In this document: one piece after another, positions 1 to 64,000 of the stretch
Layout: each line of letters begins with the position of its first letter
How positions within the stretch are numbered: the stretch's first letter is position 1
Source of the DNA: an uncultured Alphaproteobacteria bacterium
GTDB taxonomy: Bacteria > Pseudomonadota > Alphaproteobacteria > Rhizobiales > Beijerinckiaceae
Reading direction: 5' to 3'
DNA length: 64,000 bases
NCBI GenBank assembly: GCA_963697595.1
Contig: CAVOON010000002.1
Location: 15,564 to 79,563 of the forward strand
The notes under the pieces: generated by a model
What the model was told of the DNA's origin: nothing
Database searches by the model: none
Seen by the model: only the letters and a program-made list of their open reading frames with translations
Program-made: the position numbers and the translations under genes

Positions 1-1479
1 AGATAAACGTTTGTTCGAGACGCTCGCCCGCTTCAGCAAGGCGAGTCGCCAGCCGATCGCTTTCGCCTCCGATGCTCTGCGCGAGCTGGCCGCCGACCGT
101 TTCGAGACGTTCGAGCATACTGGCGCTGCGCGTTCCAAAGTCGGTGGTCAGCGTCTCGCCCGTCGCCTGCAGCTTGCGATCCACCTCCGTCACGCCGGCG
201 GTGAAACGCTCGGCCACGTCCTGCGTAGCTGCGGTAATCTTTTGCGATACCTCGTCGCCCGTTTGGGTCAACCTGTCGATGACCTGCGCGCTCCGATCGC
301 CCAGAACCCTTTCAATGCCGTCGCTGGCGCGTTCCAGAGCGATTTTCACTTCCTCGCTCTTCGAACCCAGGGCGCTGGCGACGCGATTTCCGGCATCGCT
401 GACCTGTTCGGCGATTTGCGCCGAGGCGGTCGACAGGTCTTGCGATAAAAATCGCGTGCGCCAAACAGCGCCGTGCGAGCATTATCGGCGTTGACGACTA
501 TGGCTTCACGCTCTCGCGCCAGTTCGTCGATCAGCAACCGGATGCGACGCTCGTTGTCAGAATAAGAGCGCTCCAGATTCGTCACCTCTGTGCGGACGAT
601 GACTTCCAGCTCGCCGGCGCGCGACAGCGCCCGTTCGATGCCGTCGCCCATCGACGCCGCTTCGCGGCGAATGGCTTGCGAGAGCGCGACCACCTGCTCG
701 GTCGCGATGGTTTCCGGTTCGATCAGCCTGATGGCGACTTCGGTCATCGCGTTGGCGATCAGGCGCATCTCATGTGCGCGCCGCGCCATGACGCCCGTGA
801 CGAACATGAAGACGATCGGCGCAAATAGCGCGAGGATCGTAAGGATAGGTTTTGGGGCCAGGAACGAGCGGTCCTCGCCCAGAATGTCGGCTTGATGGAA
901 GAAGACAAACAGCGTCCACAGCGCAGCCCAGGCGGCGATCGAAAGGAGCGTGAGGCCCATGATCGCTCGATTGGGCTCGATCTGCAGCGCTTGCCGCAAT
1001 TCGCCGATTGTTCTTCGGTCGTCGTTTGCTGGCTGAGTCTTGGGCGCGACAGGCGGCGACTTCTGCTGATTCGTCGCAGGCGCGGAGGGGCCGCTTCCGG
1101 CCGCCGGGGCTTTTGTCGGCGCTGGCGGCGGAGATGCCTTAGCTTGGGTGGGCTGCTGAGAGGCTTCCGCCGCCGCACGCGTCGCGGTAAGCGGCTCTCG
1201 GGCTTCCTTCTCCGCCTTGTCGGTCGGCTTGGCGCGCGGCGGCAATTGAAGATTGAGCGTGGGGTTGGCGGCGTCCTTCGCCGGCTCGATATCTGCGCTC
1301 TTTTGCGATGGAGTGGCGGCGCTCATCGCGGTGGTCATGTTGGCGGCCGGCATTTTCGTCGTCTCAGCCAGTCTCGACGCTTCCTGATCTGCTGTCTCTG
1401 GCGTATTCAGATCCAACGCCTCCTCGATCGCCGACAGAGCCGCGGCGGCCGCATCCTGGATCTTGCCCGATATTGCCAT
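1..1479 (-). CDS. Polar growth protein, GPR/RgsE-like (apolipoprotein-like helical repeats); partial, runs off the window start; apparent 1-bp frameshift near 447-451
   Basis: MAISGKIQDAAAAALSAIEEALDL start, PANDDRR motif, two TM segments, then EPETIATEQVVALSQAIRREAASMGDGIERALSRAGELE..VRTEVTNLERSYSDNE, as I recall for Agrobacterium GPR / Sinorhizobium RgsE. Adding one base to the A5 run at 447-451 continues an open helical frame (DFLSQDLSTASAQIAEQV...) to base 1. Confidence 0.7.
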
Positions 1480-1550
1480 TGCACCTTCTCCGAGCGGAAG
1501 TTCGCACGTCTCCGCTCCCATACACATCGCTCGCGCGCGACGTCAAAAGA

Positions 1551-1565
1551 TTAACCAAATCTTAC
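1551..1565. promoter_or_regulatory. Possible CtrA box (TTAA-N7-TTAC)
   Basis: TTAAccaaatcTTAC, one mismatch to TTAA-N7-TTAA, between the divergent GPR-like and Hpt genes. Confidence 0.35.
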
Positions 1566-1782
1566 AACCCTTCATTCACAATTGAAACCAGCGCGCTTTG
1601 CGAACGCCAAACGTCGTTAACGAGGCCTTCACCCTTGCCAAGCGGGCTAGGGAAAGTAGCTATGGAATCAGTCGCGGAGACCGCGGCGGAGCGGTTTCCG
1701 ATGACGACGTAAAGCATGGTCGGTAGAGGTCGGCGCGACGGGCCAGCGGCCCCCGGCGCGCAATGCGCCGAGAAATTTTCAA

Positions 1783-2211
1783 ATGACGCTGAAATTGGAG
1801 ATACCTATGGGAAGATCAGCCACTGCTGAACCATTCGACCTTCAAACGATCAATTCCCCCCAGCGCGAACCAGCTAGCGAGCTCGTGATAGATCTGGTGC
1901 ATTTGTCGCGCCAGACGCTCGGAGATAGCGCTCTGGAAAGCGAACTCCTGACATTGTTCGATCGTCAGGCTCAGCAACTTGCTATTCGTCTGGGGACCGT
2001 CCCGACGGCGGACGAAGCCCGGTGGCGCGCGGAGATGGCGCACACGCTCAAGGGGTCGGCTCGAGCCATCGGAGCGTTCCATCTCGGTGACGCCGCTGAA
2101 GCCTACGAGGCCGCAATCCGATCCGATGCTTCAGATTTAACTTCGACTTGGCGCCGGCTGCAGGTCGCCATAGACCGGGCGCATGAGGAGATTGGAAGAC
2201 TGCTCAGATAG
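1783..2211 (+). CDS. Hpt (histidine phosphotransfer) domain protein
   Basis: IDLVHLSRQTLGD..LE.ELL.LF and AHTLKGSARAIGA (HxLKGS motif). Confidence 0.85.
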   Translation: MTLKLEIPMGRSATAEPFDLQTINSPQREPASELVIDLVHLSRQTLGDSALESELLTLFDRQAQQLAIRLGTVPTADEARWRAEMAHTLKGSARAIGAFHLGDAAEAYEAAIRSDASDLTSTWRRLQVAIDRAHEEIGRLLR

Positions 2212-2310
2212 CGCCAGCGCGACCCCTCCGCGAGTTCGACGTGAGGCTTGCAGAAACCTGTGCAAAGTTTTCATAGCTCGCAAAATATAGTGGATAAGCC
2301 AAGCTTTCGC

Positions 2311-3201
2311 TCAAAATGGACTGAGCGGGAAGTATTTGAGGTAGAGCTCGGCATAGGTTCCGCGCTGCGCGAGGCGGGCCAGCGCGTAATCGATTGCAAG
2401 ACGGACCGGCTTGGCGCCTCTTCTGACCGCGATGCCGGCGCCCTCTCCAAAATAACGCGAGTCCACGTAGGGGCCGCCTTTGAAAGCGCAGCAGGCGGAA
2501 GCCTCCGCTCCATTAAGCCAATAGGACAGGGATATGGCGTCGCCAAACAACGCGTTCACGCGCCCGGTTTTGAGCGCGGCGCGGGCCGACTCCTCATTCT
2601 CGAATGTCGACAGGCGCGATTTTGGAAAAAAAGCCTTGAGGTAAGCCTCGTGCGTGGAGCCTGTGACGACGGCAATGAGGCGGTCCTCCAACGCTTCAGG
2701 CGAGGCTGTGGTCAAAGTAGTGTCGACTCGCATCGCGAAACGTCCCGGCGTCAGGTAATAGGGAGCTGTGAAATCCACCAAAGCGCGATTTTCAGCCGTT
2801 ATCGCCAATGAAGCGATGATGGCGTCCGCGCTGTTGTCCTCAAGCGCGGGAATCAATAAATCCCAACGGCGTCGCTGAATCGTGCAACTCAATTCCAGCT
2901 CTTCACAGATGGCGCGTGCGAGATCGACGTTAAACCCGGCTATCTGTCCGTCCGGCAAAGCAAAATTGAAGGGCGGATAATCGTCTTCGGTGACAAAGCG
3001 CACCTGCCTGATTTCATGCAGATCGGGCTTCGGGAGCCTGTGGGCGGGATCCCAGAACGTCGGCGTCGCCGCTGCTTCCTGTCCCTCAGCCTTCGCGGCG
3101 GCGTTGCAGGTCAACAGCGCTGCGGCGACGAAGAGCAAGGAAAATGCCCTCGCACGAGCGCGTTTTGCGCTCTCCGCTCCCTTTGCGATCGAATTCGTCA
3201 A
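2311..3201 (-). CDS. Amino-acid ABC transporter substrate-binding protein (family 3)
   Basis: Signal peptide; FVTEDDYPPFNF, GFNVDLARAICEEL, WD.LIPAL motifs. Confidence 0.85.
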   Translation of the reverse strand: MTNSIAKGAESAKRARARAFSLLFVAAALLTCNAAAKAEGQEAAATPTFWDPAHRLPKPDLHEIRQVRFVTEDDYPPFNFALPDGQIAGFNVDLARAICEELELSCTIQRRRWDLLIPALEDNSADAIIASLAITAENRALVDFTAPYYLTPGRFAMRVDTTLTTASPEALEDRLIAVVTGSTHEAYLKAFFPKSRLSTFENEESARAALKTGRVNALFGDAISLSYWLNGAEASACCAFKGGPYVDSRYFGEGAGIAVRRGAKPVRLAIDYALARLAQRGTYAELYLKYFPLSPF

Positions 3202-3251
3202 AGCCCGACTCCGGCGCTACCCGCCTTTGCGAGCGCCATCGCAAATTATAT

Positions 3252-3774
3252 TCAAAACGGTATGTCGTCATCAAGCTGGTCGGAGAGTCGGCCGCCGCCG
3301 CTGGCCGGCGCCTGCCGGCGCTCTGCTCCGGAACGCTCCATGGGTGAGGAGCGTCCGAAGCTGCCGCCGCTTTCTCGACCTCCGGCGCTCTGGGAATCAT
3401 AGTCGCCTTCGCCGCGGCCGCCCTTGCTGTCGAGGAGGGTCAGTTCGCCACGAAAGCGCTGCAGCACAATGTCGGTCGCTTTGCGCTGATTGCCATCCTT
3501 GTCGGTGTATTCGCGCGTCGCCAATTGGCCTTCAAGATAGATCTTGGAGCCCTTGCGGCAGTATTGCTCGGCGATCTTGCCAAGATTTCTCATTGAAAAT
3601 GGAGATGTTATGCCATTCGGTGCGGTCTTTGCGCTCTCCGGTGTTCTTGTCACGCCAGGATTCCGTTGTCGCGAGCGAGAATGACACCACACGATCGCCA
3701 GAGGGCAATGTGCGCACTTCCGGGTCACGGCCAAGATTGCCGACGAGGATCACCTTGTTGACGCTGCCCGCCAT
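3252..3774 (-). CDS. ssb: Single-stranded DNA-binding protein; apparent 1-bp frameshift at TTT 3586-3588
   Basis: [21 protein letters not shown]...[10 protein letters not shown] in one frame; [22 protein letters not shown]...LDDDIPF in the next. Removing one base joins them. Confidence 0.95.
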
Positions 3775-3882
3775 ACTACTCTCCACTTCGATATTTTCCG
3801 CGTGGCACACTAGCCTAAAGCGGATGGAAGCGCGGTCTCATGCTTGGCTTGTCCACAGATGGTTTGGACTCAAGCCAAAAAT

Positions 3883-3897
3883 GTTCTATTTATGTTC
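3883..3897. promoter_or_regulatory. Alphaproteobacterial LexA (SOS) box GTTC-N7-GTTC shared by divergent ssb and uvrA
   Basis: GTTCtatttatGTTC is an exact match to the known alpha consensus, in the known ssb/uvrA context. Confidence 0.85.
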
Positions 3898-4051
3898 TAG
3901 CAGTCTCGCCAATGCGGCGCAAGCTGTGACCCCAATCGTTCGCGCCGATCCGGTTTTCTGTCGCCTCATAGTGTGGATTAGCTTGCGGAGCCGTGGCATG
4001 GAAAACGCAAAGGCCGAGCATCGGCGCATCTCAAAAAGGTTATAGCCCTCC

Positions 4052-7000
4052 ATGGCGAATTCCGCTGCACAAAAATCCGTCGCCAAGGGCTCGGTCAAAG
4101 CGTCCGCAGGCGTTTTGAAAGCCACGCCGGGCGACGGGAAATGCATCTCCATTCGGGGTGCGCGTGAGCATAACCTCAAAAATGTCGATTTGATCATTCC
4201 CAGGGACAAGCTTGTCGTCTTCACAGGACTTTCGGGCTCGGGCAAGTCGTCCCTGGCTTTCGACACGATCTACGCGGAAGGGCAGCGGCGCTATGTCGAG
4301 TCCCTGTCGGCTTATGCCCGGCAGTTTCTCGAAATGATGCAAAAGCCCGACGTCGACCAGATAGACGGGCTTTCGCCGGCGATCTCCATCGAACAAAAAA
4401 CCACGTCGAAGAATCCGCGCTCAACCGTTGGAACGGTCACGGAGATTTACGACTATATGCGCCTGCTTTGGGCGCGGGTGGGCGTGCCTTACTCGCCCGC
4501 CACAGGCCTGCCGATCGAGAGCCAGACCGTTTCCCAGATGGTCGATCGCGTACTCTCATTGCCGCAGGGGACTCGGCTCTATTTGCTGGCGCCGGTCGTG
4601 CGGGGCCGTAAAGGAGAATACAAAAAGGAAATCGCGGACTATACGCGGCGTGGTTTCCAGCGACTGAAGGTCGATGGCGAATATTACGAAATAGCCGAGG
4701 CGCCGCCGCTCGACAAAAAACTGAAACACGACATTGACGTCGTGGTCGATCGCATCGTCGTGCGTCCGGACATGGCGGCGCGGCTTGCCGATAGTTTCGA
4801 GACCGCTCTGGAGTTATCTGGAGGACTGGCGGTCGCTGAGTTTGCTGATGGCGGCGCCGTAGGGAGCAATGCGGAAATTCCCGTAACCGCGACTAGTCTT
4901 CGCGTTGCGTCGCATTATGCGCCGGCGCATATCGTTTTTTCTTCGAAATTTGCTTGTCCAGTTTCCGGCTTCACGATCCCGGAGATCGAGCCGCGCCTGT
5001 TCTCCTTCAATAATCCTTTTGGCGCCTGTCCCAAATGCGGCGGCATTGGTCACGAACAAAAGATCGACGCCGACCTTGTTGTGCCGGACCCCAAGCTTAC
5101 GCTGCGGAAGGGAGCGATCGCGCCTTGGGCCAAATCTTCATCGCCTTACTACATGCAGACGCTCGAAGCGCTGGGGCGTCATTACAAATTTCGTCTGGAC
5201 ACTCCATTCCAGTCGCTGCCTTCCAATGCGCAACGCGTCATTCTCTATGGCTCGGGCGAAGAGGACATTCGTTTCTCCTACGACGACAGTTTTCGCGCCT
5301 ATGACGTGAAAAAGCCGTTCGAGGGAGTTGTTCCAAATCTGGAGCGCCGCTACCTGGAGACCGACAGCGACTGGTCTCGGGAGGAAATCGGCCGCTTCAT
5401 GTCGGCGACGCCCTGTCGCGCTTGCGGCGGCTTTCGCCTGAAGCCCGAGGCTTTGGCGGTAAAGATCGCTCACAAGCATATTGGCGAGGTTTCGGAGCTG
5501 TCCGTCCGCGCCGCGCTCGACTGGTTTTCGGCGCTGCCCTCGACACTGAGCGCCAAGCAAAACGAGATTGCCTATCGCATTTTGAAGGAAATCCGCGACC
5601 GCCTCACTTTCCTTGTCGACGTCGGGCTCGATTACCTCACATTGTCGCGCAACTCGGGCTCATTGTCCGGCGGCGAAAGTCAGCGCATCCGACTCGCTTC
5701 GCAGATCGGTTCTGGGCTGACAGGCGTGCTTTATGTGCTCGACGAGCCGTCGATCGGCCTGCATCAACGCGACAATGATCGGCTTTTGGACACATTGCGG
5801 CGACTGCGCGATCTCGGCAACAGCGTCATTGTCGTAGAACATGACGAAGACGCTATTCTCGCCGCGGATTATGTCGTCGACGTCGGCCCGGGAGCCGGCA
5901 TTCACGGCGGCAAGATTATCGCGCAGGGGACGCCGGCGCAGATCATGGCGAATCCCAAATCGCTCACCGGTCAATATCTGACCGGCGAGCGTCAGGTGAA
6001 GCTCGCACATAAATTGCGCAAGCCCGAGGCGGGCCGTTGGCTCAAGCTCTTCGGCGCGCGCGGCAATAATCTGAAGAACATTGACGCGCAGATTCCCCTT
6101 GGACTTTTCACCTGCATCACAGGCGTCTCCGGCGGCGGCAAGTCGACGCTGATCATCGAGACGCTTTACAAGGCGGTGGCGAAGAAGCTAAACGGCGCGC
6201 ACGAACATCCGGAGCCTTTCGACAAACTCGAGGGGTTGGAGCATATCGACAAGATCATTGACATTGATCAGTCGCCGATTGGCCGCACGCCACGCTCAAA
6301 TCCCGCCACCTATACGGGCGCCTTTACTCCGATCAGAGAATGGTTCGCCGGCCTACCCGAAGCCAAGGCGCGCGGCTATGCGCCGGGACGCTTTTCCTTC
6401 AATGTGAAGGGTGGCCGTTGCGAAGCCTGCCAGGGCGACGGCGTCATAAAAATCGAGATGCATTTTCTGCCTGACGTCTATGTCACTTGCGACGTCTGCA
6501 AGGGAAAGCGTTACGACCGCGAAACCCTGGAAGTAAAATATCGCGAAAAATCCATCGCCGACGTGCTCGACATGACAGTGGAAGAGGCGGCGCAATTGTT
6601 CAAAGCCGCGCCGTTGATCCGCGACAAGCTGGAGACTTTAAAACGCGTGGGGCTTGACTACGTCAGCGTGGGTCAGCAGGCGACGACGCTCTCAGGGGGC
6701 GAGGCGCAGCGCGTGAAGCTCGCCAAGGAGTTGGCCCGACGCTCTACCGGACGCACGCTCTATATTCTCGACGAGCCGACGACAGGCCTGCATTTCCACG
6801 ACGTGGCCAAGCTGCTGGAAGTGCTGCATGAACTGGTGGCGCAGGGCAACAGCGTCGTGGTCATTGAGCACAATCTGGAAGTCATCAAGACCGCGGATTG
6901 GGTCATCGACCTTGGGCCGGAGGGCGGCGACGGTGGCGGCGATATTGTTGTGGCGGGACCGCCGGCGGAGATTGTGAAGGAAAAGCGCAGCTACACGGGC

Positions 7001-7087
7001 CACTACCTCGCAGACGCCATGGCGCGGAGGCCGGTCAAGGAGATCCCGGAGCAAAAAAGCGTGAAAAGATCGGCGAGACAGAGCTAG
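4052..7087 (+). CDS. uvrA: Excinuclease ABC subunit A
   Basis: GAREHNLKN, two Walker A motifs ([18 protein letters not shown]), LSGGE signatures, Zn-finger CxxC pairs. Confidence 0.98.
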
Positions 7088-8358
7088 GATATTTGCAAAG
7101 CGGTGCGATCGGTCAGCGCCGCATCTTGCTGTTGTTGCGCTTCCCATTTTTGTCGAGCGGCCTCCAATCCCCAGACAACCCCCAACATCATCAGCACGTG
7201 GCGCCAGTGGTCGATGTCGATCTGGAAAGCTTGAAAAAAGAAAGCCAGCAGGGTCGGAACGAACACCTGCGCCTGGCGCTGGTATGGCGACGATCTGAAC
7301 ATCAGCGTCAGGCCGATGAAAGAGGTCACGCTGACGATGAGAATAAATAAAAAGCCGCCGAGCCAGCCGTCGTTGGCGAAGGCGCCGATGTAGGAATTAT
7401 GCGGTTCCAGATCGAATATGGTGCGAAAGCGCAAGGGGCCGAAACCCCAAAATCGCTCGACCAGCATTGGCAGCGAACGCAGCTGGTTGCCAAATCGTCC
7501 CGTCGCGCCTTCGTCGTACTCCTGCGTCACGGAGGCCCGTTGCAAAAACAGGTCGCGGGTCGACTCCATCGACAGCAGCGCCAGCACGACCACCGCGGCG
7601 ACAGCGAGCGCGACGAACGCCGAGACGGCGATGCGTTTCTTCAGCCGGAGATTTCTCGTGGTCCTGTAACCGGTGAAGGCCATCAACGTGATCGCAAAAA
7701 TCGTCGCTCCCCAGGAACCGCGGGAAAATGACAGAAAGATTGCGGCGACGACAATCGCCAGCATGACGACTGTAGCCAGGACATGGCGGGCTCGGGCGAA
7801 CATAAGGTTCTGCGCAAGATACAAAGCCGCGAGGATCAGGAAGGAACCGAGCACGTTCGGATCCTTGAAGGTTCCCGCTGCGCGTCCCCAAGTGGCGAAG
7901 ATTGAGCCGAAGCCCCCCAAATCGAAATAACCGATTATGCCCGCGGCCGAGGCGATCAGCGCCCCGGCGGTGAAGCCGGTCAGGATCAATTCCGTGCGCC
8001 GCTCCGTGCGGTCGGCGGCAAACAGCGCAAAGAACAATGCAGTTAGCGTGAGATAGGCGGACTGATATTGGTACATCGCGGATTCCGCGACATGCCAATA
8101 GGGAATCAACGAGAAAAAGCCGCATGTCGTATAAGACAGCAGGAGAGCCGCGAAGAGCAGAAAGCTCCGGTGCAGCGTGAAGCCGCCAAGGAACCATAAA
8201 GGAATCGCCACCAGGGATGCGAAATCGTAAGGCGAGGGTTCTACAAGCGCGATGGCCCCGCTTGCGACAAAAACCCAGGCGCTGAAATTGACCAGTTTTT
8301 GATAGTCGAAGAAAAGTTCAGACCGGGAGTTGGTTGGGGCGGCGCTCAGATGCGTCAT
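7084..8358 (-). CDS. O-antigen ligase/Wzy-like polysaccharide membrane protein
   Basis: Multi-TM protein with [18 protein letters not shown] and PHNSYI motifs. Confidence 0.75.
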
Positions 8359-9548
8359 GGCCGCGCCTTTATCGCCAGCGCCTCGCGATATCCGTTGATA
8401 ACTCCCTCGACCATACCGGACAACGGGAAGCGCGTGGAGATATATTCAGCCAGCCGGCGGGAGTTTTCTTCCTGTTCTCGCGGCTTTTCGTCGAGCGCGC
8501 GTTGGAGGGCGTCACAGAGTATCTTAGGGTCTCCGCAGGCAATCAGGCGATCGCTGTAAGGCCCGAATATTTCAGCCATGCCGCCAACACGCGTGGCGAT
8601 GATTGGCTTGTGTGCGCCCGCCGCCTCCAGCACTATATAAGGAAGGGATTCCGAACGGCTCGGCACCACCATAATCCGCCCTCGTGCAAACGCGGCGCGC
8701 GCGGCCATTGGCGCCCGGAAACTCAGCTGCGTCGAGATTCCGAGGCGTTGCGCCCTAGCGATCAGGGCGGCCTTTTCGAAGCCGTCGCCCACCAGCAAGA
8801 GGCTCGGACGCAGGTTCGTCGTCTTGATCAAAAGTCCCATCGCGTCGATGAGAGTGTCCAGCCCCTTGGCGACGCGAAACTCGCCGACATAAAGGAGGTC
8901 GGCGGCGTCATCTCTTAGCGGCACCGGTTCCAGCTCGTAAGGTGCAATGCCATTGCGCACCACATGAGCGAGATGACGGGGCTTGCCGACAAGCGCTTCA
9001 AAGCGGTTGGCGATATAGGCGCTTTCGAACAGTAAAATGTCCGTGCGATAGGCGAGGATCGCCTCCATCGTCATATAGAGTCGGTGGCTCACGGCGCCCG
9101 GATGATAGTTCAGGCTGCCCCCATGCGGCGTATAGGCGCGTATGGCGCGAGACTGCATCGAGGGCAATCCGGCGAGTTGAGCGAATAGCCCTCCCTTGGA
9201 TCCATGACCGTGCACGACGTCGGGACGAATTTTGGCCAGTCGTCTCGCAACAGCGCCCAAAACAGTAAAATCGCTGATGTCGGGCAGGCGAACCATCGGT
9301 AGACGAAGAAGACCGAGCGCGAGATGTGGCTCCAGTTCGGCGAGTTGGTCGTCGCCGCGGGCGCCGCCGGTCAGAGAATCCGCTATGAGGCCGACTTGAT
9401 GGCCTCTTGCGATCTGCTCCCAGGCGAGATCGCGGACGTGACGAAAAAGTCCCCCGACCGGAGCCCGCAGAACATGGACTATTCGCAAAGGCTTCGCAGT
9501 GGGTATGTTTGGAGTGACAGCCAGGTCACCGGAGGTCAACTGCGTCAC
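8355..9548 (-). CDS. Glycosyltransferase family 4
   Basis: VHVLRAPVGGLFRHV, HGHGSKGG, VVPSRSESLPYIVLEA (Ex7E) motifs. Confidence 0.88.
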   Translation of the reverse strand: MTQLTSGDLAVTPNIPTAKPLRIVHVLRAPVGGLFRHVRDLAWEQIARGHQVGLIADSLTGGARGDDQLAELEPHLALGLLRLPMVRLPDISDFTVLGAVARRLAKIRPDVVHGHGSKGGLFAQLAGLPSMQSRAIRAYTPHGGSLNYHPGAVSHRLYMTMEAILAYRTDILLFESAYIANRFEALVGKPRHLAHVVRNGIAPYELEPVPLRDDAADLLYVGEFRVAKGLDTLIDAMGLLIKTTNLRPSLLLVGDGFEKAALIARAQRLGISTQLSFRAPMAARAAFARGRIMVVPSRSESLPYIVLEAAGAHKPIIATRVGGMAEIFGPYSDRLIACGDPKILCDALQRALDEKPREQEENSRRLAEYISTRFPLSGMVEGVINGYREALAIKARP

Positions 9549-9881
9549 TCGCGTGGCGCCTTTCTGGTTCGGGAGGGCGCCGTCGCTACAGCGCGGCCAA
9601 TCCGTCGCGCGCCTGCCGCGCGATCCTGCGCGTCAGAATATTAGGAACAGGTTGGTTAATTTTGGATGAGCGTCGGCGTCGCGCGTGAATGGGCTATGAC
9701 CGCGGCGCTCAACCTCTGTGCTGTTGCGTGAGAGCATAGCGCCGGCTCCGCCCGGAATGGACGATTGAAACCGCTCGCGAGTAACGATCCGACCTCGACG
9801 GATTTGCTTTTTGAACTATACTAAAATAGTCGGAAAGAGGAACTGGCAGAGCGTATTGCGCGATACAGAGGGAGATCGATC

Positions 9882-10307
9882 ATGCCCGAGGACTGGGAAT
9901 ATCAGGTACGGATCAATGTCAGCGACGATTACTCGGAAATCCTGCGCCGCGATCTTGGCGACCCGGCGGTCAAGCCGATCGCGGACATTCTGTCGAAACA
10001 TCGCGCGACGCTGAAGAGCCAGTACGACGCCTTCGCCGATTATGTCTCGGAGGCGGAAAAGCGTGGGGTTGAGCATTTTCCGCTCTACAAATGGACCAAG
10101 GCGACGATCGAAGACCCCGTCAAAAAGGCGAAGCACCGTAAATCCTTTACCTTTTATGTCGAAGGCCAAGAGGTGTACGCCAAGCCGAAGGCCGACGCGC
10201 TTGAGGCGGATTTATTGCCTCTTGTCGGCGCCGGCGCGATTACGAAAGTGTCGAAACACGACACCAATCCCGCAAACAACCCTCAGGCCCCGGCGCATCT
10301 TCGCTGA
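9882..10307 (+). CDS. Hypothetical protein (soluble, 141 aa)
   Basis: RBS GAGGGAG, host-like codon usage, natural-looking sequence; no function recognised. Confidence 0.75.
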   Translation: MPEDWEYQVRINVSDDYSEILRRDLGDPAVKPIADILSKHRATLKSQYDAFADYVSEAEKRGVEHFPLYKWTKATIEDPVKKAKHRKSFTFYVEGQEVYAKPKADALEADLLPLVGAGAITKVSKHDTNPANNPQAPAHLR

Positions 10308-10424
10308 AAGAAAAGACCTTGCGGCGGCCGGACGTCATCGCATTTCCTGCTCGACCTCGCCTGTTGGATCGAGGCCGCCGTTCTCATGGCAATTTGCATC
10401 GCCTAAATGTCGTATTCGAAGGCT

Positions 10425-10471
10425 TGGTGAGCGCGCCGGGGCTCGAACCCGGGACCCTCTGATTAAAAGTC
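10425..10471. repeat. att core: 47-bp duplicate of the tRNA-Lys 3' half
   Basis: TGGTGAGCGCGCCGGGGCTCGAACCCGGGACCCTCTGATTAAAAGTC is identical to 29093-29139; flanks diverge on both sides. Confidence 0.97.
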
Positions 10472-10587
10472 TGTTATACGCCATACTATGTGTTTCTATG
10501 GGCTACGCTCCATTACAATAAATAGCTGAGATTACAGTGATCGTCTTACTATAGCTTTCGACGCTCTACCCTCCTATTCTATCCCGC

Positions 10588-10609
10588 CTGGTGACACATT
10601 GGTGACACG
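10588..10609. repeat. Integrase arm-type site (left): tandem TGGTGACAC
   Basis: CTGGTGACACATTGGTGACACG matches 29014-29035 at 21 of 22 positions. Confidence 0.7.
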
Positions 10610-10690
10610 GATGGATAATCAGTCGGGACGCCCTCGCATCGCTCGCTCGCTCGGCGCATTGCATATTCAAGTAGGACAGTAGGGGCCAAA

Positions 10691-10793
10691 AGCCGTCCAA
10701 GCCGTCCGCGCCGTAGAATATAGATATATATCAATACCTTGTGAAAAACCGTCGGTCGTCCAAAGCCGTCCATAACCGCCCCCGAGCCGTCCA
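10691..10793. repeat. Left cluster of AGCCGTCCA 9-mers around an AT-rich tract
   Basis: Exact copies at 10691, 10764 and 10785; near copies at 10700 and 10754; AT tract AGAATATAGATATATATCAATA between them. Confidence 0.8.
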
Positions 10794-10794
10794 A

Positions 10795-12079
10795 ATGCCA
10801 AAGATCACGAAACGCCTCATTGACGCGATCGAGCCCAGCGCCGAGCGCATAATCGTTTGGGATTCCGAGATAAAAGGCTTTGGCATGATCGCGTTGCCGA
10901 GCGGCCTTCGGTCGTTCTTTGTGCAATATCGCAACGAAAGTGGCCGCAAGCGTCGCCTCACTCTTGGACGGTTTCGGCGTGATGACCGCTGAAGGGGCGC
11001 GAAAAGCGGCGCGCGATGCGTTGGCGACGGTCGGAAGGGGCGTCGATCCCGTCGAAGATCGTCAGGCGCTACGCGCCGCGCCTAGCGTGTCACAATTGCT
11101 CGATCGCTACCTCGCTGAGCATGTGGACGTTCACAACGCCTCAAGGACCGCCGACGGTGTTCGCTTCGCGATTAAGAGGCATATTCTCCCGCGCCTCGGA
11201 ACGCTGAGGGCTGCCGCGGTCACTCGGCAGGATGTGCTCAAATTGCATGGGGCGATGCAAGCGACGCCGCGCCACGCCAATCTAACCCTTTCGATCCTGT
11301 CGAAAGCGTTCAATCTCGCCGAACTTTGGGGAATTCGACCAGAAAACTCCAATCCCTGTCGCCTGGTGCCGCGCTATCCGGAATCCCATCGCGAGCGCTT
11401 CCTTTCCGCCGACGAGCTCGCGCTTCTCGGGCGTGCTCTGCGAGAGGCGGAGTCTCCCGGGCTGCCGTGGCGCGAGAGGGCGGGTGCGAACGTGAAGCAT
11501 CTGGCTAAGGAAGAAAACCGATTTACGCCGATTAGCGCGCCCGCCCTGGAGGCTATCCGCCTACTGTTATTCACAGGAGCCAGGCTGTCTGAAATACTCG
11601 AACTGAAATGGGAGCATGTTGACCTAGCTCGGGGCTTGATCGCGCTGCCGACTCGCAAGGGCGGCTCGCGTCGCCCACATCCGGTGAGTACGATGGCGCT
11701 GGCGGTTCTCGCCAATATTGAGCGTGAACAAGGATCGCCATGGGTCTTGCCGGCTCCAAAAAACGCCCAAAAGTTTCTGACTAAATCCGTTGTTGAAAAC
11801 GCCTGGCAGCGAATTCGGGAACACGTGGGAATTCCGGATCTTCGGCTTCACGATTTGCGACATACGACCGGGACTTATGCGTCACAGGCGGGCGTGAACG
11901 CGTTCCAGGTCCGCGACCTCTTGCGCCACGCCAACATTTCAATGACGGGCCGTTACGCCAATCGAGATGACGATCCAACGCGCTCGATATCCGATATTGT
12001 CGGAGAGCGGATCGCTGCTGGATTAGAGGGGCGGGCGCTGGGCGAGGTTGTGCCGTTCAAAAGGCCTAGGCACAGGTAA
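10795..12079 (+). CDS. Tyrosine integrase with N-terminal arm-DNA-binding domain; apparent +1 frameshift at TTT 10972-10974
   Basis: MPKITKRLIDA..WDSEIKGFG...RRLTLGRF joins GVMTAEGARKAA when one T is removed. Catalytic motifs TGARLSE, RLHDLRHT, LRHANISMTGRY are present. Confidence 0.93.
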
Positions 12080-12282
12080 CAAGCTCACCAAGGAATGGGA
12101 AGCCTCTCGTTACCCACGTCGGTAACATGCGGACGTAAGAACAGCCCGCATTGAGACATTCGAACACGCGATAACGTTCTGCTCAAAAGCGGTCCAACTT
12201 ATTGCCCAAACTGAGCGCCTCCGGCGCTTCGTAATTCGCGGGCCGAAGGGCTAATTAAAGCGTCTTATAATGCTCCGGAGAC

Positions 12283-12310
12283 TTGGCAAGGGTTGCGTTT
12301 GCGCCATAAT
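12283..12310 (+). promoter_or_regulatory. Putative sigma70 promoter TTGGCA-N16-CATAAT of the peptidase-cyclase operon
   Basis: Near-consensus hexamers 37 bp upstream of ATG 12348. Confidence 0.45.
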
Positions 12311-12347
12311 GCCCTATTTTAATTCCGGGAGATTCGATATATTTGAG

Positions 12348-12884
12348 ATGGCGGAACAGACCAGCAACCCGGTGCCCGTAGGGGCGCAGAAAGCCGTTAT
12401 CTGGGCTTTCGCGGAGCGAATCGCAAGGGAGCTTAAGTTCAAGCCCAGCGACGCAATAGAATTGCTTGTTCTTCGGCTCGGCGGCAAGATTGAATACAAG
12501 AGCCCCACCCGACAGGACGGCCGATTGCCAGAATCGATTATCGTTCGATCTACAAAGGACTTTACAATCTATCTGCCGAGCATGACGTCGCCGCAACGTG
12601 ATAGGTTCACAATCGCACATGAACTCGGGCATTTTTGGTTGCATTATCCACTTGCAGCGAAAAAGGTTCCTGGTTTGCCGATGATGGCTACACGTTGGGT
12701 TGATGAATTAGATTCTGAGCTCGTTCGGACCGAGTGGGAAGCTAACTGGTTTGCTGCAGCTTTTCTTATGCCAGAAGTTCAATTTAGGGCTGCGTATAAT
12801 AAAGGCGGGGCCGATTTCGCCGCCTGCGAATTCAATGTAAGCGCGCATGCTGCAAGGGTGCGAGCGAAAAGCCTTTCTCTCTAG
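12348..12884 (+). CDS. ImmA/IrrE (Peptidase M78) zinc metallopeptidase, no N-terminal XRE HTH
   Basis: RDRFTIAHELGH (HExxH) and EWEANWFAAAFLMP motifs; the start could be as far upstream as 12270. Confidence 0.9.
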   Translation: MAEQTSNPVPVGAQKAVIWAFAERIARELKFKPSDAIELLVLRLGGKIEYKSPTRQDGRLPESIIVRSTKDFTIYLPSMTSPQRDRFTIAHELGHFWLHYPLAAKKVPGLPMMATRWVDELDSELVRTEWEANWFAAAFLMPEVQFRAAYNKGGADFAACEFNVSAHAARVRAKSLSL

Positions 12885-12892
12885 GTTGAAAC

Positions 12893-13981
12893 ATGGGGAT
12901 TTGTCCGAGCTACCGGCTCCGTCTCTTCATGTCCGTCGATCTGGTTGGGTCTACCGAGTTTAAAACGGGAGAGGGCAAAGATAGGGGAAATACTACCGAC
13001 CCTCACCCAAGGTGGGTGCAGGAAACAAAAAGATTTTATGTCAGCTTCCCTAAGTTTTTGCAGAGTCATTTTAGGGATGAATCTCCAAGATTTGGCATAA
13101 TTGAGAATGAGAGCGCGCCTAAGCTATGGAAAACAATCGGAGACGAGGTGGTTTTTTGCGTGAGAGTTCATAATTTAGAGCATTTCACTGCATGCGTTAC
13201 ATCCTTTATAAGGGCTTTAAGAGACTATGGAAGGCAATTGGAGAACGATGGGTTCCTTGACGTCAAGGGAACTATATGGGTCGGTGCCTTTCCAGCCCCA
13301 AATACAAGCGTAATGATATCTGGTTGCGATAGCAATTCTGGATATAACACCAAAATAGACGAGAACTATTGCGAGGAATATGAGCAAGCAGCTGACGATG
13401 AGCCGCGGAACTTTGATTTTTTAGGCAGAGACATTGATTTAGGATTTCGGATCGCAAAGCATGCAAGAGCAGAGGATCTCGCGTTATCATGTGAGGCCGC
13501 ATTTCTACTATGTGAAGCAAATAAGGCTCATCAATTTCATGAGAAATTTAATTTTAATGGCCGGGACGTCTTAAAGGGCGTCATGCGCGGCAAACCATAC
13601 CCGGTTGTAACCATAGATACGGAGCGTAATAATCTTAAATCAGAAATTGCAGATCTTGAGAGTAATTTATCCGGTGGCGGAGGTGCAAATGTAAACGTTA
13701 ACAGTCTTAGTAGATTTCTAACACTGTTATTTGGCGTAGAGAAAATTGCTTTTCCTGTTTTGCCAAAGCGTGGGCACGCTATTGAAGCCATGCCAAGTGA
13801 TTACAATGAGTTCGTTGGCCTTTGGCAGGAGGAGCAGTTCGAGATTACTTCTCGCGAGGAAGGAGAAGATCGTTCGGCGACTGAAGACTCCCCACCAGCG
13901 CAAGAGGGAAAAACAATCGACGAACAAGTCAACGAGCTATCTGCCAATATCCAGCCCATAGGCGAGACAGAGGATGATTGA
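12893..13981 (+). CDS. Divergent class III nucleotidyl-cyclase-like protein with acidic C-terminal tail
   Basis: Ordered motifs FMSVDLVGST (D16), WKTIGDEVV (K80, D84), FDFLGRDIDLGFRI (D175, D182, R186) and LKGV match the class III cyclase pattern. Confidence 0.7.
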   Translation: MGICPSYRLRLFMSVDLVGSTEFKTGEGKDRGNTTDPHPRWVQETKRFYVSFPKFLQSHFRDESPRFGIIENESAPKLWKTIGDEVVFCVRVHNLEHFTACVTSFIRALRDYGRQLENDGFLDVKGTIWVGAFPAPNTSVMISGCDSNSGYNTKIDENYCEEYEQAADDEPRNFDFLGRDIDLGFRIAKHARAEDLALSCEAAFLLCEANKAHQFHEKFNFNGRDVLKGVMRGKPYPVVTIDTERNNLKSEIADLESNLSGGGGANVNVNSLSRFLTLLFGVEKIAFPVLPKRGHAIEAMPSDYNEFVGLWQEEQFEITSREEGEDRSATEDSPPAQEGKTIDEQVNELSANIQPIGETEDD

Positions 13982-14109
13982 GCGCGGCGCACTGGACGAC
14001 AGTGGTATTTCTCGCCATTCTCAACGCGGTCCTGATCCTTGCGCCGCCGTATCTCGGGCAAATGCAACGAAGTAATGAGGTCACAGCCCCGCGGGAGAAC
14101 GCGGACGCT

Positions 14110-14400
14110 TCAAAGGTGTTCCATCGTCTGGAGAATTGTTTCGCAAGTCTCACGTGCGCTGCGCCCATCGTCGGCATGGCCCGTCCCGCTATTGAATGGC
14201 GCGCCGCCCGGGCCAATCTGCACAGCCCAGAACCATCGCCCATCATGCGGGCCGCCGCTGACTCGGTAAATGCGCGCCGCGGGAAGGTTGCCGAGCAAAA
14301 GCGACCAATCGTCCGCGAGAACTTCAACCACGCCATCAATCAGCGTGAACGCCGTTCGCCGCCATTTGAAGGATGCAGGGTCGGAATACGCGTTAGGCAT
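14110..14400 (-). CDS. Small hypothetical phage-type protein
   Basis: Start overlaps the SRAP stop; DW..LG.LPAARIYRVSGGPHDGRWFW looks like natural protein sequence. Confidence 0.65.
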   Translation of the reverse strand: MPNAYSDPASFKWRRTAFTLIDGVVEVLADDWSLLLGNLPAARIYRVSGGPHDGRWFWAVQIGPGGAPFNSGTGHADDGRSARETCETILQTMEHL

Positions 14401-15064
14401 TTTCGATCGGCTCGATAAGCGTCGAGTCATCGTCGCCTGCCCCGGCCTTATTCACGCGTGTAGAGACGATCCATTCTTGCAAAGCATCTTCCGGCAGCGA
14501 GTGCAGCAGTGTGGCAGCGGTTTCGCCCCTCAACCACGCTTCGGCGTCGTGCCAATCGAGAATGACAGGCATGCGGTCATGAAAGCGTTGCATCCAATTA
14601 TTCGCCCCGCCGACGATGATAGTCGCGTTTGGAAGATCGTCGCCGCCATCAAGGCCGCTCCAATGATCCCATAGGCCAGCTAACGCCAGAGGCCAGCCGT
14701 CGCGCGACGTGAAATAGTGCGGCGTCTTCGCCCCTTTCGCTCCTGTCCATTCATAGAAGCCGGAAGCCGGGATGATGCAGCGTCGATATTTGAACGCCCC
14801 GCGAAACATCGGTCTTTCAAGCACCGTTTCAGCGCGGGCGTTGAAGGTGGCGGGAAGCTCTTTGAGCGGCTTTTTCCACCAGGAGGGCACAAGGCCCCAA
14901 TACATCGGGACAAGCTCATTGCCGCGTTCGCCAGCGCGAATGACCTCTATCGGCGTCGTAGGGGCGATGTTGAAACGCGGCGCGAGATTGCGCGGCTGGC
15001 CGATTAGATCGGCTAAGCGATGGATTTCCGCCCATGAGAGATTCTGAGTGAAGCGTCCGCACAT
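14393..15064 (-). CDS. SOS response-associated peptidase (SRAP, YedK/HMCES family)
   Basis: N-terminal MCGRF, RFNIAPT, WGLVPSW, FNARAET, RRCIIPASGFYEW, HDRMPVIL. Confidence 0.95.
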   Translation of the reverse strand: MCGRFTQNLSWAEIHRLADLIGQPRNLAPRFNIAPTTPIEVIRAGERGNELVPMYWGLVPSWWKKPLKELPATFNARAETVLERPMFRGAFKYRRCIIPASGFYEWTGAKGAKTPHYFTSRDGWPLALAGLWDHWSGLDGGDDLPNATIIVGGANNWMQRFHDRMPVILDWHDAEAWLRGETAATLLHSLPEDALQEWIVSTRVNKAGAGDDDSTLIEPIENA

Positions 15065-15171
15065 GGCGAGGATCGTAACGCGGCGGCCGTCGAACGGAAA
15101 CCAACCTTCGCCATATTTGGCTCACGCCACCCCGCTCGCGATCGTCCATCTGCGATCCGCGGTGATGAGAT

Positions 15172-15378
15172 CTAGCGTCTCCGTTGCATCCGCCTGATTT
15201 CATCCTTCACGCGCTGCCAATGTTCCGCTGACCTGTTGGCGTCGACAACTTGTGGGGCTTCATGCTGGCGCAAGCGCGCTTCGCCATAGGCGTTCGCGCC
15301 GCAGCTTTCGATTAGGTCGCGCGCATCGGATTCGATAAGGGCGCGGGAAGTGCGCCGGCGGCGCAGCCAATTAAGCAC
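15172..15378 (-). CDS. Small hypothetical protein (68 aa)
   Basis: Start lies 5 bp after the stop of the 2TM gene; sequence is helical and natural-looking. Confidence 0.6.
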   Translation of the reverse strand: MLNWLRRRRTSRALIESDARDLIESCGANAYGEARLRQHEAPQVVDANRSAEHWQRVKDEIRRMQRRR

Positions 15379-15383
15379 TCGCG

Positions 15384-16079
15384 TTAGCCGGGAGAGCCCG
15401 TAAGCTCATCGTGAGCCTTAAACGTGCTGGGGGTGAAAGGCCAAAGGTGGCGAATGAAACTCGCCTTCCACCCAATATCCAATGAATATTTTTCTGGGCG
15501 TCCGTATGAGGCCATCGCCCTGTTATATGCGACTGCGTTGACGGCATACATGCACGGCGGCTCTTCGGCATAAATCAAGGTCAGCCGTCTTTCCAGATTA
15601 TTCAAGTTATCATGCCCATTTGCATCGGCGAGCACGCTATAAATTTGCTTTCTTAATCCGGCGTGCAAGCGAGCCTTCCCACTCAAATCAAAGACAAGAT
15701 CAAGCAGCCCAACGAGTGTTGTGAAGGCTGGAATTGCGTGAGGGTAGGTTTCTTTAAGTGGCGACAATGCGGCGGTCCCGGACGCAACGACTAAGAACAT
15801 CGCAGCACGGTGCGTCCAAGCAAAAAAGCGTTCTCTATCTTCGTGATAGAGAGCGCTCGCTAGACACCTAATTCTAAAATCATCGATTCCGTCTATTTGC
15901 TGTCCCTCGGCGGTCGGACGGGAGGCGGAGCTTTGGTCTGACTGTCCTGCCGGCCAATTCCGTGATCCTTCGCTAGATCTGGATGCCCCCTCGACGGTTG
16001 AGGCTTTGGCGGTGGAGGCGGTGGTGGTGGGGGAGACGGCTTTTTCTTCTCGGTCATTTGGTTTAATATCATTTGTCAT
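15384..16079 (-). CDS. SLATT-like two-transmembrane protein
   Basis: After a disordered S/T-rich N-terminus: ALYHEDRERFF, TM1 AAMFLVVASGTAAL, TM2 AIPAFTTLVGLLDLVFDL, ARLH..LR, EEPP, AYN. Recognised by pattern only. Confidence 0.55.
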   Translation of the reverse strand: MTNDIKPNDREEKAVSPTTTASTAKASTVEGASRSSEGSRNWPAGQSDQSSASRPTAEGQQIDGIDDFRIRCLASALYHEDRERFFAWTHRAAMFLVVASGTAALSPLKETYPHAIPAFTTLVGLLDLVFDLSGKARLHAGLRKQIYSVLADANGHDNLNNLERRLTLIYAEEPPCMYAVNAVAYNRAMASYGRPEKYSLDIGWKASFIRHLWPFTPSTFKAHDELTGSPG

Positions 16080-16399
16080 GATGACAGCCGCTCCCGTTGC
16101 GTGATAGGATTCCCTACACGGCGAAGAGGTTCGTCAATTTCGACGCGAGCGGGGATTCCGGCCCTGCCCATCAATCCCCCACCATAATCTATATCTGCGG
16201 CGTGGGCTAGGCTCACGCCGCCAAATGGCGCTGCCAATACCCGTTAAAGTCGACGCTCGGCTTATCCTTCATGGCTGGGCCCGCAATCCGAAGGGAGTGG
16301 TCGCCATTGCTCATGCTGCGGTGATCCTCGCGCCATGAAGCCACGTGGGCGTAGCGGATATGATAATGGCCGATCTGCGCGCGGCGGCGTAGCCACCCG

Positions 16400-16882
16400 T
16401 CATTTGCAAGCTTTCCCGGCCGCGCGCCAGTCAAACCAGATGCGTCGGCGCGCGTCGTCCAGCGTGATCTTTCCGGCGCATGTCGCCCGCGACAGGCAGG
16501 CCTCGATTGCGTCTTTCTCTCCGGCTTCGTCCCACGGCTGTAATTCGAGGTTTCGAAGATCTGAAGGCGCGCCTCCAAGCGCGAGCGGTATCCTGTGATC
16601 CAGTTCGAAGTCGACAAGGAGCTCTTCGGGGATTTCCAGCTCACGAATGAGTTTGATTTTAACAGCCGCCGTGTAGCGCGGCGAGGGCCGCACAGTCTTC
16701 GTCCAGCCGGGAAGGCATATCGTCGAAGCGATGGTCGCCTGGGTTACGGATGGGTTAACGGGCAAATCGGCGGAGAGGGCGGCATCGCTCGCATTCGCCA
16801 TAGCGAATAGCATTGCCGAAAACGCCAGGCGGGACTTTCGATGTGATATCGCTTCTTCGCTGCAAACGGTAGCTGAAATCAT
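16400..16882 (-). CDS. Exported HNH-motif protein
   Basis: Signal-like RKSRLAFSAMLFAMANASDAALSA; NPSVTQATI..TIC, ELDHRIPLALGG..D..NL..QP, KD..E. Confidence 0.7.
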   Translation of the reverse strand: MISATVCSEEAISHRKSRLAFSAMLFAMANASDAALSADLPVNPSVTQATIASTICLPGWTKTVRPSPRYTAAVKIKLIRELEIPEELLVDFELDHRIPLALGGAPSDLRNLELQPWDEAGEKDAIEACLSRATCAGKITLDDARRRIWFDWRAAGKACK

Positions 16883-17110
16883 GGGGTCTCTTTTACACAA
16901 TGCGCTATAGCAGCCGGTGTAGTTCGGCTCTTCGACTTTTGGAAGTCTTTCGTTATGGCGCGGGCCTCGGTGGGCACGCGGCAAACGCGATCAAGAGCCG
17001 TATAGCCTACGCGCCTTCCGTCAGGCCCTCGGTAGCCCGGGCGACCGAGCCGCGTGCTCACGCGCGCGAACCGGCGAGGCACACTCGCCGCGTTGGGTGC
17101 TAGGGCCTCT

Positions 17111-17536
17111 TCATTTCCCCAGCAGCTTGCGCGCAGCCGCCGCGCCGACTTCTCGTTCTGAGTTTCCACCCACATTGCCGTGATCGATCTGGCCAGCGAC
17201 GGCGAGGAGTTTTCTTGCTTCGCTCGCACCCTGTTCAGCTTCTGCATTCAGTCTTGTGTCGCCGTAGCTCTGGGAAGAAAGCAACCGCCGCGCCTCGACG
17301 GCGCCAATCTCTTGCTCGCTCATGAACTTCACCGGCGCAGGTCGTAGCTCCAATCGCCGCGCGCCCTCAAATGACGCAGCCGCGACCGATTGAGGCACCG
17401 AAGACGCGCGAGTCGTCGCGTTCGCAGGTGGAATCGAAAGTGTCGAAAGGCCGCCCGCTCGAAGGCGTTCGATGGCTCGCGCAGCCGGGCAGGATTGAGC
17501 CGATGTGGGGGAAGCTTCGCCAAGATTTACACTCAT
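17111..17536 (-). CDS. Hypothetical protein with three E-x(1-2)-GA-x2-AR-x-LL repeats
   Basis: RBS GAGGA; repeats EIGAVEARRLL, EQGASEARKLL, EVGAAAARKLL. Confidence 0.7.
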   Translation of the reverse strand: MSVNLGEASPTSAQSCPAARAIERLRAGGLSTLSIPPANATTRASSVPQSVAAASFEGARRLELRPAPVKFMSEQEIGAVEARRLLSSQSYGDTRLNAEAEQGASEARKLLAVAGQIDHGNVGGNSEREVGAAAARKLLGK

Positions 17537-17618
17537 GATTTGATCCTCAATTCAAGTTTCGGAGTTGCGGCTTGCAACCCCGATTTTCCGTAGCGCAACG
17601 CACCGCCCCTTGCGGTCG

Positions 17619-18047
17619 CTAATGCGCTGATGTGGATGGCGTCGCCGTCTTGCTCTGATCCAGAAGCTGTATCGCCGGACCAAGCACCGCGAAAAATTCG
17701 TCGATACTCCGCAACACGCTCTCCCGCAATTTTCGCTCTGCGTCATCGCCGTTGGCCATCAGGGCAGCGATCGGCTCTCTCGACGCGAGGCTCAGCAAAG
17801 AAAGCTCATTCGTCGCGCTTGAAGAGCCGACGCTTGAGGCGAGCGCAACATGTCGGCTGACGAGTTGGGCGAGTATGAGCTTTGTGGACATGGCGGTGGC
17901 GAGAAGTTGGTCTGCCAAGTTGGCGCCTGCGGCGTCCATGGACGTCAATGCGTCTTGCAACTGCACGATTCTAGTCAAAAGCTCCTCTCCTTCGCGTGCG
18001 GAAAACGGGCGATTGAATGAAGAGGCGTGTTTTCGGGGTATTTTCAT
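17619..18047 (-). CDS. Hypothetical helical protein downstream of the tape-measure gene
   Basis: Fills the gap in a co-oriented operon; Leu/Ala-rich helical sequence. Confidence 0.6.
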   Translation of the reverse strand: MKIPRKHASSFNRPFSAREGEELLTRIVQLQDALTSMDAAGANLADQLLATAMSTKLILAQLVSRHVALASSVGSSSATNELSLLSLASREPIAALMANGDDAERKLRESVLRSIDEFFAVLGPAIQLLDQSKTATPSTSAH

Positions 18048-18117
18048 CGCTTAGCTTCTCCGCTTGGAAAATCGAATTAGACACTTTGCAACGTCAAATT
18101 CGATTGTGCGCATGCCT

Positions 18118-20031
18118 TCATTGACCCGGGGCCATGCTGACGCCGGTGGGACCGCTGAGATTGCCATGGGCATTGATCTGCTGTTCGACCTTGACGACAA
18201 AATCGGGGGAGGGCGAGACTTCGACTTTGAGGCCGATATTTGCGGAGCCCTCAAGACGCACCGGCGTCGATCCCTCGCCTTCCGCAGACGCGCCAGTGGA
18301 TTTGAGCGCGCGCATGCGCTTGAACACCGAAGATCCGGCCTCATGCGGGGCCTCGGGCAATTCCCAAGGCATGCGGAAATTCGACTTGATCCAAGGATGC
18401 ATTTCCGCCTTGTCATTCGCGATATCGGCGGCAGACTTGTTCATCAGGCCACCATAAATGGCGTTGCGGTTGTAGATCGCCGAAGCGCCAAACGCAGCGG
18501 CGCCGAAGAGACCGGCGGTCGCCAGTGACGGCAGTGGAAGGCCAGCCGATGCGCCGCCCAGCAGCATCTGCGCGCCCTTGATCCCGAGATAGCCAGTAAG
18601 CGCCGTTCCGACCACTCCGGCTCCTGTCGCCTCTTTTGCGACCGTCGGATAATCGGAAAACACTTTCGCGGCGCGCGCTGCGGTCTCAGAGAGCACATTG
18701 ATGCCGTCCGTCAACGGCTGCAGAAAAGGCCTTCCGGCGGCGGCGGCGAGATCATCAACCTTGGCTTTGAGGCTGCTCGCCGCCATGCCAAAGTCCTCGT
18801 CTATAATCTTCCTAACGGCGGCGGTTCCGGGCGCGCCGTGTGTCATCGCGCGGTCTTTTTCATAAAGACCATGCTGCGTCAGTTGTTCGGCGACGAATTG
18901 TCCGGCGACGCGGTTCGAAAAGAGATGCGCTACCTCTTCTTGAACCTTTCTCGGCTCTGTAATTCCGGCCTTGTCGAGCGCCTTCTTGAGGTAGGTTTGC
19001 ACCCACTTATCCGGGTCGCTGATCGCGAGGTCCGAGCCATAGACGCCGCCAGGCATAATGCCTTTGACCGAGCCCGTTGACGTGTAAACGACCTTATTTG
19101 GATCAACGAGACCAAGCCTTACCATCTCCTCAGCAGCCATTTTCTGCATACGGCCGCCGATGATTGCCGAATAAAAAGATCCTCCCGCCGTGCCTGCCTG
19201 AGCGCCGCCGTGATGCTGAATCATTGTTGGTAGGACGCCGGCAACAAATTCTGGGGAGTAACCCATCGTCGCGGCGCGCCCATATTGCGCCGCTTCGAAG
19301 AACTCATAGGGCTTGATCGTATCGCCAAAGACGTTGATCGCCTTCGCGATGCCCTCGATATAATTGCGAAACTTGTCGATGTCCTGCGTCGTGCCGGCAA
19401 GCTCCGCCGCCTTGATTAGTTTATCGAAGCTTTCGTTAATCTCCTCCGTTGAGGCGTTTGGATGCGCATGTTGCTCAAGCACCCGCAACTTCAACAAAGG
19501 CTCGGAAACGCGAGCCGCCTCTTCATAAGAGCCGACGCTCGCGCGCTGATTGCGCAGCATATGCATGATATCGGCCTGGCGCACCGATCTATATTTTCCC
19601 GCGAGCTCCATCGCTTTCGCGTTCGCCTCAGCAATCTCACCCTCGCTCATGCCGGCATTGGACATGCGAATGTTTTCATGTAACTGCGCCTGAGCCTGTT
19701 TGACGATTTCCTTGACGATCGGCGCGGCGACAGCGGAGGCGGCGCCGATGGTGAGGCCCGTCTGGATCGCCCTTTCGCGCGCAGCCTGATTGCGCTCCCA
19801 GAAGCCGGGACCGGGCGCGACGGAGCTCGCCATCCTGCGCGCGACGTCAAGATGCTGCTGCTGCTTGATCCAGACGTCGGACATGCCGCGCGCCATGGAG
19901 TCCACGCGGCGACTGGCCTGCATCGCCGTGGCTTCCAGCCCGCGCAGCTTTTGCGCCACCTGTGCGAAGGTCGCGCCGGTCTTGTCTTGGGCGCTTATGA
20001 TTGCGCGGGTTTCGATAGTCTTGAGCGTCAT
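18118..20031 (-). CDS. Phage tail tape-measure-like protein (637 aa)
   Basis: N-terminal IISAQDKTGATFAQVAQKL; long Ala/Gly-rich helical body; GGAQAGTA...GR...LGLVDPNKV...PGG..GSDL...DP..W core; hydrophobic Gly-rich segments; C-terminal GSANIGLKVEV. Resembles myovirus-type TMPs from memory. Confidence 0.75.
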   Translation of the reverse strand: MTLKTIETRAIISAQDKTGATFAQVAQKLRGLEATAMQASRRVDSMARGMSDVWIKQQQHLDVARRMASSVAPGPGFWERNQAARERAIQTGLTIGAASAVAAPIVKEIVKQAQAQLHENIRMSNAGMSEGEIAEANAKAMELAGKYRSVRQADIMHMLRNQRASVGSYEEAARVSEPLLKLRVLEQHAHPNASTEEINESFDKLIKAAELAGTTQDIDKFRNYIEGIAKAINVFGDTIKPYEFFEAAQYGRAATMGYSPEFVAGVLPTMIQHHGGAQAGTAGGSFYSAIIGGRMQKMAAEEMVRLGLVDPNKVVYTSTGSVKGIMPGGVYGSDLAISDPDKWVQTYLKKALDKAGITEPRKVQEEVAHLFSNRVAGQFVAEQLTQHGLYEKDRAMTHGAPGTAAVRKIIDEDFGMAASSLKAKVDDLAAAAGRPFLQPLTDGINVLSETAARAAKVFSDYPTVAKEATGAGVVGTALTGYLGIKGAQMLLGGASAGLPLPSLATAGLFGAAAFGASAIYNRNAIYGGLMNKSAADIANDKAEMHPWIKSNFRMPWELPEAPHEAGSSVFKRMRALKSTGASAEGEGSTPVRLEGSANIGLKVEVSPSPDFVVKVEQQINAHGNLSGPTGVSMAPGQ

Positions 20032-20101
20032 GCCTATCGCCTTTGCTGTTCTGCAAAATATTGCTGCGCCTGTTCGAACCGATGGAAGGCTTCGTCAACC
20101 G

Positions 20102-20362
20102 TCACGCTGCCGAAGCGGCCAGTGCAATGACGTCGACGCCTTCGACACCCGCGCATTCGACGGCGCAATGCTTTCCAAACATCGCAAGAAATTCGTCGGC
20201 GAGCGTAGCCGGGAAGGTCAGCGGCGTTCCGGGCGCGTGCTCGATTATGTCGATGCGGCCGGATGTCTGGTTGTTGTGCTCGTCAAGGACAGGCGGCGCG
20301 GACGTTTTGCCGTTTCGGCCGTGCAGTGTGAACGGAAGCTTGATTGTCTTTGTGAGGGACAT
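20102..20362 (-). CDS. Hypothetical protein (86 aa) immediately upstream of TMP
   Basis: RBS AAGGA, co-oriented operon position. Confidence 0.6.
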   Translation of the reverse strand: MSLTKTIKLPFTLHGRNGKTSAPPVLDEHNNQTSGRIDIIEHAPGTPLTFPATLADEFLAMFGKHCAVECAGVEGVDVIALAASAA

Positions 20363-20443
20363 GGAAAATTCCTTTATTTCGACGTTGGCGCGGCGCGCGC
20401 CATGTGCGCCGGCCAGGGCTCCTATGCGTTTCGGCGCTTGGCG

Positions 20444-21322
20444 CTAGGCGCGCGCGCCGGAAACGACGATCGGCGGCGCGGCAAGCTTTTCGTCTCGGAC
20501 TCGCCTGCGATCGCGTTCCACTCGCATCGCTTCGAGTTCTTCCCGCTCTTCCTGCTTTCGACGCTCAATCAGCGCGAGGCGATTGGTTTCCGCGTTTCGC
20601 GCATGCGTCTCGCGCGCCTGCTGCTCTAGCTCCAACGATGTAAGCGGTTTTGGAGGCGGCAGCGGAACAAGCTCTTGTTCGACGCGAAAAAATTCATAGA
20701 TGGCTTTTTTCGTCGCGATCAGTATTTCGAGTTGAGCATCATCGATACTCGGGAGCGCTTTGCGCGCGGCTCTGACACTCATATCGGAGACGGCGATCTC
20801 CCACTCCCATATGATCATCTGAGCGCCGGCTTTATCGTGCGTGTACCACAGATCCTTCCCAGATTCGACGTCCCGATAAAATGGACGCAGGCGCCCTTCT
20901 TTCGATTTCAGATCCTCGAACAATGGATTGAAGATCGCCTGCGCATGCAGTTTTGCATTCTTGAGGCTGCGTATTTTCTCCTCGACCGCCTCAAACCTTT
21001 TCAGCGCTTCCGCGCGTGAGATATTCGGCGCTTCCGCGGTGTCGGAAATGTCAAAAAAACGCTGGGCAGCCGTGAGGCCCTCTTGCTGTTCGAGGCGTTC
21101 GATATAATTTTGAAGCGCCAGGGCTTCACTCTGCGCCGCGCTTTCTTGGCTCGGAACAAGTTTGAAGCGCTCAACGAAGGAAAGGCACCGTTCGCCGGTT
21201 GCTTTGTAATCGGCGAGGGCATTGTCAAACGCCCGCGACATTTCCGGATTGCCGTAACGAAGAAAGCGCTCGGGCGCTTGATCATTCGTCGACAGAGCCG
21301 CGTCGTTTCCGGTTTTGCTCAT
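20444..21322 (-). CDS. Hypothetical coiled-coil protein (292 aa)
   Basis: RBS AGGA before MSKTGND; E/R/K-rich helical C-terminus. Confidence 0.7.
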   Translation of the reverse strand: MSKTGNDAALSTNDQAPERFLRYGNPEMSRAFDNALADYKATGERCLSFVERFKLVPSQESAAQSEALALQNYIERLEQQEGLTAAQRFFDISDTAEAPNISRAEALKRFEAVEEKIRSLKNAKLHAQAIFNPLFEDLKSKEGRLRPFYRDVESGKDLWYTHDKAGAQMIIWEWEIAVSDMSVRAARKALPSIDDAQLEILIATKKAIYEFFRVEQELVPLPPPKPLTSLELEQQARETHARNAETNRLALIERRKQEEREELEAMRVERDRRRVRDEKLAAPPIVVSGARA

Positions 21323-21491
21323 CTGCTTTTTCCTAGTTCGTTTGGGAGGAGCGCGTCGTGGTGTTTGAGGGGAAAGTGCGCGGCGGTCTGCAAATTCGAC
21401 CGCCGCGCCTGTCGCGACCCCACTTCGGTCGAGAGGAAGGAATCCAACAAGGAACCTCTCGACCTCGCGTCGCGACAATGGGTGGAGCTCG

Positions 21492-21821
21492 TCAGCATGT
21501 TTTTGACAAGCACGGAAAATATTCATCCAGATTGCCGCCGGGCATAGCGATGGCTGCGGCGAGCGCTTGCTTACGTTGAAGGAGTCGGATTAGCGCCGCC
21601 AAGCGGTCGCGCTCCACTTGCGCAACTAAAAGTCGTTGCTTTGCTTGCACTGCCTCACTCAACGAACGGCCGAGCGCCGCTCTGTCGTAGGCTTCTTGCG
21701 CTTGACCTATCGCCTCGATATTCGCTGCCGCTTTTTTATGGGAGTCGATGAGCGCTTGCTCGATCTGCGCGAGAGAGACTGCCGAATTTTCGGTGAGAGC
21801 CAAAAGCTCGTTGAACTGCAT
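21492..21821 (-). CDS. Hypothetical coiled-coil protein (109 aa)
   Basis: RBS GGAGG; Ala/Gln/Leu heptad-like sequence. Confidence 0.65.
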   Translation of the reverse strand: MQFNELLALTENSAVSLAQIEQALIDSHKKAAANIEAIGQAQEAYDRAALGRSLSEAVQAKQRLLVAQVERDRLAALIRLLQRKQALAAAIAMPGGNLDEYFPCLSKTC

Positions 21822-21898
21822 TGACTGCCTCCATTCCTGGTGGAATTTCGGAGACAGAAGCGCCAGTGGCTATGGCCAAAATAATTAAAGCAGCTTTA

Positions 21899-22498
21899 TT
21901 ATTGATTTTTAAGGTGTTTCTCGCGCAATCGTTTCCCCAAGGCGCGGACAAATCGCGACGGTTTATCTTCATCCGGGCCTATGTTCGACTGCAATGCGCA
22001 GGATAATCGCTGAGCAATAGACGCAATGACTTTGTGCCATCCTGCGTCGCTTTTGCATAGGAGATCCATAAGGAACAATTGGCCTGCTGTATCCTCTACA
22101 GCGATGAATAAAAGGAACGTGCCTATCATGGAAAGGCTGTTGATCATCCAATCGTATTCGTGAATATCGTCAGTTTTTTCCCAAGCCTCTGCGGTTTCGA
22201 TGATATAGCGTGAGCGCTTCAACACAGCGCTCCGGTATCCGGTTGATATTTTCAGAATAATCTCGTCGACGTGACTTAGGCTAATCGGTTGAGACGAGGT
22301 AATCATGATTGCGGCCCGCGCCGCCGCATATTTGTTTAAGCCAAACACACGAAGCGATAGAAAGATTGCAACCTCAAACCGAATGTCTCTTTTGAGCAAT
22401 GAGACAGTAGAGCCTTTGGGACGTCCGGGCTCCCCCTTCGCTCTTATGAGCTTCTTGTTCGCCCGTTTCAGTGCGAGTCTCTCTTTGATCGATTTCAT
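21899..22498 (-). CDS. Hypothetical basic protein with AT-hook-like GRPKGS motif
   Basis: AT-richer ORF directly downstream of the XRE gene; K/R-rich N-terminus, PGRPKGS. Confidence 0.65.
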   Translation of the reverse strand: MKSIKERLALKRANKKLIRAKGEPGRPKGSTVSLLKRDIRFEVAIFLSLRVFGLNKYAAARAAIMITSSQPISLSHVDEIILKISTGYRSAVLKRSRYIIETAEAWEKTDDIHEYDWMINSLSMIGTFLLFIAVEDTAGQLFLMDLLCKSDAGWHKVIASIAQRLSCALQSNIGPDEDKPSRFVRALGKRLREKHLKNQ

Positions 22499-22556
22499 TC
22501 GTCATCTCTAATTCGACGGGCGCCAAACTCGCGAAACTCTCGATCTCGATAATTTC

Positions 22557-22826
22557 CTAAGTTGCGGCCTTTTCAGCGCGACCTTTGCGCAGGCGAACGC
22601 CTGGGCCTTCCCCGTTTTCAGCAAGGAAAAGAATGCCCGCGGTCTCGAGTGCGCGTCGAATGTCGGCGAGCGTTCGGCCGTAGGGCGTTCGGTTTCCAGC
22701 TTCAAAATCGGCAATGGTCTTCTTTGCGACCTTAGAGCCAGCCAACGCCGTCGCTTCTTCGAGCTGTTCTTGTGTCCAGCCGAGTAGGGCTCGCCCGGCG
22801 CGACATTGCTCCCGCGAAAAAGTCAT
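22557..22826 (-). CDS. XRE-family HTH regulator
   Basis: QCRAGRALLGWTQEQL...TIADFEAG.RTP...TLADIRRALE.AGI.F...NGEGPGVRLRK, the typical alphaproteobacterial XRE. Confidence 0.92.
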   Translation of the reverse strand: MTFSREQCRAGRALLGWTQEQLEEATALAGSKVAKKTIADFEAGNRTPYGRTLADIRRALETAGILFLAENGEGPGVRLRKGRAEKAAT

Positions 22827-22853
22827 TTCCAGCGTAACCCTTCTCTTTTAGAG

Positions 22854-22892
22854 TTGACTTATTAAAGGCAATGTTACACTATTAGTGTAACA
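22854..22892. promoter_or_regulatory. Divergent switch: TTGACT-N17-CACTAT promoter overlapped by perfect palindrome TGTTACACTA-T-TAGTGTAACA (22872-22892)
   Basis: 10+10 bp perfect inverted repeat in the only divergent intergenic region of the element core. Confidence 0.75.
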
Positions 22893-22988
22893 AGGCAAGG
22901 GACGGTCGCGCATTGCTTTGTGATTTGACGGAAGTCCGCCGCAGTCCGTCTCAATCATCGATCGCGACTTTTTACGAGGGAGAAACTT

Positions 22989-23420
22989 ATGTCCTCCAAG
23001 CAAACCCGCCGCATATTTCTCGCCGCCGGCTCCGCTGGCGCGGTGTTTGGCGCTTTATCCGTCGCTGCGGCAGGAGAAGCTGCGCCTGATGCCCGCCTTC
23101 CCGCGATCGCGGGCGGCGGTTTGCCCGCGCCGTTGTCCGGCGCGTTAGCCCAAGCCGTCGAGCGCCACAAGCTCACCTGGAGGGCTCTTAACAGCGGTGT
23201 TATTGGCGGCGAAGATATTCCAGATCATCTGATAGATGCAGAAAGCGAAGCGCTTTGGCATCTTGCGACGCTTCCTTGCGCTGACGATGGCGAACTTCTC
23301 GCGAAGCTGCGCTACCTGGTGGCCTATGAAAAAGGCGTCGCGCTAGGGCGCGCCTTCGACATGAGCGCGCATGGCTCGCTCCCGATCGCCCTCGATCTTT
23401 ATTTCACTCAAGGAGCATGA
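22989..23420 (+). CDS. Hypothetical protein with twin-arginine-like N-terminus
   Basis: TRRIFLAAGSAGAVFGALSVAAAGEA; RBS GGGAG. Confidence 0.75.
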   Translation: MSSKQTRRIFLAAGSAGAVFGALSVAAAGEAAPDARLPAIAGGGLPAPLSGALAQAVERHKLTWRALNSGVIGGEDIPDHLIDAESEALWHLATLPCADDGELLAKLRYLVAYEKGVALGRAFDMSAHGSLPIALDLYFTQGA

Positions 23421-24163
23421 TCATGACTACGGTTTCGATCTCTCGACGCTCCCTCGCTGGCGCGACGGCCGTCGCTGCTGTTGGTCTAATCGTCCCACTG
23501 GCCGATGCGAGCTCGCCGGCTCTAAGCGATCTTTGGCGCGAATGGCGTTCCCTGCGGCAGCCCCATCATGAGTCGTTGGCGATGCTGGAAGCTGCATTGG
23601 ATGCGCTTCCGGCCTGGGCCAAACCCGGTCCGCGATATATGAAAAAAGACGGCTCGCTTTCGGGTCCTGAAGTGGCTTGGCCAATGGACGTGGCGACTTT
23701 GCCGCCGGAATATGGCGCCTACAGAGTAGTTCGCCCCTCTCCCGAAGATTGTCGGCAGAGATATGAACGAAGCAAGCTAGCAAATGTAGCCAATGCCAAG
23801 ATTTCGTATGTAAAGGGGCTACGTCGGATCGCGCGCCTTCGGATGGCCAAGCGCGAAGAGGAGCGGAAACTCGAAATTCCAGAATTGCAGCGCAGATACG
23901 ATGCGATCGTTGAGAGAATCTATGAGCTTGCGTATGCGATTTTGAATTTAGATGACCATTCGCCGGATGCGACCGCCGGCAAAGTATTGATGGCGCTGTA
24001 TTTTGACGTCGACGACAATATGTTGTCCGGCGATGCGCTCGGCCATCATGAAGCAGTGCTGAAATCTCTCCGGCCGCATCTGACGGGACATATTGCAACA
24101 GACGTCGCCGCCATCCTCGACAATAAGCAAGCCAGACTTTGTGAGCAGCCTTTTTGGGCATGA
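23417..24163 (+). CDS. Hypothetical protein with twin-arginine-like N-terminus
   Basis: ISRRSLAGATAVAAVGLIVPLADA; ATGA overlap with the previous gene. Confidence 0.75.
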   Translation: MIMTTVSISRRSLAGATAVAAVGLIVPLADASSPALSDLWREWRSLRQPHHESLAMLEAALDALPAWAKPGPRYMKKDGSLSGPEVAWPMDVATLPPEYGAYRVVRPSPEDCRQRYERSKLANVANAKISYVKGLRRIARLRMAKREEERKLEIPELQRRYDAIVERIYELAYAILNLDDHSPDATAGKVLMALYFDVDDNMLSGDALGHHEAVLKSLRPHLTGHIATDVAAILDNKQARLCEQPFWA

Positions 24164-24432
24164 GAGCCACGAACGATCGCAAATCGGGGTCGCAGCCTGC
24201 AACTTCGAAACTTTCTGACTGGATTGGACAAGCGGATATGTCGACAACTTTGCTCCGCGCCGGCGCCTATGACCGGCGCTCCATTATGCGCAAGGCTCAC
24301 GCTGAATTTCGCGCGGCTAAACGGCGCGGAAAGGCCTGGACTTTTGCGCGCTGTCTGACCTTCGCATGGGCGATCGCGCGGGAGCAACGCGCGCGATGCT
24401 CTCGAGAAAGCGTCAAAAAATTGGCCGCGTGA
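24160..24432 (+). CDS. Small basic hypothetical phage-type protein
   Basis: ATGA overlap with the previous stop (alternative start 24238); YDRRSIMRKAH...W.F..CL..AW pattern. Confidence 0.6.
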   Translation: MRATNDRKSGSQPATSKLSDWIGQADMSTTLLRAGAYDRRSIMRKAHAEFRAAKRRGKAWTFARCLTFAWAIAREQRARCSRESVKKLAA

Positions 24433-24662
24433 AAGCTGTTTGGTTCTGCTGAGAGCCACACTTTGTGGCGTCTCGTCATTCGATGATTTGGGCGTATTTT
24501 GTCGTAAACGAGTGTAGTTCTCGCGCTCCAATATCACAGCAAAACAATAGGTTGTAACGTCTAATTATTTTGGCAATGGCCGCGCCCGCTACTTTTTTTG
24601 AAGATGACGCATCGAAACTGAAAGCGCTTGCGCGAGTCGCATGCTGAAATCGGGGTGGCTAC

Positions 24663-24929
24663 ATGAAAAAAGACGTGAGTCCGGTCGCATCTGAGTTGCG
24701 CCCAACTGATCAAGATGCGCCAGTAGCTCTACTCAATGAATTGCAGGCTGCGGATTATCTCAAGCTTTCCGTGCGCACCCTTCAACAATGGCGCGTGTCA
24801 GGTCGCGGGCCTCTGTTCACAAAATTGTCTCGCGCTGTTCGTTACCGGCGCGCCGATCTCGAAGCCTATGTCTCTCGCGGTGTGGCGCAGTCAACAACGC
24901 AAGCCGACCTAGCGAAAAGGACGGCGTGA
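24663..24929 (+). CDS. AlpA/excisionase-like HTH protein
   Basis: LLNELQAADYLKLSVRTLQQWR..G.GP.F.KL..AVRYRRADLEAY. Confidence 0.9.
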   Translation: MKKDVSPVASELRPTDQDAPVALLNELQAADYLKLSVRTLQQWRVSGRGPLFTKLSRAVRYRRADLEAYVSRGVAQSTTQADLAKRTA

Positions 24930-24934
24930 AGGCC

Positions 24935-25246
24935 ATGATTCGCGGCCGCACAATAGCTTTCACTCGCATCGCCGAGGCGGCGGCCCGCCAGTCGGAGACC
25001 GTTCTTTCGCGTTGGCTTCCCGACGGCCACAAAGACGCGGGCGAATGGGTGGCGCGCAATCCAAAGCGCCTGGATAAGAAGCCCGGAAGCTTCAAAATCA
25101 ATTTGCGCACCGGCCGTTGGGGCGATTTCGCTACAGGCGACAAAGGTGGCGACCTCATAGCGCTGGCCGCTTACCTCTTTAATCTTGATCAAGCGCAGGC
25201 GGCGCAGCGCGTCGCCGAAATGATGGGAATCGACCCCTTTGAATGA
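24935..25246 (+). CDS. Primase accessory (zinc-binding-domain-like) N-terminal module
   Basis: RWLPDG....EW.ARNP.R.D..PGSFKINL.TGRWGDFATGDKGGDLI.LAAYL, typical of primase N-terminal domains but without Cys ligands. Confidence 0.75.
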   Translation: MIRGRTIAFTRIAEAAARQSETVLSRWLPDGHKDAGEWVARNPKRLDKKPGSFKINLRTGRWGDFATGDKGGDLIALAAYLFNLDQAQAAQRVAEMMGIDPFE

Positions 25247-27422
25247 TCCCTTCGCGCCGATCGAAACTGCTAAGCCGAATGGTCGCGGGAATGCGCCCGC
25301 ATCGGCCGCCCCGCAGTGGATATTGATTGCTCCCGTTCCGCATGACGCTCTGGCGCCTCCGGCGCGTCATCCCAAACTTGGCGCACCATCCTCTCGTTGG
25401 GCCTATCACGACGCTTCTGGCGCCTTGCTCGGCTATATCCTCCGTTTCGACGGCGTCGACGGAAAGCAGTTTCGCCCGTTGGCGCTCTATGCGCCCGCGG
25501 CGGGCGGCGCGCCTGAGTGGCGCTGGGAGGCCTGGCCCGTTCCGCGCCCACTCTATGGGCTTGATCGCCTGGCCGCGCGACGTTCCGCTTTCGTCGTCAT
25601 CTGCGAGGGCGAGAAATCGGCTGACGCTGCGTCGCGTCTGTTGCCGGAGTTCGTTTGCGTCACCTCGCCGAACGGCTCGAAAAGCGCCGCCAAGGCCGAT
25701 TGGAGCGCTCTGCGCGGGCGGGACGTGACCGTCTGGCGCGATGCTGACGCGCCAGGGCTGGAATATGCGCAGAAGGTCGCCGAGCTATGCGCAGCGGCCG
25801 GCGCGGCCTCCATCGCCATCGTTACGGTGCCCGAAGGCGTCGCGGAAGGCTGGGACGCTGCCGACGCCGAGCAAGACGGCTGGACGCCGGCGCGCGCTCT
25901 CGACTTGATCGGTGCGGCGGAATCCTTTGAAAAAACCGCTGAGCCGGAAGCGAAAAAGGGAAAAGCAAAAAAAGAGCGCCGCACGCCGCAGCGCGATTTG
26001 TTCATGGCTCTGACGAAGGACTCCGCGTTGTGGCATGGGCCGGATTATGAAGCCTTCGTAACAGTTCCAATAAACTCGCATCGCGAAAGTTGGCCGGTGC
26101 GCTCGCAGGCTTTCCGCAGATGGCTCGCCATGCGCGCCTATGAGGCTCACGGCGTTGCGCCGGGAGGACAGGCGCTTGAAGATGTTATTCGCATCCTGGA
26201 GGCTCGCGCCGTCAGCGAGGGCGTGTTGCAAACGCCGTGGCGCCGGGTCGGCGCGCGCGATGGGAAGCTTTACATCGATCTTGCGGATTCGAAATGGCGC
26301 GCCGTCGAAATTCGCCCCACGGGTCGCACGCTCCTTGAGGCCCATGATCTGCCATTCGTGCGCTCTCCAAGAATGCGCGAACTCTGTTCGCCGCTCGGTG
26401 GATCTTCTATCAACGAGCTGCGTCCTTTCGCCAACGTCGCCAGCGATGATGACTTTATCCTTGTCGTCGCCTGGCTGGTCGCATCCTTTCGCGAGCGTGG
26501 GCCATATCCGATCTTGGTTTTGAACGGCGAGCAAGGATCTGGAAAATCCAGCTTTTCACGTCTGCTACGAAGCCTGCTTGATCCATCCTCTCCGGCTATC
26601 CAGGGGCCTCCGAAAGACGAACAAAATTTGATCGTCTCGGCGCAAAACGGGCATGTGCTCGCCTTCGACAATCTGTCGCATATTTCGCCGGAATTATCGG
26701 ACGGCCTTTGTCGTCTCGCAACGGGCAGCGGCTTCGCCGTGCGAGCGCTGCATACTGATAAGGATGAAAATATTTTCGACGGCGCTCGGCCGATCATCGT
26801 CAATGGAATACCGTCGCTTGCCGAGAGGCCGGATTTAAACGAGCGCGCGATCGTCGTGAGACTTGCTACCATTCCGGACGATAAACGCCGCCCTGAAGAC
26901 GAGCTCGAAGCTGAATGGGAAAAAGCGCGCCCGCGCGTGCTGGGCGCCATCTGCGCCGCACTGTCGACGGCGCTGAAAAACATCGGAAAGACGCGACTTG
27001 CGCGCTCCGGCCGCATGGCGGACTTCGAAAAATGGATCACGGCCGCTGAGCCGGGGCTTGATTGGGAACTGGGCACTTTTTCTCGCGCCTATTTGTCAAA
27101 TCGCAAAGACAGCGCCGAAACGGCGTTCGAAGGCGACCTGGTGGCGATGGCCATTCGCGAATTGCTCGTTTCCGATGACTGTTATTACTGGACTGGAACC
27201 GCCACTGAATTGCTCAATCGCCTTGGCGTGATTGTCGGCGAGTCGACACGCCAAATGCGCCTTTGGCCGAAGACGGCGCAAGGTCTCGGCAATAGCCTGG
27301 AGCGCTCGGCGCCGCTGTTGCGCGGCAAAGGAATCACAATCGAGCGAAAACATTCTGGCGTTCGATCGATCATCCTTTCGCGCGCGCGCGAGCCGGCGAC
27401 TCCGCCTGCAAACACGATATGA
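25239..27422 (+). CDS. Primase (TOPRIM)-helicase (P-loop ATPase) fusion replication protein
   Basis: ICEGEKSADAA and VWRDADAPG (TOPRIM); VLNGEQGSGKS (Walker A); LAFDN (Walker B); C-terminal winged-helix-like WP......G..L.R..P.LR..GI.I. Confidence 0.9.
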   Translation: MNDPFAPIETAKPNGRGNAPASAAPQWILIAPVPHDALAPPARHPKLGAPSSRWAYHDASGALLGYILRFDGVDGKQFRPLALYAPAAGGAPEWRWEAWPVPRPLYGLDRLAARRSAFVVICEGEKSADAASRLLPEFVCVTSPNGSKSAAKADWSALRGRDVTVWRDADAPGLEYAQKVAELCAAAGAASIAIVTVPEGVAEGWDAADAEQDGWTPARALDLIGAAESFEKTAEPEAKKGKAKKERRTPQRDLFMALTKDSALWHGPDYEAFVTVPINSHRESWPVRSQAFRRWLAMRAYEAHGVAPGGQALEDVIRILEARAVSEGVLQTPWRRVGARDGKLYIDLADSKWRAVEIRPTGRTLLEAHDLPFVRSPRMRELCSPLGGSSINELRPFANVASDDDFILVVAWLVASFRERGPYPILVLNGEQGSGKSSFSRLLRSLLDPSSPAIQGPPKDEQNLIVSAQNGHVLAFDNLSHISPELSDGLCRLATGSGFAVRALHTDKDENIFDGARPIIVNGIPSLAERPDLNERAIVVRLATIPDDKRRPEDELEAEWEKARPRVLGAICAALSTALKNIGKTRLARSGRMADFEKWITAAEPGLDWELGTFSRAYLSNRKDSAETAFEGDLVAMAIRELLVSDDCYYWTGTATELLNRLGVIVGESTRQMRLWPKTAQGLGNSLERSAPLLRGKGITIERKHSGVRSIILSRAREPATPPANTI

Positions 27423-27442
27423 CCACGTAGCTACGCTCCTAG

Positions 27443-27826
27443 ATGAAGGAAGCCGGATCAATGCAAAATGAGAATGCGGCGGAGAGTGAAAGCGCCCCAG
27501 TTCCGCTCGCGACATGGGCTCTCGCGCAGACAACGAAAAGCCCTTGCGCGAAGGCCGTTTTGCTGGCGCTCGCGGCAAGCGCCGGCGCTGACGACATTGC
27601 GTTCGTCACGCCGCGCCAGTTAGGGATCCAAACTGAGCTAACCGCCTACAATGCTTCAAAGTGGCTCAAGCGACTAATAACGCTTGGCCTCGCAAAGCGA
27701 TTAGGCGCGCCGAATCTGACTACGCCGACCGCCTATCAATTGAGGCCAAGCCAGCGCGAAAGCGAACGCCGCATGGCCCATATGGAAGTGAAGGTCGCCG
27801 GAGAACCGATCTATGACGAACGCTAA
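27443..27826 (+). CDS. Stand-alone winged-helix (phage replication-initiator N-terminus-like) protein, copy 1
   Basis: ATWALAQTTKSPCAKAVLLALA...TPRQLGIQTELT.....KWLKRL..LGL (alternative start 27461). Confidence 0.75.
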   Translation: MKEAGSMQNENAAESESAPVPLATWALAQTTKSPCAKAVLLALAASAGADDIAFVTPRQLGIQTELTAYNASKWLKRLITLGLAKRLGAPNLTTPTAYQLRPSQRESERRMAHMEVKVAGEPIYDER

Positions 27827-28139
27827 TTGTCCGACCGTCTCCGGCTCCGCGCGGCAGAAAAAGCGCGGAAAGATTCCGGTTATGACGTGGGCGCTTGAAC
27901 AGACCACAGAAAGCCCTAGCGCCAAGGCTGTATTATTGGCGCTCGCGATCGCTGCAAATGCAAAAGGCGAGGCTCTGGTGTCTCAAAATACGTTGGCCTT
28001 CCAGACGAACCAATCCATAGACTCCGTGCAGCGTCGCTTGAAACATCTTTTACGAGAGGGTTTCATTGTGCGCACCAAAGAACCAAATGCTTTCAAGGGC
28101 ACGCCCGCTGGATACACGCTGCAAAGCATGGTGCGCTAA
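27813..28139 (+). CDS. Stand-alone winged-helix protein, copy 2 (paralog)
   Basis: MTWALEQTTESPSAKAVLLALA...VSQNTLAFQTNQSIDSVQRRLKHL..EGFI. Confidence 0.75.
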   Translation: MTNANCPTVSGSARQKKRGKIPVMTWALEQTTESPSAKAVLLALAIAANAKGEALVSQNTLAFQTNQSIDSVQRRLKHLLREGFIVRTKEPNAFKGTPAGYTLQSMVR

Positions 28140-28816
28140 CCCTCGATCTGCTCCGCGTGGCAGCTCCTGACGAGCGGGATGCGCGGACGAACCCGGGGGA
28201 TGGGCGGACGCTCGGCAAACTCGTGACAAATCGAGCGCCGCACGCCGTGGCCTCTCCCTGCGGCGCCCTCCGCGATTAGGTTGACGCGCTTGGCGCTTGG
28301 CCTTCCACGCCGCGTCTCCCGGCCGCCATGGCGCTCCCATTTCGACATCGCTGCCGCCCGTGCAGCGCTTGCATTGTGCTAGAGCGGATGCGCGTCGCTG
28401 GCGTGAATGGTGTGACCTCGGCGCTCCCGTTCCCCTTTCGACTTCGATACCCGCACACGTCCAGCAATGTCGCGCTGGCTCAGGCGCGCCATTATCGAGG
28501 GGTCTGAAGGTCTCACGGCTGGCGCGATGAGCGGGTCCTTCCTGGAGGGTATGCCCAGTGCGGGCCCACGCGCCCCGGAATTTCGCTAGTAAACCTGAAT
28601 TGAAATAGGGTTTACACGGTTGACACCGAGGCAAGAAACGCCTGCAAAATCAACTATTTTTCCCGCAAAAAGTGCGCGCTTCGGCTGAGCGCGCGCCAGT
28701 TCCGTTCCCCTTTTCGAGCCTCCAAGATCGGTTCAATGACGCGGCTCGCCATCGACTCACCGAGAACCTGAAAATCCGGTTGTCGGTGAGGCCACAACCT
28801 ACCGCCTGGACAACAT

Positions 28817-28968
28817 TGGACGGCTCCACTTTTCAGCCGTCCACCCGCTGCGCCTTTAAAACCGCAGCTTTGGACGGCTTGGACGGCTTGGACGGCTTCT
28901 CCTTTTAAAAGTGAAAAATAAAGAGAGAGAGGGGTAGGGGAGAGCGAAGTGGACCCCATTGGACGGGT
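28817..28968. repeat. Right cluster of TGGACGGCT (reverse AGCCGTCCA) 9-mers, origin-like
   Basis: Three perfect tandem copies at 28871-28897; inverted pair at 28817/28835; near copy at 28960; AT/purine tract TTTTAAAAGTGAAAAATAAAGAGAGAGAGGGG follows. Confidence 0.85.
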
Positions 28969-29013
28969 GCTGGAAATGATGCCGAGAGGGCGGCGGTTGA
29001 GAGCCACAGCGGA

Positions 29014-29035
29014 CTGGTGACATATTGGTGACACG
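29014..29035. repeat. Integrase arm-type site (right)
   Basis: CTGGTGACATATTGGTGACACG, 21/22 identical to 10588-10609. Confidence 0.7.
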
Positions 29036-29092
29036 CGCCAAACCCAGCGATTGGGTGCGCTGAAAATTCCACCGTAAGGCTTTGATTTTAAG

Positions 29093-29168
29093 TGGTGAGC
29101 GCGCCGGGGCTCGAACCCGGGACCCTCTGATTAAAAGTCAGATGCTCTACCGACTGAGCTACGCGCTC
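29093..29168 (-). tRNA. tRNA-Lys (anticodon UUU)
   Basis: 76 nt GAGCGCGTAGCTCAGTCGGTAGAGCATCTGACTTTTAATCAGAGGGTCCCGGGTTCGAGCCCCGGCGCGCTCACCA; full cloverleaf with encoded CCA. Confidence 0.98.
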
Positions 29169-29488
29169 TCCTAGAAATCTCTTGGATCAACGATCCCGCG
29201 CTGTGCAAGTGCGACCCAAATCGGAAAGAGTGATCGGCCCACTTTTCCGCGCCGGCCGCAAGGACCGAACAGTGCTGATCCACTAACCTTCCCTTTCGGA
29301 CGGGTCAACCCCGAGGGCTGGCGACGGCGTGGCTGATGGACGGCTCCAACCGCCAAAAAAAGTCCCAAACCCGTACAGCGCAGATAGTCAATTTGGCGCA
29401 ACTGGCCTATCATCAGAAAAGGAGACGTCAGTCGCCGCGCGCAAAAAAAAGCAAAAAACGCAAAAAATCAACGCGGAGCGGGTGGAAT

Positions 29489-29995
29489 ATGGGCCAAAAA
29501 GAGGATCTGTTCCAGAATCTCGAAACGGCGATTCCGGCGTTGCGCCGTTACGCGCGCGCATTGTGCGCGTGCGCCGGTTCCGCTGCCGCCGATGAGCTCG
29601 TGCAAACTGCGCTGGAGCGCGCCGCATTGAGAATCCGCGGCAAGGGACTGTCCGTGGTGGAGGGCAATCCGGCGAGGCTTTGCGCCTATAGCGCCTTGAC
29701 TGCTCTGGCCAAGGACAAAATGGGCGTCATGGCCGCTCCGAGACCTGCTGCGCACCAACCGCTTATCACTCACGGTCTCGCGGGCCTTCCATTTGATGAG
29801 CGAGCCAGTCTGCTGCTGGTGGCGCTGGAGGGCTTCTCCTATGAGGCGGCGGCAAGCATCCTGGCCGTGCCGCCCGTGGCGCTGGTGGCGCAACTCCGGC
29901 GCGCTCGCGCCGCTCTGTTGACGCTCGATCTGCGGCCGCTCGCCCCCTCCGACCGGTCCCGCCGCGCCAGCGCCCATCTGCGCGTCATAAAATAG
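29489..29995 (+). CDS. ECF sigma-factor-like protein (divergent)
   Basis: IPALRRYARAL...ADELVQ.ALERA (region 2) and LP.DER..LLLVALEGFSYE.AA.IL (region 4). Confidence 0.75.
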   Translation: MGQKEDLFQNLETAIPALRRYARALCACAGSAAADELVQTALERAALRIRGKGLSVVEGNPARLCAYSALTALAKDKMGVMAAPRPAAHQPLITHGLAGLPFDERASLLLVALEGFSYEAAASILAVPPVALVAQLRRARAALLTLDLRPLAPSDRSRRASAHLRVIK

Positions 29996-30004
29996 GGTGG
30001 GGGC

Positions 30005-30907
30005 ATGAACACCCCTTTCAGCGTCGTCGAAGAAGACCTCCACGCGCTTGTCGACGGAGAGATCTCGGTCGAACGCCGCCGTCAGGTGGAAGATCATCTG
30101 CTTCAGCACCCCGAGGACGCGGCCCTGGTGGATAACTGGCGCCGCCAGAATGCGGCTTTGCGCGCCGCTTTCGAACCCGTGGCGCAGGAGACTCCCCCGC
30201 TATCCCTGCGCAACGCCGCCGCCCGCAACGCCGCCAACGGCCCGCCGCCGATAGAGACTGGGGCGATCCATTGGGGACGCCCGAGCAGCCCTTCTCGCTC
30301 GGTTCGACGGCTGGACGAAGTGCGTGAAAGCCGCCGCAAAAAGGCGGCCCTCTCCTCCGCGCTGACGCTGCTTGCCGGGGCAGTGTTGGCCGGCGTGACA
30401 GTTTTTGTGCTGACACGCGCAGGATCTGCGCCCAGCGGAATTCCTCAAGCAGCTTTGGCGCAGGGTTACGTCGATCGCGCGGACATGTGCTATCTGACCT
30501 ACGCTTCAGAATCGAGGCCGGTGGATTACGACGCCGAGCACAAGGATGAGCTTCTGTCCCTCCTGAAGCTTAGGGTCGGATTCGGGCGCGCCCCGGATCT
30601 GTCCCCGGCAAGGCTCAGGCTGCTGGGAGGGCGCATTTCTCCCGGGCTTACGGCGCCGGCAGGCTTTCTTATATATGAAGGCGAGAATGGCGCGCGTGTG
30701 GGCTTATATTTCGAGCGAGCCGATGCGGGGCCCGCGCCCCGCATCGCGCCTCGGGTCGAAAGCAGTCTGACGGCAATCGAATGGCGGGGCCTCGGTATGG
30801 CCTTTGTTCTGATCGGTCCTCTAGGCGTCGAGGCTATGCAAGGGGCTGCAGAGCTTGCGGCCTCGGAATTAGTTGCGCCGGCGGTTAGCGAGCCGCAACA
30901 TCGTTAG
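30005..30907 (+). CDS. Membrane-anchored anti-sigma factor
   Basis: EEDLHALVDGEIS.ERR.QVE.HL, single TM, periplasmic domain with LLGGR...GFLIYE. Confidence 0.85.
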   Translation: MNTPFSVVEEDLHALVDGEISVERRRQVEDHLLQHPEDAALVDNWRRQNAALRAAFEPVAQETPPLSLRNAAARNAANGPPPIETGAIHWGRPSSPSRSVRRLDEVRESRRKKAALSSALTLLAGAVLAGVTVFVLTRAGSAPSGIPQAALAQGYVDRADMCYLTYASESRPVDYDAEHKDELLSLLKLRVGFGRAPDLSPARLRLLGGRISPGLTAPAGFLIYEGENGARVGLYFERADAGPAPRIAPRVESSLTAIEWRGLGMAFVLIGPLGVEAMQGAAELAASELVAPAVSEPQHR

Positions 30908-30987
30908 GTTTCCTCGGTCGCCCCTCATCCGCCTAGCTTGCGCCGCAGCGTCTCGACAAAATGCGCCGCGCGGCTCAAAACAAAGCC

Positions 30988-31767
30988 ATGAACGCGCTGC
31001 TTATTCATCCCTTCGTGGAAGACCTGCTCGCCTGCCTGGGTTTTTATTCCCGCCTAAATCTGCCGACAAGGCGGAGCGAGATGCCGGAATTTCGCCGCGC
31101 TTTGCGGGCGCTTCCGCTCGCCGGAGCTATCGTCGGCGGCTGCGGGGGCTTGGCGTTGTTCTTCGCGCGCGTCTTTGGAATTCCAGCGCTGCCTGCGGCC
31201 GTCTGCGCGGTCGCGGCGCTGGTCGTCGTCACCGGCGGATTGCATGAGGATGGACTCGCGGATGTCGCGGACGGTTTCGGCGGCGGAGCGACGCGCCAGC
31301 GCAAGCTGGAAATCATGCGCGACAGTCGGCTGGGCTCTTACGGCGCCATCGCCCTGACGTTGGCGCTTATGCTGCGTATATCCGCATTGGCGGCGCTCGC
31401 CGAGCGCGGCCTGGGGATCGCTTTGGCTGCGTTGGTCTGCTCGGGAGCGGCGTCACGTGTGGCGGGCCTGGCGCCGCTGCTTCTCTCGACGCCCGCGCGC
31501 GCCGACGGCGCGGGCGCCGCGATGGAGCGCCCTTCAAGCTCCGCACTACTGATCGCGTCTATATTCATCGTGGCGGCTTCGATCCCTCTCTTACTGACGG
31601 GAGGGCATTTGTCGCAGGTTGTCGTGGCGAACATTGGAGCGCTGCTGGCTGCGAGTCTTGTCGCACGGCTGGCGGACCGCCAGATCGGGGGCTTCACCGG
31701 CGATGTGCTTGGCGCCGCGCAACAGGCAGCGGAGATTGTCATTCTGCTGGCGCTCTGCGGCGGGTAA
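30988..31767 (+). CDS. cobS: Adenosylcobinamide-GDP ribazoletransferase (cobalamin synthase)
   Basis: TGGLHEDGLADVADGFGGG, IMRDSRLGSYG, GGFTGDVLGA. Confidence 0.93.
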   Translation: MNALLIHPFVEDLLACLGFYSRLNLPTRRSEMPEFRRALRALPLAGAIVGGCGGLALFFARVFGIPALPAAVCAVAALVVVTGGLHEDGLADVADGFGGGATRQRKLEIMRDSRLGSYGAIALTLALMLRISALAALAERGLGIALAALVCSGAASRVAGLAPLLLSTPARADGAGAAMERPSSSALLIASIFIVAASIPLLLTGGHLSQVVVANIGALLAASLVARLADRQIGGFTGDVLGAAQQAAEIVILLALCGG

Positions 31768-31807
31768 ACGACGTTCGCATAATCTGAGCCAATGAACGGG
31801 TTCGAAA

Positions 31808-32446
31808 ATGGGACTTTTTCTAGCTGTTAGCGCTTTCAGGCACTGCAATCCGGACGAGGTTGCGCAAGCCTGTCGCGACTATTTCCTCTCGCATGGAGTC
31901 ACGGTTGAAGCCCACTCATCCAATGACCCTGTGGACCATCTGACCGATGTGACGATCTTTGCGCCTGCGCGGGACTGGCTCGTCGTGCTTTGGCCGGAGT
32001 ATTTCGGCGTGAACGTCGGTGCGGCAGCTCGAGATATGGCTCTTACGCATGACTGGCTGGTGTCGACCGTAAAGGTTTACGATGGCGACTACTGGGAGCA
32101 TCTAGCCTATCGAGGACACGAAGAATTGCATAGCTATTGTTCCTGGCCGAACTATTGGGATGAGGAAGATGAGGGAGCCGATTGGCAAAACGACCCCACG
32201 GCCTTCGCCTCCGCGCTTGGCGTCCCTCCGGACAGCTTGCGGCCCTATTTGATCGATGCCGCGAAAATCCAGGACGAGACAGCTCCGCGCAAGGCGCAAC
32301 CCGAGGATGACTACGATCTTTCCGATATCTGGGTCTTCATAGATTTCTGGAAGCGCCTTGGCGTAGCCTATCCCGAACCCGACGAGAAGGTCGCGCAAAT
32401 CCTGCATATCACGACGGAAGGATTCATGGACAAGTTGCCGGTCTAG
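31808..32446 (+). CDS. Hypothetical acidic protein
   Basis: Clean ORF between cobS and dusA, Trp/Tyr/Asp-rich. Confidence 0.7.
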   Translation: MGLFLAVSAFRHCNPDEVAQACRDYFLSHGVTVEAHSSNDPVDHLTDVTIFAPARDWLVVLWPEYFGVNVGAAARDMALTHDWLVSTVKVYDGDYWEHLAYRGHEELHSYCSWPNYWDEEDEGADWQNDPTAFASALGVPPDSLRPYLIDAAKIQDETAPRKAQPEDDYDLSDIWVFIDFWKRLGVAYPEPDEKVAQILHITTEGFMDKLPV

Positions 32447-32454
32447 AAAGGCGC

Positions 32455-33447
32455 TCACGCCGCGCGCTCTGTCGCGCGCCGAACTTCTCCGACCGCGTCC
32501 AGCAACGCCTCAATGCCCGCTCCAGGGCGAACGGCCTCGAGCGCAAGGCGTCGACGAAAACTACGCGCGCCGGGCATGCCGGTGAACAAACCGAGCATAT
32601 GACGCGAGATCGACGAAAGGCGCTCCCCTCGCGAAAGCTGTGTCTCGATATAGGGAGCAAAAGCCTCCACCACGCTAAAGCAATCTTTCAAAGGCGCGAT
32701 TTCGCCGAAGACTTCGGGGTCGACGCGAAGCAAAAGCGCGGGGTCGTGATAGGCGGCTCGACCGACCATCACTCCGTCGACGAAGGTGAGCTGTTCGCTG
32801 ATTGCCTCAATTGTCGCAAGCCCGCCGTTTATAGCTATTGGCGTCGCGGGATAGAACTGTTTCAGCCGATGCACCAGCGCGTAGTCGAGCGGGGGAATGT
32901 CGCGATTTTGTTTGGGCGAGAGGCCTTTAAGCCAAGCCTTGCGCGCATGCACGATTAGCGCGTCGGCGCCGGCGCGCAGGCTTGCATCCGCAAGTTCGAA
33001 CAGCGCCGTCTCGGGCTCCTGATCGTCGACTCCGATGCGGCATTTGACCGTTACCGGAATGTCCACCGCATCCTTCATCGCGCGAACGCAATCCGCGACA
33101 AGGGCTGGACGCAGCATCAAGCAGGCGCCGAAGGCGCCATTTTGAACGCGGTCCGATGGGCAGCCGACATTCAGGTTGATCTCGTCATAACCATAGCCTT
33201 CAACGATGCGAGCCGCTTGTGCAAGATCGGAAAGGTCAGAGCCGCCGATCTGAAAAGCGACCGGATGTTCGAAGGCGTCGTAACCCATAAGCCGCGAGCG
33301 ATTGCCATGTATGACGGCGCCGGCGGTCAGCATCTCCGTGTATAGCCGAGCCTTGCGCGTCATCAGCCGATGCAGATAACGGCAATGGCGATCCGTCCAG
33401 TCCATCATTGGCGCTACGGAAAAGCGGATGTCTTTAGCGGAGAGCAT
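32455..33447 (-). CDS. dusA: tRNA-dihydrouridine(20/20a) synthase
   Basis: FSVAPMMDWTDRHCRY, INLNVGCPSDRVQ.GAFGACLM, VKCRIG, GVMVGRAAY. Confidence 0.95.
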   Translation of the reverse strand: MLSAKDIRFSVAPMMDWTDRHCRYLHRLMTRKARLYTEMLTAGAVIHGNRSRLMGYDAFEHPVAFQIGGSDLSDLAQAARIVEGYGYDEINLNVGCPSDRVQNGAFGACLMLRPALVADCVRAMKDAVDIPVTVKCRIGVDDQEPETALFELADASLRAGADALIVHARKAWLKGLSPKQNRDIPPLDYALVHRLKQFYPATPIAINGGLATIEAISEQLTFVDGVMVGRAAYHDPALLLRVDPEVFGEIAPLKDCFSVVEAFAPYIETQLSRGERLSSISRHMLGLFTGMPGARSFRRRLALEAVRPGAGIEALLDAVGEVRRATERAA

Positions 33448-33545
33448 GGTCTGGCGGGATTCTTTCTCTAGCGGCGGGACGCAACATGCGGGTTTTTCTT
33501 CTCGCTTGCAGCAGACCGATAAACGCTTTTCCTCAAAATCCATAG

Positions 33546-34182
33546 CTACTGCGCCTCCTGACGCAGGGCCACGGTAAAGGAAATTTGAATTGGCTTGCCG
33601 AAACGTGTAGCGGCGAAACGCAACGCCACAAGCTGGGGAAGATGAGAGGCGCCCAGCCAAGTGTCATTCCAGTGCGGAGGCTTCCCCTCTTCGACCACGC
33701 CAAAATAGCGCAATTGAAGTAATGAAACATCTCGGGCAGCCTCCGTTTTCTGCATCGACTCGCGCGTCGCTTGTGACGCCTCGGCAATACGAAAGCCCGC
33801 GGTCCAGACCGCAAGGTCAACGCTATCGCCGTTGGGCGTCAATCCGATCTCACTAGAGAAGAAGCCGCCTTGCTGCGTCTGACCCTCGCTCAGGCTGATG
33901 AAGAAGCAACTATCGGGACGTCCATAAAAGAACAGCGTCTGTCCCTGTTTCGGGTCGGGAATGAGCATCGGGTAAGCGTGGGACAGCAGATCGGAGATTG
34001 CCGTCGCGGCGGCTTCGAGATCGCCGACAGCCTGATTGGCGCGAACTCGTTTCGAACGACTTCGTCGCCAGCTGTATTCCGCCAAGCAACGCACCCATCA
34101 GCAGCGCCAATAATGACAGGGAAAGCAGCAGCTCCAGCAAGGTGAAACCTGAATCGGCGCGTCGGTGCGCCCTACGCCTCAT
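33546..34182 (-). CDS. gspJ: Type II secretion minor pseudopilin GspJ-like; apparent 1-bp frameshift at TTT 34050-34052
   Basis: G/FTLLELL prepilin site; removing one base gives KSFERVRANQ and continues to W.D.W.....LP.LV.L. Confidence 0.7.
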
Positions 34183-34638
34183 TTCCCCGGCTCCTTGATC
34201 GTGAAGATTTTGAAAGTGTCGAAGCCGAGGGTCAGAGCCTTGCCGTTAATTTCGCCGCTGCGCGTCACGTCAATATGCGCCCAGAAGGCGATCGTTGTCG
34301 GCGCCAGGGGATTGAGCGGTGGCGGAGAGTTCGACGAGATTGACCCTTAGGACATAAATCAGTCCGTCATCGCTTTTTCCCTGAATGACGCCGGGTTGAG
34401 GCAGTGTTTCGACGCCCAACGCTTCGAGCTCGGAGCGCGCCACGCGCGTCGCGCGCAACAAGAAATCAGCCCGGTCGTCGTTGTTGACCGCGCCGAATAT
34501 GCCGCTCATCAGCGCCGCCAGAGACATGGTCAAGATCGCAAAAGCTGCAAGAGCCTCGATCAGCACGAAACCGCCGCGGCGCCTCTGCAAGCGTCTGAAT
34601 CGGCGGCTCGATCCGGCGACTTTCAAGAGACCTCGCAT
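34179..34638 (-). CDS. gspI: Type II secretion minor pseudopilin GspI-like; apparent 1-bp frameshift near 34295-34330
   Basis: G/FVLIEAL prepilin site. The alternative frame PLAPTTIAFWAH...FDTFKI ends in an ATGA overlap with gspJ; span is 3n+1. Confidence 0.65.
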
Positions 34639-35078
34639 CGAGCCGCTCCAGTTAGCCAGTTCACGTCGACAATAGCTGTCCGGCCTCCAAGCGACAAAGT
34701 GATTTCCCCTCCCGTGGAAGCGCCGCTCGGAAAGAACAGGATATCGCCCTGCGCCGGTCCTTGCTTGCGCGCTTCGGCAATTTTCAGACCCATATGAGTG
34801 TCGGACGGCAGGAAAGTCTCCGCCAGAACGGGAGACCAGTAACTCTTGCGCGCAATGTCCACGCTGACAGCGAGTTCGCTGTTTCCGGCGATCGCGCGGG
34901 CGCGCGTGTCGCGCATTATGGCGCACAGCCGGCGCGCGCTCGCTTGCAATTGCAGTCCACCCGGAGGCGGCCGCAGCAACGGCGCCGCGACGCCCATCAC
35001 AAGGGCGAAAATCGCCACCACGGCCAAGGTCTCCAGCAGGGTGAAGCCGGCGTCTGGCCGATCGCGCCTGTGTTTCAT
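34623..35078 (-). CDS. gspH: Type II secretion minor pseudopilin GspH/FimT-like
   Basis: G/FTLLETL, AR..AI, FFPSG.STGG.I.L. Confidence 0.8.
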   Translation of the reverse strand: MKHRRDRPDAGFTLLETLAVVAIFALVMGVAAPLLRPPPGGLQLQASARRLCAIMRDTRARAIAGNSELAVSVDIARKSYWSPVLAETFLPSDTHMGLKIAEARKQGPAQGDILFFPSGASTGGEITLSLGGRTAIVDVNWLTGAARCEVS

Positions 35079-36292
35079 TGCGTCGCGAGTTCATTGATGC
35101 CGAGCACGGCGTTCATCACGGTCAGCACCAGCGCGCCGACCAGACCGGCGATCATCACGGTGAGCGCCGGGGTCAGCATCCCCATCGCCCGTTCGATGGA
35201 GCGTTCGGTCGCGCGTTCGAAAGTGCCTGCGATCCGCAGCAGCATCGGCGCCAATTGTCCTGCCTCCTCACCGACGGCGACCAATTGCGGGACAACGGTG
35301 GGAAGCTGCGTGATTTGCGCCAACCCGCGCGACAAACTGCCGCCGTTGCGCACGGAATCGACGACATTGATGAGTTGTTCGCGCAGAAAAAAATTGCTGA
35401 CCGACTGCACAGCGCTTTCCAACCCCTGCAGCAAGGGCACGCCAGCTTTCAACATTGCGCCGAGCGTACGGGCGAATTGCGCTGTGTCGTATTGCGCCTT
35501 CAGCTTGCCGATGATGGGAACATCAAGGACTCTGCGGTCGATGGCCAGCTTCACTTTGGGCCGCGTCGCGGAGTAGGAACGAAGCCAAAAAACAAAGCCG
35601 ACGACGAACGCCAGAAAGCCGAGGATATAAGGCCACTGGTCCTCAAGCCCCATGATGAAAGAGAGCCCTGCCGGCATCGGCTTGCCGCTTTCGGAAAAGA
35701 TGGGCGAAACCGCCGGCGCGAGGACGCCGATCACAATGCCGGTCGAAACCAGCGCCAGCACGATCAATATGACCGGATAGATCAGCGCGGACTGGATGCG
35801 GGCGCGCAGTTCCTGGCGTCGCTCCAGCATCTCGGCCATCTGCGTCAACGCAGCCCCGATCTTGCCCATAGCCTCGCCGGCCCGCACGACGCTGATGTAG
35901 CCGTCTCCAAAAGCCGAAGAGGTCGCGGCCAGCGCGTCGGAGAGCGTCGCGCCATCGAGCAGGCGACGCAATACTTCCTCGGTGAGCTGTCGCCGCGCAG
36001 CGTTGGGGGCCTGTTCTTCCAGAATGCGCAGCGCCCGGTCAAGCGGGACGTCGGCTTCCTCCAGCGTGGCGAAGTCGCGGGTGAAGGCGGCGACATCGGC
36101 TGGTTTGAGACGCTTCTGGCTGAACAGACCGCCACCCTTTGCGCCGCCGTCCGCCCGCGCCGCATTCGTTTCGAAAGGCGTGAGACCGCGCGCCCAAAGC
36201 ATATCCTCGGCTTCGTCGCGCGTGCGCGCTTCGATTTCACCTTCGTCGAGTTCGCCCTGCGCGGTATAGGCGCGGTAATGAAACGAGGCCAT
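35075..36292 (-). CDS. gspF: Type II secretion inner-membrane platform protein
   Basis: MASFHYRA...G, ALIYP, AVGEEAGQL, PALTV.IA..VG motifs. Confidence 0.92.
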   Translation of the reverse strand: MASFHYRAYTAQGELDEGEIEARTRDEAEDMLWARGLTPFETNAARADGGAKGGGLFSQKRLKPADVAAFTRDFATLEEADVPLDRALRILEEQAPNAARRQLTEEVLRRLLDGATLSDALAATSSAFGDGYISVVRAGEAMGKIGAALTQMAEMLERRQELRARIQSALIYPVILIVLALVSTGIVIGVLAPAVSPIFSESGKPMPAGLSFIMGLEDQWPYILGFLAFVVGFVFWLRSYSATRPKVKLAIDRRVLDVPIIGKLKAQYDTAQFARTLGAMLKAGVPLLQGLESAVQSVSNFFLREQLINVVDSVRNGGSLSRGLAQITQLPTVVPQLVAVGEEAGQLAPMLLRIAGTFERATERSIERAMGMLTPALTVMIAGLVGALVLTVMNAVLGINELATQ

Positions 36293-36412
36293 GGGACCTT
36301 TCTTGGTGGTAAAAATCCATTCATCGGTTCGCGCCGACGTCGAGATGGAGCGGCGTGGCGATTCCGCGGGTCACGCCAACGACGGCCTCTGCGCTATGAC
36401 GTCCGGATAGTA

Positions 36413-38161
36413 TCAGTCTACGCGGGTCACGCGCAAAACTTCCTCCACGCTGGTTTCGCCGCGCCAGGCTTTGCGCATGCCGTTCTGGTACATCGACATC
36501 ATGCCGGCTTCGCGTCCTGCGGCGTCCAGCGCCGTATCGGTCGCGGACTCGCAGACGAGCCGGTGCAGGCGGTCGTTCATTACCAACAATTCGGCGATGG
36601 TCGAGCGACCGGAGTAGCCGGTCTGCCGACATTTGGAGCAACCCGCAGGCCCTCGCAAGCGAGGCGGAGTCGTTGCGAAACGTTCACCGGCCAGACGCAA
36701 CCTCCACTGTTCGGTCGCCGCGTTGGGAGCCGCGCAGGCCTCGCAGAGCCTGCGCACCAACCGCTGAGCCAGCACGGCCTTGACCGTTGATGCGATCAGA
36801 TAATTCTCAACGCCCATGTCTATGAGACGGGTGATCGACGCGGCGGCGCCATTGGTGTGCAGCGTAGAAAATACGAGATGGCCGGTAAGCGCCGACTGAA
36901 TCGCGATGCGCGCGGTCTCGGCGTCACGGATTTCGCCGATCATGATGATGTCGGGATCCTGGCGCAGGATCGACCGCAACGCCATCGGAAAGTCTAGGCC
37001 AATGGCCGGCTGCACTTGGACCTGATTGACGCCGGAGAGCTGATATTCGATTGGGTCTTCGACCGTGAACAGCTTTACGTCCGGTTTGTTGAGCTCTTTC
37101 AGCGCGGTGTAGAGCGTCGTGGTTTTGCCGCTACCCGTCGGGCCGGTGACGAGGATGATGCCATTGGGACTGCCCATCACCGTGCGGAAAGGTTCAAGAA
37201 GATCCAGATCAAATCCGAGCGTCTCGAAGTCCAGCGATACATGGCTGCGGTCGAGAATACGCATGACGATGCTTTCGCCGTGCGCAGTCGGAATTGTCGA
37301 GACGCGGAAGTCGATATCCACGCCGCGCACGGCGAGTTTGATGCGGCCGTCCTGCGGCAAGCGGCGCTCGGCGATGTCGAGCTGCGCCATGATTTTTATG
37401 CGCGAGGAGATCGCAGCCTTTAGTCCCGGCGGCAATTGCTCGACATTGCGCAGCACGCCGTCGATCCGATAGCGCACCAGCACCTGGTCCAGCGTGGGCT
37501 CGATGTGGATATCGGAAGCATGCGCTTCGATGGCCTCGGCGACAATCTGATTGACGCGCCGGATCACCGGAGCCTCATTGGCGATGTCACGCAAGCGTTG
37601 CAGATCGAATTCGCTGGCCGCCTCGCCGCGCGAGTCCGAGTCGACGATGGCGACGCCGCTCTGGCCTCTGCCGTAGAGCGTCAGCAGCGCCTTTTCCATA
37701 TTGGCCGGGGTGATCAGCCGCAGTTCGAGCGTATAGCCGGTCGAATAGGCCAGGGCGTCGACGGGTTCCAGATTGAAAGGATCGACCAGCGCGACGGTGA
37801 GACGGTCGACATTCAGCTCAAGCGGAAGCACGCCGTTGACGCGGATGAATCTTTCGAGGATGACTTCCGGCAGCACTGGCTCTGTTGGAAAGTCTTTCTC
37901 CTCAATGACTTCGATGCGCAGAAATCGCGCGAGGTGGCCACATAGATCCGCGTCAGGGATGAGGCCGAGCTTGGTTAAAACCTGATCGAAGCGTTCGCCC
38001 GCCTGCCGGGCCGCGCGCTGCGATCTTTGCAACGAGAGATCGTCAACAGCGCGCCGCGACAGCAGGAAGGCGCCAAAACTCTCCGCAAATTCGTTGCCGC
38101 GCGGATCGACGCGACAATTCGTGGGGATACCGTCGCCGATCGCTAATGTGTTGGTTTGCAT
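36413..38161 (-). CDS. gspE: Type II secretion assembly ATPase
   Basis: ASDIHIEP, ERRLPQDGR, VTGPTGSGKTTTLY, LRQDPDIIMIGEIRD, TGHLVFSTLHTN. Confidence 0.95.
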   Translation of the reverse strand: MQTNTLAIGDGIPTNCRVDPRGNEFAESFGAFLLSRRAVDDLSLQRSQRAARQAGERFDQVLTKLGLIPDADLCGHLARFLRIEVIEEKDFPTEPVLPEVILERFIRVNGVLPLELNVDRLTVALVDPFNLEPVDALAYSTGYTLELRLITPANMEKALLTLYGRGQSGVAIVDSDSRGEAASEFDLQRLRDIANEAPVIRRVNQIVAEAIEAHASDIHIEPTLDQVLVRYRIDGVLRNVEQLPPGLKAAISSRIKIMAQLDIAERRLPQDGRIKLAVRGVDIDFRVSTIPTAHGESIVMRILDRSHVSLDFETLGFDLDLLEPFRTVMGSPNGIILVTGPTGSGKTTTLYTALKELNKPDVKLFTVEDPIEYQLSGVNQVQVQPAIGLDFPMALRSILRQDPDIIMIGEIRDAETARIAIQSALTGHLVFSTLHTNGAAASITRLIDMGVENYLIASTVKAVLAQRLVRRLCEACAAPNAATEQWRLRLAGERFATTPPRLRGPAGCSKCRQTGYSGRSTIAELLVMNDRLHRLVCESATDTALDAAGREAGMMSMYQNGMRKAWRGETSVEEVLRVTRVD

Positions 38162-38453
38162 CTACCGGCTCCCGTGGCCATTACCGGGGTCTCGACAGCT
38201 TGTAGCCGCCGGCGCTTGCGGTTTCTATCGTGGCGGCGTTACAGGCCTTTCCGACGAAAGCCGTCGCCTGATGGGCGCGCTCAAGCGCCTGCGCAGCGAC
38301 AAGTGAAGCCACACTTCTTCATCAGTCGCAAGTGCGGCTCCTCGGGAAGAGGACCGCCCTGGATTTCCAACGAAGACTCAGCGGCTTCGCCTCAAACGCG
38401 CCGCAATAATTGGCCAGGCTGCGCTGTTCATAAATCAGCAATCGAAGTAAATC

Positions 38454-39362
38454 TCAGCGGGCCTTTGAGGCGTTCTCAGCGCTGCGTCCGGCAATCGTAC
38501 GGCGGCTGGCCGGGGTTTTCTCCTGAATGTCGCGCCAGGTGTTGGACTGGGAAATCATCTGGCGGATGGAGGCGACGTTGGCGGCGGCGTCGATTGGCGA
38601 CAGGTCGCGTCTGGACCATTCTTCGGCCTGAGCGAATTTGCCCTCGAGTGCGAGCACCAACGCGAGATTTTGACGCACGCGCATGTCGGCCTCAGGCTGA
38701 CTCGCCGCCAGGACCAAAGTCTCTTCGGCGCGCGGCAACTGCTGCGACAGGGCGTAGGAAAGACCCATATTGGACAGCACAGTGGGGTCGTTGGGGCGGA
38801 TTTTCAGCGCCTCCGCATAATATGCTCGCGCTGCCTCGTGATTCCCGAGTTCGTCGGCGATCGTGCCTTGCGTCGACGTCACCGACCAGTCGGGTCGCTC
38901 CGGCGTATGGGCGCGCGACAATATATCCGATGCCTCGTTCAGTCTTCCGGCGTCCGCCAGGGCTTTGCCATAGGCGCTGAGCACTTTCATGTCCTGGGGG
39001 TATTGGATCGCTGTACCCTGCAGCACGGCCACCGCCTGCGTATTCTGATCGAGGGCGTGCAGCGCTCGCGCGTAGGTCATCGCGACTTCTTTGTCCTTGG
39101 GGTTCTTTTCGTAGCGCTGTCCCCATTCCTCGGCGAACCGTCGCAATTCGCCTTCTCCCGTTGGCAGCGTGGCGGGTGCTGTCGGCCTCCCGATCGAACC
39201 GGTGACGTCGTTCAGCGACTTGGAACAGCCGGGAAGGCCGATCAAAAACGCCAAAATGAGAACATTCGCCATACGGCGGTTGCGCTTTGCGCCGGCTTGC
39301 GCGATTTGAAACGGGGCGGCGGGAACTGGAAGGGTTGCCTTGCTCACGGCAAATCTTTTCAT
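38454..39362 (-). CDS. TPR lipoprotein, TadD/CpaO-like
   Basis: Lipobox LPGC, TPR repeats, VRQNLALVLAL.GKF..AE. Confidence 0.8.
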   Translation of the reverse strand: MKRFAVSKATLPVPAAPFQIAQAGAKRNRRMANVLILAFLIGLPGCSKSLNDVTGSIGRPTAPATLPTGEGELRRFAEEWGQRYEKNPKDKEVAMTYARALHALDQNTQAVAVLQGTAIQYPQDMKVLSAYGKALADAGRLNEASDILSRAHTPERPDWSVTSTQGTIADELGNHEAARAYYAEALKIRPNDPTVLSNMGLSYALSQQLPRAEETLVLAASQPEADMRVRQNLALVLALEGKFAQAEEWSRRDLSPIDAAANVASIRQMISQSNTWRDIQEKTPASRRTIAGRSAENASKAR

Positions 39363-39402
39363 TTTGTTGGGACGCGGTGAAGGCAGCAATAAAGCGTTAA
39401 CC

Positions 39403-39418
39403 CTAATGGATGCTTAAC
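39403..39418. promoter_or_regulatory. Possible CtrA box (CTAA-N7-TTAAC) with adjacent GTTAAC half-site
   Basis: One mismatch to consensus, upstream of the TadD-like gene. Confidence 0.35.
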
Positions 39419-39474
39419 GAAGGGAAGAGCGCTGTCTCGGTACGGGACGCCGACGGCTGGCTTTTGGAGAAGAA

Positions 39475-40878
39475 ATGGCGACGAATTTTGAGCTGGAGGA
39501 CTGGTCGCAGGACGCGACGCCAATCGATTTTGTCGATGCCCAGGGGTGGGACGCCTATTCGTCGAACCTGCCGGCGCCGCTTCGAAATTTCGCCGCGTCC
39601 TGCGGCTTCGAGCCGAAGGCGGAGCGCTTGCTCCTTCTCTCTGGCCCGGACGGAGCGCTGGCGCGGGTGCTCTTTGGTCTGGAGCGTCCTGACGCACGGC
39701 TGCGCGATCCCTTTCTTCCGGGCAAGCTGGCGACGGCTTTGCCGCCGGGACTCTACCGCTTCGACCATGGGCCGATTGATCCTTCGATGGCCGCTTTGGC
39801 CTTTCTTTTGTCGCGCTACAAGTTTTCCCGCTATGTCACGGCCAAGACTGAGGGGCCACGCCTTTGTGCGCCAGCTGGAGTTGACCGAGCGCGCCTGGAG
39901 CGCATAGCGGGCGCGATCGCCTTCGGGCGCGATCTCATTAATACGCCGGCCAACGACATGGGGCCGGAGGCGCTCGCCGAAGCTGCGCTGGAGCTGGCGC
40001 GCCGCCAAGGCGCTGACGCGCGCGTCATTTTCGGCGAGGCCCTGCTGACCGAAAACTTTCCGCTTATTCACGCCGTCGGAAGAGGAGCGGCGCAGGCGCC
40101 TCGTCTCGTGGACTTGACCCACGGGCCGGAGGACGGTCTGAAGGTGACGCTGGTCGGCAAGGGCGTGTGCTTCGATACTGGCGGGCTCGATATCAAGCCT
40201 TCGAGCGGCATGCTGCTGATGAAAAAGGACATGGGCGGGGCTGCGGTGGCGTTGTCCCTGGCGTCAATGCTGATGCAAAGCGCGCCGCGACTTCGCCTCA
40301 GGGTCATCCTGCCAATCGTCGAGAATTCGGTGTCGGCGCCGTCTTTCCGCCCAAGCGACATTTACCGTAGCCGCAAGGGCCTCGCGGTCGAAATTGGAAA
40401 CACCGATGCGGAGGGCAGGCTCGTGCTCGCCGACGCGCTCACGCTCGCCAGCGAAGACAAGCCGGACCTGCTGTTCGACTTTGCAACCCTGACGGGAGCG
40501 GCGCGAGTCGCGCTGGGCCCTGACCTCCCGCCTTTCTATGCCGGCTGCGACAAACTGGCGGGAGACATCGCCGAGCATGCGCGCCTCGCGCACGACCCCA
40601 CGTGGCGACTGCCGCTCTGGGATCCCTACGACAGCGGATTGGACGGCAAAATTTCCAACGTAGTCAATGTCACAACTCACGGCTTCGCCGGTTCGATTAC
40701 TGCGGCGCTGTTTTTGCGCCGGTTCGTCGCCGATCCGAACCGCTGGGCGCATTTCGACGCTTACTGCTGGAACGGGGCGACCAAGCCGGGCCGTCCGGAA
40801 GGCGGCGAAATCCAGATCGCGCGTCTGCTTTATGATCTGATCGAATCGCGCGCGAGCGTCGGGAGCACAGCAAATTGA
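39475..40878 (+). CDS. Leucyl aminopeptidase family (M17)
   Basis: LVGKGVCFDTGGLDIKP, MKKDMGG, NTDAEGRLVLAD. Confidence 0.95.
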   Translation: MATNFELEDWSQDATPIDFVDAQGWDAYSSNLPAPLRNFAASCGFEPKAERLLLLSGPDGALARVLFGLERPDARLRDPFLPGKLATALPPGLYRFDHGPIDPSMAALAFLLSRYKFSRYVTAKTEGPRLCAPAGVDRARLERIAGAIAFGRDLINTPANDMGPEALAEAALELARRQGADARVIFGEALLTENFPLIHAVGRGAAQAPRLVDLTHGPEDGLKVTLVGKGVCFDTGGLDIKPSSGMLLMKKDMGGAAVALSLASMLMQSAPRLRLRVILPIVENSVSAPSFRPSDIYRSRKGLAVEIGNTDAEGRLVLADALTLASEDKPDLLFDFATLTGAARVALGPDLPPFYAGCDKLAGDIAEHARLAHDPTWRLPLWDPYDSGLDGKISNVVNVTTHGFAGSITAALFLRRFVADPNRWAHFDAYCWNGATKPGRPEGGEIQIARLLYDLIESRASVGSTAN

Positions 40879-41750
40879 CAGAGGTTTTCGACCGGCGATT
40901 GACGCCCGCGCGCGCCGATCTGGCGGCAAGTTTCCTTAAAGGCCGCGTCGACGCGGCGCGTTTTGTCGATGGCGTCCGGATGCAAGTCAAGGAAGGCGTC
41001 GTCGATGTGAAGCGCGAGCCGCGACCCGACGCCGGCCTAGACACCCAGACGCTCTATGGCGAATGCGTGACCGTTTACGACGAAGAAGAGGGTTGGGTCT
41101 GGGGGCAACTTGCGCGCGACAATTATGTTGGCTGGATTGCGGCCAACACGCTCTGGAGCAGGGTCTACCAGCCAACGCATATTGTCGCGACGCCGCGCAC
41201 ATTCCTCTATCCGCGCGCCAGCATCAAAGACCCGCCTTTGGTCGGGCTGCCGATGGGCGCCGAACTGGAGATAGTCGACGCGCGCGAGAGCTTCTCCGTC
41301 ACGAGCGAAGGCGGCTTCGTTTTTTCCCGGCACCTCGCACGCATCGAGGCGCCGGTTTCGGATTTCGTCGCCGTCGCGGAGACTTTGATTGGGGCGCCTT
41401 ACCTTTGGGGCGGCCGCAGTTCTATGGGCGTGGATTGCTCCGGTCTGGTGCAAAACGCTTTGCTGCTCGCTGGCGTTCGCGCGCCGCGCGACAGCGATCT
41501 GCAACAGGCCGAACTTGGGCAGGCCGTCGAGGCGGGCGCGGGGTTGCGGCGCGGCGATCTGATCTTCTGGAAGGGGCACGTCGGCGTCATGCGTGACGCG
41601 CAAACTCTGTTGCACGCCAACGCCACGCATATGCTCGTGACCAGCGAACCCTTGGACGAAGTGCGCGAGCGCAATCTGCGCGCTGGCGCCGGTGACGTGA
41701 CCGTAGTCAAACGTCTGGATTTGCAGCCGCAAGCCGCGAGGGAAAGATAA
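40875..41750 (+). CDS. SH3 + NlpC/P60 peptidoglycan peptidase
   Basis: PYLWGG....GVDCSGLVQ, WKGHVG, LLHAN. Confidence 0.92.
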   Translation: MTEVFDRRLTPARADLAASFLKGRVDAARFVDGVRMQVKEGVVDVKREPRPDAGLDTQTLYGECVTVYDEEEGWVWGQLARDNYVGWIAANTLWSRVYQPTHIVATPRTFLYPRASIKDPPLVGLPMGAELEIVDARESFSVTSEGGFVFSRHLARIEAPVSDFVAVAETLIGAPYLWGGRSSMGVDCSGLVQNALLLAGVRAPRDSDLQQAELGQAVEAGAGLRRGDLIFWKGHVGVMRDAQTLLHANATHMLVTSEPLDEVRERNLRAGAGDVTVVKRLDLQPQAARER

Positions 41751-42202
41751 TGCAAGGGCTTTATCTCGAAGACCTGGTGGTCGGCCAGGTGTTTCTGGCC
41801 GGCGAAGTTACTGTCACGGCTGAGGAAATTGTGCGTTTTGCCCGGGATTACGACCCGCAATATTTTCATCTTGATGCTGAAGCAGCGAAATCCAGCATGT
41901 TCGGCGGCCTGGTCGCAAGCGGCTGGCTCACGGCGGCTCTGACCATGCGAATGCTGATCGAAGGCGGCGCACCTTTTGCTGGCGGCGCGATCGGCTCTGG
42001 CGGCGAACTCGCGTGGCCACGGCCGGTGCGGCCCGGCGACAGCCTTCGTATCGAGAGCGAAGTGTTGAAGATAACTCCGTCGCGCTCCGGTTCCGGTCGA
42101 GGCGTCGCCGTTGTAAAAACGACGACGTTCAATCAGAAAAACGAGCCGGTGCAGATCCTGACGGCAAATCTGATTGTTTTAACCCGCCCCTCGCAAGCGT
42201 AG
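41750..42202 (+). CDS. MaoC-family dehydratase
   Basis: FA..YDPQYFHLD...A..S.FGGLVASG, PVRPGD. Confidence 0.9.
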   Translation: MQGLYLEDLVVGQVFLAGEVTVTAEEIVRFARDYDPQYFHLDAEAAKSSMFGGLVASGWLTAALTMRMLIEGGAPFAGGAIGSGGELAWPRPVRPGDSLRIESEVLKITPSRSGSGRGVAVVKTTTFNQKNEPVQILTANLIVLTRPSQA

Positions 42203-42230
42203 GGCGGCGATTTTTTCGCGAACGAGCCGA

Positions 42231-43034
42231 CTATCTGTTTTTGACGAAGGCGCGCACGAGACGTTTGAGAGCCACGACGCCCGCGACCACCGGGCCGCGC
42301 GAATAGTCCCCCGAAGGAGCGCCGCCCGAAAAGCCCGTGCCGAAATCCGTGACGACGGCGACGCCGGCAAAGGGAATAGCGAAACGTCGCGCCAGAATCG
42401 CCTCGGGCGCCAGCGAATGACCGAGAATATCGGCGCCGAGAACGCGCGCCATTTTGACTTCGGCGGCTGTTTCGAAACTGGGGCCGGAGAACCAGATGAA
42501 CACGCCCTCATGGACGCTCACACCCGCGCCCGCGGCCGAAATCTTCATTCGTCGCAGCAGGCGCTTGTCATAAACGTCGGTCATGTTGATGGCGTTCTTG
42601 TCGCCGCCGAGTCCGACAAGTGGGTTGAGGCCTTTGAAGTCGATATGATCGGTGATCGCAACAAGACTGCCCGGCACCAGATCGGCATTGGCGGATGTTG
42701 CGAAGGTCGTGGAAAGGATGCTGCGCACGCCGAGATGAGTCATTGTTTCGATCGGACTCGCCATGAGGCTCGGATCGCCGGACTCATGGAAGTTGGTGCG
42801 GCCCTTAAGCACCAGCGTGGGGATCGCATCGATGGTGCAGACCAGTAATTCGCCGTCGCTGGTCGTCGGCGTCTGCGGAAAGCCTGGCAAATCCGCGTAG
42901 CTGATGATGATTGGATTTTCGGCAAATTCGGCCACGCTATAAAAATTACGACCGAGGATAATCGCGGCCTCGACCATGCTAAGGCCGCTGCGCGATTTGA
43001 TAACTTCTGCGGCGTTTTGCGCAAGTGTTGTCAT
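42231..43034 (-). CDS. Purine nucleoside phosphorylase-like protein (trimeric type), divergent active site
   Basis: Y..LPGFP, KGR, DHI, NPL, GPSFETAAE, LGAD..G.S..PE are colinear with PNP. Confidence 0.8.
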   Translation of the reverse strand: MTTLAQNAAEVIKSRSGLSMVEAAIILGRNFYSVAEFAENPIIISYADLPGFPQTPTTSDGELLVCTIDAIPTLVLKGRTNFHESGDPSLMASPIETMTHLGVRSILSTTFATSANADLVPGSLVAITDHIDFKGLNPLVGLGGDKNAINMTDVYDKRLLRRMKISAAGAGVSVHEGVFIWFSGPSFETAAEVKMARVLGADILGHSLAPEAILARRFAIPFAGVAVVTDFGTGFSGGAPSGDYSRGPVVAGVVALKRLVRAFVKNR

Positions 43035-43154
43035 AGATTTGTCCCAAGGGTTGCCGCGAAGCGCGCTGCGGCGTCACAGCATCCGGCGCAAACGTCGCAA
43101 TAATTTCCTTTTACTATCATGATTTCTCTGATTTTTCTTTAACTCAAGAAATTT

Positions 43155-44780
43155 TTACGCCTCTGCTTCGACCCGGAACGCAGCCGCGAACAGCAAGCGG
43201 GTGTATTCGTTCTTGGGCGCGTCGAAAATGTCCTTGGCCGGCCCTTGCTCGACAACCTTGCCATTGCGCATCACGATGAGGTGCGCAGCCAAAGCCTTTA
43301 CGACTTTCAGGTCGTGGCTGATGAATAAATAGGCGAGAGAACGTCGGGCTTGCAGGTCGCGCAGCAGATCGACGATCTGCGCCTGCACAGACATATCGAG
43401 CGCCGAGGTCGGCTCGTCGAGGACGATCAGCTTGGGCTCCAGGACAATGGCTCGGGCAATGGAGATGCGCTGACGCTGCCCTCCGGAGAACTCATGAGGA
43501 TAGCGATCCATCGTCGCCGGATCGAGCCCCGTTTCCCTGAGCGCGGCGGCTACGATGTCGCGCTGCTCATCCAAGGAGAGTCCGGGGCGATGCACGCCGA
43601 GACCTTCGGCGACAATCTCCGCCACGGACATGCGTGGCGACAAGGAGCCGAACGGGTCCTGAAACACGATCTGCATATCGCGACGCAGGGGACGCATCTC
43701 GCGCGCGTTGGCGCCGTCGATGCGCCGACCCATGTAAACGATCGGCCCTTCCGAGCGCGTAAGCCTCAGCAGCGCGAGGCCCAGCGTCGTCTTCCCGGAG
43801 CCGGACTCTCCAACGACGCCGACCGTTTCACCTTCGCGCAGGGTCAAGGAAACGCCGTCCACCGCTTTCACATGGTCGACGACGCGGCGCAGGAATCCCT
43901 GCCTGATCGGAAACCAGACGCGCAGGTCTTCAGCGTGGAGCACGACTGGCGCTTCCGGCCGGGCCGCGTTGGCGAGGCCCGAAGGTTCGGCCGCGAGTAA
44001 TGCTTGCGTGTAGGGATGTTTCGGCGCCGAGAATACCGTTTCCGTCGGGCCAGCTTCCACGACCCTGCCGTGCTGCATGACGCAAACGTCGTCCGCGATG
44101 CGACGCACCAGCCCGAGATCATGGGTGATGAACAACATCGCCATGTCATATGTCTTACGCAGGCGGTCCAACAGAGCGAGGATTTGCGCCTGCACAGTGA
44201 CGTCGAGTGCGGTCGTCGGCTCGTCGGCGATGAGCAGATCGGGCTTGTTGGCGAGCGCCATGGCGATCATCACGCGCTGACGCTGGCCGCCCGAAAGCTG
44301 GTGCGGATAAGCCGCGAGGCGCTGGCTTGGGTTGGGAATGCCGACTTCCCCAAGAAGCTCGATCACGCGGGCGCGCCTGGCCTGGGCGTCGCGCACGCCA
44401 TGCAGCTCCAATATCTCGCCGATCTGCTTTTCAATGCTGTGCAGCGGATTGAGCGACGTCATCGGCTCCTGGAACACCATCGTGATCCGCGCGCCTCGAA
44501 CGCCTCGCAACGCCGCCTCATCCATCTTCAGCACATCATCGCCAGCAAAACATATGCTTCCGGAAGGATGATGCGCCGAAGGAGGCAACAAGCGCACAAC
44601 GGACAGTGCGGTTATCGATTTGCCCGAGCCCGACTCCCCGACCAGAGCCAGCGTCTTGCCTTTTTGCAGGGAGAAGGAGACGCGATCAACCGCAACAGTC
44701 TCCTTGCCGCCCTGCAAGAAGGAGATCGAGAGATCACGAACGTCGAGGAGGGCAGGGGTCATAACGTCCTTCGTGATCAT
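43155..44780 (-). CDS. yejF: Peptide ABC transporter ATP-binding protein (two NBDs)
   Basis: Two GESGSGK motifs, LSGGQRQR and FSGGQRQR; ATGA overlap with yejE. Confidence 0.88.
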
Positions 44781-45940
44781 CTGAAAGTCTTGCGCGGATC
44801 GAAGGCGTCGCGCACCGCCTCGCCGATGAAAACCAGCAACGACAGCATAAGCGCAATGATGAAGAAGCCGGTGAGGCCAAGCCACGGCGCCTGAAGGTTT
44901 GACTTTCCCTGCAATAGTAATTCGCCCAACGACGGCGAGCCGGGAGGCAGCCCGAAGCCCAGGAAGTCGAGCGACGTGAGTGTTGTGATCGAGGAATTGA
45001 GAATGAAAGGCAGAAACGTGAGCGTCGCCACCGTGGCGTTGGGCAGAAGATGCCGCATGATGATCTTGGCGTCGGATAGACCAAGAGCCCGCGCCGCGCT
45101 GACATATTCGAAGTTGCGGGCGCGCAGGAATTCGGCGCGTACGACATGAACGAGGGACACCCATGAGAACAACAGCAAAATTCCCAGCAGGATGAAGAAC
45201 CCCGGCGTCAGAAACGACGATATTATGATGAGAAGATAGAGTTGCGGCAGCGATGACCAGATTTCGATCACGCGCTGAAACACGAGATCAACCTTGCCGC
45301 CGAAATAGCCTTGAATGGCTCCGGCAGCGACGCCGATGATCGACGAAATCGTCGCCAGAATGAGGCCGAACAGCACCGAAATGCGAAAGCCATAGAGCAG
45401 GCGGGCGACGACATCGCGGCCCTGATCGTCAGTGCCCAGCCAGTTCCATTCTATATCCCGGCATCCACGGTTGGGCTCGCCCGGCGCGATTTTCTTCGCC
45501 GCCGCAGCCTCGCATTGCGCTTTACTCAGTAGCCAGGTGGGCGGTGAAGGCGCCGGAATCGGCAGATCCAGATTATGCGTGTCGTAGGAATAGCGAATGG
45601 GGGGCCAAAGCATCCAGCCGTGGGCGTCGATTTCCTTTGCGATGGTTGGATCGCGATAATCCGTGCGCGCCAGAAAGCCGCCGAACTTTTCTTCCGGATA
45701 GGTGACGAAAGCGGGAGACAGCAGTTCGCCTTTGTAAAAAGCCAGAATGGGCCGGTCGTTGGCGAAAAATTCGGAGCCGAGCGAGACAAAGAACATGAGC
45801 GTAAAAAGCCAGAACGACCAGAAGCCGCGTCGGTTGGCTTTGAAATTGTCGAGCCGCCGTCGGTCCAGCGGCGTAAGGCGCATAAAACCTGTGCGCAGAA
45901 CTTTTGGCGCATGTTGCGCCGCGGCGGTCACAACGCTCAT
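44777..45940 (-). CDS. yejE: Peptide ABC transporter permease
   Basis: F.ANRRGFWS, LGTDDQGRDV.ARL.YGFRISVLFG, VRAEFLRARN. Confidence 0.9.
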   Translation of the reverse strand: MSVVTAAAQHAPKVLRTGFMRLTPLDRRRLDNFKANRRGFWSFWLFTLMFFVSLGSEFFANDRPILAFYKGELLSPAFVTYPEEKFGGFLARTDYRDPTIAKEIDAHGWMLWPPIRYSYDTHNLDLPIPAPSPPTWLLSKAQCEAAAAKKIAPGEPNRGCRDIEWNWLGTDDQGRDVVARLLYGFRISVLFGLILATISSIIGVAAGAIQGYFGGKVDLVFQRVIEIWSSLPQLYLLIIISSFLTPGFFILLGILLLFSWVSLVHVVRAEFLRARNFEYVSAARALGLSDAKIIMRHLLPNATVATLTFLPFILNSSITTLTSLDFLGFGLPPGSPSLGELLLQGKSNLQAPWLGLTGFFIIALMLSLLVFIGEAVRDAFDPRKTFR

Positions 45941-45944
45941 CGCC

Positions 45945-47057
45945 TCAGACCTCGCGCGTTTCGAAATCGATACGCGGATCGATCCAGGTGTAGGTGAGAT
46001 CGGAAATGAGGTTCACGATGAGGCCAAGCAGCGCAAAAATGTATAGATTGGCGAAGACCACGGGATAATCGCGATTCACGATGGATTCGAAGGAGAGGTA
46101 GCCAAGACCGTCAAGCGAGAAAATGGTTTCGATCAGAACCGAGCCTGTCAAAAAGGCATGGACGAAGGCGCCGGGAAAGCCGGCGACGACAATCAGCATG
46201 GCGTTGCGGAATACATGGCCGTAAAGCACCCGGTTCTCTGTCAGCCCCTTCATGCGCGCGGTCTGGACATATTGTTTGCGTATCTCGTCAAGGAAGGAAT
46301 TTTTCGTCAAAAACGTCTGGGTGGCGAAAGCGCCCAGGGTCATTGCGAGCACTGGCAGGGTGACATGCCACGCATAATCGCCGACTTTGCCTGCGAGCGA
46401 AAGCTGGTCGAAATTGTCAGAGGTCAGTCCGCGCAGCGGAAATATTTGCCAGAAGGAACCACCCGCGAACAGCACGATCAGCAGCATCGCGAAGAGAAAG
46501 CTCGGGATCGCATAGCCGACGATGATGAGGTTCGAGGTCCAGGCGTCGAAGCGTGTCCCGTCGCGCACCGCCTTGGCGATGCCGAGCGGTATCGAGATGG
46601 AATAGGAGATCAGCGTCATCCATAGTCCAAGGGACATGGAGACGGGCAGTTTTTCCCCGATGAGCTTGAGCACGCTCTCGTCGCGAAAATAGCTGCGGCC
46701 AAAATCGAACGTCGCGTAATTCTTCACCATAAGAAGAAAACGCTCCCAGGCCGGCTTGTCGAAGCCGAACTGCTTTTCGAGTTCGGCGATAAATTTTGGA
46801 TCCAGTCCTTGCGCGCCGCGATATTTGGAAGAGGCGTCGGCGCCGCCAGTCCCCATCTGCGTCGTGGCGTTTTGACCGACTTCGCCGCCGCCCCCGGAAA
46901 AGCGGCCCGTGGCGCCTGTGTCATAGCCTTGCAGCTGGGCGATGATGCGCTCCACAGGGCCGCCGGGCGCGAATTGCACGATGACGAAGGAAACCAGCAT
47001 GATGCCGAGGATCGTCGGGATCATCAGCAGCACGCGCCGAGCTATGTAAGCGCCCAT
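45945..47057 (-). CDS. yejB: Peptide ABC transporter permease
   Basis: MGAYIARRVLLMIPTILGI..VSF.IVQFAPGGPVE, TKNSFLDEI.KQYV. Confidence 0.92.
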   Translation of the reverse strand: MGAYIARRVLLMIPTILGIMLVSFVIVQFAPGGPVERIIAQLQGYDTGATGRFSGGGGEVGQNATTQMGTGGADASSKYRGAQGLDPKFIAELEKQFGFDKPAWERFLLMVKNYATFDFGRSYFRDESVLKLIGEKLPVSMSLGLWMTLISYSISIPLGIAKAVRDGTRFDAWTSNLIIVGYAIPSFLFAMLLIVLFAGGSFWQIFPLRGLTSDNFDQLSLAGKVGDYAWHVTLPVLAMTLGAFATQTFLTKNSFLDEIRKQYVQTARMKGLTENRVLYGHVFRNAMLIVVAGFPGAFVHAFLTGSVLIETIFSLDGLGYLSFESIVNRDYPVVFANLYIFALLGLIVNLISDLTYTWIDPRIDFETREV

Positions 47058-47061
47058 ATGT

Positions 47062-48942
47062 TCAGCGTCCCGTGAAGTTGATCTTGCGCGCCTTTTCTTC
47101 GTCCCACCACCACGTCGAGGTGATGCCGGGATCGAATCGCGGCGTGTGCTCCGGGCGACCGAACAAGTCCCAATGGGCGATCCAATGCGTTGGCTTATAC
47201 CAATGCGGGACCCAATACCGGTTGGCGATCAGAACGCGGTCCAGAGCGCGGCAAATGCTGATCAGCTCCTCGCGCGAGGTCGCGACCAGCGCCTTGTCGA
47301 TCAGCGCGTCAATGACGGGATCGGAGATTCCAAACACATTGCGCGACCCCTTGGTCTTGGCGGCTTCCGATCCAAACAGCGCCCGCAACTCCTCGCCCGG
47401 AGAATAGGCCATGCGCAGGCGCTCGGTCATCACGTCGAAGTCAAACTCGTCGAGCCTTTGTTTGAACTGGGCCGCGTCGACAATTCGGATGCGCGCGTTG
47501 ACGCCGATCAGCTTGAGGTTTTTGATGAAAGGCTGCGTGTGTCGCTCGAGGGCGTTGGAAAAATCTATGAATTCGAACTCGAGCGGCTTGCCGTCCGGCA
47601 GACGCAGCACATTGTCCTTGCGCGTGCAGCCGGCCACCGTCAGCAGTTCGACCGCCTTGCGCAAGAGATTACGGTCCTGACCTGAACCGTCGGAAACCGG
47701 AGGCTGGAAGGGTTCGCCAAAAACCTCGGGCGGCAGGCGATCACGGAAGGGTTCAAGCAAAGCCTTTTCGGCCTCGCCAGGAGAGCCCTTGGCTTTCAGG
47801 TCCGAATTTTCAAAATAGGATGTCGTGCGCTTGTAGGCGTTGTACATCAAATTGCGGTTGGTCCACTCGAAATCGAAAGCGTAACCAAGCGCTTCTCGCA
47901 CGCGGGGATCATTAAATGCAGGACGGCGAAGATTGAAAAACCAGCCCTGGATGCCGGAGATGTTGTCGTCCGGAATTTCCTCGCGCTTCACACGGCCTTC
48001 GCGGAAGGCTGGGAAATCATAGCCTTTTGCCCATATCGACGACGTGAACTCTTCATGCACCGTGAAACCGCCGGCTTTGAAAGCTTCAAACGCGACATTG
48101 CGATCGCCGAAATATTCGAATTTGATCACATCGAAATTAGCCTGGCCGACATTGACCGGCAAATCCTTGGCCCAGTAGTCGGGAACGCGCTGAAACGTAA
48201 TGAACCGGCCCGGCTCCATCGCGCCGACTTTATATGCGCTGGAGCCGAGAGGCGCATCCAGCGTCGTCTGTTCAAAGTCGTGGGTCGTGTAATAAGCCTT
48301 CGAAAAAATTGGCTGGCTGGCGACGATGATCGGCAGATCGCGGGCGCGACCGGGCGCGAGCGTGACTACGAGCACATCGTCGCCCTGCGCTGTCGCGCTG
48401 ACGAGATCATGCAGAGACTGGGCGATGGTCGGGTGGCCTTTGTTCTTTAGAGTATTGAGTGAAAAGGCCGCGTCCTCGGCAGTCAGCGGCGAACCGTCAT
48501 GAAACCGCGCCTCCTTGCGCAGGTAAAAGGTGTAGGTCAGCTTATCCGCCGAGACGCGCACCTTTTTCGCCACAAGGCCATAAAGCGCGTCTCGCTCGTC
48601 TAGGCTGCCGGTAAGCAGGCTGTCGAAAATCAGCCCCATGCCCGCCGCCGGATTGCCCCGCAAAATATAGGCGTTGAGCGAGTCATAGCTGCCGGTAGAC
48701 CCCCCCGGAGGCTCCATCGTAAGCGTTCCGCCCTTCGGGGCGTCGACGCTGACGTATCTGAATGCTTTGAAGTCTGGTTTTTCCGCCAATTCTCCGAAAA
48801 TGGACAGGCCATGACTTTCCGTTTCGCCAGCTTGCAAGACCGCGGCGAAGCCGCGCGGCGCCGCAAGCAGTGCAATGCCGGCGGCCCCTGCCTGCAGGGC
48901 CCGGCGACGGGACAGGGGAAGCGCAAAGCGTTGCTCGGGCAC
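47062..48942 (-). CDS. yejA: Peptide ABC transporter substrate-binding protein
   Basis: Tat-like SRRRAL, HGLS.FG, APKGG, ARFHDG.P.TAED, FFNLRRP.F.DPRVREAL. Confidence 0.88.
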   Translation of the reverse strand: MPEQRFALPLSRRRALQAGAAGIALLAAPRGFAAVLQAGETESHGLSIFGELAEKPDFKAFRYVSVDAPKGGTLTMEPPGGSTGSYDSLNAYILRGNPAAGMGLIFDSLLTGSLDERDALYGLVAKKVRVSADKLTYTFYLRKEARFHDGSPLTAEDAAFSLNTLKNKGHPTIAQSLHDLVSATAQGDDVLVVTLAPGRARDLPIIVASQPIFSKAYYTTHDFEQTTLDAPLGSSAYKVGAMEPGRFITFQRVPDYWAKDLPVNVGQANFDVIKFEYFGDRNVAFEAFKAGGFTVHEEFTSSIWAKGYDFPAFREGRVKREEIPDDNISGIQGWFFNLRRPAFNDPRVREALGYAFDFEWTNRNLMYNAYKRTTSYFENSDLKAKGSPGEAEKALLEPFRDRLPPEVFGEPFQPPVSDGSGQDRNLLRKAVELLTVAGCTRKDNVLRLPDGKPLEFEFIDFSNALERHTQPFIKNLKLIGVNARIRIVDAAQFKQRLDEFDFDVMTERLRMAYSPGEELRALFGSEAAKTKGSRNVFGISDPVIDALIDKALVATSREELISICRALDRVLIANRYWVPHWYKPTHWIAHWDLFGRPEHTPRFDPGITSTWWWDEEKARKINFTGR

Positions 48943-49125
48943 GGTCGACCTCGAAAATGTTGGGCAAAAAGCGCGCCTGGCGCTACTCCAAATGATTCGC
49001 TGGAGATTATGTCGCTTTTTGGCGTCCTCGCCAGTTTAGATTCCCTAAGTGGGAAAAACCTGTCTCCGGTAATTTCATGTCCAGGGATTTCTCTTATATG
49101 AGCACTTCCTGTCGATGCCGGCTCC

Positions 49126-50622
49126 ATGCCTGGATCAAAACAACCTTCTTTGAGGAGATTCGATAAGATGGACGTGCGCCAATCCAGCCTGTTTCGCCAA
49201 CAGGCTTTTATTGACGGTTCCTGGATTGACGCAGACGGCGGCAGGACTTTCGCCGTGCATAACCCGGCCTCGGGCGACGTTCTGGCCTGCGCGCCTGACA
49301 TGGGGGCTTTGGAGACACGCCGAGCTATCGAGGCGGCGCAGCGGGCTTTGCCGGGGTGGCGCAGCAAAACCTCCAAGGAACGGGGGCAGATCATGCGCCG
49401 CTGGTACGAGCTCATTTTGGCCGAGCAGGAGACGCTCGCCCAGATCATCACCGCCGAACAGGGCAAGCCGCTGGTCGAGGCGCGCGGGGAGATCCTTTAT
49501 GGCGCTTCTTTCATTGACTGGTTCGGCGAGGAGGGCCGGCGCGTTCATGGCGAAGTGCTCCCGATCACCTTGGGTGACCGTCGTCAATTGGTGTTCAAGC
49601 AGCCCATCGGCGTGACGGCGGCGATCACTCCCTGGAATTTTCCCTCCGCCATGTTCGCGCGCAAGGTCGGGGCGGCGCTCGGCGCCGGCTGCTCCATGGT
49701 GTTGAAGCCAGCCGAGCAGACGCCTTTTTCGGCGCTGGCGCTGGTCGACTTGGCCCAGCGCGCGGGTGTCCCGGACGGGGTGATCAATGTCGTGACGGCG
49801 TTCGATCCTGCGCCGGTGGGGCTTGAGCTGACGCAAAACCCGATCGTACGTAAAATCACTTTTACCGGCTCGACGGAAGTGGGCAAAATCCTGCTGCGGC
49901 AAGCGGCGGAAAATGTTCAAAAATGTTCAATGGAGCTGGGCGGCAACGCGCCTTTGATCATCTTCGAGGACGCAGATCTCGAACTTGCCGTGAAGGGCGC
50001 GCTTTCCACCAAATACCGTAATTGCGGCCAGACCTGCGTTTCCGCCAACCGCATTCTGGCGCACCAAAGCATCGCGGAGAGTTTCGCCCAAAGACTGGCC
50101 GACGCCGCAGCGGGGTTGAAGGTCGGCAATGGGCTCGAAGAAGGCGCGGTGATCGGCCCCTTGATCGAAGAGGCGGCGGTCGAAAAATGCGAGCGTCACG
50201 TCGCCGATGCGCTCAAGCGCGGCGCCAAGCTTCTGACGGGCGGGGCGCGCCATGCGCTGGGCGGAACCTTTTTCCAGCCTACCGTGCTTGCTGGCGTCGG
50301 CGAAGACGCGCTTATCTTCCAGGAGGAAACCTTCGGGCCCGTCGCGCCCGTGGTCGCCTTCACGGACGAGGCCGACGCCATCCGCCTTGCCAACGCGACG
50401 CCCTATGGGCTCGCGGCCTATTTCTACAGCCGGGACCTGCCTCGCATCTTCCGGGTCGCCGAGGCGCTGGAGTTCGGGATGGTCGGAGTCAATGAAACGC
50501 TGATTTCCTCGGAAGTCGCGCCTTTTGGCGGCGTCAAGCAATCGGGCCTTGGCCGCGAAGGCTCGAAATATGGCATCGAGGATTATCTGGAGATCAAATA
50601 CGTCTGCTTGGGCGGAATGTAG
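49126..50622 (+). CDS. gabD: Succinate-semialdehyde dehydrogenase (NAD(P)+)
   Basis: ITPWNFPSAM, FTGSTEVG, SMELGGNAP, YRNCGQTCVSANR, EETFGP, GGVKQSGLGREGS. Confidence 0.9.
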   Translation: MPGSKQPSLRRFDKMDVRQSSLFRQQAFIDGSWIDADGGRTFAVHNPASGDVLACAPDMGALETRRAIEAAQRALPGWRSKTSKERGQIMRRWYELILAEQETLAQIITAEQGKPLVEARGEILYGASFIDWFGEEGRRVHGEVLPITLGDRRQLVFKQPIGVTAAITPWNFPSAMFARKVGAALGAGCSMVLKPAEQTPFSALALVDLAQRAGVPDGVINVVTAFDPAPVGLELTQNPIVRKITFTGSTEVGKILLRQAAENVQKCSMELGGNAPLIIFEDADLELAVKGALSTKYRNCGQTCVSANRILAHQSIAESFAQRLADAAAGLKVGNGLEEGAVIGPLIEEAAVEKCERHVADALKRGAKLLTGGARHALGGTFFQPTVLAGVGEDALIFQEETFGPVAPVVAFTDEADAIRLANATPYGLAAYFYSRDLPRIFRVAEALEFGMVGVNETLISSEVAPFGGVKQSGLGREGSKYGIEDYLEIKYVCLGGM

Positions 50623-50664
50623 AAGCTGTTCCCCTGTGTTGCTTGCCGGGCCGAGAGAGGGAGC

Positions 50665-50693
50665 AAAAAAAGCGGCGCCCGTAGGCGCCGCTT
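50665..50693 (-). terminator. Intrinsic terminator between convergent gabD and amtB
   Basis: AAGCGGCGCC-CGTA-GGCGCCGCTT stem; the A7 tract gives a U tail on the minus strand. Confidence 0.85.
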
Positions 50694-50715
50694 CCGCTTT
50701 TCCGATGGCTGCGTC

Positions 50716-52222
50716 TCAGAGATTGTAGGCGCGCTCGCCATGGTCGGTGATGTCCAGGCCTTCGCGTTCCTGATCCGGCGCGGGGCGCAGGCCGATGGTC
50801 AGGTCGACAATCTTATAGAGGATCGCCGAACCAACGCCCGACCATAGCAGCGCCGCGCCGACAGCGGTGGCTTGCGCGATCATCTGCGCGGCCATGTCAT
50901 ATTTACCGGCGTAATTATCGCCGATCGCCGTGTAGTCGGTGATGCCGACGCCGCCAAGCGCCGGACTTCACCAAAATGCCCGTGGCGAGGGCGCCGGTAA
51001 TCCCGCCGATGCAATGCACGCCGAAGACGTCGAGCGCATCGTCGTAGCCGAATGTATTCTTCACTTTCGAGACGAAGAACAGACAGATCGGCGAGACGAT
51101 GAAGCCTAGCGCCAGCGAACCGATCGGTCCGGCGAAGCCCGAGGCCGGAGTCACCGCGACGAGACCCGCGACCGCGCCCGAGATCAGGCCCAACAGCGAG
51201 GGCTTGCCCTTGACCGCCCATTCCACCAGCAGCCAGGAAAGTGCTGCGGCGGCGGTGGCGACCATGGTGTTGACGAAGGCCAGAGCCGTCGTGCCATTGG
51301 CTTCCAGGTTGGAGCCGGCGTTGAAGCCGAACCACCCGACCCACAGCAGCGAAGCGCCGACCATGGATAGCGTCAGCGAGTGCGGCGGCAGGGCTTCCTT
51401 GCCATAGCCGATGCGCTTGCCGACCATTATCGCGCCGACAAGGCCTGCGATCCCGGCGTTAATGTGAACGACGGTGCCGCCGGCAAAGTCCAGTGCGCCC
51501 ACGCCCTTCATCCAGGGGGCGAGGCCGCCCGCGATCCAGCCCACGGAGGATGTAGCCGCGTCGATCTTGTCCTGCGAGATCTTCTTGGCCTCGTCGGTCG
51601 TAGCCGCAGCGAGTTCGGTGGCCGCGTCGACGATGACGTTGGGATCTGCGACGGCCCAGACCCAATGCGCGATCGGGAAATAAATCACTGTCACCCAGGC
51701 GGTGATGAATACGAAGACCGCCGAAAACTTCATGCGTTCGGCGAAGGCGCCGATGATCAGCGCCGGCGTGATCATCGCGAAGGTCATCTGGAACACGAAA
51801 TAGGCGAGTTCCGGAACGACATGGCCCGGCGTAAAGGTTGGTGCCGTCGCGGCCGCATCGACCCCTTTCAGAAATACTTTGCCGAGGCCGCCGATATAGG
51901 CGTTGAGCGAGCCGCCGTCGCCGAACGCCAGCGAATAGCCGTACAGAGTCCACAACACGCCCACCAGCGCCACGATGGCGAAAGTCTGGGTAAGGATCGA
52001 CGCCATGTTCTTGGAGCGGACCAGGCCGCCATAGAATAAGGCGAGGCCGGGGATGGACATCATCAGCACCAGCGCGCTGGAAATAAGCAGCCACGCCGTG
52101 TCGCCGGGGTTGGGGACCGGCGCATTGCTGGCGGCAAGCGCCGGCGAGGCGCTAACAGCAAAGATCGACGCTCCCGCGAGAAGGACAGCGCCGGAAATGC
52201 TTCGTTGCAGGCGAAGACTCAT
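50716..52222 (-). CDS. amtB: Ammonium transporter; apparent 1-bp frameshift near 50966
   Basis: GDTAW, PGLALFYGG, FQMTFA, LDFAGGTVVH, WFGFNAGS, DDALDVFGVH. Removing one base gives GILVNPALGG...GLDITDHGERAYNL*. Confidence 0.95.
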
Positions 52223-52254
52223 TGGGGACTCCTGATGGGTAAAGGGACATAAGG

Positions 52255-52782
<528 letters not shown>

Positions 52783-52951
52783 TCAGCTCGGCGGTTGTTT
52801 TCTGCGTCCGGAGGGACCGAGGTCAAAGCGCGACCTTCCCTTAAGAGGGGCGGGAGCTTCGCTGATGATGCGGGCTCAGAATTCAGACGCCCTCAAAGAT
52901 GCGCTCACGTCGTTTGGGGATAAAACGCCTAAAAACAAATCGCACCAGTGC

Positions 52952-53824
52952 TTAAAATTTAGGCGGTGATTGTCGGATCAGCCCTTCCTGCGCCACCGAT
53001 GCGACCAGTCTCCCGTCTCGCGTGAACAGTTCCCCCCGGGTTAGCGCTCTCGCGCCAGAGGCGTTGGGGCTGTCCTGTGCGTAAAGCAACCACTCGTCGG
53101 CGCGGAACGGCCGATGTATCCAGAGCGCGTGATCGAGGCTGGCGACTTGCAGCGCAGGGTCGAAAATTGTGAGTCCATGCACGGCGAGCGCGGTGTTGAG
53201 TAACGTCATGTCCGAAAGATAGGCGAGCAGGGCGCTATGCAATGCATGGTCGTCCGGCAGTGGTTCGACAATGCGAAACCAGATGGATTGCCGCGTCGCG
53301 CCCGGCGCTGATCTGCCCAACATGGCTTGCGGATCCACAAAGCGAATGTCCAGCGCGGAGACCTGCTCCATGTGGGCGAGCGCCGCACGGGGCAGGAAAG
53401 AGCGAAGCCGCTCGGCTAGGGCGCTGCTGGTCGGGAGGGTCTCGGGCGCCGGAACCTGAGGCGGTTCGAACGCATGTTCCAGCCCCGCCTCCCTGATCTG
53501 AAACGACGCCTCCATCGAAAAGATGACACGCCCGTGCTGGCGGGCGGCGCAGCGCCGCGTCGTGAAGCTTTTGCCGTCGCGAACGCGCTCCACAGAAAAG
53601 TCTATCGGCGTTTTTGGGTCTCCAGCCAGCACGAAATAGCCGTGCAGCGAATGAACAGGACGATCATGGGGAACAGTGCGCTGCGCCGCCACTAGCGCCT
53701 GCGCTATGGCTTGTCCTCCGTAGACTTGCCGCCCGGCGGTCTCCGGGCTGTGGCCGCGAAAAGCGTCCTCGCCAATGCTTTCCAGATCGAGCAAGTCCAA
53801 TAAACGCTGTGTGGGGGAGGCCAC
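52952..53824 (-). CDS. tesB: Acyl-CoA thioesterase II
   Basis: VYGGQ.IAQAL, HSLHGYF, RDGKSF.TRR, YLSDMTL, ASLDHA.W.HRPF. Confidence 0.93.
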   Translation of the reverse strand: MASPTQRLLDLLDLESIGEDAFRGHSPETAGRQVYGGQAIAQALVAAQRTVPHDRPVHSLHGYFVLAGDPKTPIDFSVERVRDGKSFTTRRCAARQHGRVIFSMEASFQIREAGLEHAFEPPQVPAPETLPTSSALAERLRSFLPRAALAHMEQVSALDIRFVDPQAMLGRSAPGATRQSIWFRIVEPLPDDHALHSALLAYLSDMTLLNTALAVHGLTIFDPALQVASLDHALWIHRPFRADEWLLYAQDSPNASGARALTRGELFTRDGRLVASVAQEGLIRQSPPKF

Positions 53825-53829
53825 GGACG

Positions 53830-54045
53830 CTACTCAATTCGCCTCGCCTCCTCGGGCAGCATGATCGGAATGCCGTCCCGAATAGGAAAGGCGAGATGCG
53901 CGGAACGCGAAACCAACTCCTGCCGCGCCGCGTCATATTCGAGCGTGGACTTGGTTAGCGGACAAACCAGTATTTCCAACAATTTTGGGTCGATCCGGGT
54001 GGGCTCGGGAGCGCACTCCTGCGGCTTGTCAGCGGTGTCGTCCAT
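53830..54045 (-). CDS. Trm112-like (UPF0434) protein
   Basis: [29 protein letters not shown]. Confidence 0.92.
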
Positions 54046-54135
54046 TTCGTTTCCTTCTGACGGAGCGCTACCTTCTTACTGGCGCAGCCCGCGCTTGCGC
54101 CTTGCGGGGATCATAAGCGCTTATCAGTCCTTATT

Positions 54136-54801
54136 TCAATGGAACTGCGCTCTGTCGCCGCTTTGCGCAGGGCGGTTTCCTTGCGCAAGATCGAACTGGG
54201 CGAGCCCGATGAGCGTTTCGGCGCGGGTCTTGAGATCCACCGCTTCAAGCAATGACTGCTTTTCCTGAGGTCCGAAAGGACACATCATAGCAAGCGCATT
54301 GACGAGCGTTTCGGTCGGCGCGGCGTCGATGCTGGCCCAGTCCACCTCAAGCTTCGACAACTCGGCGAATTTCCTCAGCATTGCAGTCATGCTGATGCGA
54401 TCAACGGCGTCTTCTCCCGCGCCGGGCTGCAGATCATGCGTGAAAGCGTCGTAAACGACATTGCAGCAGCGGAAAGGCGAACTGTCAGTTCTTTCGCCTG
54501 TTATTTTGAAGCGGCAAACGCCCGTCAGTGTAACGAGATAGCGCCCGTCCCCTGTCTCGCTGAAATGGGTGAGGCGACCCGCGCACCCAATCTGATGCAG
54601 GCTCGAAGCTCCAGCGCCCGGCAGTGGCTGCACCATGCCTATAAGCCTATCGGATGCGATAGCGCTGTCCACCATCGCCAGATAGCGAGGCTCGAATATG
54701 TTCAGCGGCAGATCGCCCCGGGGCAGCAACAGCGCTCCCGGCAGCGGAAAAATGCGCAGTGAAGCCGGCAACTGATCAATGGAGGCGTACTGTTTATTCA
54801 T
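54136..54801 (-). CDS. Lon N-terminal substrate-binding domain protein
   Basis: IFPLPGALLLPRG.LPLNIFEPRYL.MV, GCAGR.T.F.E..DGRY. Confidence 0.9.
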   Translation of the reverse strand: MNKQYASIDQLPASLRIFPLPGALLLPRGDLPLNIFEPRYLAMVDSAIASDRLIGMVQPLPGAGASSLHQIGCAGRLTHFSETGDGRYLVTLTGVCRFKITGERTDSSPFRCCNVVYDAFTHDLQPGAGEDAVDRISMTAMLRKFAELSKLEVDWASIDAAPTETLVNALAMMCPFGPQEKQSLLEAVDLKTRAETLIGLAQFDLAQGNRPAQSGDRAQFH

Positions 54802-54845
54802 GCACATGACAACAGCGCTCCAGAACTCCCTCGATGAGGATTAGG

Positions 54846-55754
54846 TCAAGCGAACAGCAAAGCCGAGAGCTTCCTGCGCGCGCTCGCGGTAGTTTTGTCG
54901 GTTGGTCCCCACGCTTCGAAAAACTGCACGAGCTGTTTGCGGGCGCCGTCCTCATTCCAATTACGGTCGCGCTGAATGATTTCAAGGAGCTGTGCTGCGG
55001 CTTCTTCGCGCAATCCCTTGACGTTCAAAGCGAGCGCCAAATCAAAACGCGCCTGCGGATCATCTGGATCAGCGTCGACGCGCTTTTGCAAACTGCCGAG
55101 TTCGTCCAAGGCGCTGGCCTGAATGGCGTTTTCCAGAGCCGCCGCCGCCGCCGCGATCGTGGCGTCGCGGCGCAGCAAGTCGGGGGCGTTGGCGAGCAAG
55201 GCCTTGGCCTGCTCCAGGCGTTCCGTTGCGATGTAGAGTTTGAGAAGTTCAGCCCACGCTTTTGGATGCGCCGGTTCGAGAGTTGTGAGTTCCGTCAGCG
55301 CGGCCTCAGCCCCGGCGAGATCGCCGCGCGTCAGCATGTCTTCGATGGTGAGAAAAACGTCCTGGTCCGCCTCGATCGGACCCACAAGTCTCTCAAGAAA
55401 ACCCTTGAGCTGCGTCTCGGGCAGAGCGCCCACAAATCCGTCGCTTGGACGCCCGCGCTGGAAAGCCACCACCGCCGGGATAGACTTGACGCCCAATTGA
55501 GCGGCAATCTCGAGCTCCTGATCGATATTCATCTTGACCAGACGCACCTTGCCCTTGGTCGCCTTGACCAACCGTTCCAGCAAGGGGGTGAGCTGGCGGC
55601 AAGGCCCGCACCATGGCGCCCAGAAATCCACCAGCACCACTCGCCGCATTGAGGCGTCGAGCACGTCGGCGCGAAAACGCGCCGCTGTCGTCTCGATCGG
55701 CAGATCGTCAGCGCCTGCTTCGCCGGGGCCGATTGCGAAATCATTCGAAGTCAT
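54846..55754 (-). CDS. cnoX: Thioredoxin-TPR chaperedoxin (YbbN/CnoX)
   Basis: VDFWAPWCGPCRQL; C-terminal TPR with RKQL..FF.AWG.....T...RRKLS.LLF. Confidence 0.9.
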   Translation of the reverse strand: MTSNDFAIGPGEAGADDLPIETTAARFRADVLDASMRRVVLVDFWAPWCGPCRQLTPLLERLVKATKGKVRLVKMNIDQELEIAAQLGVKSIPAVVAFQRGRPSDGFVGALPETQLKGFLERLVGPIEADQDVFLTIEDMLTRGDLAGAEAALTELTTLEPAHPKAWAELLKLYIATERLEQAKALLANAPDLLRRDATIAAAAAALENAIQASALDELGSLQKRVDADPDDPQARFDLALALNVKGLREEAAAQLLEIIQRDRNWNEDGARKQLVQFFEAWGPTDKTTASARRKLSALLFA

Positions 55755-55782
55755 CGGTTCTCCTCCCCTGCGCGTGCGGAGT

Positions 55783-56442
55783 CTATTCGCGTGTAAAGTT
55801 CAAATAGACCGGTTTACGGCCGGCCGCTATCGCCTTGCCCTCGTATTTCGTCTGCGTCCAGCCCTCCCAGGGGACAAGCCAGTCCGCAGCAGTGGAGGCC
55901 GTCCATCGGAAATCAGGCGAGATGCGCGCGCGCGCCAGAGTCCAGGCCGCATAGTCGTCGATGTCGGTTGCGAAGCGAAGCTGCGCGCCCTTTCGCATCG
56001 TTCGCGCCAGCCGCGCCAATGTGTCCGCTGAAACAAGTCGCCTTTTGCGCTGGCGCCGCTTTGGCCAGGGATCGGGATAAAACAGGTAGACGCGAGCGAG
56101 GCTGGCGTCGGGGAGGCGGTCCAACGCTTCCACCGCGTCACCCCGGTGCAGCCGGATGTTGGTCAGTCCACGCCGTTCGATCTGCGATAAAAGCCGGGCG
56201 ACGCCGTTCATGAACGGTTCGCAGCCGATAAAACCGACATCGGGCTCCAGCGCAGCCGCTTCAATGAGATGTTCTCCGCCGCCAAAGCCGATTTCCAGCC
56301 GTGTTTCGCGCACAGGCGCGGAAAATAGCGAATTTGGGTCGAGAATTGTCTCCGAAAGATCGAGGGCCAGTCGGGGCAGCAGATCCGAGACCAGTTCGGT
56401 TTGACGGCGACGCAGCGCCTTCCCTTTGGAGCGCCCATACAA
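55783..56442 (-). CDS. trmB: tRNA (guanine-N7)-methyltransferase (true start may be upstream, up to 56508)
   Basis: LEIGFGGGEHL, FIGCEPF.NG, YPDPWPKRR..KRR, FATD, TKYE.KA. Confidence 0.93.
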   Translation of the reverse strand: MYGRSKGKALRRRQTELVSDLLPRLALDLSETILDPNSLFSAPVRETRLEIGFGGGEHLIEAAALEPDVGFIGCEPFMNGVARLLSQIERRGLTNIRLHRGDAVEALDRLPDASLARVYLFYPDPWPKRRQRKRRLVSADTLARLARTMRKGAQLRFATDIDDYAAWTLARARISPDFRWTASTAADWLVPWEGWTQTKYEGKAIAAGRKPVYLNFTRE

Positions 56443-56504
56443 ACGACGCGGAGCGCTCGCGCTCTCCGCGTCAGGGTCGATATTGTTGGTCGTTCCGACT
56501 TGGC

Positions 56505-57695
56505 TCAGGCGAAATGCGCCTTCAGCTTTTCGGCGAGGTCGGTCTTCTCCCAGGAGAAGCCGCCGTCGGCATCCGGTTTGCGGCCGAAATGACCGTAAGC
56601 GGAAGTGCGGGCGTAGATGGGTTTGTTGAGCTGAAGATGTTCGCGAATTCCGCGCGGCGACAGCCGCATGATCTGCGGCAACACCGCTTCCAACTTGTCT
56701 TCTGCGACATGGCCCGTGCCATGCAGATCTACGTAGATCGACAGCGGTTCGGCTACGCCGATCGCATAGGCGAGCTGTATCGTCGCGCGGTCGGCGAGTC
56801 CTGCGGCGACGACATTTTTGGCCAGATAGCGCGCCGCATAAGCCGCAGAACGATCGACCTTGGTCGGATCTTTGCCCGAGAAAGCGCCGCCTCCGTGAGG
56901 CGCTGCTCCGCCGTAGGTGTCCACGATGATTTTGCGGCCGGTGAGACCAGCGTCGCCATCGGGACCGCCGATGAAGAATTTTCCGGTCGGGTTTACGTGC
57001 CAGACCGTTTTGTCGGTGATCCAGCCTTGAGGAAACGACTCGCGGATATAGGGCTCGGCGATGCGGCGGATGTCTTCGGGCGACAAACTCTCGTCGACAT
57101 GCTGATGCGACAGCACGATCTGCGTCGCCTCAACTGGCTTGCCGTCGACGTATCGCACGGTCACCTGGCTCTTGGCGTCGGGACCGAGGCCCTTTTCCTT
57201 CCCGGAATGGCGGGCGTGGGCGAGCTTTTCGAGGATTTTGTGCGAATAGTAGAGCGGCGCGGGAAGCAGGTCAGGAGTTTCTCGCACGGCGTAACCGAAC
57301 ATGATGCCCTGGTCGCCCGCGCCTTCATCCTTGTTGCCGGCGGCGTCAACGCCCTGGGCGATGTCGGCCGATTGCTCGTGCAGCAATACCTCTACCTTGG
57401 CGTGCTTCCAGTGGAAGCCGTCCTGCTCGTAGCCGATGTCCTTGATGGCCTTGCGGGCGATGTCCTCGATATGCTCGAACGCAAGATGCGGACCTCGCAC
57501 CTCACCGGCGATAACCACGCGGTTGGTCGTGCAGAGCGTTTCGGCGGCGACGCGGATGACATAAGGGTCTACGCCAGCCTTGGCGCCCTCGCGGAAAAAC
57601 TCGTCGACGATTTCATCCGAGATTCTGTCGCAAACTTTGTCTGGATGACCTTCGGAAACGGACTCACTGGTAAAAAGGTAATTTTTCCGAGTCAC
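56505..57695 (-). CDS. metK: S-adenosylmethionine synthetase
   Basis: [65 protein letters not shown]. Confidence 0.98.
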
Positions 57696-57876
57696 TTCAA
57701 GGCTCCGCCTTCAGGGCTGGGCCGAGCGCGCTTTCGCCCGTCAACTCCATGCAATTGCTCAAGCTGGCTCCTTTGCCAGCGCGCGTTCGTTACGTCAAGC
57801 ACAGTTAAACAATTTGTTCGTTAAACCGAACGCCGGAGCGGACGGGCGCTTCGACATCCGTGAGTTAGGCCAGGAG

Positions 57877-58317
57877 CTACTCCTTATCAGAGGCCTGCTC
57901 AAGGGTTGGAATTCTTTCGCCCTCTTGTTCGGCCAGAGCTGCGACCAGTTCCACGATGCGCTTGCGCACCTTTGGATCGCGAATTCGGGCGAAGGATCTG
58001 TTAAGATGGAGCCCTTCCGCCGTTGCGAGGAAGTCCACCACGAATTGCGACGACCCTTCTTCCTCGAAGCCCGGCTGCGAAGAACCGGATGACGGCGCGC
58101 CCTCGAAAAAAAACGAAGGCGGCACGTTCAATGTCTTGGATATTTGTTGCAGTCGGCTTGCGCCGATCCGGTTGGTGCCTTTTTCGTACTTTTGCACCTG
58201 CTGGAAGGTCAGTCCCAGCGCATCGCCCAGTTTTTCCTGGCTCATTTTCATGAGCACCCGCTGCATTCGAACTCTGCTGCCGACATGGCGGTCTATAGGA
58301 TCGGGCGTTTTTGTCAC
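57877..58317 (-). CDS. XRE-family transcriptional regulator (conserved lnt-metK neighbour)
   Basis: PIDRHVGSRVRM.R...MSQEKLG.ALGLTFQQVQKYEKG.NRIGASRL. Confidence 0.93.
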   Translation of the reverse strand: MTKTPDPIDRHVGSRVRMQRVLMKMSQEKLGDALGLTFQQVQKYEKGTNRIGASRLQQISKTLNVPPSFFFEGAPSSGSSQPGFEEEGSSQFVVDFLATAEGLHLNRSFARIRDPKVRKRIVELVAALAEQEGERIPTLEQASDKE

Positions 58318-58641
58318 AACTCAAGCCTCCGCTGGCGTTCTAGCGCAAATCACCCCGCATGGAAATAGCAGAAATTGGTAAAACATTGTATTTTATAGTA
58401 AAACATGCTGCGGCGCGGCGAGGAATCGTCCCGTTCCACCCCGAAATGAGCGTCCGAAACCCATTCGTAAACGTGACGCGCGTCCTTCGTGAGACTTTAG
58501 AAGACGCTCGGCGGCGTTCCAAACCAGTGTTCTGATATGGAGCCGAGCGTCGCTCAGCAACGAACGCCTTTTGAAAAAGCGCCTCTTGGAGTTCAACTTG
58601 GGCGAAGTTCTGGACGATCCTAAACGGCCTAACGAACCGGT

Positions 58642-60279
58642 TCAAGCTCGCATCCTCCCCGCCGCGGCGCAACATAGCACCAGCGCCCAGAGCGCAGGGA
58701 AAAGAGCTTGCGCGTGGTTCGAAAAGAAAGTCGGCTGCGCCGGCTTGGGCAAGGCGCCGTCAATCACGCCTTCGACGCCGAGGGGCAGTTGCTCGAGAAT
58801 CCGGCCGTAGGGGTCAACGATGGCTGATATTCCAGTGTTGGCGGCGCGCACCAGCGGCAGGCCCTCCTCGATGGCGCGCAGTCGCGCCTGCGCAAAATGC
58901 TGATAAGGACCGCTGGTTTTCCCAAACCAGCCGTCGCTGGTGAGATTTAGCAGCCATTGTGCGCGCTCGGGTCCGGGCTCCACCGCCTGACCGGGGAAAA
59001 TCGCCTCATAGCAGACCAGCGGCGCCGCTGGCGGCAGGCCAGGCGCCGTCAGGAGCCTCGGCCCGACGCCCACATCCCAGGTTCCCGGCACCAGATGATG
59101 CACGCCTAACGGGCGCAGCCACTGGTCTAGCGGCAAATATTCACCGAAAGGCACAAGATGCTTCTTGTCATAAGCAGCGATGATCTTGTCGCCCTGCACC
59201 ACCTCGATCGCGTTGAAGATTTTTCCGCGCCGGCCCTCCCCCTCGCCATCCTCAAACCGGGCCGCGCCAGTAATCAGGATCTTGCCCTGAAGCCCTCTAG
59301 CGATCGCGGCGAGCGCCTGGGGTTCACGCGACAGCACAAAAGGAAAAGCGGATTCGGGCCAGATCAGATGTGTAACGTCGGCGACGCCAGTGTGGGTAGG
59401 CGCGGTCGCCTGGTCTGAAAGGGCGAGGTAACGGCGCAAGATATCCTTGCCATTTTCGGGACGGAATTTGGCGTCCATCGGGAGATTTGGCTGCATAAGG
59501 CGCAGCTTGACCCCCTCAACCGAACCGCTCTGACCCCGCGACAGGCGGAGCCCGCCAAAAACCGTAAGACCTCCGAGCAAAAGGCAGGCGAAAGCGACGG
59601 CGGGCGAGCCCAAGCGCCGCGGTCTCTCGCTATCGATCAGCGTCGCTGGTGAAGCGAAGATCAGCACCGTCAACAAATCCAGCCCATAGAGCCCCACCAG
59701 CGAAGCCGATTGCGCGAATAGTTGAACGCCGCCGAGGGCCATTCCGAAATCATTCCACGGGAACCCTGTCAAAATGTGCCCGCGCAACCATTCGGCGCCG
59801 CCCAGGCCCGCAGCCAGGGCGAAAAGGCGCAAGGCTCCCGGCGACCACAGCAGCCTGGCGAAGGCGAAACCCAGGCTGGTGAACAGAGCAAGAGCGGCCG
59901 GGATGCCCAATACCGCCAGCGGCAACGCCCAGGCGTATTGGTCCGCCTCAACCAGCAATGCGGCGCCCAGCCACCACAGGCCGGCGATAAAATAGCCGAA
60001 ACCGAGCCACCATCCCGCGCTGGCGGCCGACCGCAGCGAGGCTCCGTTGAAGCGCCAACGGCCGAAAATCGGGGCTCCGGCCGATCCATCAATCAGCCAA
60101 ACCGCGACCGTGAGCGGAATAGCCATCGCTGGCGCGAAGCCGATTGGCTCAAGCGCCAGCGCGCCGCATGCGCCCGCGCAGAACGCTATCCCTCGTCGCG
60201 TCCACCCTTCTGCAAGGATAACGCGCTGGGGAAGCGACAAAACCGGCGTCGCCACGCCTGTATCGAGCAGTTGTGTCAT
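58642..60279 (-). CDS. lnt: Apolipoprotein N-acyltransferase
   Basis: EWLRG..LTGFPWN, IWPESA, YDK.HLVPFGEY.P, VCYEAIFP, RAIEEGLP.VRAANTGISA. Confidence 0.95.
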   Translation of the reverse strand: MTQLLDTGVATPVLSLPQRVILAEGWTRRGIAFCAGACGALALEPIGFAPAMAIPLTVAVWLIDGSAGAPIFGRWRFNGASLRSAASAGWWLGFGYFIAGLWWLGAALLVEADQYAWALPLAVLGIPAALALFTSLGFAFARLLWSPGALRLFALAAGLGGAEWLRGHILTGFPWNDFGMALGGVQLFAQSASLVGLYGLDLLTVLIFASPATLIDSERPRRLGSPAVAFACLLLGGLTVFGGLRLSRGQSGSVEGVKLRLMQPNLPMDAKFRPENGKDILRRYLALSDQATAPTHTGVADVTHLIWPESAFPFVLSREPQALAAIARGLQGKILITGAARFEDGEGEGRRGKIFNAIEVVQGDKIIAAYDKKHLVPFGEYLPLDQWLRPLGVHHLVPGTWDVGVGPRLLTAPGLPPAAPLVCYEAIFPGQAVEPGPERAQWLLNLTSDGWFGKTSGPYQHFAQARLRAIEEGLPLVRAANTGISAIVDPYGRILEQLPLGVEGVIDGALPKPAQPTFFSNHAQALFPALWALVLCCAAAGRMRA

Positions 60280-60659
60280 ATGCGCCTTGAAGTCCCGCCG
60301 AATCAGCGACAACGACTGTAGCCGGTTTGCGGCTGGCGTCGATAAGGGGCGGTGCGCGAGTTTGAGGACCGTGGACGCCTCTCGCGCCCGGCCAAACGGA
60401 ATTGGTCGCAGCCATCGCCTTTTGCAGAAGAGCCACCAGATTACAGTGGCGGAACTTTGCCCGCTACGGCGCTCAAGTTCGCCGCCCTTTCGCTCATGAT
60501 CCAGGAGTTTCAGTGTCGGGGGCGGGCGCATAAAGCGCGGATTGACGGGTCGTCGGCCTTCTGGCCTCGCGCGTGGTACCGTGCTAACAGCCCTGTGAAG
60601 AGGCCCAATGGGCGACCAACAGTCTGCGTGCGCGGCGCTGTGAGTTTTAAGGAGCGGTC

Positions 60660-61415
60660 ATGTCCGATATTTTCCAAGAGGTCGATGAAGAAGTCCAAAG
60701 GGAAAAGGTCGAAACGCTCTGGTCGCGCTATCAGACGCCGGTTTTTGTGGTGGCCGGACTGATTGTCGCCGCTACGGGCGCCTGGAGCTATTATTCCAGT
60801 GAACGCATCAAGGCTGCGGACGCCGCGAATGTGCGCTTCATGGCTGCCGTTGCGCTGGCCAACTCCGGCAAAAGCCAGGAGGCCGCCGCAGCCTTCAACA
60901 CGATCGCCAAGGACGCTCCGAAGGGCTACGCCGCGCTCGCCCGCTTGCGGGGAGCCGAGGAACTCGGCAAGACCGACAAGGCCAAGGCGATGGAGGAACT
61001 CGATGCGCTCGCGGACGACAAGAGCGCCGACCGCCTGACGCAGGAAGTGGCGCGGCTGCGCAGCGCAGTCTATTCGATTGACGCCGGAGACCGCGAAAAA
61101 GCGATGTTGAAGCTCGCGCCGCTGATCACGGCGGCCGGCGTCTTCCGCTTCAGCGCTCAGGAGTGGACAGGGCTCGACGCGCTTTTCGACAATGATTACG
61201 ACGAGGCCGAGCGCGTCTTCAATCTGCTGTTGAGTGACCGCGATGCGCCCCAGGGCATGCGGGCTCGCGCGCAGGCGTATCAGGGCCTGCTGCATGCCGC
61301 GCGCGGCGTAAAAAAGCCTGAAGGCGGCGGCATTACGTCAGTCACGCCGATTATCGAGCCTGCGGACGGTTCGGATTCGTCCAGCGCGCCGCCTTTGACC
61401 CAAGAAAAACACTAA
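60660..61415 (+). CDS. YfgM-like TPR membrane-anchored chaperone
   Basis: MSDIFQEVDEEVQREK...W, single TM, GYAALARL; upstream of der. Confidence 0.85.
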   Translation: MSDIFQEVDEEVQREKVETLWSRYQTPVFVVAGLIVAATGAWSYYSSERIKAADAANVRFMAAVALANSGKSQEAAAAFNTIAKDAPKGYAALARLRGAEELGKTDKAKAMEELDALADDKSADRLTQEVARLRSAVYSIDAGDREKAMLKLAPLITAAGVFRFSAQEWTGLDALFDNDYDEAERVFNLLLSDRDAPQGMRARAQAYQGLLHAARGVKKPEGGGITSVTPIIEPADGSDSSSAPPLTQEKH

Positions 61416-61556
61416 AAAATAGCTGTTTTGCCCTTGGGGCGGCGAGGGCGAAGCGCCAGATTTGGTGTTGCGCCCAAATACGATCCTCTTTCGCGCTTCG
61501 ACCTTATCCAGTTTTGGAAAGGGTAAGCTCACGCCCTGCGCCGGACCCTCGAAGCC

Positions 61557-62954
61557 ATGTCATTCTCGCTCGCTATCATAGGTCGCCCCAATGTGGGCAA
61601 ATCGACGCTGTTCAACCGACTCGTCGGCAAAAAGCTGGCCCTTGTCGATGACAGGCCGGGCGTAACGAGAGACCGGCGCGAGGGCGCGGCGCGACTCGCT
61701 GATCTGTCCTTCACCGTCATCGACACTGCGGGGCTGGAGGAGGGCGCAGAAGCTACCCTCGAAGGACGTATGCGTGCGCAGACCGAAGCCGCCATCGAGC
61801 AGGCCGACGCTATTTTATTCATGATCGACGCGCGCGCCGGCGTGACCCCGGACGACAAATACTTCGCCGATCTCGTGCGCCGCGCTGGCAAGCCGGTCGT
61901 GCTCGCCGCCAACAAGGCAGAAGGCCGCGCTGGCGAAGCCGGATTCTTCGAGGCTTACACGCTCGGGCTGGGCGATCCCGTGCCGCTCTCGGCCGAGCAC
62001 GGCGAGGGGATGATCGATCTTTTCGACGCGCTGCGCCTCGCGCTGCCCGAACACACCGAGGCGCCCATCGAAGAGGACGACGGGCCGCGACGCACTTTCA
62101 ACGACGAGGAAGACGGCAGCGATCTCGATATCACGAAGCCGTTGCGCATCACTGTCGTCGGGCGCCCTAACGCTGGCAAATCAACGCTCATCAATCGTCT
62201 GCTCTGCGAGGACCGACTGCTCGTCGGACCGGAGGCTGGCGTCACCCGCGACAGCATCGGCGTCGATTTCCTCTGGCGGGAGCGGAAAATGAAGCTGTTC
62301 GACACAGCGGGCCTGCGTCGCCGCGCGCGCGTCACCGACAAGCTGGAAAAGCTGGCTGGGGCCGATGCGCTGCGCGCCGTGCGTTTTTCTGAAGTCGTCG
62401 TATTGCTGATCGACTCGACCATTCCGTTCGAGAAACAGGATTTGACTATCGCAGACATCGCCGCAAGCGAGGGCCGCGCGGTGGCGATCGGGCTCGGCAA
62501 GTGGGATTTGATCGAAGATCGTGGCAAGACGCTCACCACTTTGCGCGAAGAAGCCGAACGGCTGCTGCCGCAGGTGCGCGGCTGCCCGGTGATCCCCGTC
62601 TCGGGAGCGACCGGGCAGGGACTGGACGAGTTGATGCGCGCGGTGATCGCCGTGCATGAGACCTGGAACAAGCGCATTTCCACCTCGCGACTAAACCGTT
62701 GGCTGGAGAAGACGCTGGAGGAGACGCCTCCGCCGGCGGTTTCCGGCCGCCGGATCAAGATCCGCTACATGACGCAGCCCAAGAGCCGCCCGCCGCACTT
62801 CGTGCTGTTCGGGAATCAGCTCGATGAATTGCCGACGAGCTACGAGCGTTTCTTGATCAACGGCTTGCGCAAGGCCTTTGAGCTGCCAGGCGTGCCGATC
62901 CGAATTTCAAAGAAGACGCCTGAAAATCCCTATGGAGAGAAAAGGCACAGATAG
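61557..62954 (+). CDS. der: Ribosome biogenesis GTPase Der (EngA)
   Basis: Two G domains: [22 protein letters not shown] and [14 protein letters not shown]; C-terminal KH-like domain. Confidence 0.97.
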
Positions 62955-62984
62955 GGCGGCGCCAAATGTTCAGGTCGCGCTTCT

Positions 62985-63872
62985 CTAGGAAAGCCCCAGT
63001 CTAAACCGCGGGCGCCTTACGCCGCTGATAACATTTGGAACGACGGCGCCATTGGTTGCGTCGATCACTTTGCGAAATTTGGTTTTCCCTTGAAAAGTGT
63101 CGTTTACCAGCGGGGTCGTATAGCCGCAGCCCTTATAAAAATAATGGGTGACCTGGCTCCATCGCGACCGCTGCGGATTGTTTTGTTTGCTGCCGCCGTG
63201 GACGAGATTCGAGGTCCAGATCAGCGCCTGCCCTTTTTTCGCCAGGAAAACCTCTCGTTGGAGGCCGAGCTTTTCAGGCATTTCGCTATAGAGGCGCGTA
63301 AACTTCGCCACAGCGTCGGCGAATGAGTCCCGCTTGGCGGAAACCCCGATATGCTCGTTCTGATAACTTGGCCATTTATGGGAGCCGGGATAGTAGAACA
63401 GAGGGCCATTATCTTCGTCGACATCCTCAAACGCGACCCAAACGCCGCACATGAAACGTTCGGGGATCGAGCTGAAATGGATGTGATCGCTATGTCCGGG
63501 TTGCTGTGTGCCGACCGGGAAATTCAATGTCTGAAAAGGAAAAGCGGTTCGCCCGTATATTGCCGACAAAATATCGACGATTTCTTTGTTGACGGCGATT
63601 TTCCGCACATCCTCATCGAATTTCCACGCGTCTTGCACCCGCGCGCTGGGCGGACAGGAAGCGGCGTCGCGCCAGTTGAACTTATCCGCCAGGCTCTGCT
63701 TGATCCGATCGATTTTCGAATTCAGATCCGCGTCGGGAAAATCGATGACGGCATAGCCTTTTTCGTGAAGCTCGGAGGCGACTGACCGATATTGTGAAGG
63801 CAGCGAGTCGACTTCCTGCGCAAATAAAGGGCTCTCAATCAGAGGAACGCCCGACAACAGGTCTGAAGTCAT
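62985..63872 (-). CDS. Phytanoyl-CoA dioxygenase-family Fe(II)/2OG enzyme
   Basis: FQTLNF.VGTQQ..HSD.IHF, CGVWVA.ED...NGPL.YYPGSH, LVHGG, R.SQVTHY. Confidence 0.85.
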   Translation of the reverse strand: MTSDLLSGVPLIESPLFAQEVDSLPSQYRSVASELHEKGYAVIDFPDADLNSKIDRIKQSLADKFNWRDAASCPPSARVQDAWKFDEDVRKIAVNKEIVDILSAIYGRTAFPFQTLNFPVGTQQPGHSDHIHFSSIPERFMCGVWVAFEDVDEDNGPLFYYPGSHKWPSYQNEHIGVSAKRDSFADAVAKFTRLYSEMPEKLGLQREVFLAKKGQALIWTSNLVHGGSKQNNPQRSRWSQVTHYFYKGCGYTTPLVNDTFQGKTKFRKVIDATNGAVVPNVISGVRRPRFRLGLS

Positions 63873-64000
63873 TTCAAGCAGGACTCCCCAAGGGGCGCGA
63901 TCCAAACGCGATTGGATCATATAGCTTTTAGCCGATTCCGGCCGGGTTACAAAGCTTGCGCTTCCGCCAGTTTTTCGCCAAGCCGGAAAAATCGCATTCT

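Follow-up and report, generated by a model that had tools for sequence, protein, structure and literature searches.

An island of 18.7 kb, lying within the window (the whole stretch of 64,000 nucleotides of alphaproteobacterial DNA that was analysed), may well be a helper-dependent phage satellite that combines a backbone of the PICI/P4 type with a tail tape measure protein (TMP) of its own. We put this explanation forward tentatively; a satellite that manipulates the tail of its helper is nevertheless the reading best supported by the data, since TMP genes recur in the relatives of the island and in other small integrase/AlpA/primase elements that have neither sheath nor tube genes. Judging from gene content, these relatives form a satellite family found in Alphaproteobacteria of the Methylocystaceae/Beijerinckiaceae type, and the copy in the window appears as a reduced member of it, with no tail assembly chaperone (TAC), no head genes, a mosaic TMP and a frameshifted integrase. 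The original prediction, a satellite type hijacking a helper tail, thus survives as the best-supported reading of a discrete island, but a TMP without head genes does not define the family.

The element is bounded by a perfect 47-bp direct repeat that corresponds to the 3' end of a tRNA-Lys(TTT) gene; no third copy of the 47-nt repeat occurs within positions 9500-30500. Just inside the ends there are motifs that look like arm-type recombinase sites. Specifically, AGCCGTCCA has 9 matches in the 64 kb, as compared to 0.46 expected by chance, and eight of the nine are located no more than 400 bp inside the island ends, with opposite orientations at the left and the right end. The motif TGGTGACAY has 4 matches in the 64 kb (chance expectation 0.32), all of them at the island ends. 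Since the motifs are common to both ends, the two ends belong to one element, in which the att repeat and both arm-site clusters are intact:

10425-10471, no strand: attL, the left one of the two perfect 47-bp direct repeats, a displaced piece of the tRNA-Lys 3' end
10589-10793, plus strand: left cluster of arm-type repeats, with TGGTGACAC twice (10589, 10600) and AGCCGTCCA three times (10691, 10764, 10785)
28817-29034, no strand: right cluster of arm-type repeats, with five copies of AGCCGTCCA (one on the plus strand, the other four on the minus strand) and two of TGGTGACAY
29093-29168, minus strand: tRNA-Lys(TTT), the 3' 47 nt of which (29093-29139) are attR

A single surplus T at about 10972-10974 disrupts the integrase frame. 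L093, a nearly identical copy of the island, does not have this T, nor do the related islands L089 and L092, so that the frameshift is specific to the window copy; it sits in a run of T and may be a homopolymer error of sequencing or assembly. About 5 kb of unrelated cargo (an M78 peptidase, a 362-aa protein, an SRAP protein and others) separates the integrase from the TMP module:

10795-12079, plus strand: tyrosine integrase with a +1 frameshift (Arm-DNA-bind_3 and Phage_integrase), with 78-80% identity to those of L089, L092 and L104
12270-12884, plus strand: cargo, ImmA/IrrE-type M78 metallopeptidase (CapP-like)
12893-13981, plus strand: cargo, 362-aa protein (phrog_18024) in a low-GC stretch (45%)
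14393-15064, minus strand: cargo, SRAP (YedK-type) protein
15384-16079, minus strand: cargo, 231-aa protein (phrog_11791)
16400-16984, minus strand: 194-aa ORF with no database match and an HNH-like motif seen by eye only

Because the integrase is frameshifted and the cargo unrelated, the compact operons that had been adduced against prophage decay are weak evidence; the matching ends, the other part of that argument, carry arm sites.

In the backbone, int is followed by the XRE regulator, which is encoded on the minus strand and diverges from the plus-strand series p143-p248-AlpA-p102-primase. The palindrome between the divergent genes is a plausible operator, and the primase carries a Toprim domain and a Walker A motif:

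22557-22826, minus strand: XRE-type HTH regulator, putative repressor, 47-62% identical to the XRE proteins of L008, L089 and L092
22872-22892, no strand: perfect 10+10 palindrome TGTTACACTAaTAGTGTAACA between the divergent XRE and p143 genes
22989-24163, plus strand: conserved pair of backbone genes, p143 and p248 (143 and 248 aa), with 43% and 50% identity to one relative each (L089/L092)
24663-24929, plus strand: AlpA-type HTH_17 protein, activator or excisionase-like
24938-25246, plus strand: 102-aa primase partner (p102) that overlaps the primase start, present in 73 of 80 related loci
25239-27422, plus strand: Toprim primase fused to a P-loop NTPase, putative replication protein
27443-28139, plus strand: pair of small winged-helix proteins similar to the N-terminal domain found in replication initiators

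Gram-negative PICIs and P4-like satellites are built alike: they have the integrase at one end, a divergent repressor, and AlpA followed by a primase/replication gene, and they share the size of 10-20 kb, the integration at tRNA genes and the variable cargo adjoining the integrase. The PICI order int, divergent repressor, alpA, pri-rep is matched by the island, and of the P4 genes int, alpA and alpha-type primase-helicase, the first two have counterparts in its integrase and AlpA/HTH_17 protein, while its primase, with Toprim and Walker A, is at most a candidate counterpart of the third. However, Pfam/PHROG detected none of the PICI functions terS, rpp (rppA), ppi and cpm, no family of the P4 psu, sid, delta or epsilon type in any island ORF, and the capsid, portal, protease, connector and terS that cf-PICIs own are absent as well. 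Unlike in PICI and P4, the sole morphogenetic gene of the island is that of the TMP, and the set seen in its relatives comprises scaffold, S49 protease, TAC, TMP and tail completion.

The TMP gene gives no match in Pfam, PHROG or NCBIfam. By its alignments, however, the product is a real TMP homologue, as had been claimed: it aligns with TMPs annotated in P2-like Burkholderia and Ralstonia phages (tblastn, 28% identity, E 4e-16) and is 33-58% identical to the products of genes that complete myovirus prophages carry between TAC and DNA_circ_N. The other parts of the element named in the original prediction, namely att repeats, integrase, XRE/AlpA and primase, are likewise all present where they had been placed. 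Residues 1-637 of the TMP align with residues 1-634 of the TMP of prophage L007, that is, over the full length and with neither stop nor frameshift. The protein is a mosaic: residues 1-484 are nearest to the TMP of prophage L006 (58-59%), and the last 60 or so residues are nearest to island-borne TMPs. In the two available copies of the island, the TMP region is ~99.9% identical. The gene is located in the variable region between int and XRE and on the same strand as XRE, whereas in the closest relatives it follows the primase, and the ORFs adjoining it are mostly orphans:

14110-14334, minus strand: small conserved ORF of ~74 aa at the distal end of the TMP module, 68% protein identity to L119, also in L105
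17111-17536, minus strand: 141-aa protein, with homologues (38-41%) just downstream of the TMP in L105 and L119
17619-18047, minus strand: 142-aa protein directly downstream of the TMP, with 5 relatives in 1.84 billion representative proteins
18118-20031, minus strand: tail tape measure protein, 637 aa, intact, mosaic, assigned by homology to phage TMPs
20102-20362, minus strand: 86-aa protein (p86), with homologues (59-62%) upstream of TAC-TMP in L105 and L119
20444-21526, minus strand: 292-360-aa all-alpha protein (p360), with a homologue of 31% identity in the corresponding place of L105, otherwise an orphan
21492-21821, minus strand: 109-aa ORF
21899-22498, minus strand: 199-aa ORF, first gene after XRE

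The gap between p86 and the TMP is only 70 bp, which leaves no room for a TAC, and the best match to a TAC HMM in the island has an E value of 0.4, whereas controls gave 1e-19 to 1e-41. When the main ORFs were scanned against Pfam, PHROGs, NCBIfam and PADLOC, no family with a head, packaging, tail, lysis, relaxase or T4SS function came up, and when the ORFs of four complete prophages were compared with the window by tblastn, the TMP was the sole match, so that this search revealed no helper phage in the 64 kb either. The two approaches agree with the earlier claim that genes for capsid, portal, terminase, sheath, tube, baseplate, lysis or conjugation are absent from the island, and no packaging determinant (terS, cos, capsid-size or other) can be recognised in the window copy.

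What, then, are the relatives of this island? The closest ones by backbone, L009, L089 and L092, are 20-kb islands of the same layout, with identities of 78-80% for the integrase, 47-57% for XRE, 58% for AlpA, 74-76% for the 102-aa partner and 74-79% for the primase. L009 and L089 are inserted at the same tRNA-Lys, as is the case wherever the right end of one of these closest islands is on the contig. Behind the primase, the three islands carry a morphogenesis module of a scaffold-like protein, a coiled-coil protein, a Phage_TAC_7 chaperone and a TMP (PhageMin_Tail in L009 and L092), joined in L089 by a tail-completion protein and, in L089 only, by an S49 protease; sheath, tube, baseplate, portal and terminase are absent from all three. 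This module is missing from the window copy. The surroundings of its TMP are themselves a module conserved among islands: L105 encodes a p360-like protein (31%), p86 (62%), two TACs, a TMP and a p141-like protein (38%), and L119 encodes p86 (59%), two TACs, a TMP, a p141-like protein (41%) and the 74-aa ORF (68%). In L104, a TAC-TMP pair is convergent with an integrase 78% identical to that of the window. A TAC adjoins the TMP in L008, L009, L011, L089, L092, L104, L105 and L119, a gpP-like baseplate hub does so in L103 and L124, and L107 and L132 show XRE-AlpA-primase-TMP with no TAC. Among the 36 dereplicated TMP-family loci with at least 3.5 kb upstream, sheath/tube genes are present in 22 and missing in 14, several of which carry XRE-AlpA-primase.

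No full prophage with the same integrase, XRE, primase and att was found in 80 primase-related genome loci and 41 TMP-related metagenome loci. By this comparison, the backbone is not that of a decayed prophage, its relatives being small islands. L093 and run X1, and thus at least two further samples, contain an essentially identical island, so the island is recent or mobile. In the single public run containing the island, it is represented by low-depth contigs only.

TMP-encoding satellites are already published, namely PLE and EPIP. The Vibrio PLEs encode a TAC, a TMP and a baseplate hub and build chimeric tails, into which the PLE TMP and TAC are incorporated, both being required for transduction; putative tmp genes have also been noted in PLE-like elements and cf-PICIs (PMC12987554). 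Like the PLEs, the island, as a putative small integrative satellite, has its own TMP and no sheath or tube, and its relatives extend the likeness by a TAC and, in L103 and L124, by the gpP-like hub next to the TMP, both of which are missing in the window copy. The likeness is one of proposed function, with no sequence relationship seen: the island, inserted at a tRNA gene, has a different backbone with a tyrosine integrase, a switch of the XRE/AlpA type and a Toprim primase, and whereas the PLE helper is the lytic phage ICP1, the island has an alphaproteobacterial host and its presumed helpers are temperate myoviruses with lambda-type heads and Mu-type tails. The original prediction named capsid-less mycobacterial satellites with a TMP. 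The EPIPs of Mycolicibacterium aichiense do encode a TMP, and the length of their tails differs from that of the helper's; however, these 11-kb elements, with a serine integrase, also encode a small terminase, a scaffold, a major capsid protein and head-tail adaptors, and hence are not capsid-less (PMC12822802). EPIPs and the island, compared by description only, are alike as small satellites with a TMP and differ in size, integrase type, capsid and terminase genes, the actinobacterial host and the siphovirus-like tails of EPIPs (PMC12822802). The PLEs, absent from the original prediction, are the stronger precedent.

The likely helper type, to judge by the TMP, is represented by the Hyphomicrobiales myovirus prophages L002, L004, L006 and L007, complete phages of 35-55 kb with TMPs 33-58% identical to that of the window and no other gene in common with the island. 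Prophages of this type carry GpA terminase, Portal_2, S49/S78 protease, sheath, tube, TAC, TMP, DNA_circ_N and a Mu gp44-48 baseplate. The following scenario can be envisaged. The satellite would integrate at tRNA-Lys via its tyrosine integrase and the arm-type sites and would be silenced by the XRE regulator bound at the palindrome. Development of a myovirus helper would switch on the rightward AlpA-primase operon, leading to excision and replication, and the satellite would contribute its own TMP to tail assembly. The resulting particles, by analogy with the Vibrio PLEs, would have chimeric tails, with helper sheath, tube and baseplate around the satellite TMP. The mosaic structure of the TMP fits such a contribution because its helper-like N-terminus and core could use the chaperone and tube of the helper, the C-terminal end being of the island type. 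The TAC and the scaffold/protease genes of the closest relatives may have been lost from the window copy or never present in it. The satellite reading is in line with the small size of the element, which has the TMP instead of a full virion gene set, and with its own genes for integration and replication (the frameshifted integrase, att and arm sites, primase/P-loop protein and initiator-like winged-helix proteins). Against it count the absence of the TAC, which accompanies the TMP in most island relatives examined, the frameshifted integrase, the location of the TMP outside the post-primase position and the lack of a packaging determinant.

Alternatively, the window copy of a real satellite family could be decaying, a remnant without TAC, scaffold or protease that is fixed as a cargo island, with a broken integrase and an idle TMP. 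The integrase frameshift that L093, L089 and L092 do not have, the missing TAC and post-primase module, and the cargo inserted between integrase and TMP module would all be explained in this way. Yet the 1.9-kb TMP ORF is intact, as are the arm-site clusters and att, a near-identical island exists in L093 and run X1, TMP-only islands with no TAC occur elsewhere (L107, L132), and the frameshift itself may be an assembly error; we consider decay unlikely, though a serious contender.

We regard as distinctly improbable that the TMP, deprived of its chaperone, is an interference effector that poisons myovirus tail assembly in a dominant-negative manner and protects the host population and not the transfer of the island. 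The TMP does lie in the variable stretch between int and XRE, which in L089/L090 houses a toxin-antitoxin pair along with a MarR-like gene, and it is downstream of the putative repressor gene on the same strand, so that expression in the resting state is possible. Its core, 58% identical to a prophage TMP, could compete for helper tail parts, and defence systems are proven to target tail assembly and the TMP, as with Tab (PMC10884400) and Rta (PMC12987554). However, no known defence employs a TMP as effector, PADLOC found nothing in the five scanned ORFs flanking the TMP (the TMP itself left out), and most relatives pair the TMP with a TAC, the closest ones also with head-assembly genes, which points to assembly and not to sabotage.

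It is very improbable that an ordinary myovirus prophage was stripped by deletions of all structural genes except the TMP. That homologous loci might prove to be full prophages had been named as grounds for giving up the satellite, and the nearest TMP homologue (58%), like several others, indeed belongs to a complete myovirus prophage; the backbone relatives, however, are no prophages. A remnant should resemble a complete phage in more than one gene, but only the TMP matches: the rest of the island is unlike those prophages, its backbone matches a large family of small int-AlpA-primase islands, the genes flanking the TMP are common to other islands and not to phages, and the ends have matching arm sites. 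Finally, an integrative mobilisable or conjugative element, with the TMP-like protein in a cell-envelope role during transfer, would accommodate the integrase, the replication genes and the membrane-active hydrophobic segments of TMPs, but is scarcely credible given that no relaxase, coupling protein, T4CP/T4SS or oriT-related family was detected in the island and that the TMP family is otherwise confined to tail operons or to satellite-like islands beside TACs.

To return to the satellite reading, a bolder version of it, which we find doubtful, holds that a TMP as the only virion gene suffices to parasitise a contractile-tailed helper, that a recombinant TMP with a helper-like core is a strategy widespread in soil and peat Alphaproteobacteria (the window, L107, L132), and that the island-type C-terminus marks or redirects tails or spoils them for the helper. 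To our knowledge, satellites were believed until 2025-26 to take helper tails unaltered, and we know of no satellite-helper system described in environmental Alphaproteobacteria related to methanotrophs. The loci described here suggest that the idea of an own TMP evolved in, or spread to, a satellite backbone unrelated to that of the PLEs. They form a graded series, from TMP only, via TAC and TMP, to scaffold, protease, TAC, TMP and tail completion, which could reveal the parts needed for hijacking a contractile tail, and the mosaic structure of the TMP indicates protein regions with a possible role in compatibility with the helper. If this is confirmed, programs that detect satellites by capsid or terminase markers overlook such TMP-bearing islands.

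The boundaries of the island are directly supported. The sole tRNA gene of the window has the 3' 47 nt of its sequence (29093-29139) duplicated perfectly at 10425-10471, as found in a repeat search, and these att repeats coincide with the island ends given in the original prediction. Two motifs are concentrated next to them: AGCCGTCCA, with 9 matches in the 64-kb window against 0.46 expected by chance, 8 of them at the island ends and in opposite orientation at the left and right ends, and TGGTGACAY, with 4 matches against 0.32 expected in the 64-kb window, all at the island ends. The relevant features are:

29093-29168, minus strand: tRNA-Lys(TTT)
10589-10608: two copies of TGGTGACAY, by motif count
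10691-10793, plus strand: three left-end copies of AGCCGTCCA
28817-28897, four on the minus and one on the plus strand: five right-end copies of AGCCGTCCA
29015-29034: two copies of TGGTGACAY, by motif count
left flank of the island: O-antigen ligase and GT4 glycosyltransferase, ordinary chromosome
right flank of the island: PhyR-like sigma factor, Dus, T2SS ATPase, ABC transporter and Lnt, ordinary chromosome

The motifs probably serve as arm-type binding sites for the integrase or an RDF, flanking the attP core, and, since both lie inside both ends, the two ends are those of a single element whose recombination architecture is intact. Two further readings were rejected: tandem islands, since the att repeat has only two copies, and a helper prophage in another part of the window, since the flanks consist of ordinary chromosomal genes. 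A blastn comparison found no non-coding sequence common to the island and the phage loci that could be a cos-site candidate; the single apparent match, at 14141-14313, turned out to be a gene for a small protein.

A second copy of the same island is available as an independent ENA contig of 18,688 bp (L093), which consists of the island alone and is aligned to window positions 10470-29093. It is about 99.9% identical to the window over 10.4-24.5 kb and noisy over the primase region (24.5-28.5 kb), where pN/pS is about 0.85 and indels are numerous, which gives the impression of a merger of related primase islands, so that dN/dS between the two copies is uninformative. Both ends of L093 fall precisely on the inner borders of the att repeats, which would fit occupied and empty (or circular) forms coexisting in that sample; we take it only as a hint, because repeat collapse can give the same pattern. 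Identical island fragments were found, as contigs of low depth and with no att junction among them, in one soil metagenome run (X1) only. The window integrase is split over two frames, one holding positions 2-51 of Arm-DNA-bind_3 and the other positions 51-82 and the catalytic domain. The +1 frameshift, at 10960-10980, amounts to one extra T, the window having CGGTTTCGGC and L093 as well as the relatives L089 and L092 having CGGTTCGGC; the extra T, absent even from the near-identical copy, is either a very recent inactivating mutation or a homopolymer assembly error.

The gene content of the island, with several proteins named by their length in amino acids (p86, p141 and so on), is as follows:

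10795-12079: tyrosine integrase, the leftmost island gene
12270-13981: M78 ImmA/IrrE-like peptidase, then a 362-aa protein; cargo unit of two genes, within a stretch of 45% GC
14110-14334, minus strand: conserved ORF of about 74 aa (...RIYRVSGGPHDGRWFWAVQIGPG...), partly overlapping the SRAP stop region
18118-20031, minus strand: tail tape measure protein (TMP), 637 aa
22557-22826, minus strand: XRE regulator
minus-strand block, left to right: 74-aa ORF, SRAP, 231-aa protein, 194-aa protein, p141, p142, TMP, p86, p360, p109, p199, XRE
162-bp intergenic region between the divergent XRE and p143 genes: contains the perfect palindrome TGTTACACTAaTAGTGTAACA at 22872-22892
plus-strand block: p143, p248, AlpA (HTH_17), 102-aa protein (p102), Toprim primase/P-loop protein, two small winged-helix proteins
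25239-27422, plus strand: Toprim primase/P-loop gene, its start overlapped by the gene of the 102-aa protein

The identities of these genes are directly supported. The palindrome is likely the operator of the XRE switch, and the two winged-helix proteins resemble replication initiators. In the cargo unit, which may be a defence or signalling cassette, the peptidase has CapP as its best PADLOC match, and the 362-aa protein (phrog_18024) carries motifs (VDLVGST, KTIGDE) that, by eye, recall class III nucleotidyl cyclases, a reading that found no match in Pfam, PADLOC or PDB; PDB sequence searches with the 362-aa, 194-aa and primase proteins gave no useful match. The 74-aa ORF, easily overlooked in ORF listings, is 68% identical to an ORF of island L119 and also found at the end of island L105. 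For p142, there are 5 relatives among 1.84 billion representative proteins, and a homologue search with p360 returned the same island alone; single-sequence AlphaFold2 models of p86 (pLDDT 48) and p360 (pLDDT 51, all-alpha) were of insufficient quality for a fold search. A scan of the island for promoters and terminators stayed within chance level.

Family scans of the main island ORFs gave no match to capsid, portal, terminase, protease, sheath, tube, baseplate, lysis, relaxase or T4SS families, in keeping with the original prediction, which had recognised none of them but did not speak of a protease. When the ORFs of four complete prophages were compared with the window by tblastn, the TMP was the sole match. 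This protein has no match in Pfam, PHROGs, NCBIfam or a PDB sequence search and was identified solely by tblastn and genomic context: it is 28% identical over about 290 aa (E 4e-16) to annotated TMPs of P2-like Burkholderia and Ralstonia phages. Its family in the protein database is small (33 proteins), and contig look-up placed four members (P0002, at 58% identity, P0008, P0010 and P0029) in complete myovirus prophages, where the gene has the tail assembly chaperone (TAC) gene immediately on one side and DNA_circ_N on the other, downstream of sheath and tube. Furthermore, residues 1-637 of the window protein align end to end with residues 1-634 of its counterpart in the prophage L007. By these matches, the gene position in prophages and the end-to-end alignment, the gene at 18118-20031 is an intact TMP, so that what had been described as TMP-like is a true tape measure gene. 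The protein is also a mosaic by its closest relatives: phage L006 for residues 1-484 (58-59%), and the TMPs of islands L104, L105, L119 and L009 for the last 60 or so residues (52-60%). In a neighbour-joining tree, island-borne TMPs are polyphyletic, with one purely island-borne clade (L104, L105, L119, L011) and the window protein grouping with the phage TMP of L006 and the island TMPs of L001 and L008.

The backbone of the island has a large family of relatives. The primase family has more than 1,388 matches, mostly in Hyphomicrobiales, and a scan of one genome per species yielded 80 primase loci, which share (XRE)-AlpA-p102-primase as a conserved core, often accompanied by an integrase (p102 in 73, AlpA in 31 and integrase in 25 of the 80). 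The closest relatives with genomic context, namely L009 (from a Methylocystis MAG), L089/L090 and L092, are islands of about 20 kb, not prophages, and have in common with the window the integrase (78-80%), XRE, AlpA, p102 and primase (74-79%); p143 is shared with L089 and p248 with L092. Both L009 and L089 sit at the same tRNA-Lys as the window island, and the arm-site sequence is present in L009; the right flank of L092 on its contig is an EF-G gene. After the primase, the relatives carry a morphogenesis module of a small protein resembling a scaffold or a protease C-terminus, a 319-363-aa coiled-coil protein, a 185-aa protein, Phage_TAC_7 and a TMP (PhageMin_Tail in L009 and L092, 836 aa in L089), with an S49 protease and a tail-completion/Neck1-like protein in L089. 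A TMP is also found in Methylocapsa acidiphila B2 (L011) and an Enterovirga MAG (L033), and a TAC in the former. Comparison with L009, L089 and L092 and hhalign found this module wholly absent from the window, the island's orphan ORFs having no hhalign match to its families (coiled-coil, p185, TAC, p179, scaffold). Upstream of the L089 primase, a 289-aa ORF (8644-9513) looks like a fragment of a second primase gene, with segments 66-84% identical to primase residues 338-375 and 451-521.

Three loci proved informative in a metagenome scan with a TMP alignment and a subsequent tblastn with the island proteins:

L105: p360-like protein (31%), p86 (62%), two tandem TACs, TMP, p141-like protein (38%)
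L119: 315-aa protein, p86 (59%), two TACs, TMP, p141-like protein (41%), 74-aa ORF (68%), XRE
L104: TAC-TMP and, in convergent orientation, an integrase with 78% identity to that of the window

The TACs of L104 and L119 were confirmed as Phage_TAC_7. By this gene order, the TMP neighbourhood of the window is a conserved island module, and conservation of TMP and TAC, at family level, in islands devoid of sheath and tube is directly supported. Of the TMP-family loci that have 3.5 kb or more of flank upstream, counted after dereplication, sheath or tube is present in 22 and absent in 14. In the window, the gap between p86 and TMP is only 70 bp, and a TAC HMM found no TAC in the whole island (best E 0.4, as against 1e-19 to 1e-41 in controls); L107 and L132, with the order XRE-AlpA-p102-primase-228 aa-TMP, likewise have no detectable TAC.

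Some further loci deserve mention. In L103 (at about 12150) and L124/L125 (about 12470), a gene for a gpP-like baseplate hub (39-59% identity) follows the TMP, with no sheath or tube in the 10 kb upstream, which recalls the pair of TMP and baseplate hub in PLEs. The TMP is split into at least two ORFs in L001 (9700-11713), L011 (2365-2817 and 3644-5215), L092 (15144-17530) and L119 (3975-6015); these splits may be sequencing errors rather than pseudogenes, since some contigs bear Flye-style names (ena:...:contig_689) and are possibly long-read. In L011, an isolate genome, about 830 bp separate the N-terminal part from the remainder. The 175-kb contig L111 has a full-length TMP homologue at 10001-11875, and no marker of a phage or an island could be recognised in the 10 kb to its left or right.

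Taken together, the best reading of the island is that of a satellite dependent on a helper phage, with a PICI/P4-like backbone, in a family whose members encode tail-assembly parts (TAC, TMP, tail completion) and, in some cases, head-assembly factors. The window copy is reduced: a TAC and head genes are missing, and the integrase frame is broken. For this reason, there is a substantial probability that it is a decaying member of the family, and some probability that its orphan TMP serves an interference role. There is little support for either a plain prophage remnant or a conjugative element; against the latter, neither relaxase nor T4SS families were found among the island ORFs.

Among known satellites, the island resembles the Vibrio PLEs in its presumed function, though the window copy lacks the TAC. 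In PLEs, the satellite TMP and TAC take the place of those of the phage, giving chimeric tails, and transduction depends on them (PMC12987554). By analogy with the PLEs, the most likely mechanism would be incorporation of the satellite TMP into the tails of a helper, presumably a myovirus like the Hyphomicrobiales prophages L002, L004, L006 and L007, in a cycle that would comprise induction, excision, packaging and this incorporation. The island has the gene order of PICIs but not their packaging module, does not qualify as P4-like, being without psu, sid, delta and epsilon, and does not qualify as a cf-PICI. The original prediction mentioned mycobacterial satellites with a TMP but no capsid; TMP-encoding ones do exist, namely the EPIPs, but the text on them lists capsid, scaffold and small-terminase genes (PMC12822802), so the capsid-less part of that statement did not hold. 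Since putative tmp genes have already been noted in PLE-like elements and cf-PICIs (PMC12987554), the concept of a satellite TMP is not new; the novelty lies in the backbone, in the group of hosts, in the series of graded module content within the family and in the mosaic variant that has the TMP only.

Follow-up and report, generated by a model that had tools for sequence, protein, structure and literature searches.

The repeated 9-mers at the two ends of a tRNA-Lys island are best explained as the two halves of a replication origin that has the integration site of the island at its centre, so the halves lie 18 kb apart while the island is integrated and would come together only on the excised circle. 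The island lies in the window, which is the whole stretch of 64,000 nucleotides analysed here, from an uncultured Alphaproteobacteria bacterium (Beijerinckiaceae). This reading, which is inferred from sequence and predicted structure alone, is given a probability of about 0.55. No published description of this arrangement was found.

The observation that 9-mer iteron-like repeats occur at both ends is confirmed. The exact sequence AGCCGTCCA occurs 9 times in the window against 0.46 expected, and 0 of 100 shuffles reach 9 matches. Eight copies lie in two oppositely oriented clusters just inside the ends of an 18.7-kb island, at 10691, 10764 and 10785 (+), 28817 (-), 28835 (+) and as a tandem triple at 28871, 28880 and 28889 (-), and these positions agree with the original prediction. 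The near copies that it reported at 10700 (AGCCGTCCG), 10754 (GGTCGTCCA) and 28960 (ACCCGTCCA, - strand) are also present. The ninth exact copy, which had not been noted, is found at 29337, outside the island and at the start of an ORF (ATGGACGGCT), and is probably there by chance. The island is bounded by a 47-bp direct repeat, the longest common match between its ends, at 10425-10471 and 29093-29139. This repeat is the 3' end of a tRNA-Lys(TTT) gene identified by ARAGORN and Rfam at 29093-29168 on the - strand, so that 29093-29139 is the att core at the right boundary and 10425-10471 is its distal copy at the left boundary. A search of the island against Rfam found only the tRNA. On the excised circle the two inner triples would be 461 bp apart. 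The segment 10472-10560 has 38% GC and the spacers next to the repeats have 23-25% GC, against 59% for the window.

The (+) half begins with an inner triple at 10691-10714, formed by AGCCGTCCA, AGCCGTCCG and a copy starting with CGCCGT, and is immediately preceded by a conserved purine-rich box, GTAGGACAGTAGGGG, at 10672-10686. An AT-rich spacer (23% GC) at 10715-10749 separates the triple from the outer iterons at 10750-10793, which are GGTCGTCCA at 10754 and AGCCGTCCA at 10764 and 10785. The last copy ends at 10793 and the int ATG is at 10795. The (-) half has its outer iterons at 28807-28843, with TGGAC at 28807, TGGACGGCT at 28817 and one inverted copy, AGCCGTCCA, at 28835, and its inner triple at 28871-28897 is TGGACGGCT three times in tandem. 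The inner triple is followed at 28898-28935 by a pyrimidine run and then a purine run, which is AT-rich (25% GC in the first 28 bp), partly palindromic and a candidate DNA-melting element. This tract is present directly after the inner (-) triple in most of 26 loci examined, where the mean best stem is 5.0 bp against 3.9 bp in shuffles and the stems differ in sequence, so the excess is only modest and the tract is treated as an AT-rich strand-asymmetric element and not as a proven cruciform. Two further degenerate copies, TGGACcccaTTGGACGGGT, lie at 28950-28968 (-).

A second repeat family, TGGTGACA, which the original prediction missed, forms candidate integrase arm-type sites. Four of its five copies in the window are tandem pairs 11 bp apart at the island ends, all on the + strand: at 10589 and 10600 (10589-10610, 118-139 bp from the core) and at 29015 and 29026 (29015-29037, 56-78 bp from the core). 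Related islands have equivalent pairs with other sequences (GCTTACN, TGCGGACA, GGTGACCC) at the same place, and the attP of phage P4 is annotated with tandem arm pairs on both sides of its core. The only two matches to the IHF consensus in the whole window, also not noted before, lie at 10729-10741 (+, TATCAATACCTTG), inside the AT-rich spacer of the (+) half, and at 29075-29087 (-), between the arm pair and the core. Among related loci, which are denoted here by L numbers, L043 (Pannonibacter sp. SL95) has an IHF match at the same relative place in the latter arm, and L043, L029 and L034 have one between the core and the arm pair in the other arm. A sigma-70 promoter scan gave one match overlapping the left arm pair (10591-10619) and one on the opposite strand in the AT spacer, but neither is conserved in relatives and nothing is drawn from them.

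The int gene (10795-12079, +) encodes a tyrosine integrase with an N-terminal arm-binding domain, and it is broken by a 1-bp insertion near 10972, which had also gone unnoticed. The Arm-DNA-bind_3 profile is split between two reading frames, and three independent peat metagenome runs lack one base at 10972, so the frameshift is private to this copy and this island probably cannot excise now. In metagenome relatives about 94% identical to the window, none of the roughly 28 substitutions listed across the two end regions falls in a 9-mer or an arm pair. A search of metagenome contigs for an exact 69-bp attP junction pattern found nothing. Public runs compared with the window's ends and with the complete island L043 show empty-site-like joints but no circle junction and, as these are assembler contigs only, this is uninformative about excision.

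The replication module at 24935-27422 (+) comprises a small primase N-terminal protein (24935-25246) and a 727-aa protein (25239-27422) with a Toprim primase, an SF3 helicase and a C-terminal winged helix. It is preceded by a gene for an AlpA-type HTH_17 protein (24663-24929, +), a candidate excisionase or activator that matches Pfam HTH_17 and the PHROG category of excisionase and transcriptional regulator. A sequence search of the PDB gave nothing useful, and only the fold search was informative. The AF2 model of the 727-aa protein (pLDDT 84) shows a C-terminal helix-helix-strand-strand arrangement, and in Foldseek it matches NrS-1, ASFV and D5 helicases and SaPI5 and SaPIbov1 Rep, including 7ola and 8tch. 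Two small wHTH proteins (HTH_36/MarR-like), which resemble the N-terminus of lambda-O-type initiators, are encoded at 27443-28139 (+), and the (-) arm starts 0.7 kb after the last gene of the replication module.

Complete related islands have the same layout, and their 9-mer changes at both ends together, which is the check that had been asked for beforehand: it is AGCCGTCCA in L058, GGTCGTCAT in L043 (the ATGACGACC class), GnCnGTCCr in L015 and AGCGTCCCC in L047. The (+) arm upstream of int recurs in at least 17 loci (L015, L018, L029, L034, L043, L044, L058, L083, L085, L086, L088-L093 and L095), and a spacer of about 35 bp is present in every related half-origin. The (-) arm recurs within about 100-300 bp of a tRNA 3' end in about 20 loci, at about 16 different tRNA genes of 12 amino-acid classes. 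A tandem or near-tandem triple of 9-mers is the most conserved feature across the family, and the outer set with one inverted copy is also seen in L164, L010, L016, L047 and L064. In the closest relatives (L003, with a primase 79% identical to that of the window, L001/L164 with 78% and L005, from Methylocapsa acidiphila B2, with 64%) the (-) arm stays next to att although the primase gene is 8-10 kb away, which argues that the link to att is selected. L001 was at first an apparent counter-example, because it has no 9-mer within 10 kb, but in the rest of the contig (L164) the array lies just beyond, next to a tRNA-Arg.

In other relatives the two arms are contiguous. L038, L017, L009, L011, L050, L051, L068 and L142 carry both arms 90-160 bp apart downstream of the primase gene with no att site between them, and in L038 int and the tRNA are 7 kb away. 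In these loci other than L068 the (-) arm follows the primase stop codon within a few bp to about 1.5 kb. The sequences flanking the centre are homologous between the window and the contiguous L017, which share the box GTAGGACAGTAGGGG before the (+) triple and the pyrimidine/purine tract, and close variants of the box are found in the contiguous origins of L009 and L011.

The sequence of the 9-mers tracks the primase-helicase. Loci that share the 9-mer of the window have primases 49-79% identical to its primase, while loci with another 9-mer have 35-49%. The identities of AlpA (38-57% against 39-55%) and Int (51-53% against 50-55%) do not separate the two groups. The predicted recognition helix (WP-TAQGLGN-ER) and wing (RKHSG) of the C-terminal domain are nearly invariant in the TGGACGGCT group and differ elsewhere, although this co-variation between primase and iteron is confounded by shared descent.

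In the best explanation, the 9-mers are the iterons of the island's replication origin, a two-armed, palindrome-like unit in which each arm has about six copies, in an inner triple and an outer set, and the two arms point in opposite directions. Their most likely reader is the 727-aa Toprim-SF3 helicase, through its predicted C-terminal winged helix. In this lineage the attachment site, a core in the tRNA 3' end flanked on each side by a tandem pair of candidate integrase arm sites, with IHF-like sites, would lie in the centre of that unit. Integration would therefore put the (-) arm, with its AT-rich tract, next to the tRNA at one end and the (+) arm at the other end, directly upstream of int, and excision would bring them back together. 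The anatomy, its conservation, the joint change of the 9-mers at both ends and their independence from att are established by this analysis, while it is inferred that the primase-helicase binds the 9-mers, that a complete origin exists only on the excised circle, so that excision licenses replication, and that initiator bound to the (+) arm, which covers the int promoter/leader region, affects int expression. Several facts weigh against this explanation. On the circle the arms are about 390-500 bp apart, and about 1.8 kb apart in L047, while in contiguous origins they are 90-160 bp apart, so close cooperation across the centre is not guaranteed. The (-) arm keeps the AT-rich tract and might fire on its own. 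In P4, two iteron sites are annotated 4.5 kb apart in cis, and separation by 18.7 kb on the chromosome therefore need not be an absolute block.

The interpretation of the original prediction, that integration splits a bipartite origin, is thus partly supported. The repeats are iteron-like, lie at both ends in opposite orientation and change together in homologous islands, and the two clusters are two halves of one unit because relatives carry them contiguously downstream of the primase gene. Its further proposals, that integration prevents replication in situ and that binding at the last copy is coupled to int expression, remain hypotheses. Its analogy with P4 is only partly apt, since P4 has the order alpha, crr iterons, attP and int but its ori and crr lie on the same side of attP and are not separated by integration. 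Its alternative, that the repeats are excisionase sites, is not supported.

An unlikely but not negligible rival is that the right (-) arm with its AT-rich tract is the whole functional origin, while the (+) arm serves only as an operator through which the initiator, or another 9-mer binder, controls the int promoter or leader. The pyrimidine/purine tract is attached to the (-) arm only, the (+) arm lies between the arm pair and the int start with its last copy 0-25 bp from the start codon in the loci where it precedes int, the distance between the arms on the circle is not conserved (390 bp to 1.8 kb), and P4 has a single iteron block (crr) next to attP on the primase side and none before int. 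However, in contiguous relatives both arms form one mirror-symmetric unit far from any int, in L038 the (+) arm precedes an alpA-like gene and not int, in L047 it lies downstream of int and so is not tied to the int promoter, and PICI origins are described as always having two iteron sets around the AT-rich region (PMC6092414).

It is very unlikely that the iterons are read by the two small wHTH proteins, with the helicase recruited secondarily. These proteins match the PHROG category of replication initiation protein/O-like and Pfam HTH_36, and their genes lie directly upstream of the right cluster. But tblastn finds no homologue of either protein in any of 80 related, primase-anchored loci that keep the repeats, which include loci with the identical 9-mer (L058, L038, L016, L054) and islands where only 0.4-0.7 kb of non-coding DNA separates the primase gene from the tRNA. 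The small elements L085 and L090 encode, in the part recovered, only int, an unknown protein (301 aa in L090), alpA and the two primase proteins. The wHTH proteins, which had been proposed as binders together with AlpA and the primase-helicase, are considered accessory and not the conserved iteron reader.

The weakest rival, in which the 9-mers are extra integrase arm-type sites or binding sites of the AlpA-type excisionase that shape the attP/attL/attR complexes, rests on their flanking attP on both arms, their staying next to att when the primase gene is far away (L003, L005, L164), the presence of an AlpA-type gene and the overlap of Int and excisionase sites with the int promoter in P4-like and KplE1-like elements, but it is very unlikely because arrays of the same architecture occur with no att nearby in the eight contiguous loci, islands with related integrases but no 9-mer arrays still have the tandem arm pairs (L055, L084, and integrases with 41% identity or less), the 9-mer class does not follow Int or AlpA identity, the 11-bp-spaced pairs match the geometry of the annotated P4 arm repeats, and twelve or more sites in two inverted sets is not an excisionase pattern.

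A further, tentative reading, considered less likely than not, is replication licensed by excision as a property of a large family of small integrative elements in Alphaproteobacteria, which would keep their attachment site in the centre of their replication origin, and whose origin would then exist as a working unit only on the excised circle. This would prevent onion-skin replication of the host chromosome, fix the order of excision before replication and, through the half-origin that covers the int leader, link initiator occupancy to integrase expression. Integrated elements that replicate before they excise amplify and damage the host chromosome, and how elements order the two steps is known only for a few phages and satellites, where it works through gene regulation. 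An origin that integration physically takes apart would be a structural solution to that problem. The arrangement is not a curiosity of one island, since it recurs at about 16 different tRNA genes and one non-tRNA site in Hyphomicrobiales and related orders and persists when the primase gene moves 8-10 kb away, which suggests selection. It also gives a practical rule for annotating such islands, whose two ends carry matching inverted iteron arrays just outside the integrase arm sites.

Among known systems, the origins of phage-inducible chromosomal islands (PICI/SaPI), which use Pri-Rep self-loading helicases, have short iterons in two sets of opposite orientation around an AT-rich region immediately 3' of the primase-helicase gene, and their initiator is an SF3-type helicase that binds the iterons through a C-terminal winged helix (PMC9371898, PMC6092414). 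The contiguous relatives such as L038 and L017 fit this description, and the position of the (-) arm after the replication module in the window agrees with it, while in L003, L005 and L164 the arm is far from the primase gene. The window itself does not have the two sets as one contiguous unit, because the attachment site lies between them and the integrated island carries one set at each end, whereas in PICIs the origin is internal and intact. The iterons here are 9-mers in triples with 9-bp period and not 5-6-mers, there is no detectable sequence similarity to SaPI Reps but only fold similarity (TM about 0.3-0.5), and no helper phage, capsid-remodelling or packaging genes were identified in the island of the window.

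Satellite phage P4 (NC_001609) has an identical order on the circle, which is primase-helicase gene, iteron block (crr), tandem arm pair, core, tandem arm pair and int, and it also has a tRNA 3' end as target, an AlpA-type gene upstream of the replication genes and two separate iteron sites. It has no iteron block between attP and int, its second site (ori) is 4.5 kb away on the same side of attP and its iterons are octamers (TGTTCACC). There is no BLASTP similarity between the two primase-helicases (E = 1.7), which share only the general plan of a primase, an SF3 helicase and a C-terminal DNA-binding domain, and the integrases are only distantly related (E = 2e-5).

The logic of a functional unit that exists in only one integration state is that of the SSV1-type integrase gene, which is split by its own attP (PMC8371274). 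Promoters are also formed across the joined ends of Tn916 and IS circles. In those cases site-specific recombination breaks or rebuilds a gene or a transcription unit, whose activity then depends on whether the element is integrated or circular, whereas here it would be a replication origin, of which no published example was found. Finally, the TGGTGACA pairs resemble the arm-type integrase sites and IHF sites of lambda and P4 attP, being direct repeats on both arms, 56-139 bp from the core, with an IHF-consensus site between the pair and the core on one arm, and this resemblance applies to these pairs and not to the 9-mers.

The 9-mer AGCCGTCCA occurs nine times in the 64-kb window, against 0.46 copies expected, and none of 100 shuffled sequences reaches nine. 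The observation of the original prediction is therefore confirmed, since eight of these copies lie where it had placed them, three in + orientation at 10691, 10764 and 10785, and, on the other side, a tandem triple in - orientation at 28871-28897, a further - copy at 28817 and one + copy at 28835, and the degenerate copies that it reported at 10700, 10754 and 28960 are also present. The ninth exact copy, at 29337-29345, lies outside the island, 170 bp beyond the tRNA and at the start codon of the ORF 29336-29995 (ATGGACGGCT), and is probably due to chance, given the 0.46 copies expected per window. The clusters sit just inside an 18.7-kb island, which is bounded by a 47-bp direct repeat (10425-10471 and 29093-29139) that corresponds to the 3' end of tRNA-Lys(TTT). 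On the excised circle, the two inner triples would be 461 bp apart.

Other features of the island ends had been overlooked. A second repeat, TGGTGACA, occurs as tandem pairs 11 bp apart at 10589/10600 and 29015/29026, all on the + strand, which account for four of the five copies in the window and lie between the core and the 9-mer clusters, 56-139 bp from the core. The only two matches to the IHF consensus WATCAANNNNTTR in the 64 kb are located at 29075-29087, between the right pair and the att core, and at 10729-10741, in the AT-rich spacer of the left cluster. Among related loci, which are designated by L numbers, L043, L029 and L034 have matches between the core and the arm pair, and L017 and L018 have one in the (+) spacer. 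The integrase gene that starts at 10795 has a 1-bp insertion near 10972 (region 10960-10980), which splits the arm-binding domain between two reading frames. Contigs about 94% identical from three independent peat metagenome runs all lack one base at 10972, so the frameshift is private to this sequence and represents either a recent mutation or an assembly error.

From left to right, the island encodes the integrase, an IrrE/M78 peptidase, a 362-aa protein of unknown function, an SRAP peptidase, several unknown proteins, including a 637-aa one, an HTH_3 regulator, an AlpA-type HTH_17 protein, a small primase N-terminal protein, a 727-aa Toprim-helicase and two small wHTH proteins that resemble the N-terminus of lambda-O-type initiators, followed by 950 bp of non-coding DNA that holds the right cluster. 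The segment 12270-13981, in which the IrrE/ImmA-type M78 peptidase gene is followed by the 362-aa protein, which matches only a PHROG of unknown function (phrog_18024), is AT-richer (43-50% GC) than the rest of the island and looks like a separately acquired module. On the - strand at 18118-21526, the 637-aa protein and a 360-aa protein have no Pfam, NCBIfam or PHROG match, but the 637-aa protein has homologues (39-54%) in the related elements L003, L005 and L017, so it is conserved cargo or a structural gene of unknown role. An AlphaFold model of the 727-aa protein (pLDDT 84) ends in a predicted winged helix and matches SF3 primase-helicases (NrS-1, ASFV, poxvirus D5/E5) and the structures of SaPI5 Pri-Rep and SaPIbov1 Rep.

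The primase-helicase has more than a thousand relatives, mostly in Hyphomicrobiales, and 80 genomic loci around such genes were retrieved. In about 20 of them, a tRNA gene on the opposite strand is preceded by the same module that is found at the right end of the island in the window, which consists, in order, of two or three 9-mers, often one inverted copy, a spacer, a tandem or near-tandem triple of 9-mers abutting a pyrimidine run and then a purine run, about 100 bp, a tandem pair 10-12 bp apart, about 60 bp, and the tRNA 3' end. About 16 different tRNA genes, in 12 amino-acid classes, are used. The 9-mer drifts among lineages, being TGGACGGCT in the window and in about a dozen loci, TGGGCGGCT in L017, ATGACGACC in L043, GGGGACGGT in L064, CGGACAG in L056, TGGACACC in L027, GTGACAGGC in L050 and TGCGGACAA in L051, while the tandem pair varies independently (GCTTACN, GGTGACN, TGCGGACA). 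One sub-lineage uses a non-tRNA target with a core like GAYNCGATTAACCATC and arm sites GTGCGTGCAC in triples, and its right ends (L054, about 15240-15290, and L062, about 14490-14520) and left ends (L086, L088 and L095, upstream of int) match each other. Single genomes or MAGs can carry two or three different members of this primase family, as in MFD03399.bin.2.84, which has three (L052, L054, L062), Pararhizobium ih9, which has two (L019, L022), and Pseudovibrio Alg231-02, which has two (L020, L028), and this raises the question of cross-talk or incompatibility between origins and initiators.

Five loci contain a whole island bounded by a repeat of the tRNA end, and in those that carry the arrays the two ends co-vary. 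L058 has AGCCGTCCA at both ends in opposite orientation, as in the window, but its tandem pair is TGCGGACAT. L043 has GGTCGTCAT at the left and ATGACGACC, its reverse complement, at the right, and L015 has a degenerate GTCC-type motif at both ends. L047 has AGCGTCCCC and GGGGACGCT, and there the (+) array lies downstream of int, so the whole attP-int cassette sits between the two arrays. L055 has only the tandem pairs (GGTGACCCA) at both ends and no 9-mer arrays. Integrase-anchored loci from genomes and metagenomes add many more left ends with the same plan, in which the core and the pair are followed by an inner triple, a spacer of about 35 bp, an outer set, and the int start 0-25 bp after the last copy (L018, L029, L034, L044, L083, L085, L086, L088-L093 and L095), whereas L084, whose integrase is 54% identical, and the more distant integrases show only the tandem pairs or triples.

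In other relatives the two clusters form one contiguous unit. In L038, the primase gene is followed by six copies in - orientation, the pyrimidine/purine tract, about 90 bp, and six copies in + orientation, with no att core and no tandem pair between them, while int and its tRNA-Gly are 7 kb away. The same contiguous arrangement, with 90-160 bp between the inner triples, is found in L017 (primase 69% identical to that of the window), L009, L011, L050, L051, L068 and L142. In L142 (5740-5920), a distant relative (primase 39%), the two iteron triples (ACCGTCAC three times, then GTGACGGT three times) appear to point the opposite way relative to the primase gene, compared with the rest of the family. 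The sequences next to the centre are homologous between the window and L017, since the box GTAGGACAGTAGGGG precedes the inner (+) triple and the pyrimidine/purine tract follows the inner (-) triple. The two ends of the island in the window therefore correspond to a contiguous unit with about 370 bp of attP inserted in its middle, or the reverse history.

The tandem pairs are the candidate integrase arm sites. In the annotated P4 genome the order on the circle is the same, with the alpha primase-helicase gene, the crr iteron block, a tandem pair of "attP arm sequence repeats", the core, another tandem pair, and int, and the geometry matches that of the TGGTGACA pairs. The pairs are present in islands without 9-mer arrays (L055, L084) and change independently of the 9-mers, since the window and L058 share the 9-mer but not the pair. 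In the relatives that are about 94% identical, none of the roughly 28 listed substitutions across the two end regions falls in a 9-mer or in a pair.

In the three closest relatives, L003 (79%), L001/L164 (78%) and L005 (64%), the (-) arm stays next to the tRNA although the primase gene is 8-10 kb away. The locus L001 has no 9-mers and looked like a counter-example, but the rest of its contig (L164, IMG/VR contig IMGVR_UViG_3300033822_000087) shows the array, a GGTGACAC/GGAGACAC pair and a tRNA-Arg core just beyond it. At 10001-13114 of L164, whose primase is 78% identical, a lambda gpA-type large terminase and a Nu1-like small protein are encoded directly upstream of the (-) iteron arm and the tRNA-Arg end, and a second integrase gene follows the tRNA fragment, so the islands are arranged in tandem. 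Some family members may therefore package their own DNA. The split arrangement persists across many integration targets and in two configurations, with int outside the halves or between them, which argues that having att between the halves is maintained by selection, without indicating why.

The primase-helicase is the most likely reader of the 9-mers. Primases are 49-79% identical to that of the window in loci with the same 9-mer and 35-49% in loci with a different one, whereas the corresponding ranges are 38-57% and 39-55% for AlpA and 51-53% and 50-55% for Int, so only the primase separates the two groups. In its C-terminal domain, the helix WP-TAQGLGN-x-x-ER and the wing RKHSG are nearly invariant in the TGGACGGCT group and differ in every lineage with another 9-mer. 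This correlation, which is confounded by common descent, points to the primase-helicase, but binding is inferred.

In the best reading, the element would replicate as a circle from a two-armed iteron origin loaded by its own primase-helicase, probably with one hexamer per arm as proposed for SaPI Reps (PMC9371898). Because attP lies in the centre, the integrated island would have only half-origins at its ends, and excision would restore the unit. The arrangement of the arms and its recurrence in relatives were observed directly, while the steps from the separation of the halves to an integrated island that cannot replicate, and any effect of the (+) arm on int expression, are inference. The interpretation of the original prediction, an origin divided by integration, is thus only partly supported. 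Against a strict block, the (-) arm keeps the AT-rich tract, the spacing between the arms on the circle is not conserved, the two iteron sites of P4 are annotated 4.5 kb apart, and contiguous forms exist in integrated elements as well. This particular copy, with a frameshifted integrase and no detected circle, is probably inactive, and the interest lies in the family-wide architecture.

The main alternative is that the (+) arm is now only an operator for int. The two wHTH proteins are unlikely readers of the 9-mers, since they have no homologue in any of the 80 loci, including loci with the identical 9-mer and islands where only 0.4-0.7 kb of non-coding DNA separates the primase gene from the tRNA, and small elements (L085, L090) encode, in the part recovered, only int, an unknown protein (301 aa in L090), alpA and the two primase proteins.

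Full-text literature searches for origins split or rebuilt by site-specific recombination, which cannot prove novelty, returned only the split integrase genes of archaeal SSV-type elements and unrelated material. The original prediction had invoked the P4 origin and its second iteron site, and this analogy is a useful lead but not a precedent for a split. The synteny with P4 is shared, but the proteins are not detectably similar, and the second iteron site of P4, ori, lies 4.5 kb from crr on the same side of attP, so integration does not separate the two sites. The contiguous layout of the relatives is exactly what is described for PICI and SaPI origins, which have two iteron sets pointing in opposite directions around an AT-rich region, immediately 3' of the initiator gene, and are bound by the winged helix of a self-loading helicase (PMC9371898; PMC6092414). 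The island is classed with replicons of the PICI/P4 type, from which it differs in that its putative origin is bisected by attP.

Follow-up and report, generated by a model that had tools for sequence, protein, structure and literature searches.

A mobile gene pair of an M78 peptidase and a divergent class III cyclase-like protein, probably related to cyclic-nucleotide antiviral systems

It is worth considering two groups of described systems before turning to this pair of genes. Pycsar consists of the cyclase PycC and an effector, PycTM or PycTIR, and it has a cGMP offshoot called Pucsar. A classification of the immune cNMP cyclases does not mention an M78 protease partner (10.64898/2026.08.12.744502). 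The M78 peptidases have their own systems. CapP goes with CapH in CBASS, IrrE (PprI) goes with DdrO in Deinococcus, and ImmA goes with ImmR on ICEBs1 and in temperate phages. CapP and IrrE have an ssDNA-binding groove that is formed by their HTH and GAF domains (PMC13228613). RosmerTA combines a toxin, RmrT, with RmrA, an HTH-M78 antitoxin. Makarova 2009 listed the COG2856 operons of phages phiC2 and LE1, generically only (PMC2701414). We found no description of an M78-cyclase pair in the literature on M78, ImmA or COG2856 with cyclases, Pycsar, RosmerTA or prophages.

The pair examined here lies in a 64,000-nucleotide stretch of a contig from an uncultured member of the Beijerinckiaceae (CAVOON010000002.1), which we call the window. 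Its features are collected in Table 1. The two genes are where the original prediction placed them, and the gap between them is exactly 8 bp (GTTGAAAC). They were also said to be AT-richer than their flanks and to occupy the slot right after an integrase, and both statements hold. GC is 0.43-0.53 over positions 12200-14000 and 0.57-0.63 on both sides. In the ORF layout the integrase directly upstream is split over two frames, apparently by a frameshift near 10969-10985, and the integrase of locus L013 matches it in two frames by tblastn. The pair is inside an 18.7-kb island that sits in a tRNA-Lys gene and is delimited by two identical copies of a 47-bp direct repeat. The pair was also said to have its own promoter-like sequence. 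A match to the consensus does exist upstream of gene 1, but such sites are no more numerous in this region than in shuffled sequences, so it is suggestive only. It also falls within the longer reading frame of gene 1, which is open from 12270. We favor the ATG at 12348 as the start because the close homologues are 176-185 aa long with the same N-terminus. The stop codon is TAG (12882-12884). Both reading frames are real genes: homologues of each number in the hundreds to thousands, with E-values down to 1e-100 and below. Coverage in public reads is very sparse, with one metatranscriptome contig over gene 1 and three short DNA contigs. No PycTM or PycTIR effector is recognizable in the window. 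A reading frame with transmembrane segments at 15384-16079 was considered as a PycTM candidate and rejected; it is unrelated to PycTM and is not conserved near other pairs.

Table 1. Coordinates of the features in and around the gene pair (window positions)
Feature	Position	Strand	Basis or remark
Left 47-bp att direct repeat, displaced tRNA-Lys 3' fragment	10425..10471	.	100% identical to 29093-29139
Tyrosine integrase directly upstream of the pair	~10796..12079	+	Pfam Phage_integrase, E 5.6e-24
Promoter-like site TTGGCA-16-CATAAT	12283..12310	+	10/12 positions match
Gene 1, minimal M78 (ImmA/IrrE) zinc metallopeptidase, 178 aa	12348..12884	+	Pfam PF06114
HELGH of gene 1, residues 91-95 (H91, H95)	12618-12632	+	
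EWEAN of gene 1, residues 129-133 (E129, E131)			Motif conservation
Gene 2, divergent class III nucleotide-cyclase-like protein, 362 aa	12893..13981	+	Unannotated family
Catalytic domain of gene 2, residues ~8-246	12914..13630	+	Foldseek, hhalign register, conservation
C-terminal extension of gene 2	13631..13978	+	AF2 secondary structure, pLDDT
Terminator-like hairpin directly after gene 2	13990..14004	+	Consensus scan; count not above chance
tRNA-Lys(UUU)	29093..29168	-	Its 3' half (29093-29139) is the right att repeat

The peptidase domain makes up the whole of gene 1. It matches the Pfam Peptidase_M78 model (PF06114) with an E-value of 7e-18, and its AF2 model has a pLDDT of 95.8. The top Foldseek matches are CapP (7t5t) and IrrE/PprI (3dti and 8sln). 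The intact HExxH and downstream Glu that had been read in this gene are present as HELGH and EWEAN, and both motifs are invariant among the M78 partners of the family. Against PADLOC, gene 1 matches capP (E 2.7e-22) and RmrA (E 8e-11). The capP match covers just positions 8-150 of a 242-position profile, and the solved relatives are 240-330 aa long. The RmrA models match gene 1 in the peptidase part alone (profile positions ~180-270). Gene 1 does not have the peptidase, HTH and GAF architecture of the CapP/IrrE subgroup. Since the HTH and GAF domains are missing an ssDNA trigger cannot be assumed, and we have set aside the idea of gene 1 as an ssDNA sensor; the original prediction had described M78 peptidases as switches triggered by stress or ssDNA, or as antitoxins. 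A Pfam search found no XRE-type HTH substrate in either gene of the window, and neighborhood comparison found no HTH gene conserved beside the pair.

Gene 2 is invisible to domain libraries at the sequence level. Pfam, NCBIfam and PADLOC 2.0 gave zero matches for it, which together with the literature search upholds, as far as these searches reach, the novelty proposed for the pair. None of 98 family members matches PF00211, even at an E-value of 10, and 5 of the 98 match DUF2652 weakly. PADLOC's PycC models do not match gene 2 at E-values up to 1, and sequence profiles do not group it with PycC or PF00211. A family profile searched against the PDB sequences returned noise and no cyclase. Gene 2 does match PHROG 18024 (E 1.6e-33), and its family consists of 2,233 clusters at 50% identity.

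The structure is much clearer. The AF2 model of gene 2 has a pLDDT of 93 and a pTM of 0.88, and it has the palm-type catalytic fold of the class III cyclases (beta-alpha-beta-beta-alpha-beta). A structural comparison had been called for in the original prediction, and it comes out in favor of a cyclase fold: the top 50 Foldseek matches in the PDB are all class III adenylyl or guanylyl cyclases, with TM-scores of about 0.7-0.77 when normalized to the targets. The match to CyaB (3r5g) has an E-value of 5e-10 and a TM-score of 0.72. Cyclase domains are returned from a viral structure library as well, with GGDEF proteins only far down the list. We considered a GGDEF or Cas10/mCpol palm identity for gene 2 and rejected it, since the top structural matches are all class III cyclases. 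Behind the catalytic domain AF2 places helices at residues 247-352, followed by an acidic tail of lower confidence. This C-terminal extension varies among the relatives. It can be swapped for a NUDIX domain or lengthened by an HTH domain, and the cyclase-like protein of Aquabacter (L005) carries an XRE HTH (HTH_3) fused to its C-terminus.

The catalytic domain holds D16, K80, D84, E85, D175, D182, R186 and K228. We aligned gene 2 with class III sequences from the PDB, recovered with a consensus bait, using hhalign; the register has a probability of 2% and serves for residue mapping only, beside the fold match. It makes D16 and D84 the metal aspartates, K80 and D175 the adenine-specifying pair, R186 the catalytic Arg and K228 the KG lysine. 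Both metal-binding aspartates had been recognized before, and they are conserved. D16 (in SVDLVGST) does not vary in an alignment of 36 sequences and reaches at least 90% conservation in a set of 98 homologues, and D84 (in KTIGDE) is invariant in both sets. Conservation is also 90% or more at K80, D175 and R186, and G178 and D182 are invariant. The mapped active-site residues are kept in every intact bacterial homologue examined, except that K228 is replaced by Arg in the Phenylobacterium group and at one other locus. The transition-state pair of Asn and Arg is half present, as R186 is there but the Asn position is taken by an invariant Asp (D182). D84 is followed by an invariant Glu, giving a GDE motif. 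These two departures mean the chemistry may differ from ordinary cyclization. Gene 2 would most likely convert ATP to a cyclic (adenine) mononucleotide, judging from its residues; the adenine product is proposed because the Lys80/Asp175 pair is typical of adenylyl cyclases. The same two residues suggest a purine (adenine) substrate rather than the cyclic pyrimidine of Pycsar.

The pairing of the two genes is widespread. At 35 of 51 genomic loci and on 26 of 28 IMG/VR viral contigs the immediate upstream neighbor, on the same strand, is an M78 gene. The two genes are thus strongly conserved together, which counts in favor of the original prediction. Genomes of Bradyrhizobium, Methylosinus and Azospirillum have the same upstream gene, as do further mobile elements; phages phiC2, phiCD27 and LE1 carry the pair, as does a plasmid of Leptospira interrogans. 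The M78 and cyclase proteins co-diverge: their pairwise distances correlate with r = 0.90 (Mantel p = 0.001). There is no third conserved gene in the neighborhoods, and the flanks differ at every locus. Phages, plasmids and islands carry the pair across many bacterial phyla. Among the defense-type genes that lie no more than two genes away from the pair are restriction genes of types I, IIG and III and two PADLOC candidates, PDC-S05 and PDC-S15. It must be noted that some cyclase copies do without M78. A Phenylobacterium subfamily stands alone in conserved chromosomal synteny with a POT transporter and a hydrolase, and another subfamily is paired with a STAS protein. This shows that the enzyme family also has uses outside of conflict.

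The original prediction set the pair apart from Pycsar, which pairs its cyclases with cNMP-binding TIR or transmembrane effectors. This contrast does not survive, as relatives of the pair do adjoin a Pycsar effector. Genes for Pycsar-type 3TM PycTM adjoin the pair in three genomes (L002, L031 and L046), scoring 31-37 bits in Pfam against a cut-off of 27.2 and E 1.6e-26 against PADLOC's PycTM. The scanned genes that flank these PycTM genes have no Pfam cyclase domain, which excludes a recognizable canonical Pycsar cyclase at those positions. A motif search found no canonical class III cyclase in any locus examined. In the C. difficile phages a PycTM-like gene (p40 of phiC2, gp36 of phiCD27) comes right after the cyclase gene in convergent orientation. 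Two viral contigs (L086 and L093) have a co-directional PycTM-M78-cyclase operon. An M78-less relative (P0093) comes after a channel gene with Ion_trans and cNMP_binding domains. Several of the PycTM neighbors are encoded on the other strand, which leaves co-regulation uncertain. There is no recognizable effector at the window locus or at about 30 of 35 genomic loci. The PycTM and cNMP-channel neighbors favor the branch of the original prediction in which the cyclase makes an alarm nucleotide.

We argue that the pair is probably an undescribed relative of the cyclic-nucleotide antiviral systems, since it is mobile across phyla and sometimes sits beside a known antiviral membrane effector. Our preferred reading, a self-contained mobile Pycsar-like cNMP defense module that probably uses adenine and is under protease control, seems to us about as likely as not. 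For such a module we infer the activity and product of the cyclase, the action of the protease on it and its direction, the trigger and the antiviral role as follows. Gene 2 would be a homodimeric class III-type cyclase that makes a cyclic (adenine) mononucleotide from ATP. Gene 1 would probably be translationally coupled to the cyclase and would act as its regulator. It might restrain the cyclase until infection upsets the balance, or it might cut the variable C-terminal extension and so turn the cyclase on. The resulting cyclic nucleotide would bring the infected cell to arrest or death, in several relatives through the adjacent PycTM 3TM membrane effector. For the window copy the output would have to be a host cNMP receptor, a drain on nucleotides or an effector whose gene lies elsewhere. 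We propose only tentatively that a zinc protease gates the immune cyclase in place of a ligand-binding domain, with M78 either sensing infection or being targeted by it. M78 would then switch a new adenine-type cyclase family on or off by proteolysis in a protease-gated cNMP alarm pathway, which is possible but somewhat doubtful. Such a pathway would be common to prophages of Firmicutes and Spirochaetes and to islands of Proteobacteria, Planctomycetes and Verrucomicrobia. It is a similarly speculative step to see PycTM, the fused NUDIX domain and host receptors as interchangeable outputs of that pathway.

Several features of the pair would also suit a RosmerTA-type toxin-antitoxin or addiction module that mainly stabilizes the mobile element. 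The putative antitoxin comes first in a cassette of two genes that overlap or lie a few bp apart, the spread over mobile elements is patchy with flanks that are always different, gene 1 matches the RmrA models (E 8e-11), and most loci are missing a separate effector. M78 domains are also well documented as antitoxin hubs whose toxin partners are exchanged (PMC10440598; PMC2701414). The cyclase-like toxin would drain NTPs or flood the cell with cyclic nucleotide, the M78 antitoxin would degrade or sequester it, and defense would be a possible by-product. We think this is unlikely. The HTH of RmrA, shared by most M78 antitoxins, is missing from gene 1, no RmrT model matches gene 2, and the pair is thus not the HTH-M78 RmrA with an RmrT toxin that defines RosmerTA. 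Cyclase genes that stand alone, with no M78 gene and with their active sites intact, are maintained in conserved chromosomal contexts, which argues against intrinsic toxicity. The PycTM and cNMP-channel neighbors suggest a signal, not a poison.

It is quite improbable that the pair is a switch of the mobile element itself. In that scenario M78 would be an ImmA-like anti-repressor that cleaves a repressor of the element or phage, and the cyclase-like protein would be its sensor or cofactor, so that the cell's nucleotide status or physiology would feed into decisions on induction, excision or lysogeny. The characterized M78 peptidases considered here (ImmA, IrrE and CapP) do cleave XRE repressors, and the L005 cyclase-like protein from Aquabacter has its own fused XRE HTH. 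The pair is also found in lysogeny or immunity regions, beside the integrase in the window, beside the CI repressor in LE1, and between the integrase or regulators and the lysis genes in phiC2 and phiCD27. However, an HTH gene is not conserved beside it, and it also occurs on plasmids and in plain chromosomal settings with neither repressor nor integrase nearby. The switch would not account for the PycTM neighbors or explain why the cyclase active site is so strictly conserved. Ordinary second-messenger signaling with no role in conflict is very improbable. The upstream gene, whether M78, STAS or other, would be a regulator, and mobile elements would have picked up the genes by chance. This would fit the subfamilies paired with a STAS protein or a cNMP-gated channel, the Phenylobacterium subfamily in its conserved synteny (POT transporter, hydrolase) and an Azospirillum pair that sits among housekeeping genes. 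It does not fit the strong enrichment of the M78-paired form on prophages, viral contigs, plasmids and islands, the GC of the window pair, which is unlike its host's, the patchy phyletic spread from Firmicutes phages to Planctomycetes, or the PycTM and restriction-gene neighbors.

If the pair is a Pycsar-like defense module, a cyclase family with a protease partner would offer a concrete, testable regulatory step for silencing or activating Pycsar-type cyclases. The pair is also a candidate system that present defense-finding tools would overlook. About 2,200 protein clusters outside all domain libraries gain a predicted fold and likely activity, and genes called 'hypothetical' in well-known phages of C. 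difficile and Leptospira can be re-annotated. Should the product be cAMP or something close to it, the question becomes how an immune signal stays separate from housekeeping cAMP signaling.

How the pair differs from each described system can now be stated. The catalytic fold of gene 2 is that of the class III cyclases, such as CyaB of P. aeruginosa, CyaC of Spirulina, Rv1900c and Ma1120. It has the same layout of metal, substrate and transition-state residues as these bacterial enzymes, but at about 13% identity there is no profile-level sequence match. It differs from them further in the Asp that replaces the catalytic Asn, the GDE motif, an acidic insert at ~140-172 and the extra C-terminal helical region. 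Gene 1 is nearest CapP and IrrE in sequence and fold, and like CapP it is a protease that accompanies a nucleotide-signaling immune enzyme, a putative one in this case. Unlike both it is a peptidase domain only, with no ssDNA-binding HTH and GAF. There is no XRE substrate gene like CapH or DdrO at the pair; the conserved partner is the enzyme itself. With ImmA/ImmR the pair shares an M78 protease beside an integrase or immunity region, but it has no repressor next to it; the partner is instead an enzyme of 362 aa with a cyclase fold. RosmerTA is likewise a two-gene mobile cassette with an M78 component and a variable partner, and gene 1 matches its RmrA models weakly. Its M78 protein has the HTH that gene 1 lacks, gene 2 matches no RmrT family, and the gene order is fixed here. 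With Pycsar, and its offshoot Pucsar, the likeness is a class III-fold cyclase on defense islands and mobile elements. The differences are that PycC and PF00211 models do not recognize gene 2, that it has the Lys/Asp residues of the adenine type, an Asp for the catalytic Asn and a C-terminal extension, that the cyclase has an M78 protease as partner, and that the window copy is without an effector. Several relatives of the pair nevertheless adjoin a bona fide PycTM of the pJV1-spdB3 type with three transmembrane segments, and because of these neighbors the pair is better seen as a Pycsar-like variant.

The M78 (ImmA/IrrE) peptidase gene, gene 1, and the divergent class III cyclase-like gene, gene 2, form one unit. 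A survey of GTDB with one genome per species gave 51 loci encoding a gene 2 relative, and 35 of them have a same-strand M78 gene immediately upstream, with a few-base gap or an overlap. No third gene is common to the genomic loci, and the flanks are different at each. The taxa include Rhizobiales, Rhodobacterales, Caulobacterales, Acetobacteraceae, Moraxella, Methylobacillus, Verrucomicrobia, Leptospiraceae, Spirochaetaceae, Gemmataceae and Armatimonadia. Among IMG/VR viral contigs having the cyclase gene, 26 of 28 carry the M78 gene directly upstream. These counts answer the neighbourhood question raised by the original prediction: the pair is conserved together. It is present in the C. difficile phages phiC2 (p42 + p41) and phiCD27 (gp38 + gp37), in Leptospira phage LE1 (gp81 + gp80) and on a Leptospira interrogans plasmid. 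Starting instead from close M78 homologues, picked independently in Bradyrhizobium and Methylosinus, leads to the same 365-373-aa gene downstream. Protease and cyclase pairwise distances are correlated across 31 pairs (r = 0.90, Mantel p = 0.001). Searching with the cyclase alone found homologues in phages CDKM9, phiCDHM19 and phiCD508 and on plasmids of Sphingomonas, Tistrella and Mycolicibacterium. It must be noted that the cyclase gene is broken into two or three ORFs at five loci (L009, L020, L021, L023, L024), and the M78 gene is likewise split in L009 and L024. These copies may reflect decay or MAG assembly errors.

Gene 2 has no match in Pfam, NCBIfam or PADLOC, the last in line with the predicted novelty, and only two PHROG matches, both of unknown function. 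A word-indexed search found 98 clusters of homologues. By an exhaustive profile search the family comes to 2,233 clusters at 50% identity (E up to 1e-3), 1,320 of them below E 1e-30. The AlphaFold model built from the 98-sequence alignment (pLDDT 93, pTM 0.88) bears out the proposed class III likeness. In a Foldseek search of the PDB, every one of the 50 best matches is a class III adenylyl/guanylyl cyclase catalytic domain; CyaB of P. aeruginosa ranks first (E 5e-10), and target-normalised TM-scores go up to 0.77. A viral structure library also returned cyclase domains. Residues were mapped by profile-profile alignment to genuine class III sequences recovered from the PDB; its statistics are weak and its register fits the class III motifs. 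Both predicted metal aspartates and the other motifs fall in order, as had been read from the sequence. The mapped residues are kept in all intact bacterial homologues examined; the only exception is K228R, which occurs in the Phenylobacterium group and at one further locus. Residues 247-352 of the model are additional helices, followed by an acidic tail of lower confidence. This C-terminal region is variable in the family. The window type has helices here, and the phage/Firmicutes-type clade and one Spirochaete locus have a NUDIX domain. In Aquabacter sediminis the region is followed by a fused XRE-type HTH_3 domain (E 4e-13), with the M78 gene still upstream.

The gene 1 reading frame is already open from 12270, longer than the 178-aa product. 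Translation more probably begins at the ATG at 12348, because length and N-terminus then agree with more than 100 close homologues. The spacer to gene 2 is 8 bp, GTTGAAAC. Pfam recognises Peptidase_M78 (E 7e-18). PADLOC finds capP to be the best model (E 2.7e-22), and models of RmrA, the RosmerTA antitoxin, are weaker. The nearest solved sequence is CapP (7t5t), the CBASS protease regulator. The AlphaFold model (pLDDT 95.8) has significant PDB matches only to CapP, IrrE/PprI and a related M. tuberculosis regulator. HELGH (residues 91-95) and EWEAN (129-133) are invariant among the partner M78 proteins, so the protease is predicted to be active and should be catalytically competent. The product is a peptidase domain and nothing more. 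CapP and IrrE have HTH and GAF domains besides the peptidase, and ssDNA is held in the peptidase/GAF groove (PMC13228613). Gene 1, in contrast, is without both. An ssDNA trigger, as in the M78 switches named in the original prediction, therefore cannot be taken for granted. One contig of environmental metatranscriptome run X2 covers 12363-12618, part of gene 1, and differs from it at 4 of 256 bases, a weak hint that transcription of a near-identical M78 gene takes place somewhere.

The 132 genes within two positions of the pair have no Pfam family in common. Three of them encode PycTM, the 3TM effector of Pycsar. All three are above the Pfam cut-off and match PADLOC PycTM models to E 1.6e-26. 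No Pfam cyclase domain is found in the genes flanking them, therefore the gene 2 relative is the sole recognisable cyclase-fold protein at these loci. A profile made from the three was used to search for more. It found phiC2 p40, annotated 'hypothetical protein', to be PycTM-like (hmmsearch E 5.8e-9; hhalign 85%, E 6.6e-6). The likeness of phiCD27 gp36 to p40 is one of equal length and position. In both phages a 'metallo-protease' gene, the cyclase-NUDIX gene and p40/gp36 form a three-gene cluster between integrase and lysis genes. The profile also picked out the first gene of a co-directional operon in two IMG/VR contigs, PycTM-like -> M78 -> cyclase, with gaps of 4-19 bp; their cyclases (472-481 aa) share a clade with the NUDIX-fused homologues. 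A 2026 preprint describes PycTM as the pJV1-spdB3-type effector found with cyclases of Pycsar and Pucsar, lacking a cNMP-binding domain of its own; its survey of immune cNMP cyclases does not mention an M78 association (10.64898/2026.08.12.744502). Restriction components of types I, IIG and III are also among the neighbours of the pair, as are the PADLOC candidates PDC-S05 and PDC-S15.

Relatives without M78 provide another line of reasoning. One of them, P0093 (302 aa), lies about 600 bp downstream of an Ion_trans + cNMP_binding channel gene. This is independent contextual support for a cyclic mononucleotide as the probable product. In a Phenylobacterium group, a POT transporter and a hydrolase are kept beside the cyclase gene in conserved synteny. 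Another short relative, P0080 (272 aa), has a STAS-protein gene 16 bp upstream of it. Since this gene precedes P0080 where M78 stands in others, the upstream position looks like a regulator slot that is filled differently between subfamilies.

The pair is AT-richer than its surroundings (GC 0.43-0.53 against 0.57-0.63 either side), and a tyrosine integrase is directly upstream. Composition, spacing and position are all as the original prediction had them. The 18.7-kb element is built like a satellite and is an integrative island, not a full prophage; no capsid or terminase was detected among its scanned ORFs. The arm-binding N-terminus of the integrase (MPKITKRL...RKRRLTLG) is in one frame and the remainder in another, and a homologous integrase matches both by tblastn. 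A frameshift, pseudogene formation or a sequencing error accounts for the split. A second repeat of 22 bp (CTGGTGACAyATTGGTGACACG), with an internal GGTGACA duplication, lies just within the island ends. Its copies may be arm-type integrase binding sites. On an unrelated mobile element with ParA and integrase (L065), an SRAP gene of 72 aa occurs close to the M78-cyclase pair. The TM ORF of the window matches PHROG 11791, of unknown function (E 8.5e-15). It was rejected as a PycTM, to which it is unrelated, and has no counterpart near other pairs. The TTG-start ORF is Arg/Ala-rich, lies in high-GC DNA across the terminator-like hairpin, and is probably spurious.

Features of the window and of other loci carrying gene 2 relatives (L-numbers); positions without prefix are those of the window, and roles of gene 2 residues are predicted from the class III alignment
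Feature	Position	Strand	Remarks
Perfect 47-bp direct repeat	10425-10471 and 29093-29139		bounds 18.7-kb element holding the pair
22-bp repeat	10588-10609 and 29014-29035
Island integrase	about 10796-12079		split between two frames, shift near 10969-10985
Promoter-like TTGGCA-16-CATAAT	12283-12310	+	within longer version of gene 1 ORF
Gene 1	12348-12884	+	178 aa; stop TAG 12882-12884
Gene 2	12893-13981	+	362 aa; ATG 12893
D16 (SVDLVGST), D84 (KTIGDE)	gene 2		metal-binding aspartates
K80, D175	gene 2		adenine-specifying Lys/Asp pair
R186	gene 2		catalytic Arg
K228 (LKGV)	gene 2		KG-motif lysine
D182	gene 2		transition-state Asn position; here Asp, invariant
TTG-start ORF	13978-14418	+	146 aa; overlaps gene 2 stop codon; hydrophobic helix first
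Terminator-like hairpin	13990-14004	+	just 3' of gene 2
SOS-response-associated peptidase (SRAP)	14393-15064	-	E 9e-63; convergent, just downstream of pair
TM ORF	15384-16079	-	231 aa; Ser/Thr/Ala-rich low-complexity N-terminus, two hydrophobic segments
Toprim primase-like gene	25239-27422		near island end opposite integrase
MarR/RepO-like gene	27443-27826		near island end opposite integrase
tRNA-Lys(UUU)	29093-29168	-	3' half is right-hand copy of 47-bp repeat
PycTM	L002:6748-7236		divergent, just upstream of pair
PycTM	L031:9260-9874		convergent, just downstream of pair
PycTM	L046:9145-9735		convergent, just downstream of pair
phiC2 p40	L052:5417-5935	-	convergent, right after cyclase gene
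phiCD27 gp36	L066:4417-4935	-
PycTM-like/M78/cyclase operons	L086:3794-6359; L093:3766-6314
HTH_3-fused cyclase	L005:8001-9368
P0093	L058/L059:4001-4909		channel gene 2006-3382
P0080	L062:720-1538, also L063		STAS gene L062:375-704
Short SRAP gene	L065:1941-2159

We give about even credence to a cyclic-mononucleotide cyclase controlled by a co-translated M78 protease, whose product arrests or kills the infected cell; the activity, product, toxicity and phage protection are what we infer. The gene 2 product would be a homodimeric class III enzyme whose most likely substrate for a cyclic mononucleotide is ATP. The minimal protease translated with it would control it in one of two ways. It may keep the cyclase down until infection disturbs the balance, which is toxin-antitoxin logic, or it may activate the cyclase by cutting off the variable C-terminal extension. 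The nucleotide would then cause growth arrest or death of the infected cell, via PycTM where that is encoded. There is no recognisable effector within the window, and output there would depend on an effector encoded at another site in the genome, on a cNMP receptor of the host or on nucleotide drain.

An addiction module like RosmerTA would share the toxin-antitoxin logic, and we consider it unlikely. An ImmA-like switch that controls the mobile element is less probable again. Plain housekeeping signalling seems the least credible reading.

In the cyclase-protease model we prefer, the pair would work like Pycsar. However, gene 2 fails the sequence-based membership tests for PycC, the Pycsar cyclase, and the window copy is without an effector. 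ImmA, IrrE, CapP and RmrA each have an HTH substrate partner, whereas gene 1, a true M78 peptidase, is without one. We found no description of the M78-cyclase pair in the literature; the COG2856 operons of phiC2 and LE1 were pointed out by Makarova et al. (2009), who left the partner unnamed. For these reasons we class the pair as a variant of the cyclic-nucleotide systems, probably one that serves defence or signalling, in which the cyclase family is new and its partner is a protease.

Follow-up and report, generated by a model that had tools for sequence, protein, structure and literature searches.

A SLATT-like two-helix membrane protein, a probable passenger of a decayed IS1595 element, near an M78-cyclase gene pair

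Introduction

In the genome of an uncultured alphaproteobacterium of the family Beijerinckiaceae (GCA_963697595.1), a gene for a small, two-helix membrane protein lies about 1.4 kb from a cyclase-like gene in the cargo region of a mobile island. This arrangement raises the question of whether the two genes form one nucleotide-signalling system, or whether the membrane protein works on its own. The stretch analyzed here, referred to as the window, comprises 64,000 nucleotides. The candidate family for such a protein is SLATT, whose members are usually discussed downstream of a signal-making enzyme, be it a CD-NTase, a TIR protein, or a reverse transcriptase. These two-helix membrane proteins kill cells or arrest growth in CBASS, type VII Thoeris, and DRT10 (bioRxiv 10.64898/2025.12.03.692087; bioRxiv 10.64898/2026.04.29.721553). 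SLATT effectors comprise ThsH of type VII Thoeris, where a TIR protein makes cADPR, and those of CBASS (bioRxiv 10.64898/2025.12.03.692087), and SLATT_5 is the effector of DRT10/UG17 (bioRxiv 10.64898/2026.04.29.721553). For ThsH, a ring or filament whose protomers enclose a basic pocket has been reported.

Results and Discussion

The gene and its protein

All mapped features are collected in Table 1. The 231-codon ORF starts with ATG, and the Shine-Dalgarno sequence GGGAG is found 11 nt before the start. With a GC content of 52.3% (GC3 53%), the gene is set apart from its neighbors (58-62%) and from the genome as a whole (59-60%), which confirms the AT-richer DNA that had been remarked on from the letters alone. 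No RNA sequencing run containing the gene region was found, the matching runs being soil-metagenome DNA only. A search for promoter-like sites on the strand of the gene came up empty, and the promoter may lie inside the transposase remnant.

Table 1. Coordinates of the features in the window and of the complete IS1595 elements in related loci.
Feature	Sequence	Coordinates	Strand	Description
68-aa ORF	Window	15172..15378	(-)	Begins 5 nt past the stop of the SLATT-like gene; 59% paralogue at C3:780008-780199 with no SLATT-like gene nearby
SLATT-like gene	Window	15384..16079	(-)	Intact, 231 aa; from ORF and translation, 60 homologues (alignment A1)
Cytoplasmic helical C-domain	Window	15396..15680	(-)	Residues 134-228; conserved R137, H139, LRK/R, Y170, E173-P-P, A184-Y-N186-x-A188, R210
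Predicted TM helix 2	Window	15681..15743	(-)	Approx. residues 113-133, ends in conserved DLVFD; from hydropathy and model helix 115-129
Predicted TM helix 1	Window	15756..15818	(-)	Approx. residues 88-108, near-invariant G101; from hydropathy, model helix 64-101, and column conservation
Conserved 136-nt leader	Window	16080..16215	(-)	Between transposase remnant and gene; kept in L012, L111, and L001
IS1595-family (ISXO2-like DDE) transposase 3' remnant	Window	16216..16386	(-)	Residues 264-327 of 327; directly upstream of the gene
IS1595 element	L004	6747-9826		3,080 bp; perfect 8-bp direct repeat CCCTGGAG
IS1595 element	L005	6795-9569		2,775 bp; perfect 8-bp direct repeat AATTTAAA
IS1595 element	L003	7088-9686		2,599 bp; perfect 8-bp direct repeat CTAATTTG

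Residues 1-63 of the encoded protein are rich in Ser, Thr, and Ala and are predicted to be disordered, and residues 64-228 constitute the conserved core. The core opens with a long amphipathic helix bearing Y78, H79, and R82, which precedes TM helix 1. Two moderately hydrophobic segments at approximately residues 88-108 and 113-133 (Kyte-Doolittle means over 19 residues of 1.0-1.6) coincide with helices of a confident AlphaFold2 model, which was built with 32 homologues and reached a mean pLDDT of 82, with values above 90 for core residues 61-210. The two TM helices proposed in the sequence-only reading are thus corroborated. The helices of the model extend over residues 64-101, 115-129, 132-153, 159-172, and 178-191, and both hydropathy and model give the architecture of SLATT proteins, i.e., an N-terminal helix, two adjacent TM helices, and a cytoplasmic helical C-region. 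For the orientation in the membrane, we infer a positive-inside topology.

Conservation was assessed in an alignment of 145 diverse family members (A3), which was also used for the profile comparison described below. The most conserved columns are Y78 (kept in 89%), H79 (87%), R82 (86%), G101, L128, A136, H139 (97%), E173 (95%) with the two prolines following it (P174 84%), A184 (90%), N186 (98%), and A188, and the window protein retains every near-invariant residue of its family. The YH..R, EEPP, and AYN motifs had been picked out by eye from the single sequence and prove to be real; the same is true of the conserved helical C-terminus, in which model helices and strongly conserved columns fall together. 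Across the 145 members, the C-domain contains conserved basic and polar residues, and it is a candidate surface for ligand binding or oligomerization.

Relationship to the SLATT superfamily

Taken alone, the window protein matches no SLATT model in Pfam (E <= 0.1), NCBIfam (E <= 1), or PADLOC, nor any model of a defense protein, and its sole family match is phrog_11791, an entry with unassigned function. Scanned individually, 80 of the 145 family members match NCBIfam SLATT_4 (NF033632; best E 8.2e-6) and 28 match NCBIfam SLATT_1 (NF033634; best E 3.4e-5), all of them below the curated cut-offs, whereas any one unrelated model is matched by 6 members at most. The Pfam scan of the same members returned DUF4231 (10 members), SLATT_1 (9), and SLATT_4 (5), again sub-threshold.

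A more sensitive comparison was carried out between the family alignment and a reference alignment of true SLATT_4 proteins (A4). As a search for SLATT_4 in 201 genomes of the class gave 2 proteins, the reference was instead assembled by a homologue search seeded from the protein of a CapP-SMODS-SLATT_4 operon in locus L015, which gave 36 true SLATT_4 proteins. With hhalign, the two alignments matched with a probability of 90.5%, an E-value of 1.4e-6, and a score of 48.5 over 92 columns, which speaks for the SLATT assignment. As controls, 60 column shuffles peaked at a score of 21.4 (probability 2.9%), and the reversed alignment reached 22.5. The match spans TM2 and the C-terminal helices only, with the TM helix 2 segment aligned to TM2 of SLATT_4, and D131, H139, Y170, P174, Y185, and A188 fall on SLATT_4 D95, H103, Y149, P153, Y160, and A163. 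The profile match, its shuffle controls, and the sub-threshold model matches together establish a detectable homology to a bona fide SLATT family.

Structural comparison points in the same direction. In a Foldseek search against the viral models of BFVD, 9 of the best 34 matches are named SLATT, with probabilities of 0.75-1.0, but weak E-values (0.04-0.6, and 0.02-1 over the Foldseek matches as a whole) and weak TM-scores (0.3-0.45). Neither Foldseek against the PDB nor a profile search of the PDB sequences found a match to the SLATT-like family, so that no solved structure helps in the assignment. One family member, P0168, consists of a TIR domain fused to the family domain, and fusion to a TIR domain is a typical arrangement for SLATT proteins.

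The curated gathering cut-offs of SLATT_4 and SLATT_1 are missed throughout, since even the best member (E 8.2e-6) stays under 55 bits, and for this reason the window protein is not filed as a SLATT_4 member. From these comparisons, we conclude that the family represents a divergent branch of the SLATT superfamily that lies outside every curated SLATT family. The description as a SLATT-like 2TM protein consequently holds at the level of the superfamily, where it is backed by the profile match, the sub-threshold matches, the names of the BFVD hits, and the TIR fusion, but does not extend to membership in a curated SLATT family.

A closer comparison with SLATT_4 itself (PF18186 / NF033632), the 2TM effector of the CBASS type that accompanies SMODS/CD-NTase enzymes, shows what is shared and what is not. 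In both, the N-terminal helix bears an aromatic and a basic residue, two helices form a hairpin in the membrane, and the C-domain is helical and cytoplasmic; conserved D, H, Y..P, and Y..A positions align between them. However, the window protein scores below the curated cut-off, no SMODS is adjacent to it or present in the genome, and its family has a long disordered N-terminus and motifs of its own (YHxDRE, DLVFD, EEPP, and AYNxA). With ThsH and the SLATT_5 protein of DRT10, it shares membership in the SLATT superfamily, carriage on mobile elements, and a putative role as a membrane effector, and the likeness to Thoeris extends to the TIR-fused member and to one member beside ThsB_TIR and ThsA_Macro genes (L014). 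In contrast to these systems, no TIR or reverse transcriptase lies near the window gene.

The lack of a recognized enzymatic partner is widespread. No signal-making enzyme (SMODS, SLOG, TIR, or reverse transcriptase) adjoins the gene in the window, no SMODS was found anywhere in the genome, and the TIR genes of the genome lie on other contigs. Enzyme association is also rare in the family, with the one TIR fusion and the one Thoeris-like neighbor mentioned above, and most family loci have no recognized signal-making enzyme beside the gene, as judged from Pfam annotations for some loci and from targeted searches for the rest.

Size and distribution of the family

None of the 60 close homologues of the window protein carries a Pfam annotation. 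A profile search of 1.84 billion representative proteins retrieved 1,925 clusters (at 50% identity) with E <= 1e-3 and 1,062 with E <= 1e-10; the family is thus large, and neither Pfam nor NCBIfam has a model for it. Its distribution is patchy, as the gene occurs in 10 of 401 genomes of the order but is missing from all 12 further genomes of the same taxonomic family, one of which belongs to the same genus.

Approximately 30 distinct family loci were gathered (35 records, 355 kb), and their surroundings are diverse. Some members have the integrase of an integrated element as their neighbor (L107, L109), and one follows an XRE regulator (L110). Those of L023-L026 are found in a mobile-element region that also contains AAA_25, KAP NTPase, and trypsin-like genes, and a phage-type prohead protease is encoded in the region of L027 and L028. 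Others are solitary and flanked by housekeeping genes (L013, L029). The product gp49 of the Burkholderia Mu-like phage phiE255 is a family member as well (family HMM E 6.7e-39) and is encoded just upstream of the holin-endolysin cassette, a position that is also taken by a member in a plasmid-borne phage region of Klebsiella. N-terminal extensions of the members in L100 and L101 were taken as ORF over-calls in high-GC DNA.

Carriage by IS1595 elements

Directly upstream of the leader, the window retains the 3' end of a transposase gene, which has 59% identity to an intact Methylocystis transposase (tblastn, E 7e-18); the latter is a Pfam DDE_Tnp_IS1595 protein (E 2.6e-35). Transposases of this family stand next to the SLATT-like gene in several loci: the window has a remnant, L001, L004, and L005 have an intact copy, and the copy in L003 seems to be frameshifted. 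In L001, a Methylocystis metagenome-assembled genome, the intact transposase precedes the homologue with a spacing of 133 nt, as in the window. On the metagenome contig L111, the transposase is truncated at residue 261, compared with 264 in the window, and in L012, whose protein is 72% identical, the nucleotide similarity extends approximately 245 nt upstream of the start codon.

No other gene of the island is shared with the family loci in the 12 loci checked, and the inherited unit is therefore a cassette of approximately 1 kb that holds the transposase remnant, the leader, and the gene. Comparison of the loci shows that this cassette is self-contained and recurs in unrelated mobile elements. 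Inverted repeats and a target duplication were found neither around the co-directional transposase-gene unit of L001 nor around the closest intact IS copy in the genome studied here. In the window, the truncation of the transposase means that neither ends nor a target duplication can be demonstrated.

Complete elements are present in three relatives. In L003 (Lichenihabitans), L004, and L005 (Afipia), terminal inverted repeats enclose the homologue together with a convergent IS1595-family transposase, and each element is flanked by a perfect direct repeat of 8 bp (Table 1), the length of target duplication that is the hallmark of the IS1595 family. The three insertions arose independently, which makes the family gene genuine cargo of transposons and the homologues in L003, L004, and L005 bona fide IS1595 transposon passengers. 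Elements of the IS1595 family known as transporter IS (tIS) reportedly carry passenger genes. The three loci correspond to this type in that the homologue lies within the inverted repeats and the 8-bp duplication, beside a DDE_Tnp_IS1595 transposase, and the window still keeps the 3' end of the transposase directly upstream of the gene. The window element differs from a tIS in being a relic with a truncated transposase and without demonstrable ends. The SLATT-like gene of the window was thus probably left behind, as an intact passenger, when its IS1595 element decayed. To our knowledge, a SLATT-like passenger has not been described for the IS1595 family before.

Leader region and upstream peptide

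The leader between the remnant and the gene is conserved at the nucleotide level and not as a peptide. It contains a hairpin at 16100-16120 and, at 16091-16095, the Shine-Dalgarno sequence, which is predicted to pair with an upstream CUCUUC. Among the four sequences compared, L001 keeps the pairing of the hairpin through four compensatory double changes. The folding energy of the leader is ordinary (z = -0.65), and Rfam gave no match in positions 15000-17000. A regulatory role of the structured leader may thus be taken as a lead only. The ORF at 16076-16237, which overlaps the leader, was considered as a coding partner and rejected, as it has 9 non-synonymous and 2 synonymous changes relative to L012 and is frameshifted in L001.

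A different arrangement is found elsewhere in the family. In at least 7 loci, an ORF of 33-51 codons lies directly upstream of the gene and encodes a Lys/Arg-rich peptide with a proline-rich end, for example MAKKAKKAKKAK...PPGPRPR. Between L005 and L023, 13 of the first 16 codons of this ORF differ, and all of the differences are synonymous. This substitution pattern indicates that the basic ORF is translated and under purifying selection. The lineage of the window has no basic upstream peptide and has the conserved leader instead.

Relationship to the neighboring cyclase

The geometry given in the sequence-only reading is accurate: the 3' end of the SLATT-like ORF lies 1,403 bp from position 13981, where the cyclase-like gene ends, the two genes are on opposite strands, and an SRAP gene (14393-15064) lies between them. 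Together with its M78 gene, the cyclase gene occupies 12270-13981. The pair is thus not arranged as an operon of adjacent genes on one strand, with the SRAP block and the IS remnant counted as separators. A possible second transposase remnant, which is weak, is located at 13941-14000. The cyclase itself has no Pfam match and no match among PDB sequences.

That the protein may be the missing effector for this cyclase was the central suggestion to be examined, and the co-occurrence proposed as its check was found in neither direction. Relatives of the cyclase, the M78 peptidase, and SRAP are absent from the 35 family locus records (355 kb), and conversely an ORF of the family or of SLATT_4 was found in 0 of 60 loci of cyclase homologues, even at E <= 1. 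The idea of a cyclase effector is therefore unsupported. Instead, an M78 (ImmA/IrrE, CapP-like) peptidase gene is present in 43 of the 60 cyclase loci and lies directly upstream of the cyclase in the three loci whose positions were examined. A third recurring partner of this M78-cyclase pair was not found across the 60 loci. Judged by these gene neighborhoods, the SLATT-like gene and the M78-cyclase pair are not linked in evolution, although only 1.4 kb separates them here. Given the absent co-occurrence, the fallback reading, in which the gene serves abortive infection or exclusion independently, is to be preferred.

The genes in between were considered as partners, too. The 68-aa ORF, the SRAP gene, and a 106-aa ORF form a three-gene block that occurs twice more in the genome without a SLATT-like gene, and the 68-aa ORF and SRAP were rejected as partners because they belong to this block. 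A decayed copy of the 68-aa ORF follows the homologue in L111 only and is absent from the other family loci; the 68-aa ORF is probably a neighbor rather than a partner.

The arrangement also invites a comparison with Pycsar, which consists of a PycC cyclase and a PycTM effector. Here, likewise, a small membrane protein is encoded within 1.5 kb of a class III-like cyclase on a mobile island. However, the two genes of the window are not an operon and do not co-occur, and the constant partner of the cyclase is the M78 peptidase.

Weighing the explanations

Most likely, and with a confidence a little better than even, the SLATT-like protein is a stand-alone membrane-permeabilizing conflict effector that would act in defense or exclusion. 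With regard to the locus as a whole, we favor, with moderate confidence, a protein of the SLATT branch that is carried by a mobile cassette and serves as a cyclase-independent conflict effector. The opposite reading, in which the protein would be the membrane effector of the M78-cyclase module, gated by its nucleotide product in a three-gene system akin to Pycsar or CBASS, could draw on the common cargo region and short distance, on conserved basic residues in the C-domain, on SLATT proteins that are nucleotide-gated in other systems, and on an M78-cyclase pair for which the 60 loci reveal no conserved effector. The reciprocal absence across the 35 family loci and 60 cyclase loci, the opposite strands with their separators, the difference in GC3 (53% vs. 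43% for the cyclase), and the discovery of the cassette alone in unrelated elements nevertheless make it the most improbable of the explanations considered. Slightly less improbable is a non-functional relic, or a membrane protein without a conflict role, which would have come in along with the IS1595 fragment and would not have decayed so far. The adjoining transposase is indeed truncated, and neither an RNA sequencing run with the region nor a promoter-like site on the strand of the gene was found. On the other hand, the ORF is full length with all near-invariant family residues in place, and L111 and L012 preserve the same truncated arrangement, with approximately 73% nucleotide identity and an intact frame, which implies selection on the gene.

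A role in phage lysis, as a holin-like pore, an antiholin, or a lysis-timing regulator used by the satellite-like island to manipulate lysis, is suggested by the position of the members in phiE255 and in the Klebsiella phage region and by weak matches of a few members to Pfam Phage_holin_3_7 (E 0.01-0.04). However, both phages carry a separate canonical holin adjoining the member, holins do not possess a conserved cytoplasmic domain of approximately 100 residues, and the holin matches are limited to the TM helices and remain below the cut-off (E 0.043 and 14 bits, compared with 25.4). No annotated lysis gene lies near most family loci, including the window, where no match to a lysis family was found among the genes searched between 9.9 and 22.8 kb, and we regard this role as quite unlikely. 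Somewhat more credit, while still in the range of the unlikely, is due to an addiction or stabilization toxin of the mobile carrier (IS1595 transposon, satellite, or prophage) that would be restrained in cis, by the Lys-rich, Pro-terminated upstream peptide in relatives or by the structured leader in the window. Small transposons with target duplications carry the gene as a passenger, a translated basic ORF directly precedes it in at least 7 loci with purely synonymous differences between L005 and L023, and the leader of the window combines compensatory changes in its hairpin with a predicted pairing of the Shine-Dalgarno sequence. Yet the basic peptide is absent from the window, the fold of the leader is energetically ordinary and its covariation stems from one sequence, and some members stand alone amid housekeeping genes. 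The same leader features could also be part of a minimal self-contained module, an idea that we consider speculative and improbable, if less so than the toxin. Here, a SLATT-like pore gene, usually placed after a translated poly-lysine leader peptide with a proline-stall end, would be standard cargo of IS1595 transposons, Mu-like phages, and satellites, and translation of the pore would respond to infection or to the ribosome's state through the leader peptide in relatives, or through a Shine-Dalgarno-sequestering hairpin in the lineage of the window. Such a translation-coupled, self-triggering device would make a separate signal-making enzyme unnecessary.

For the favored stand-alone conflict effector, a course of events can be outlined along the lines of known SLATT effectors. 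An IS1595-type event would have brought the cassette into the cargo region of the tRNA-Lys island, with the transposase decaying later. The protein would insert into the membrane as a helical hairpin, so that its N- and C-terminus both face the cytoplasm. In response to some cue, the conserved, positively charged C-domain may drive oligomerization into a membrane-breaching assembly, by which the membrane would be breached or depolarized. The outcome might be abortive infection, the exclusion of competing phages, or the stabilization of the carrier element.

Conclusions

The locus belongs to known kinds in that SLATT-type 2TM effectors and IS1595 elements with passengers are both familiar. New with respect to the curated resources and the literature searched are the large unmodelled family, its solitary habit, its carriage by IS1595 elements, and the basic, proline-terminated leader peptide. 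For the neighboring genes, it follows from our comparison that the M78-cyclase module is best approached as a system of two genes that still lacks its effector, and that the SLATT-like gene should not be assumed to be this effector. The SLATT-related family comprises at least 1,900 clusters (50% identity); its genes nearly always stand alone and move as cargo of transposons, phages, or islands. If the family is active, it would provide a SLATT-type pore that is triggered without a dedicated partner, and a defense-like or addiction-like function would join the passenger repertoire of the IS1595 family. Should the minimal module described above prove true, the family would represent a SLATT effector that senses its own trigger and is spread by transposition.

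Mobile surroundings of the SLATT-like gene

Complete IS1595-family transposons carrying homologues of the SLATT-like gene were found at three family loci, L003 (Lichenihabitans), L004 and L005 (Afipia), and the cargo of each consisted of the SLATT-like gene plus approximately 1 kb of variable extra DNA. In the window, a weak match to the C-terminal end of an IS1595 transposase lies just past the stop codon of the cyclase-like gene, where the GC content climbs from approximately 45% to 58%. The match is possibly the trace of a second IS, in which case the segment from 14.0 to 16.4 kb would have an IS scar at either end.

This segment contains a three-gene block that recurs in the genome. Two of its genes, SRAP and the 106-aa ORF, each occur three times, the copies sharing 71-98% protein identity. 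The single paralogue of the 68-aa ORF (59% identity) belongs to the block copy at C3:780008, and this copy, at least, sits within another AlpA-containing island. For the 194-aa ORF upstream of the IS1595 remnant, no family gave a significant match; a paralogue (61%) is located at C3:2714053-2714442.

Coordinates of the features in the window, its genome (G000) and the family or reference loci (L)
Feature	Location	Strand	Remarks
M78 peptidase gene and divergent cyclase-like gene	window 12270-13981	+	conserved two-gene module
Weak IS1595 transposase match	window 13941-14000	-	20 residues, 65% identity, E 3e-4 (within window)
68-aa ORF, SRAP, 106-aa ORF	window 14110-15378	-	three-gene block
Further block copies	G000 C3:780008-782232; C3:2754985-2755927		
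194-aa ORF	window 16400-16984	-	signal-peptide-like N-terminus, HNH-like motif (DHRIPLALGG...N)
Complete IS1595-family transposons	L004 6747-9826; L005 6795-9569; L003 7088-9686		terminal inverted repeats, perfect 8-bp target duplications
Basic upstream ORF	L004 7793-7912; L005 7793-7912; L023 4877-4984; L027 4877-4984; L007 7029-7130; L013 5787-5918; L006 7710-7865		
ThsA_Macro and ThsB_TIR with P0055	L014 4339-6546		
M78/CapP-like peptidase, SMODS nucleotidyltransferase, SLATT_4 operon	L015 (G071:C3) 3-2040		textbook arrangement, another alphaproteobacterial genome
Family member gp49	L114, phage phiE255, NC_009237.1 34330-34866		
Family member	L115, K. pneumoniae plasmid OW969859.1 172428-173006		

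Neighbouring genes in the window and in relatives

The M78 (ImmA/IrrE) peptidase matches PADLOC capP (E 4e-22), and its gene was found in 43 of approximately 60 cyclase-homologue loci, among which no third partner recurred beside the pair. The L015 operon served as the SLATT_4 reference. At L014, the family member P0055 is divergent from the Thoeris-like gene pair and 265 bp away from it. The mobile element that houses them has genes for a primase and for the reverse transcriptase of a group II intron as well; these surroundings are a defence-island-like setting.

At at least seven family loci, a translated ORF of 33-51 codons lies immediately 5' of the SLATT-like gene and encodes a poly-Lys/Arg peptide with a Pro-rich end (PPGPRPR, PVPPPRSK and similar). 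Nearly all changes between distant copies are synonymous, and the ORF could be a ribosome-stalling leader or encode a small partner protein. The window carries no such poly-Lys/Arg upstream ORF.

Finally, the members at L114 and L115 are each encoded in an operon, just upstream of a holin-endolysin(-spanin) cassette, in unrelated phage backgrounds, which suggests a link to lysis or late expression for the family members in these lineages.
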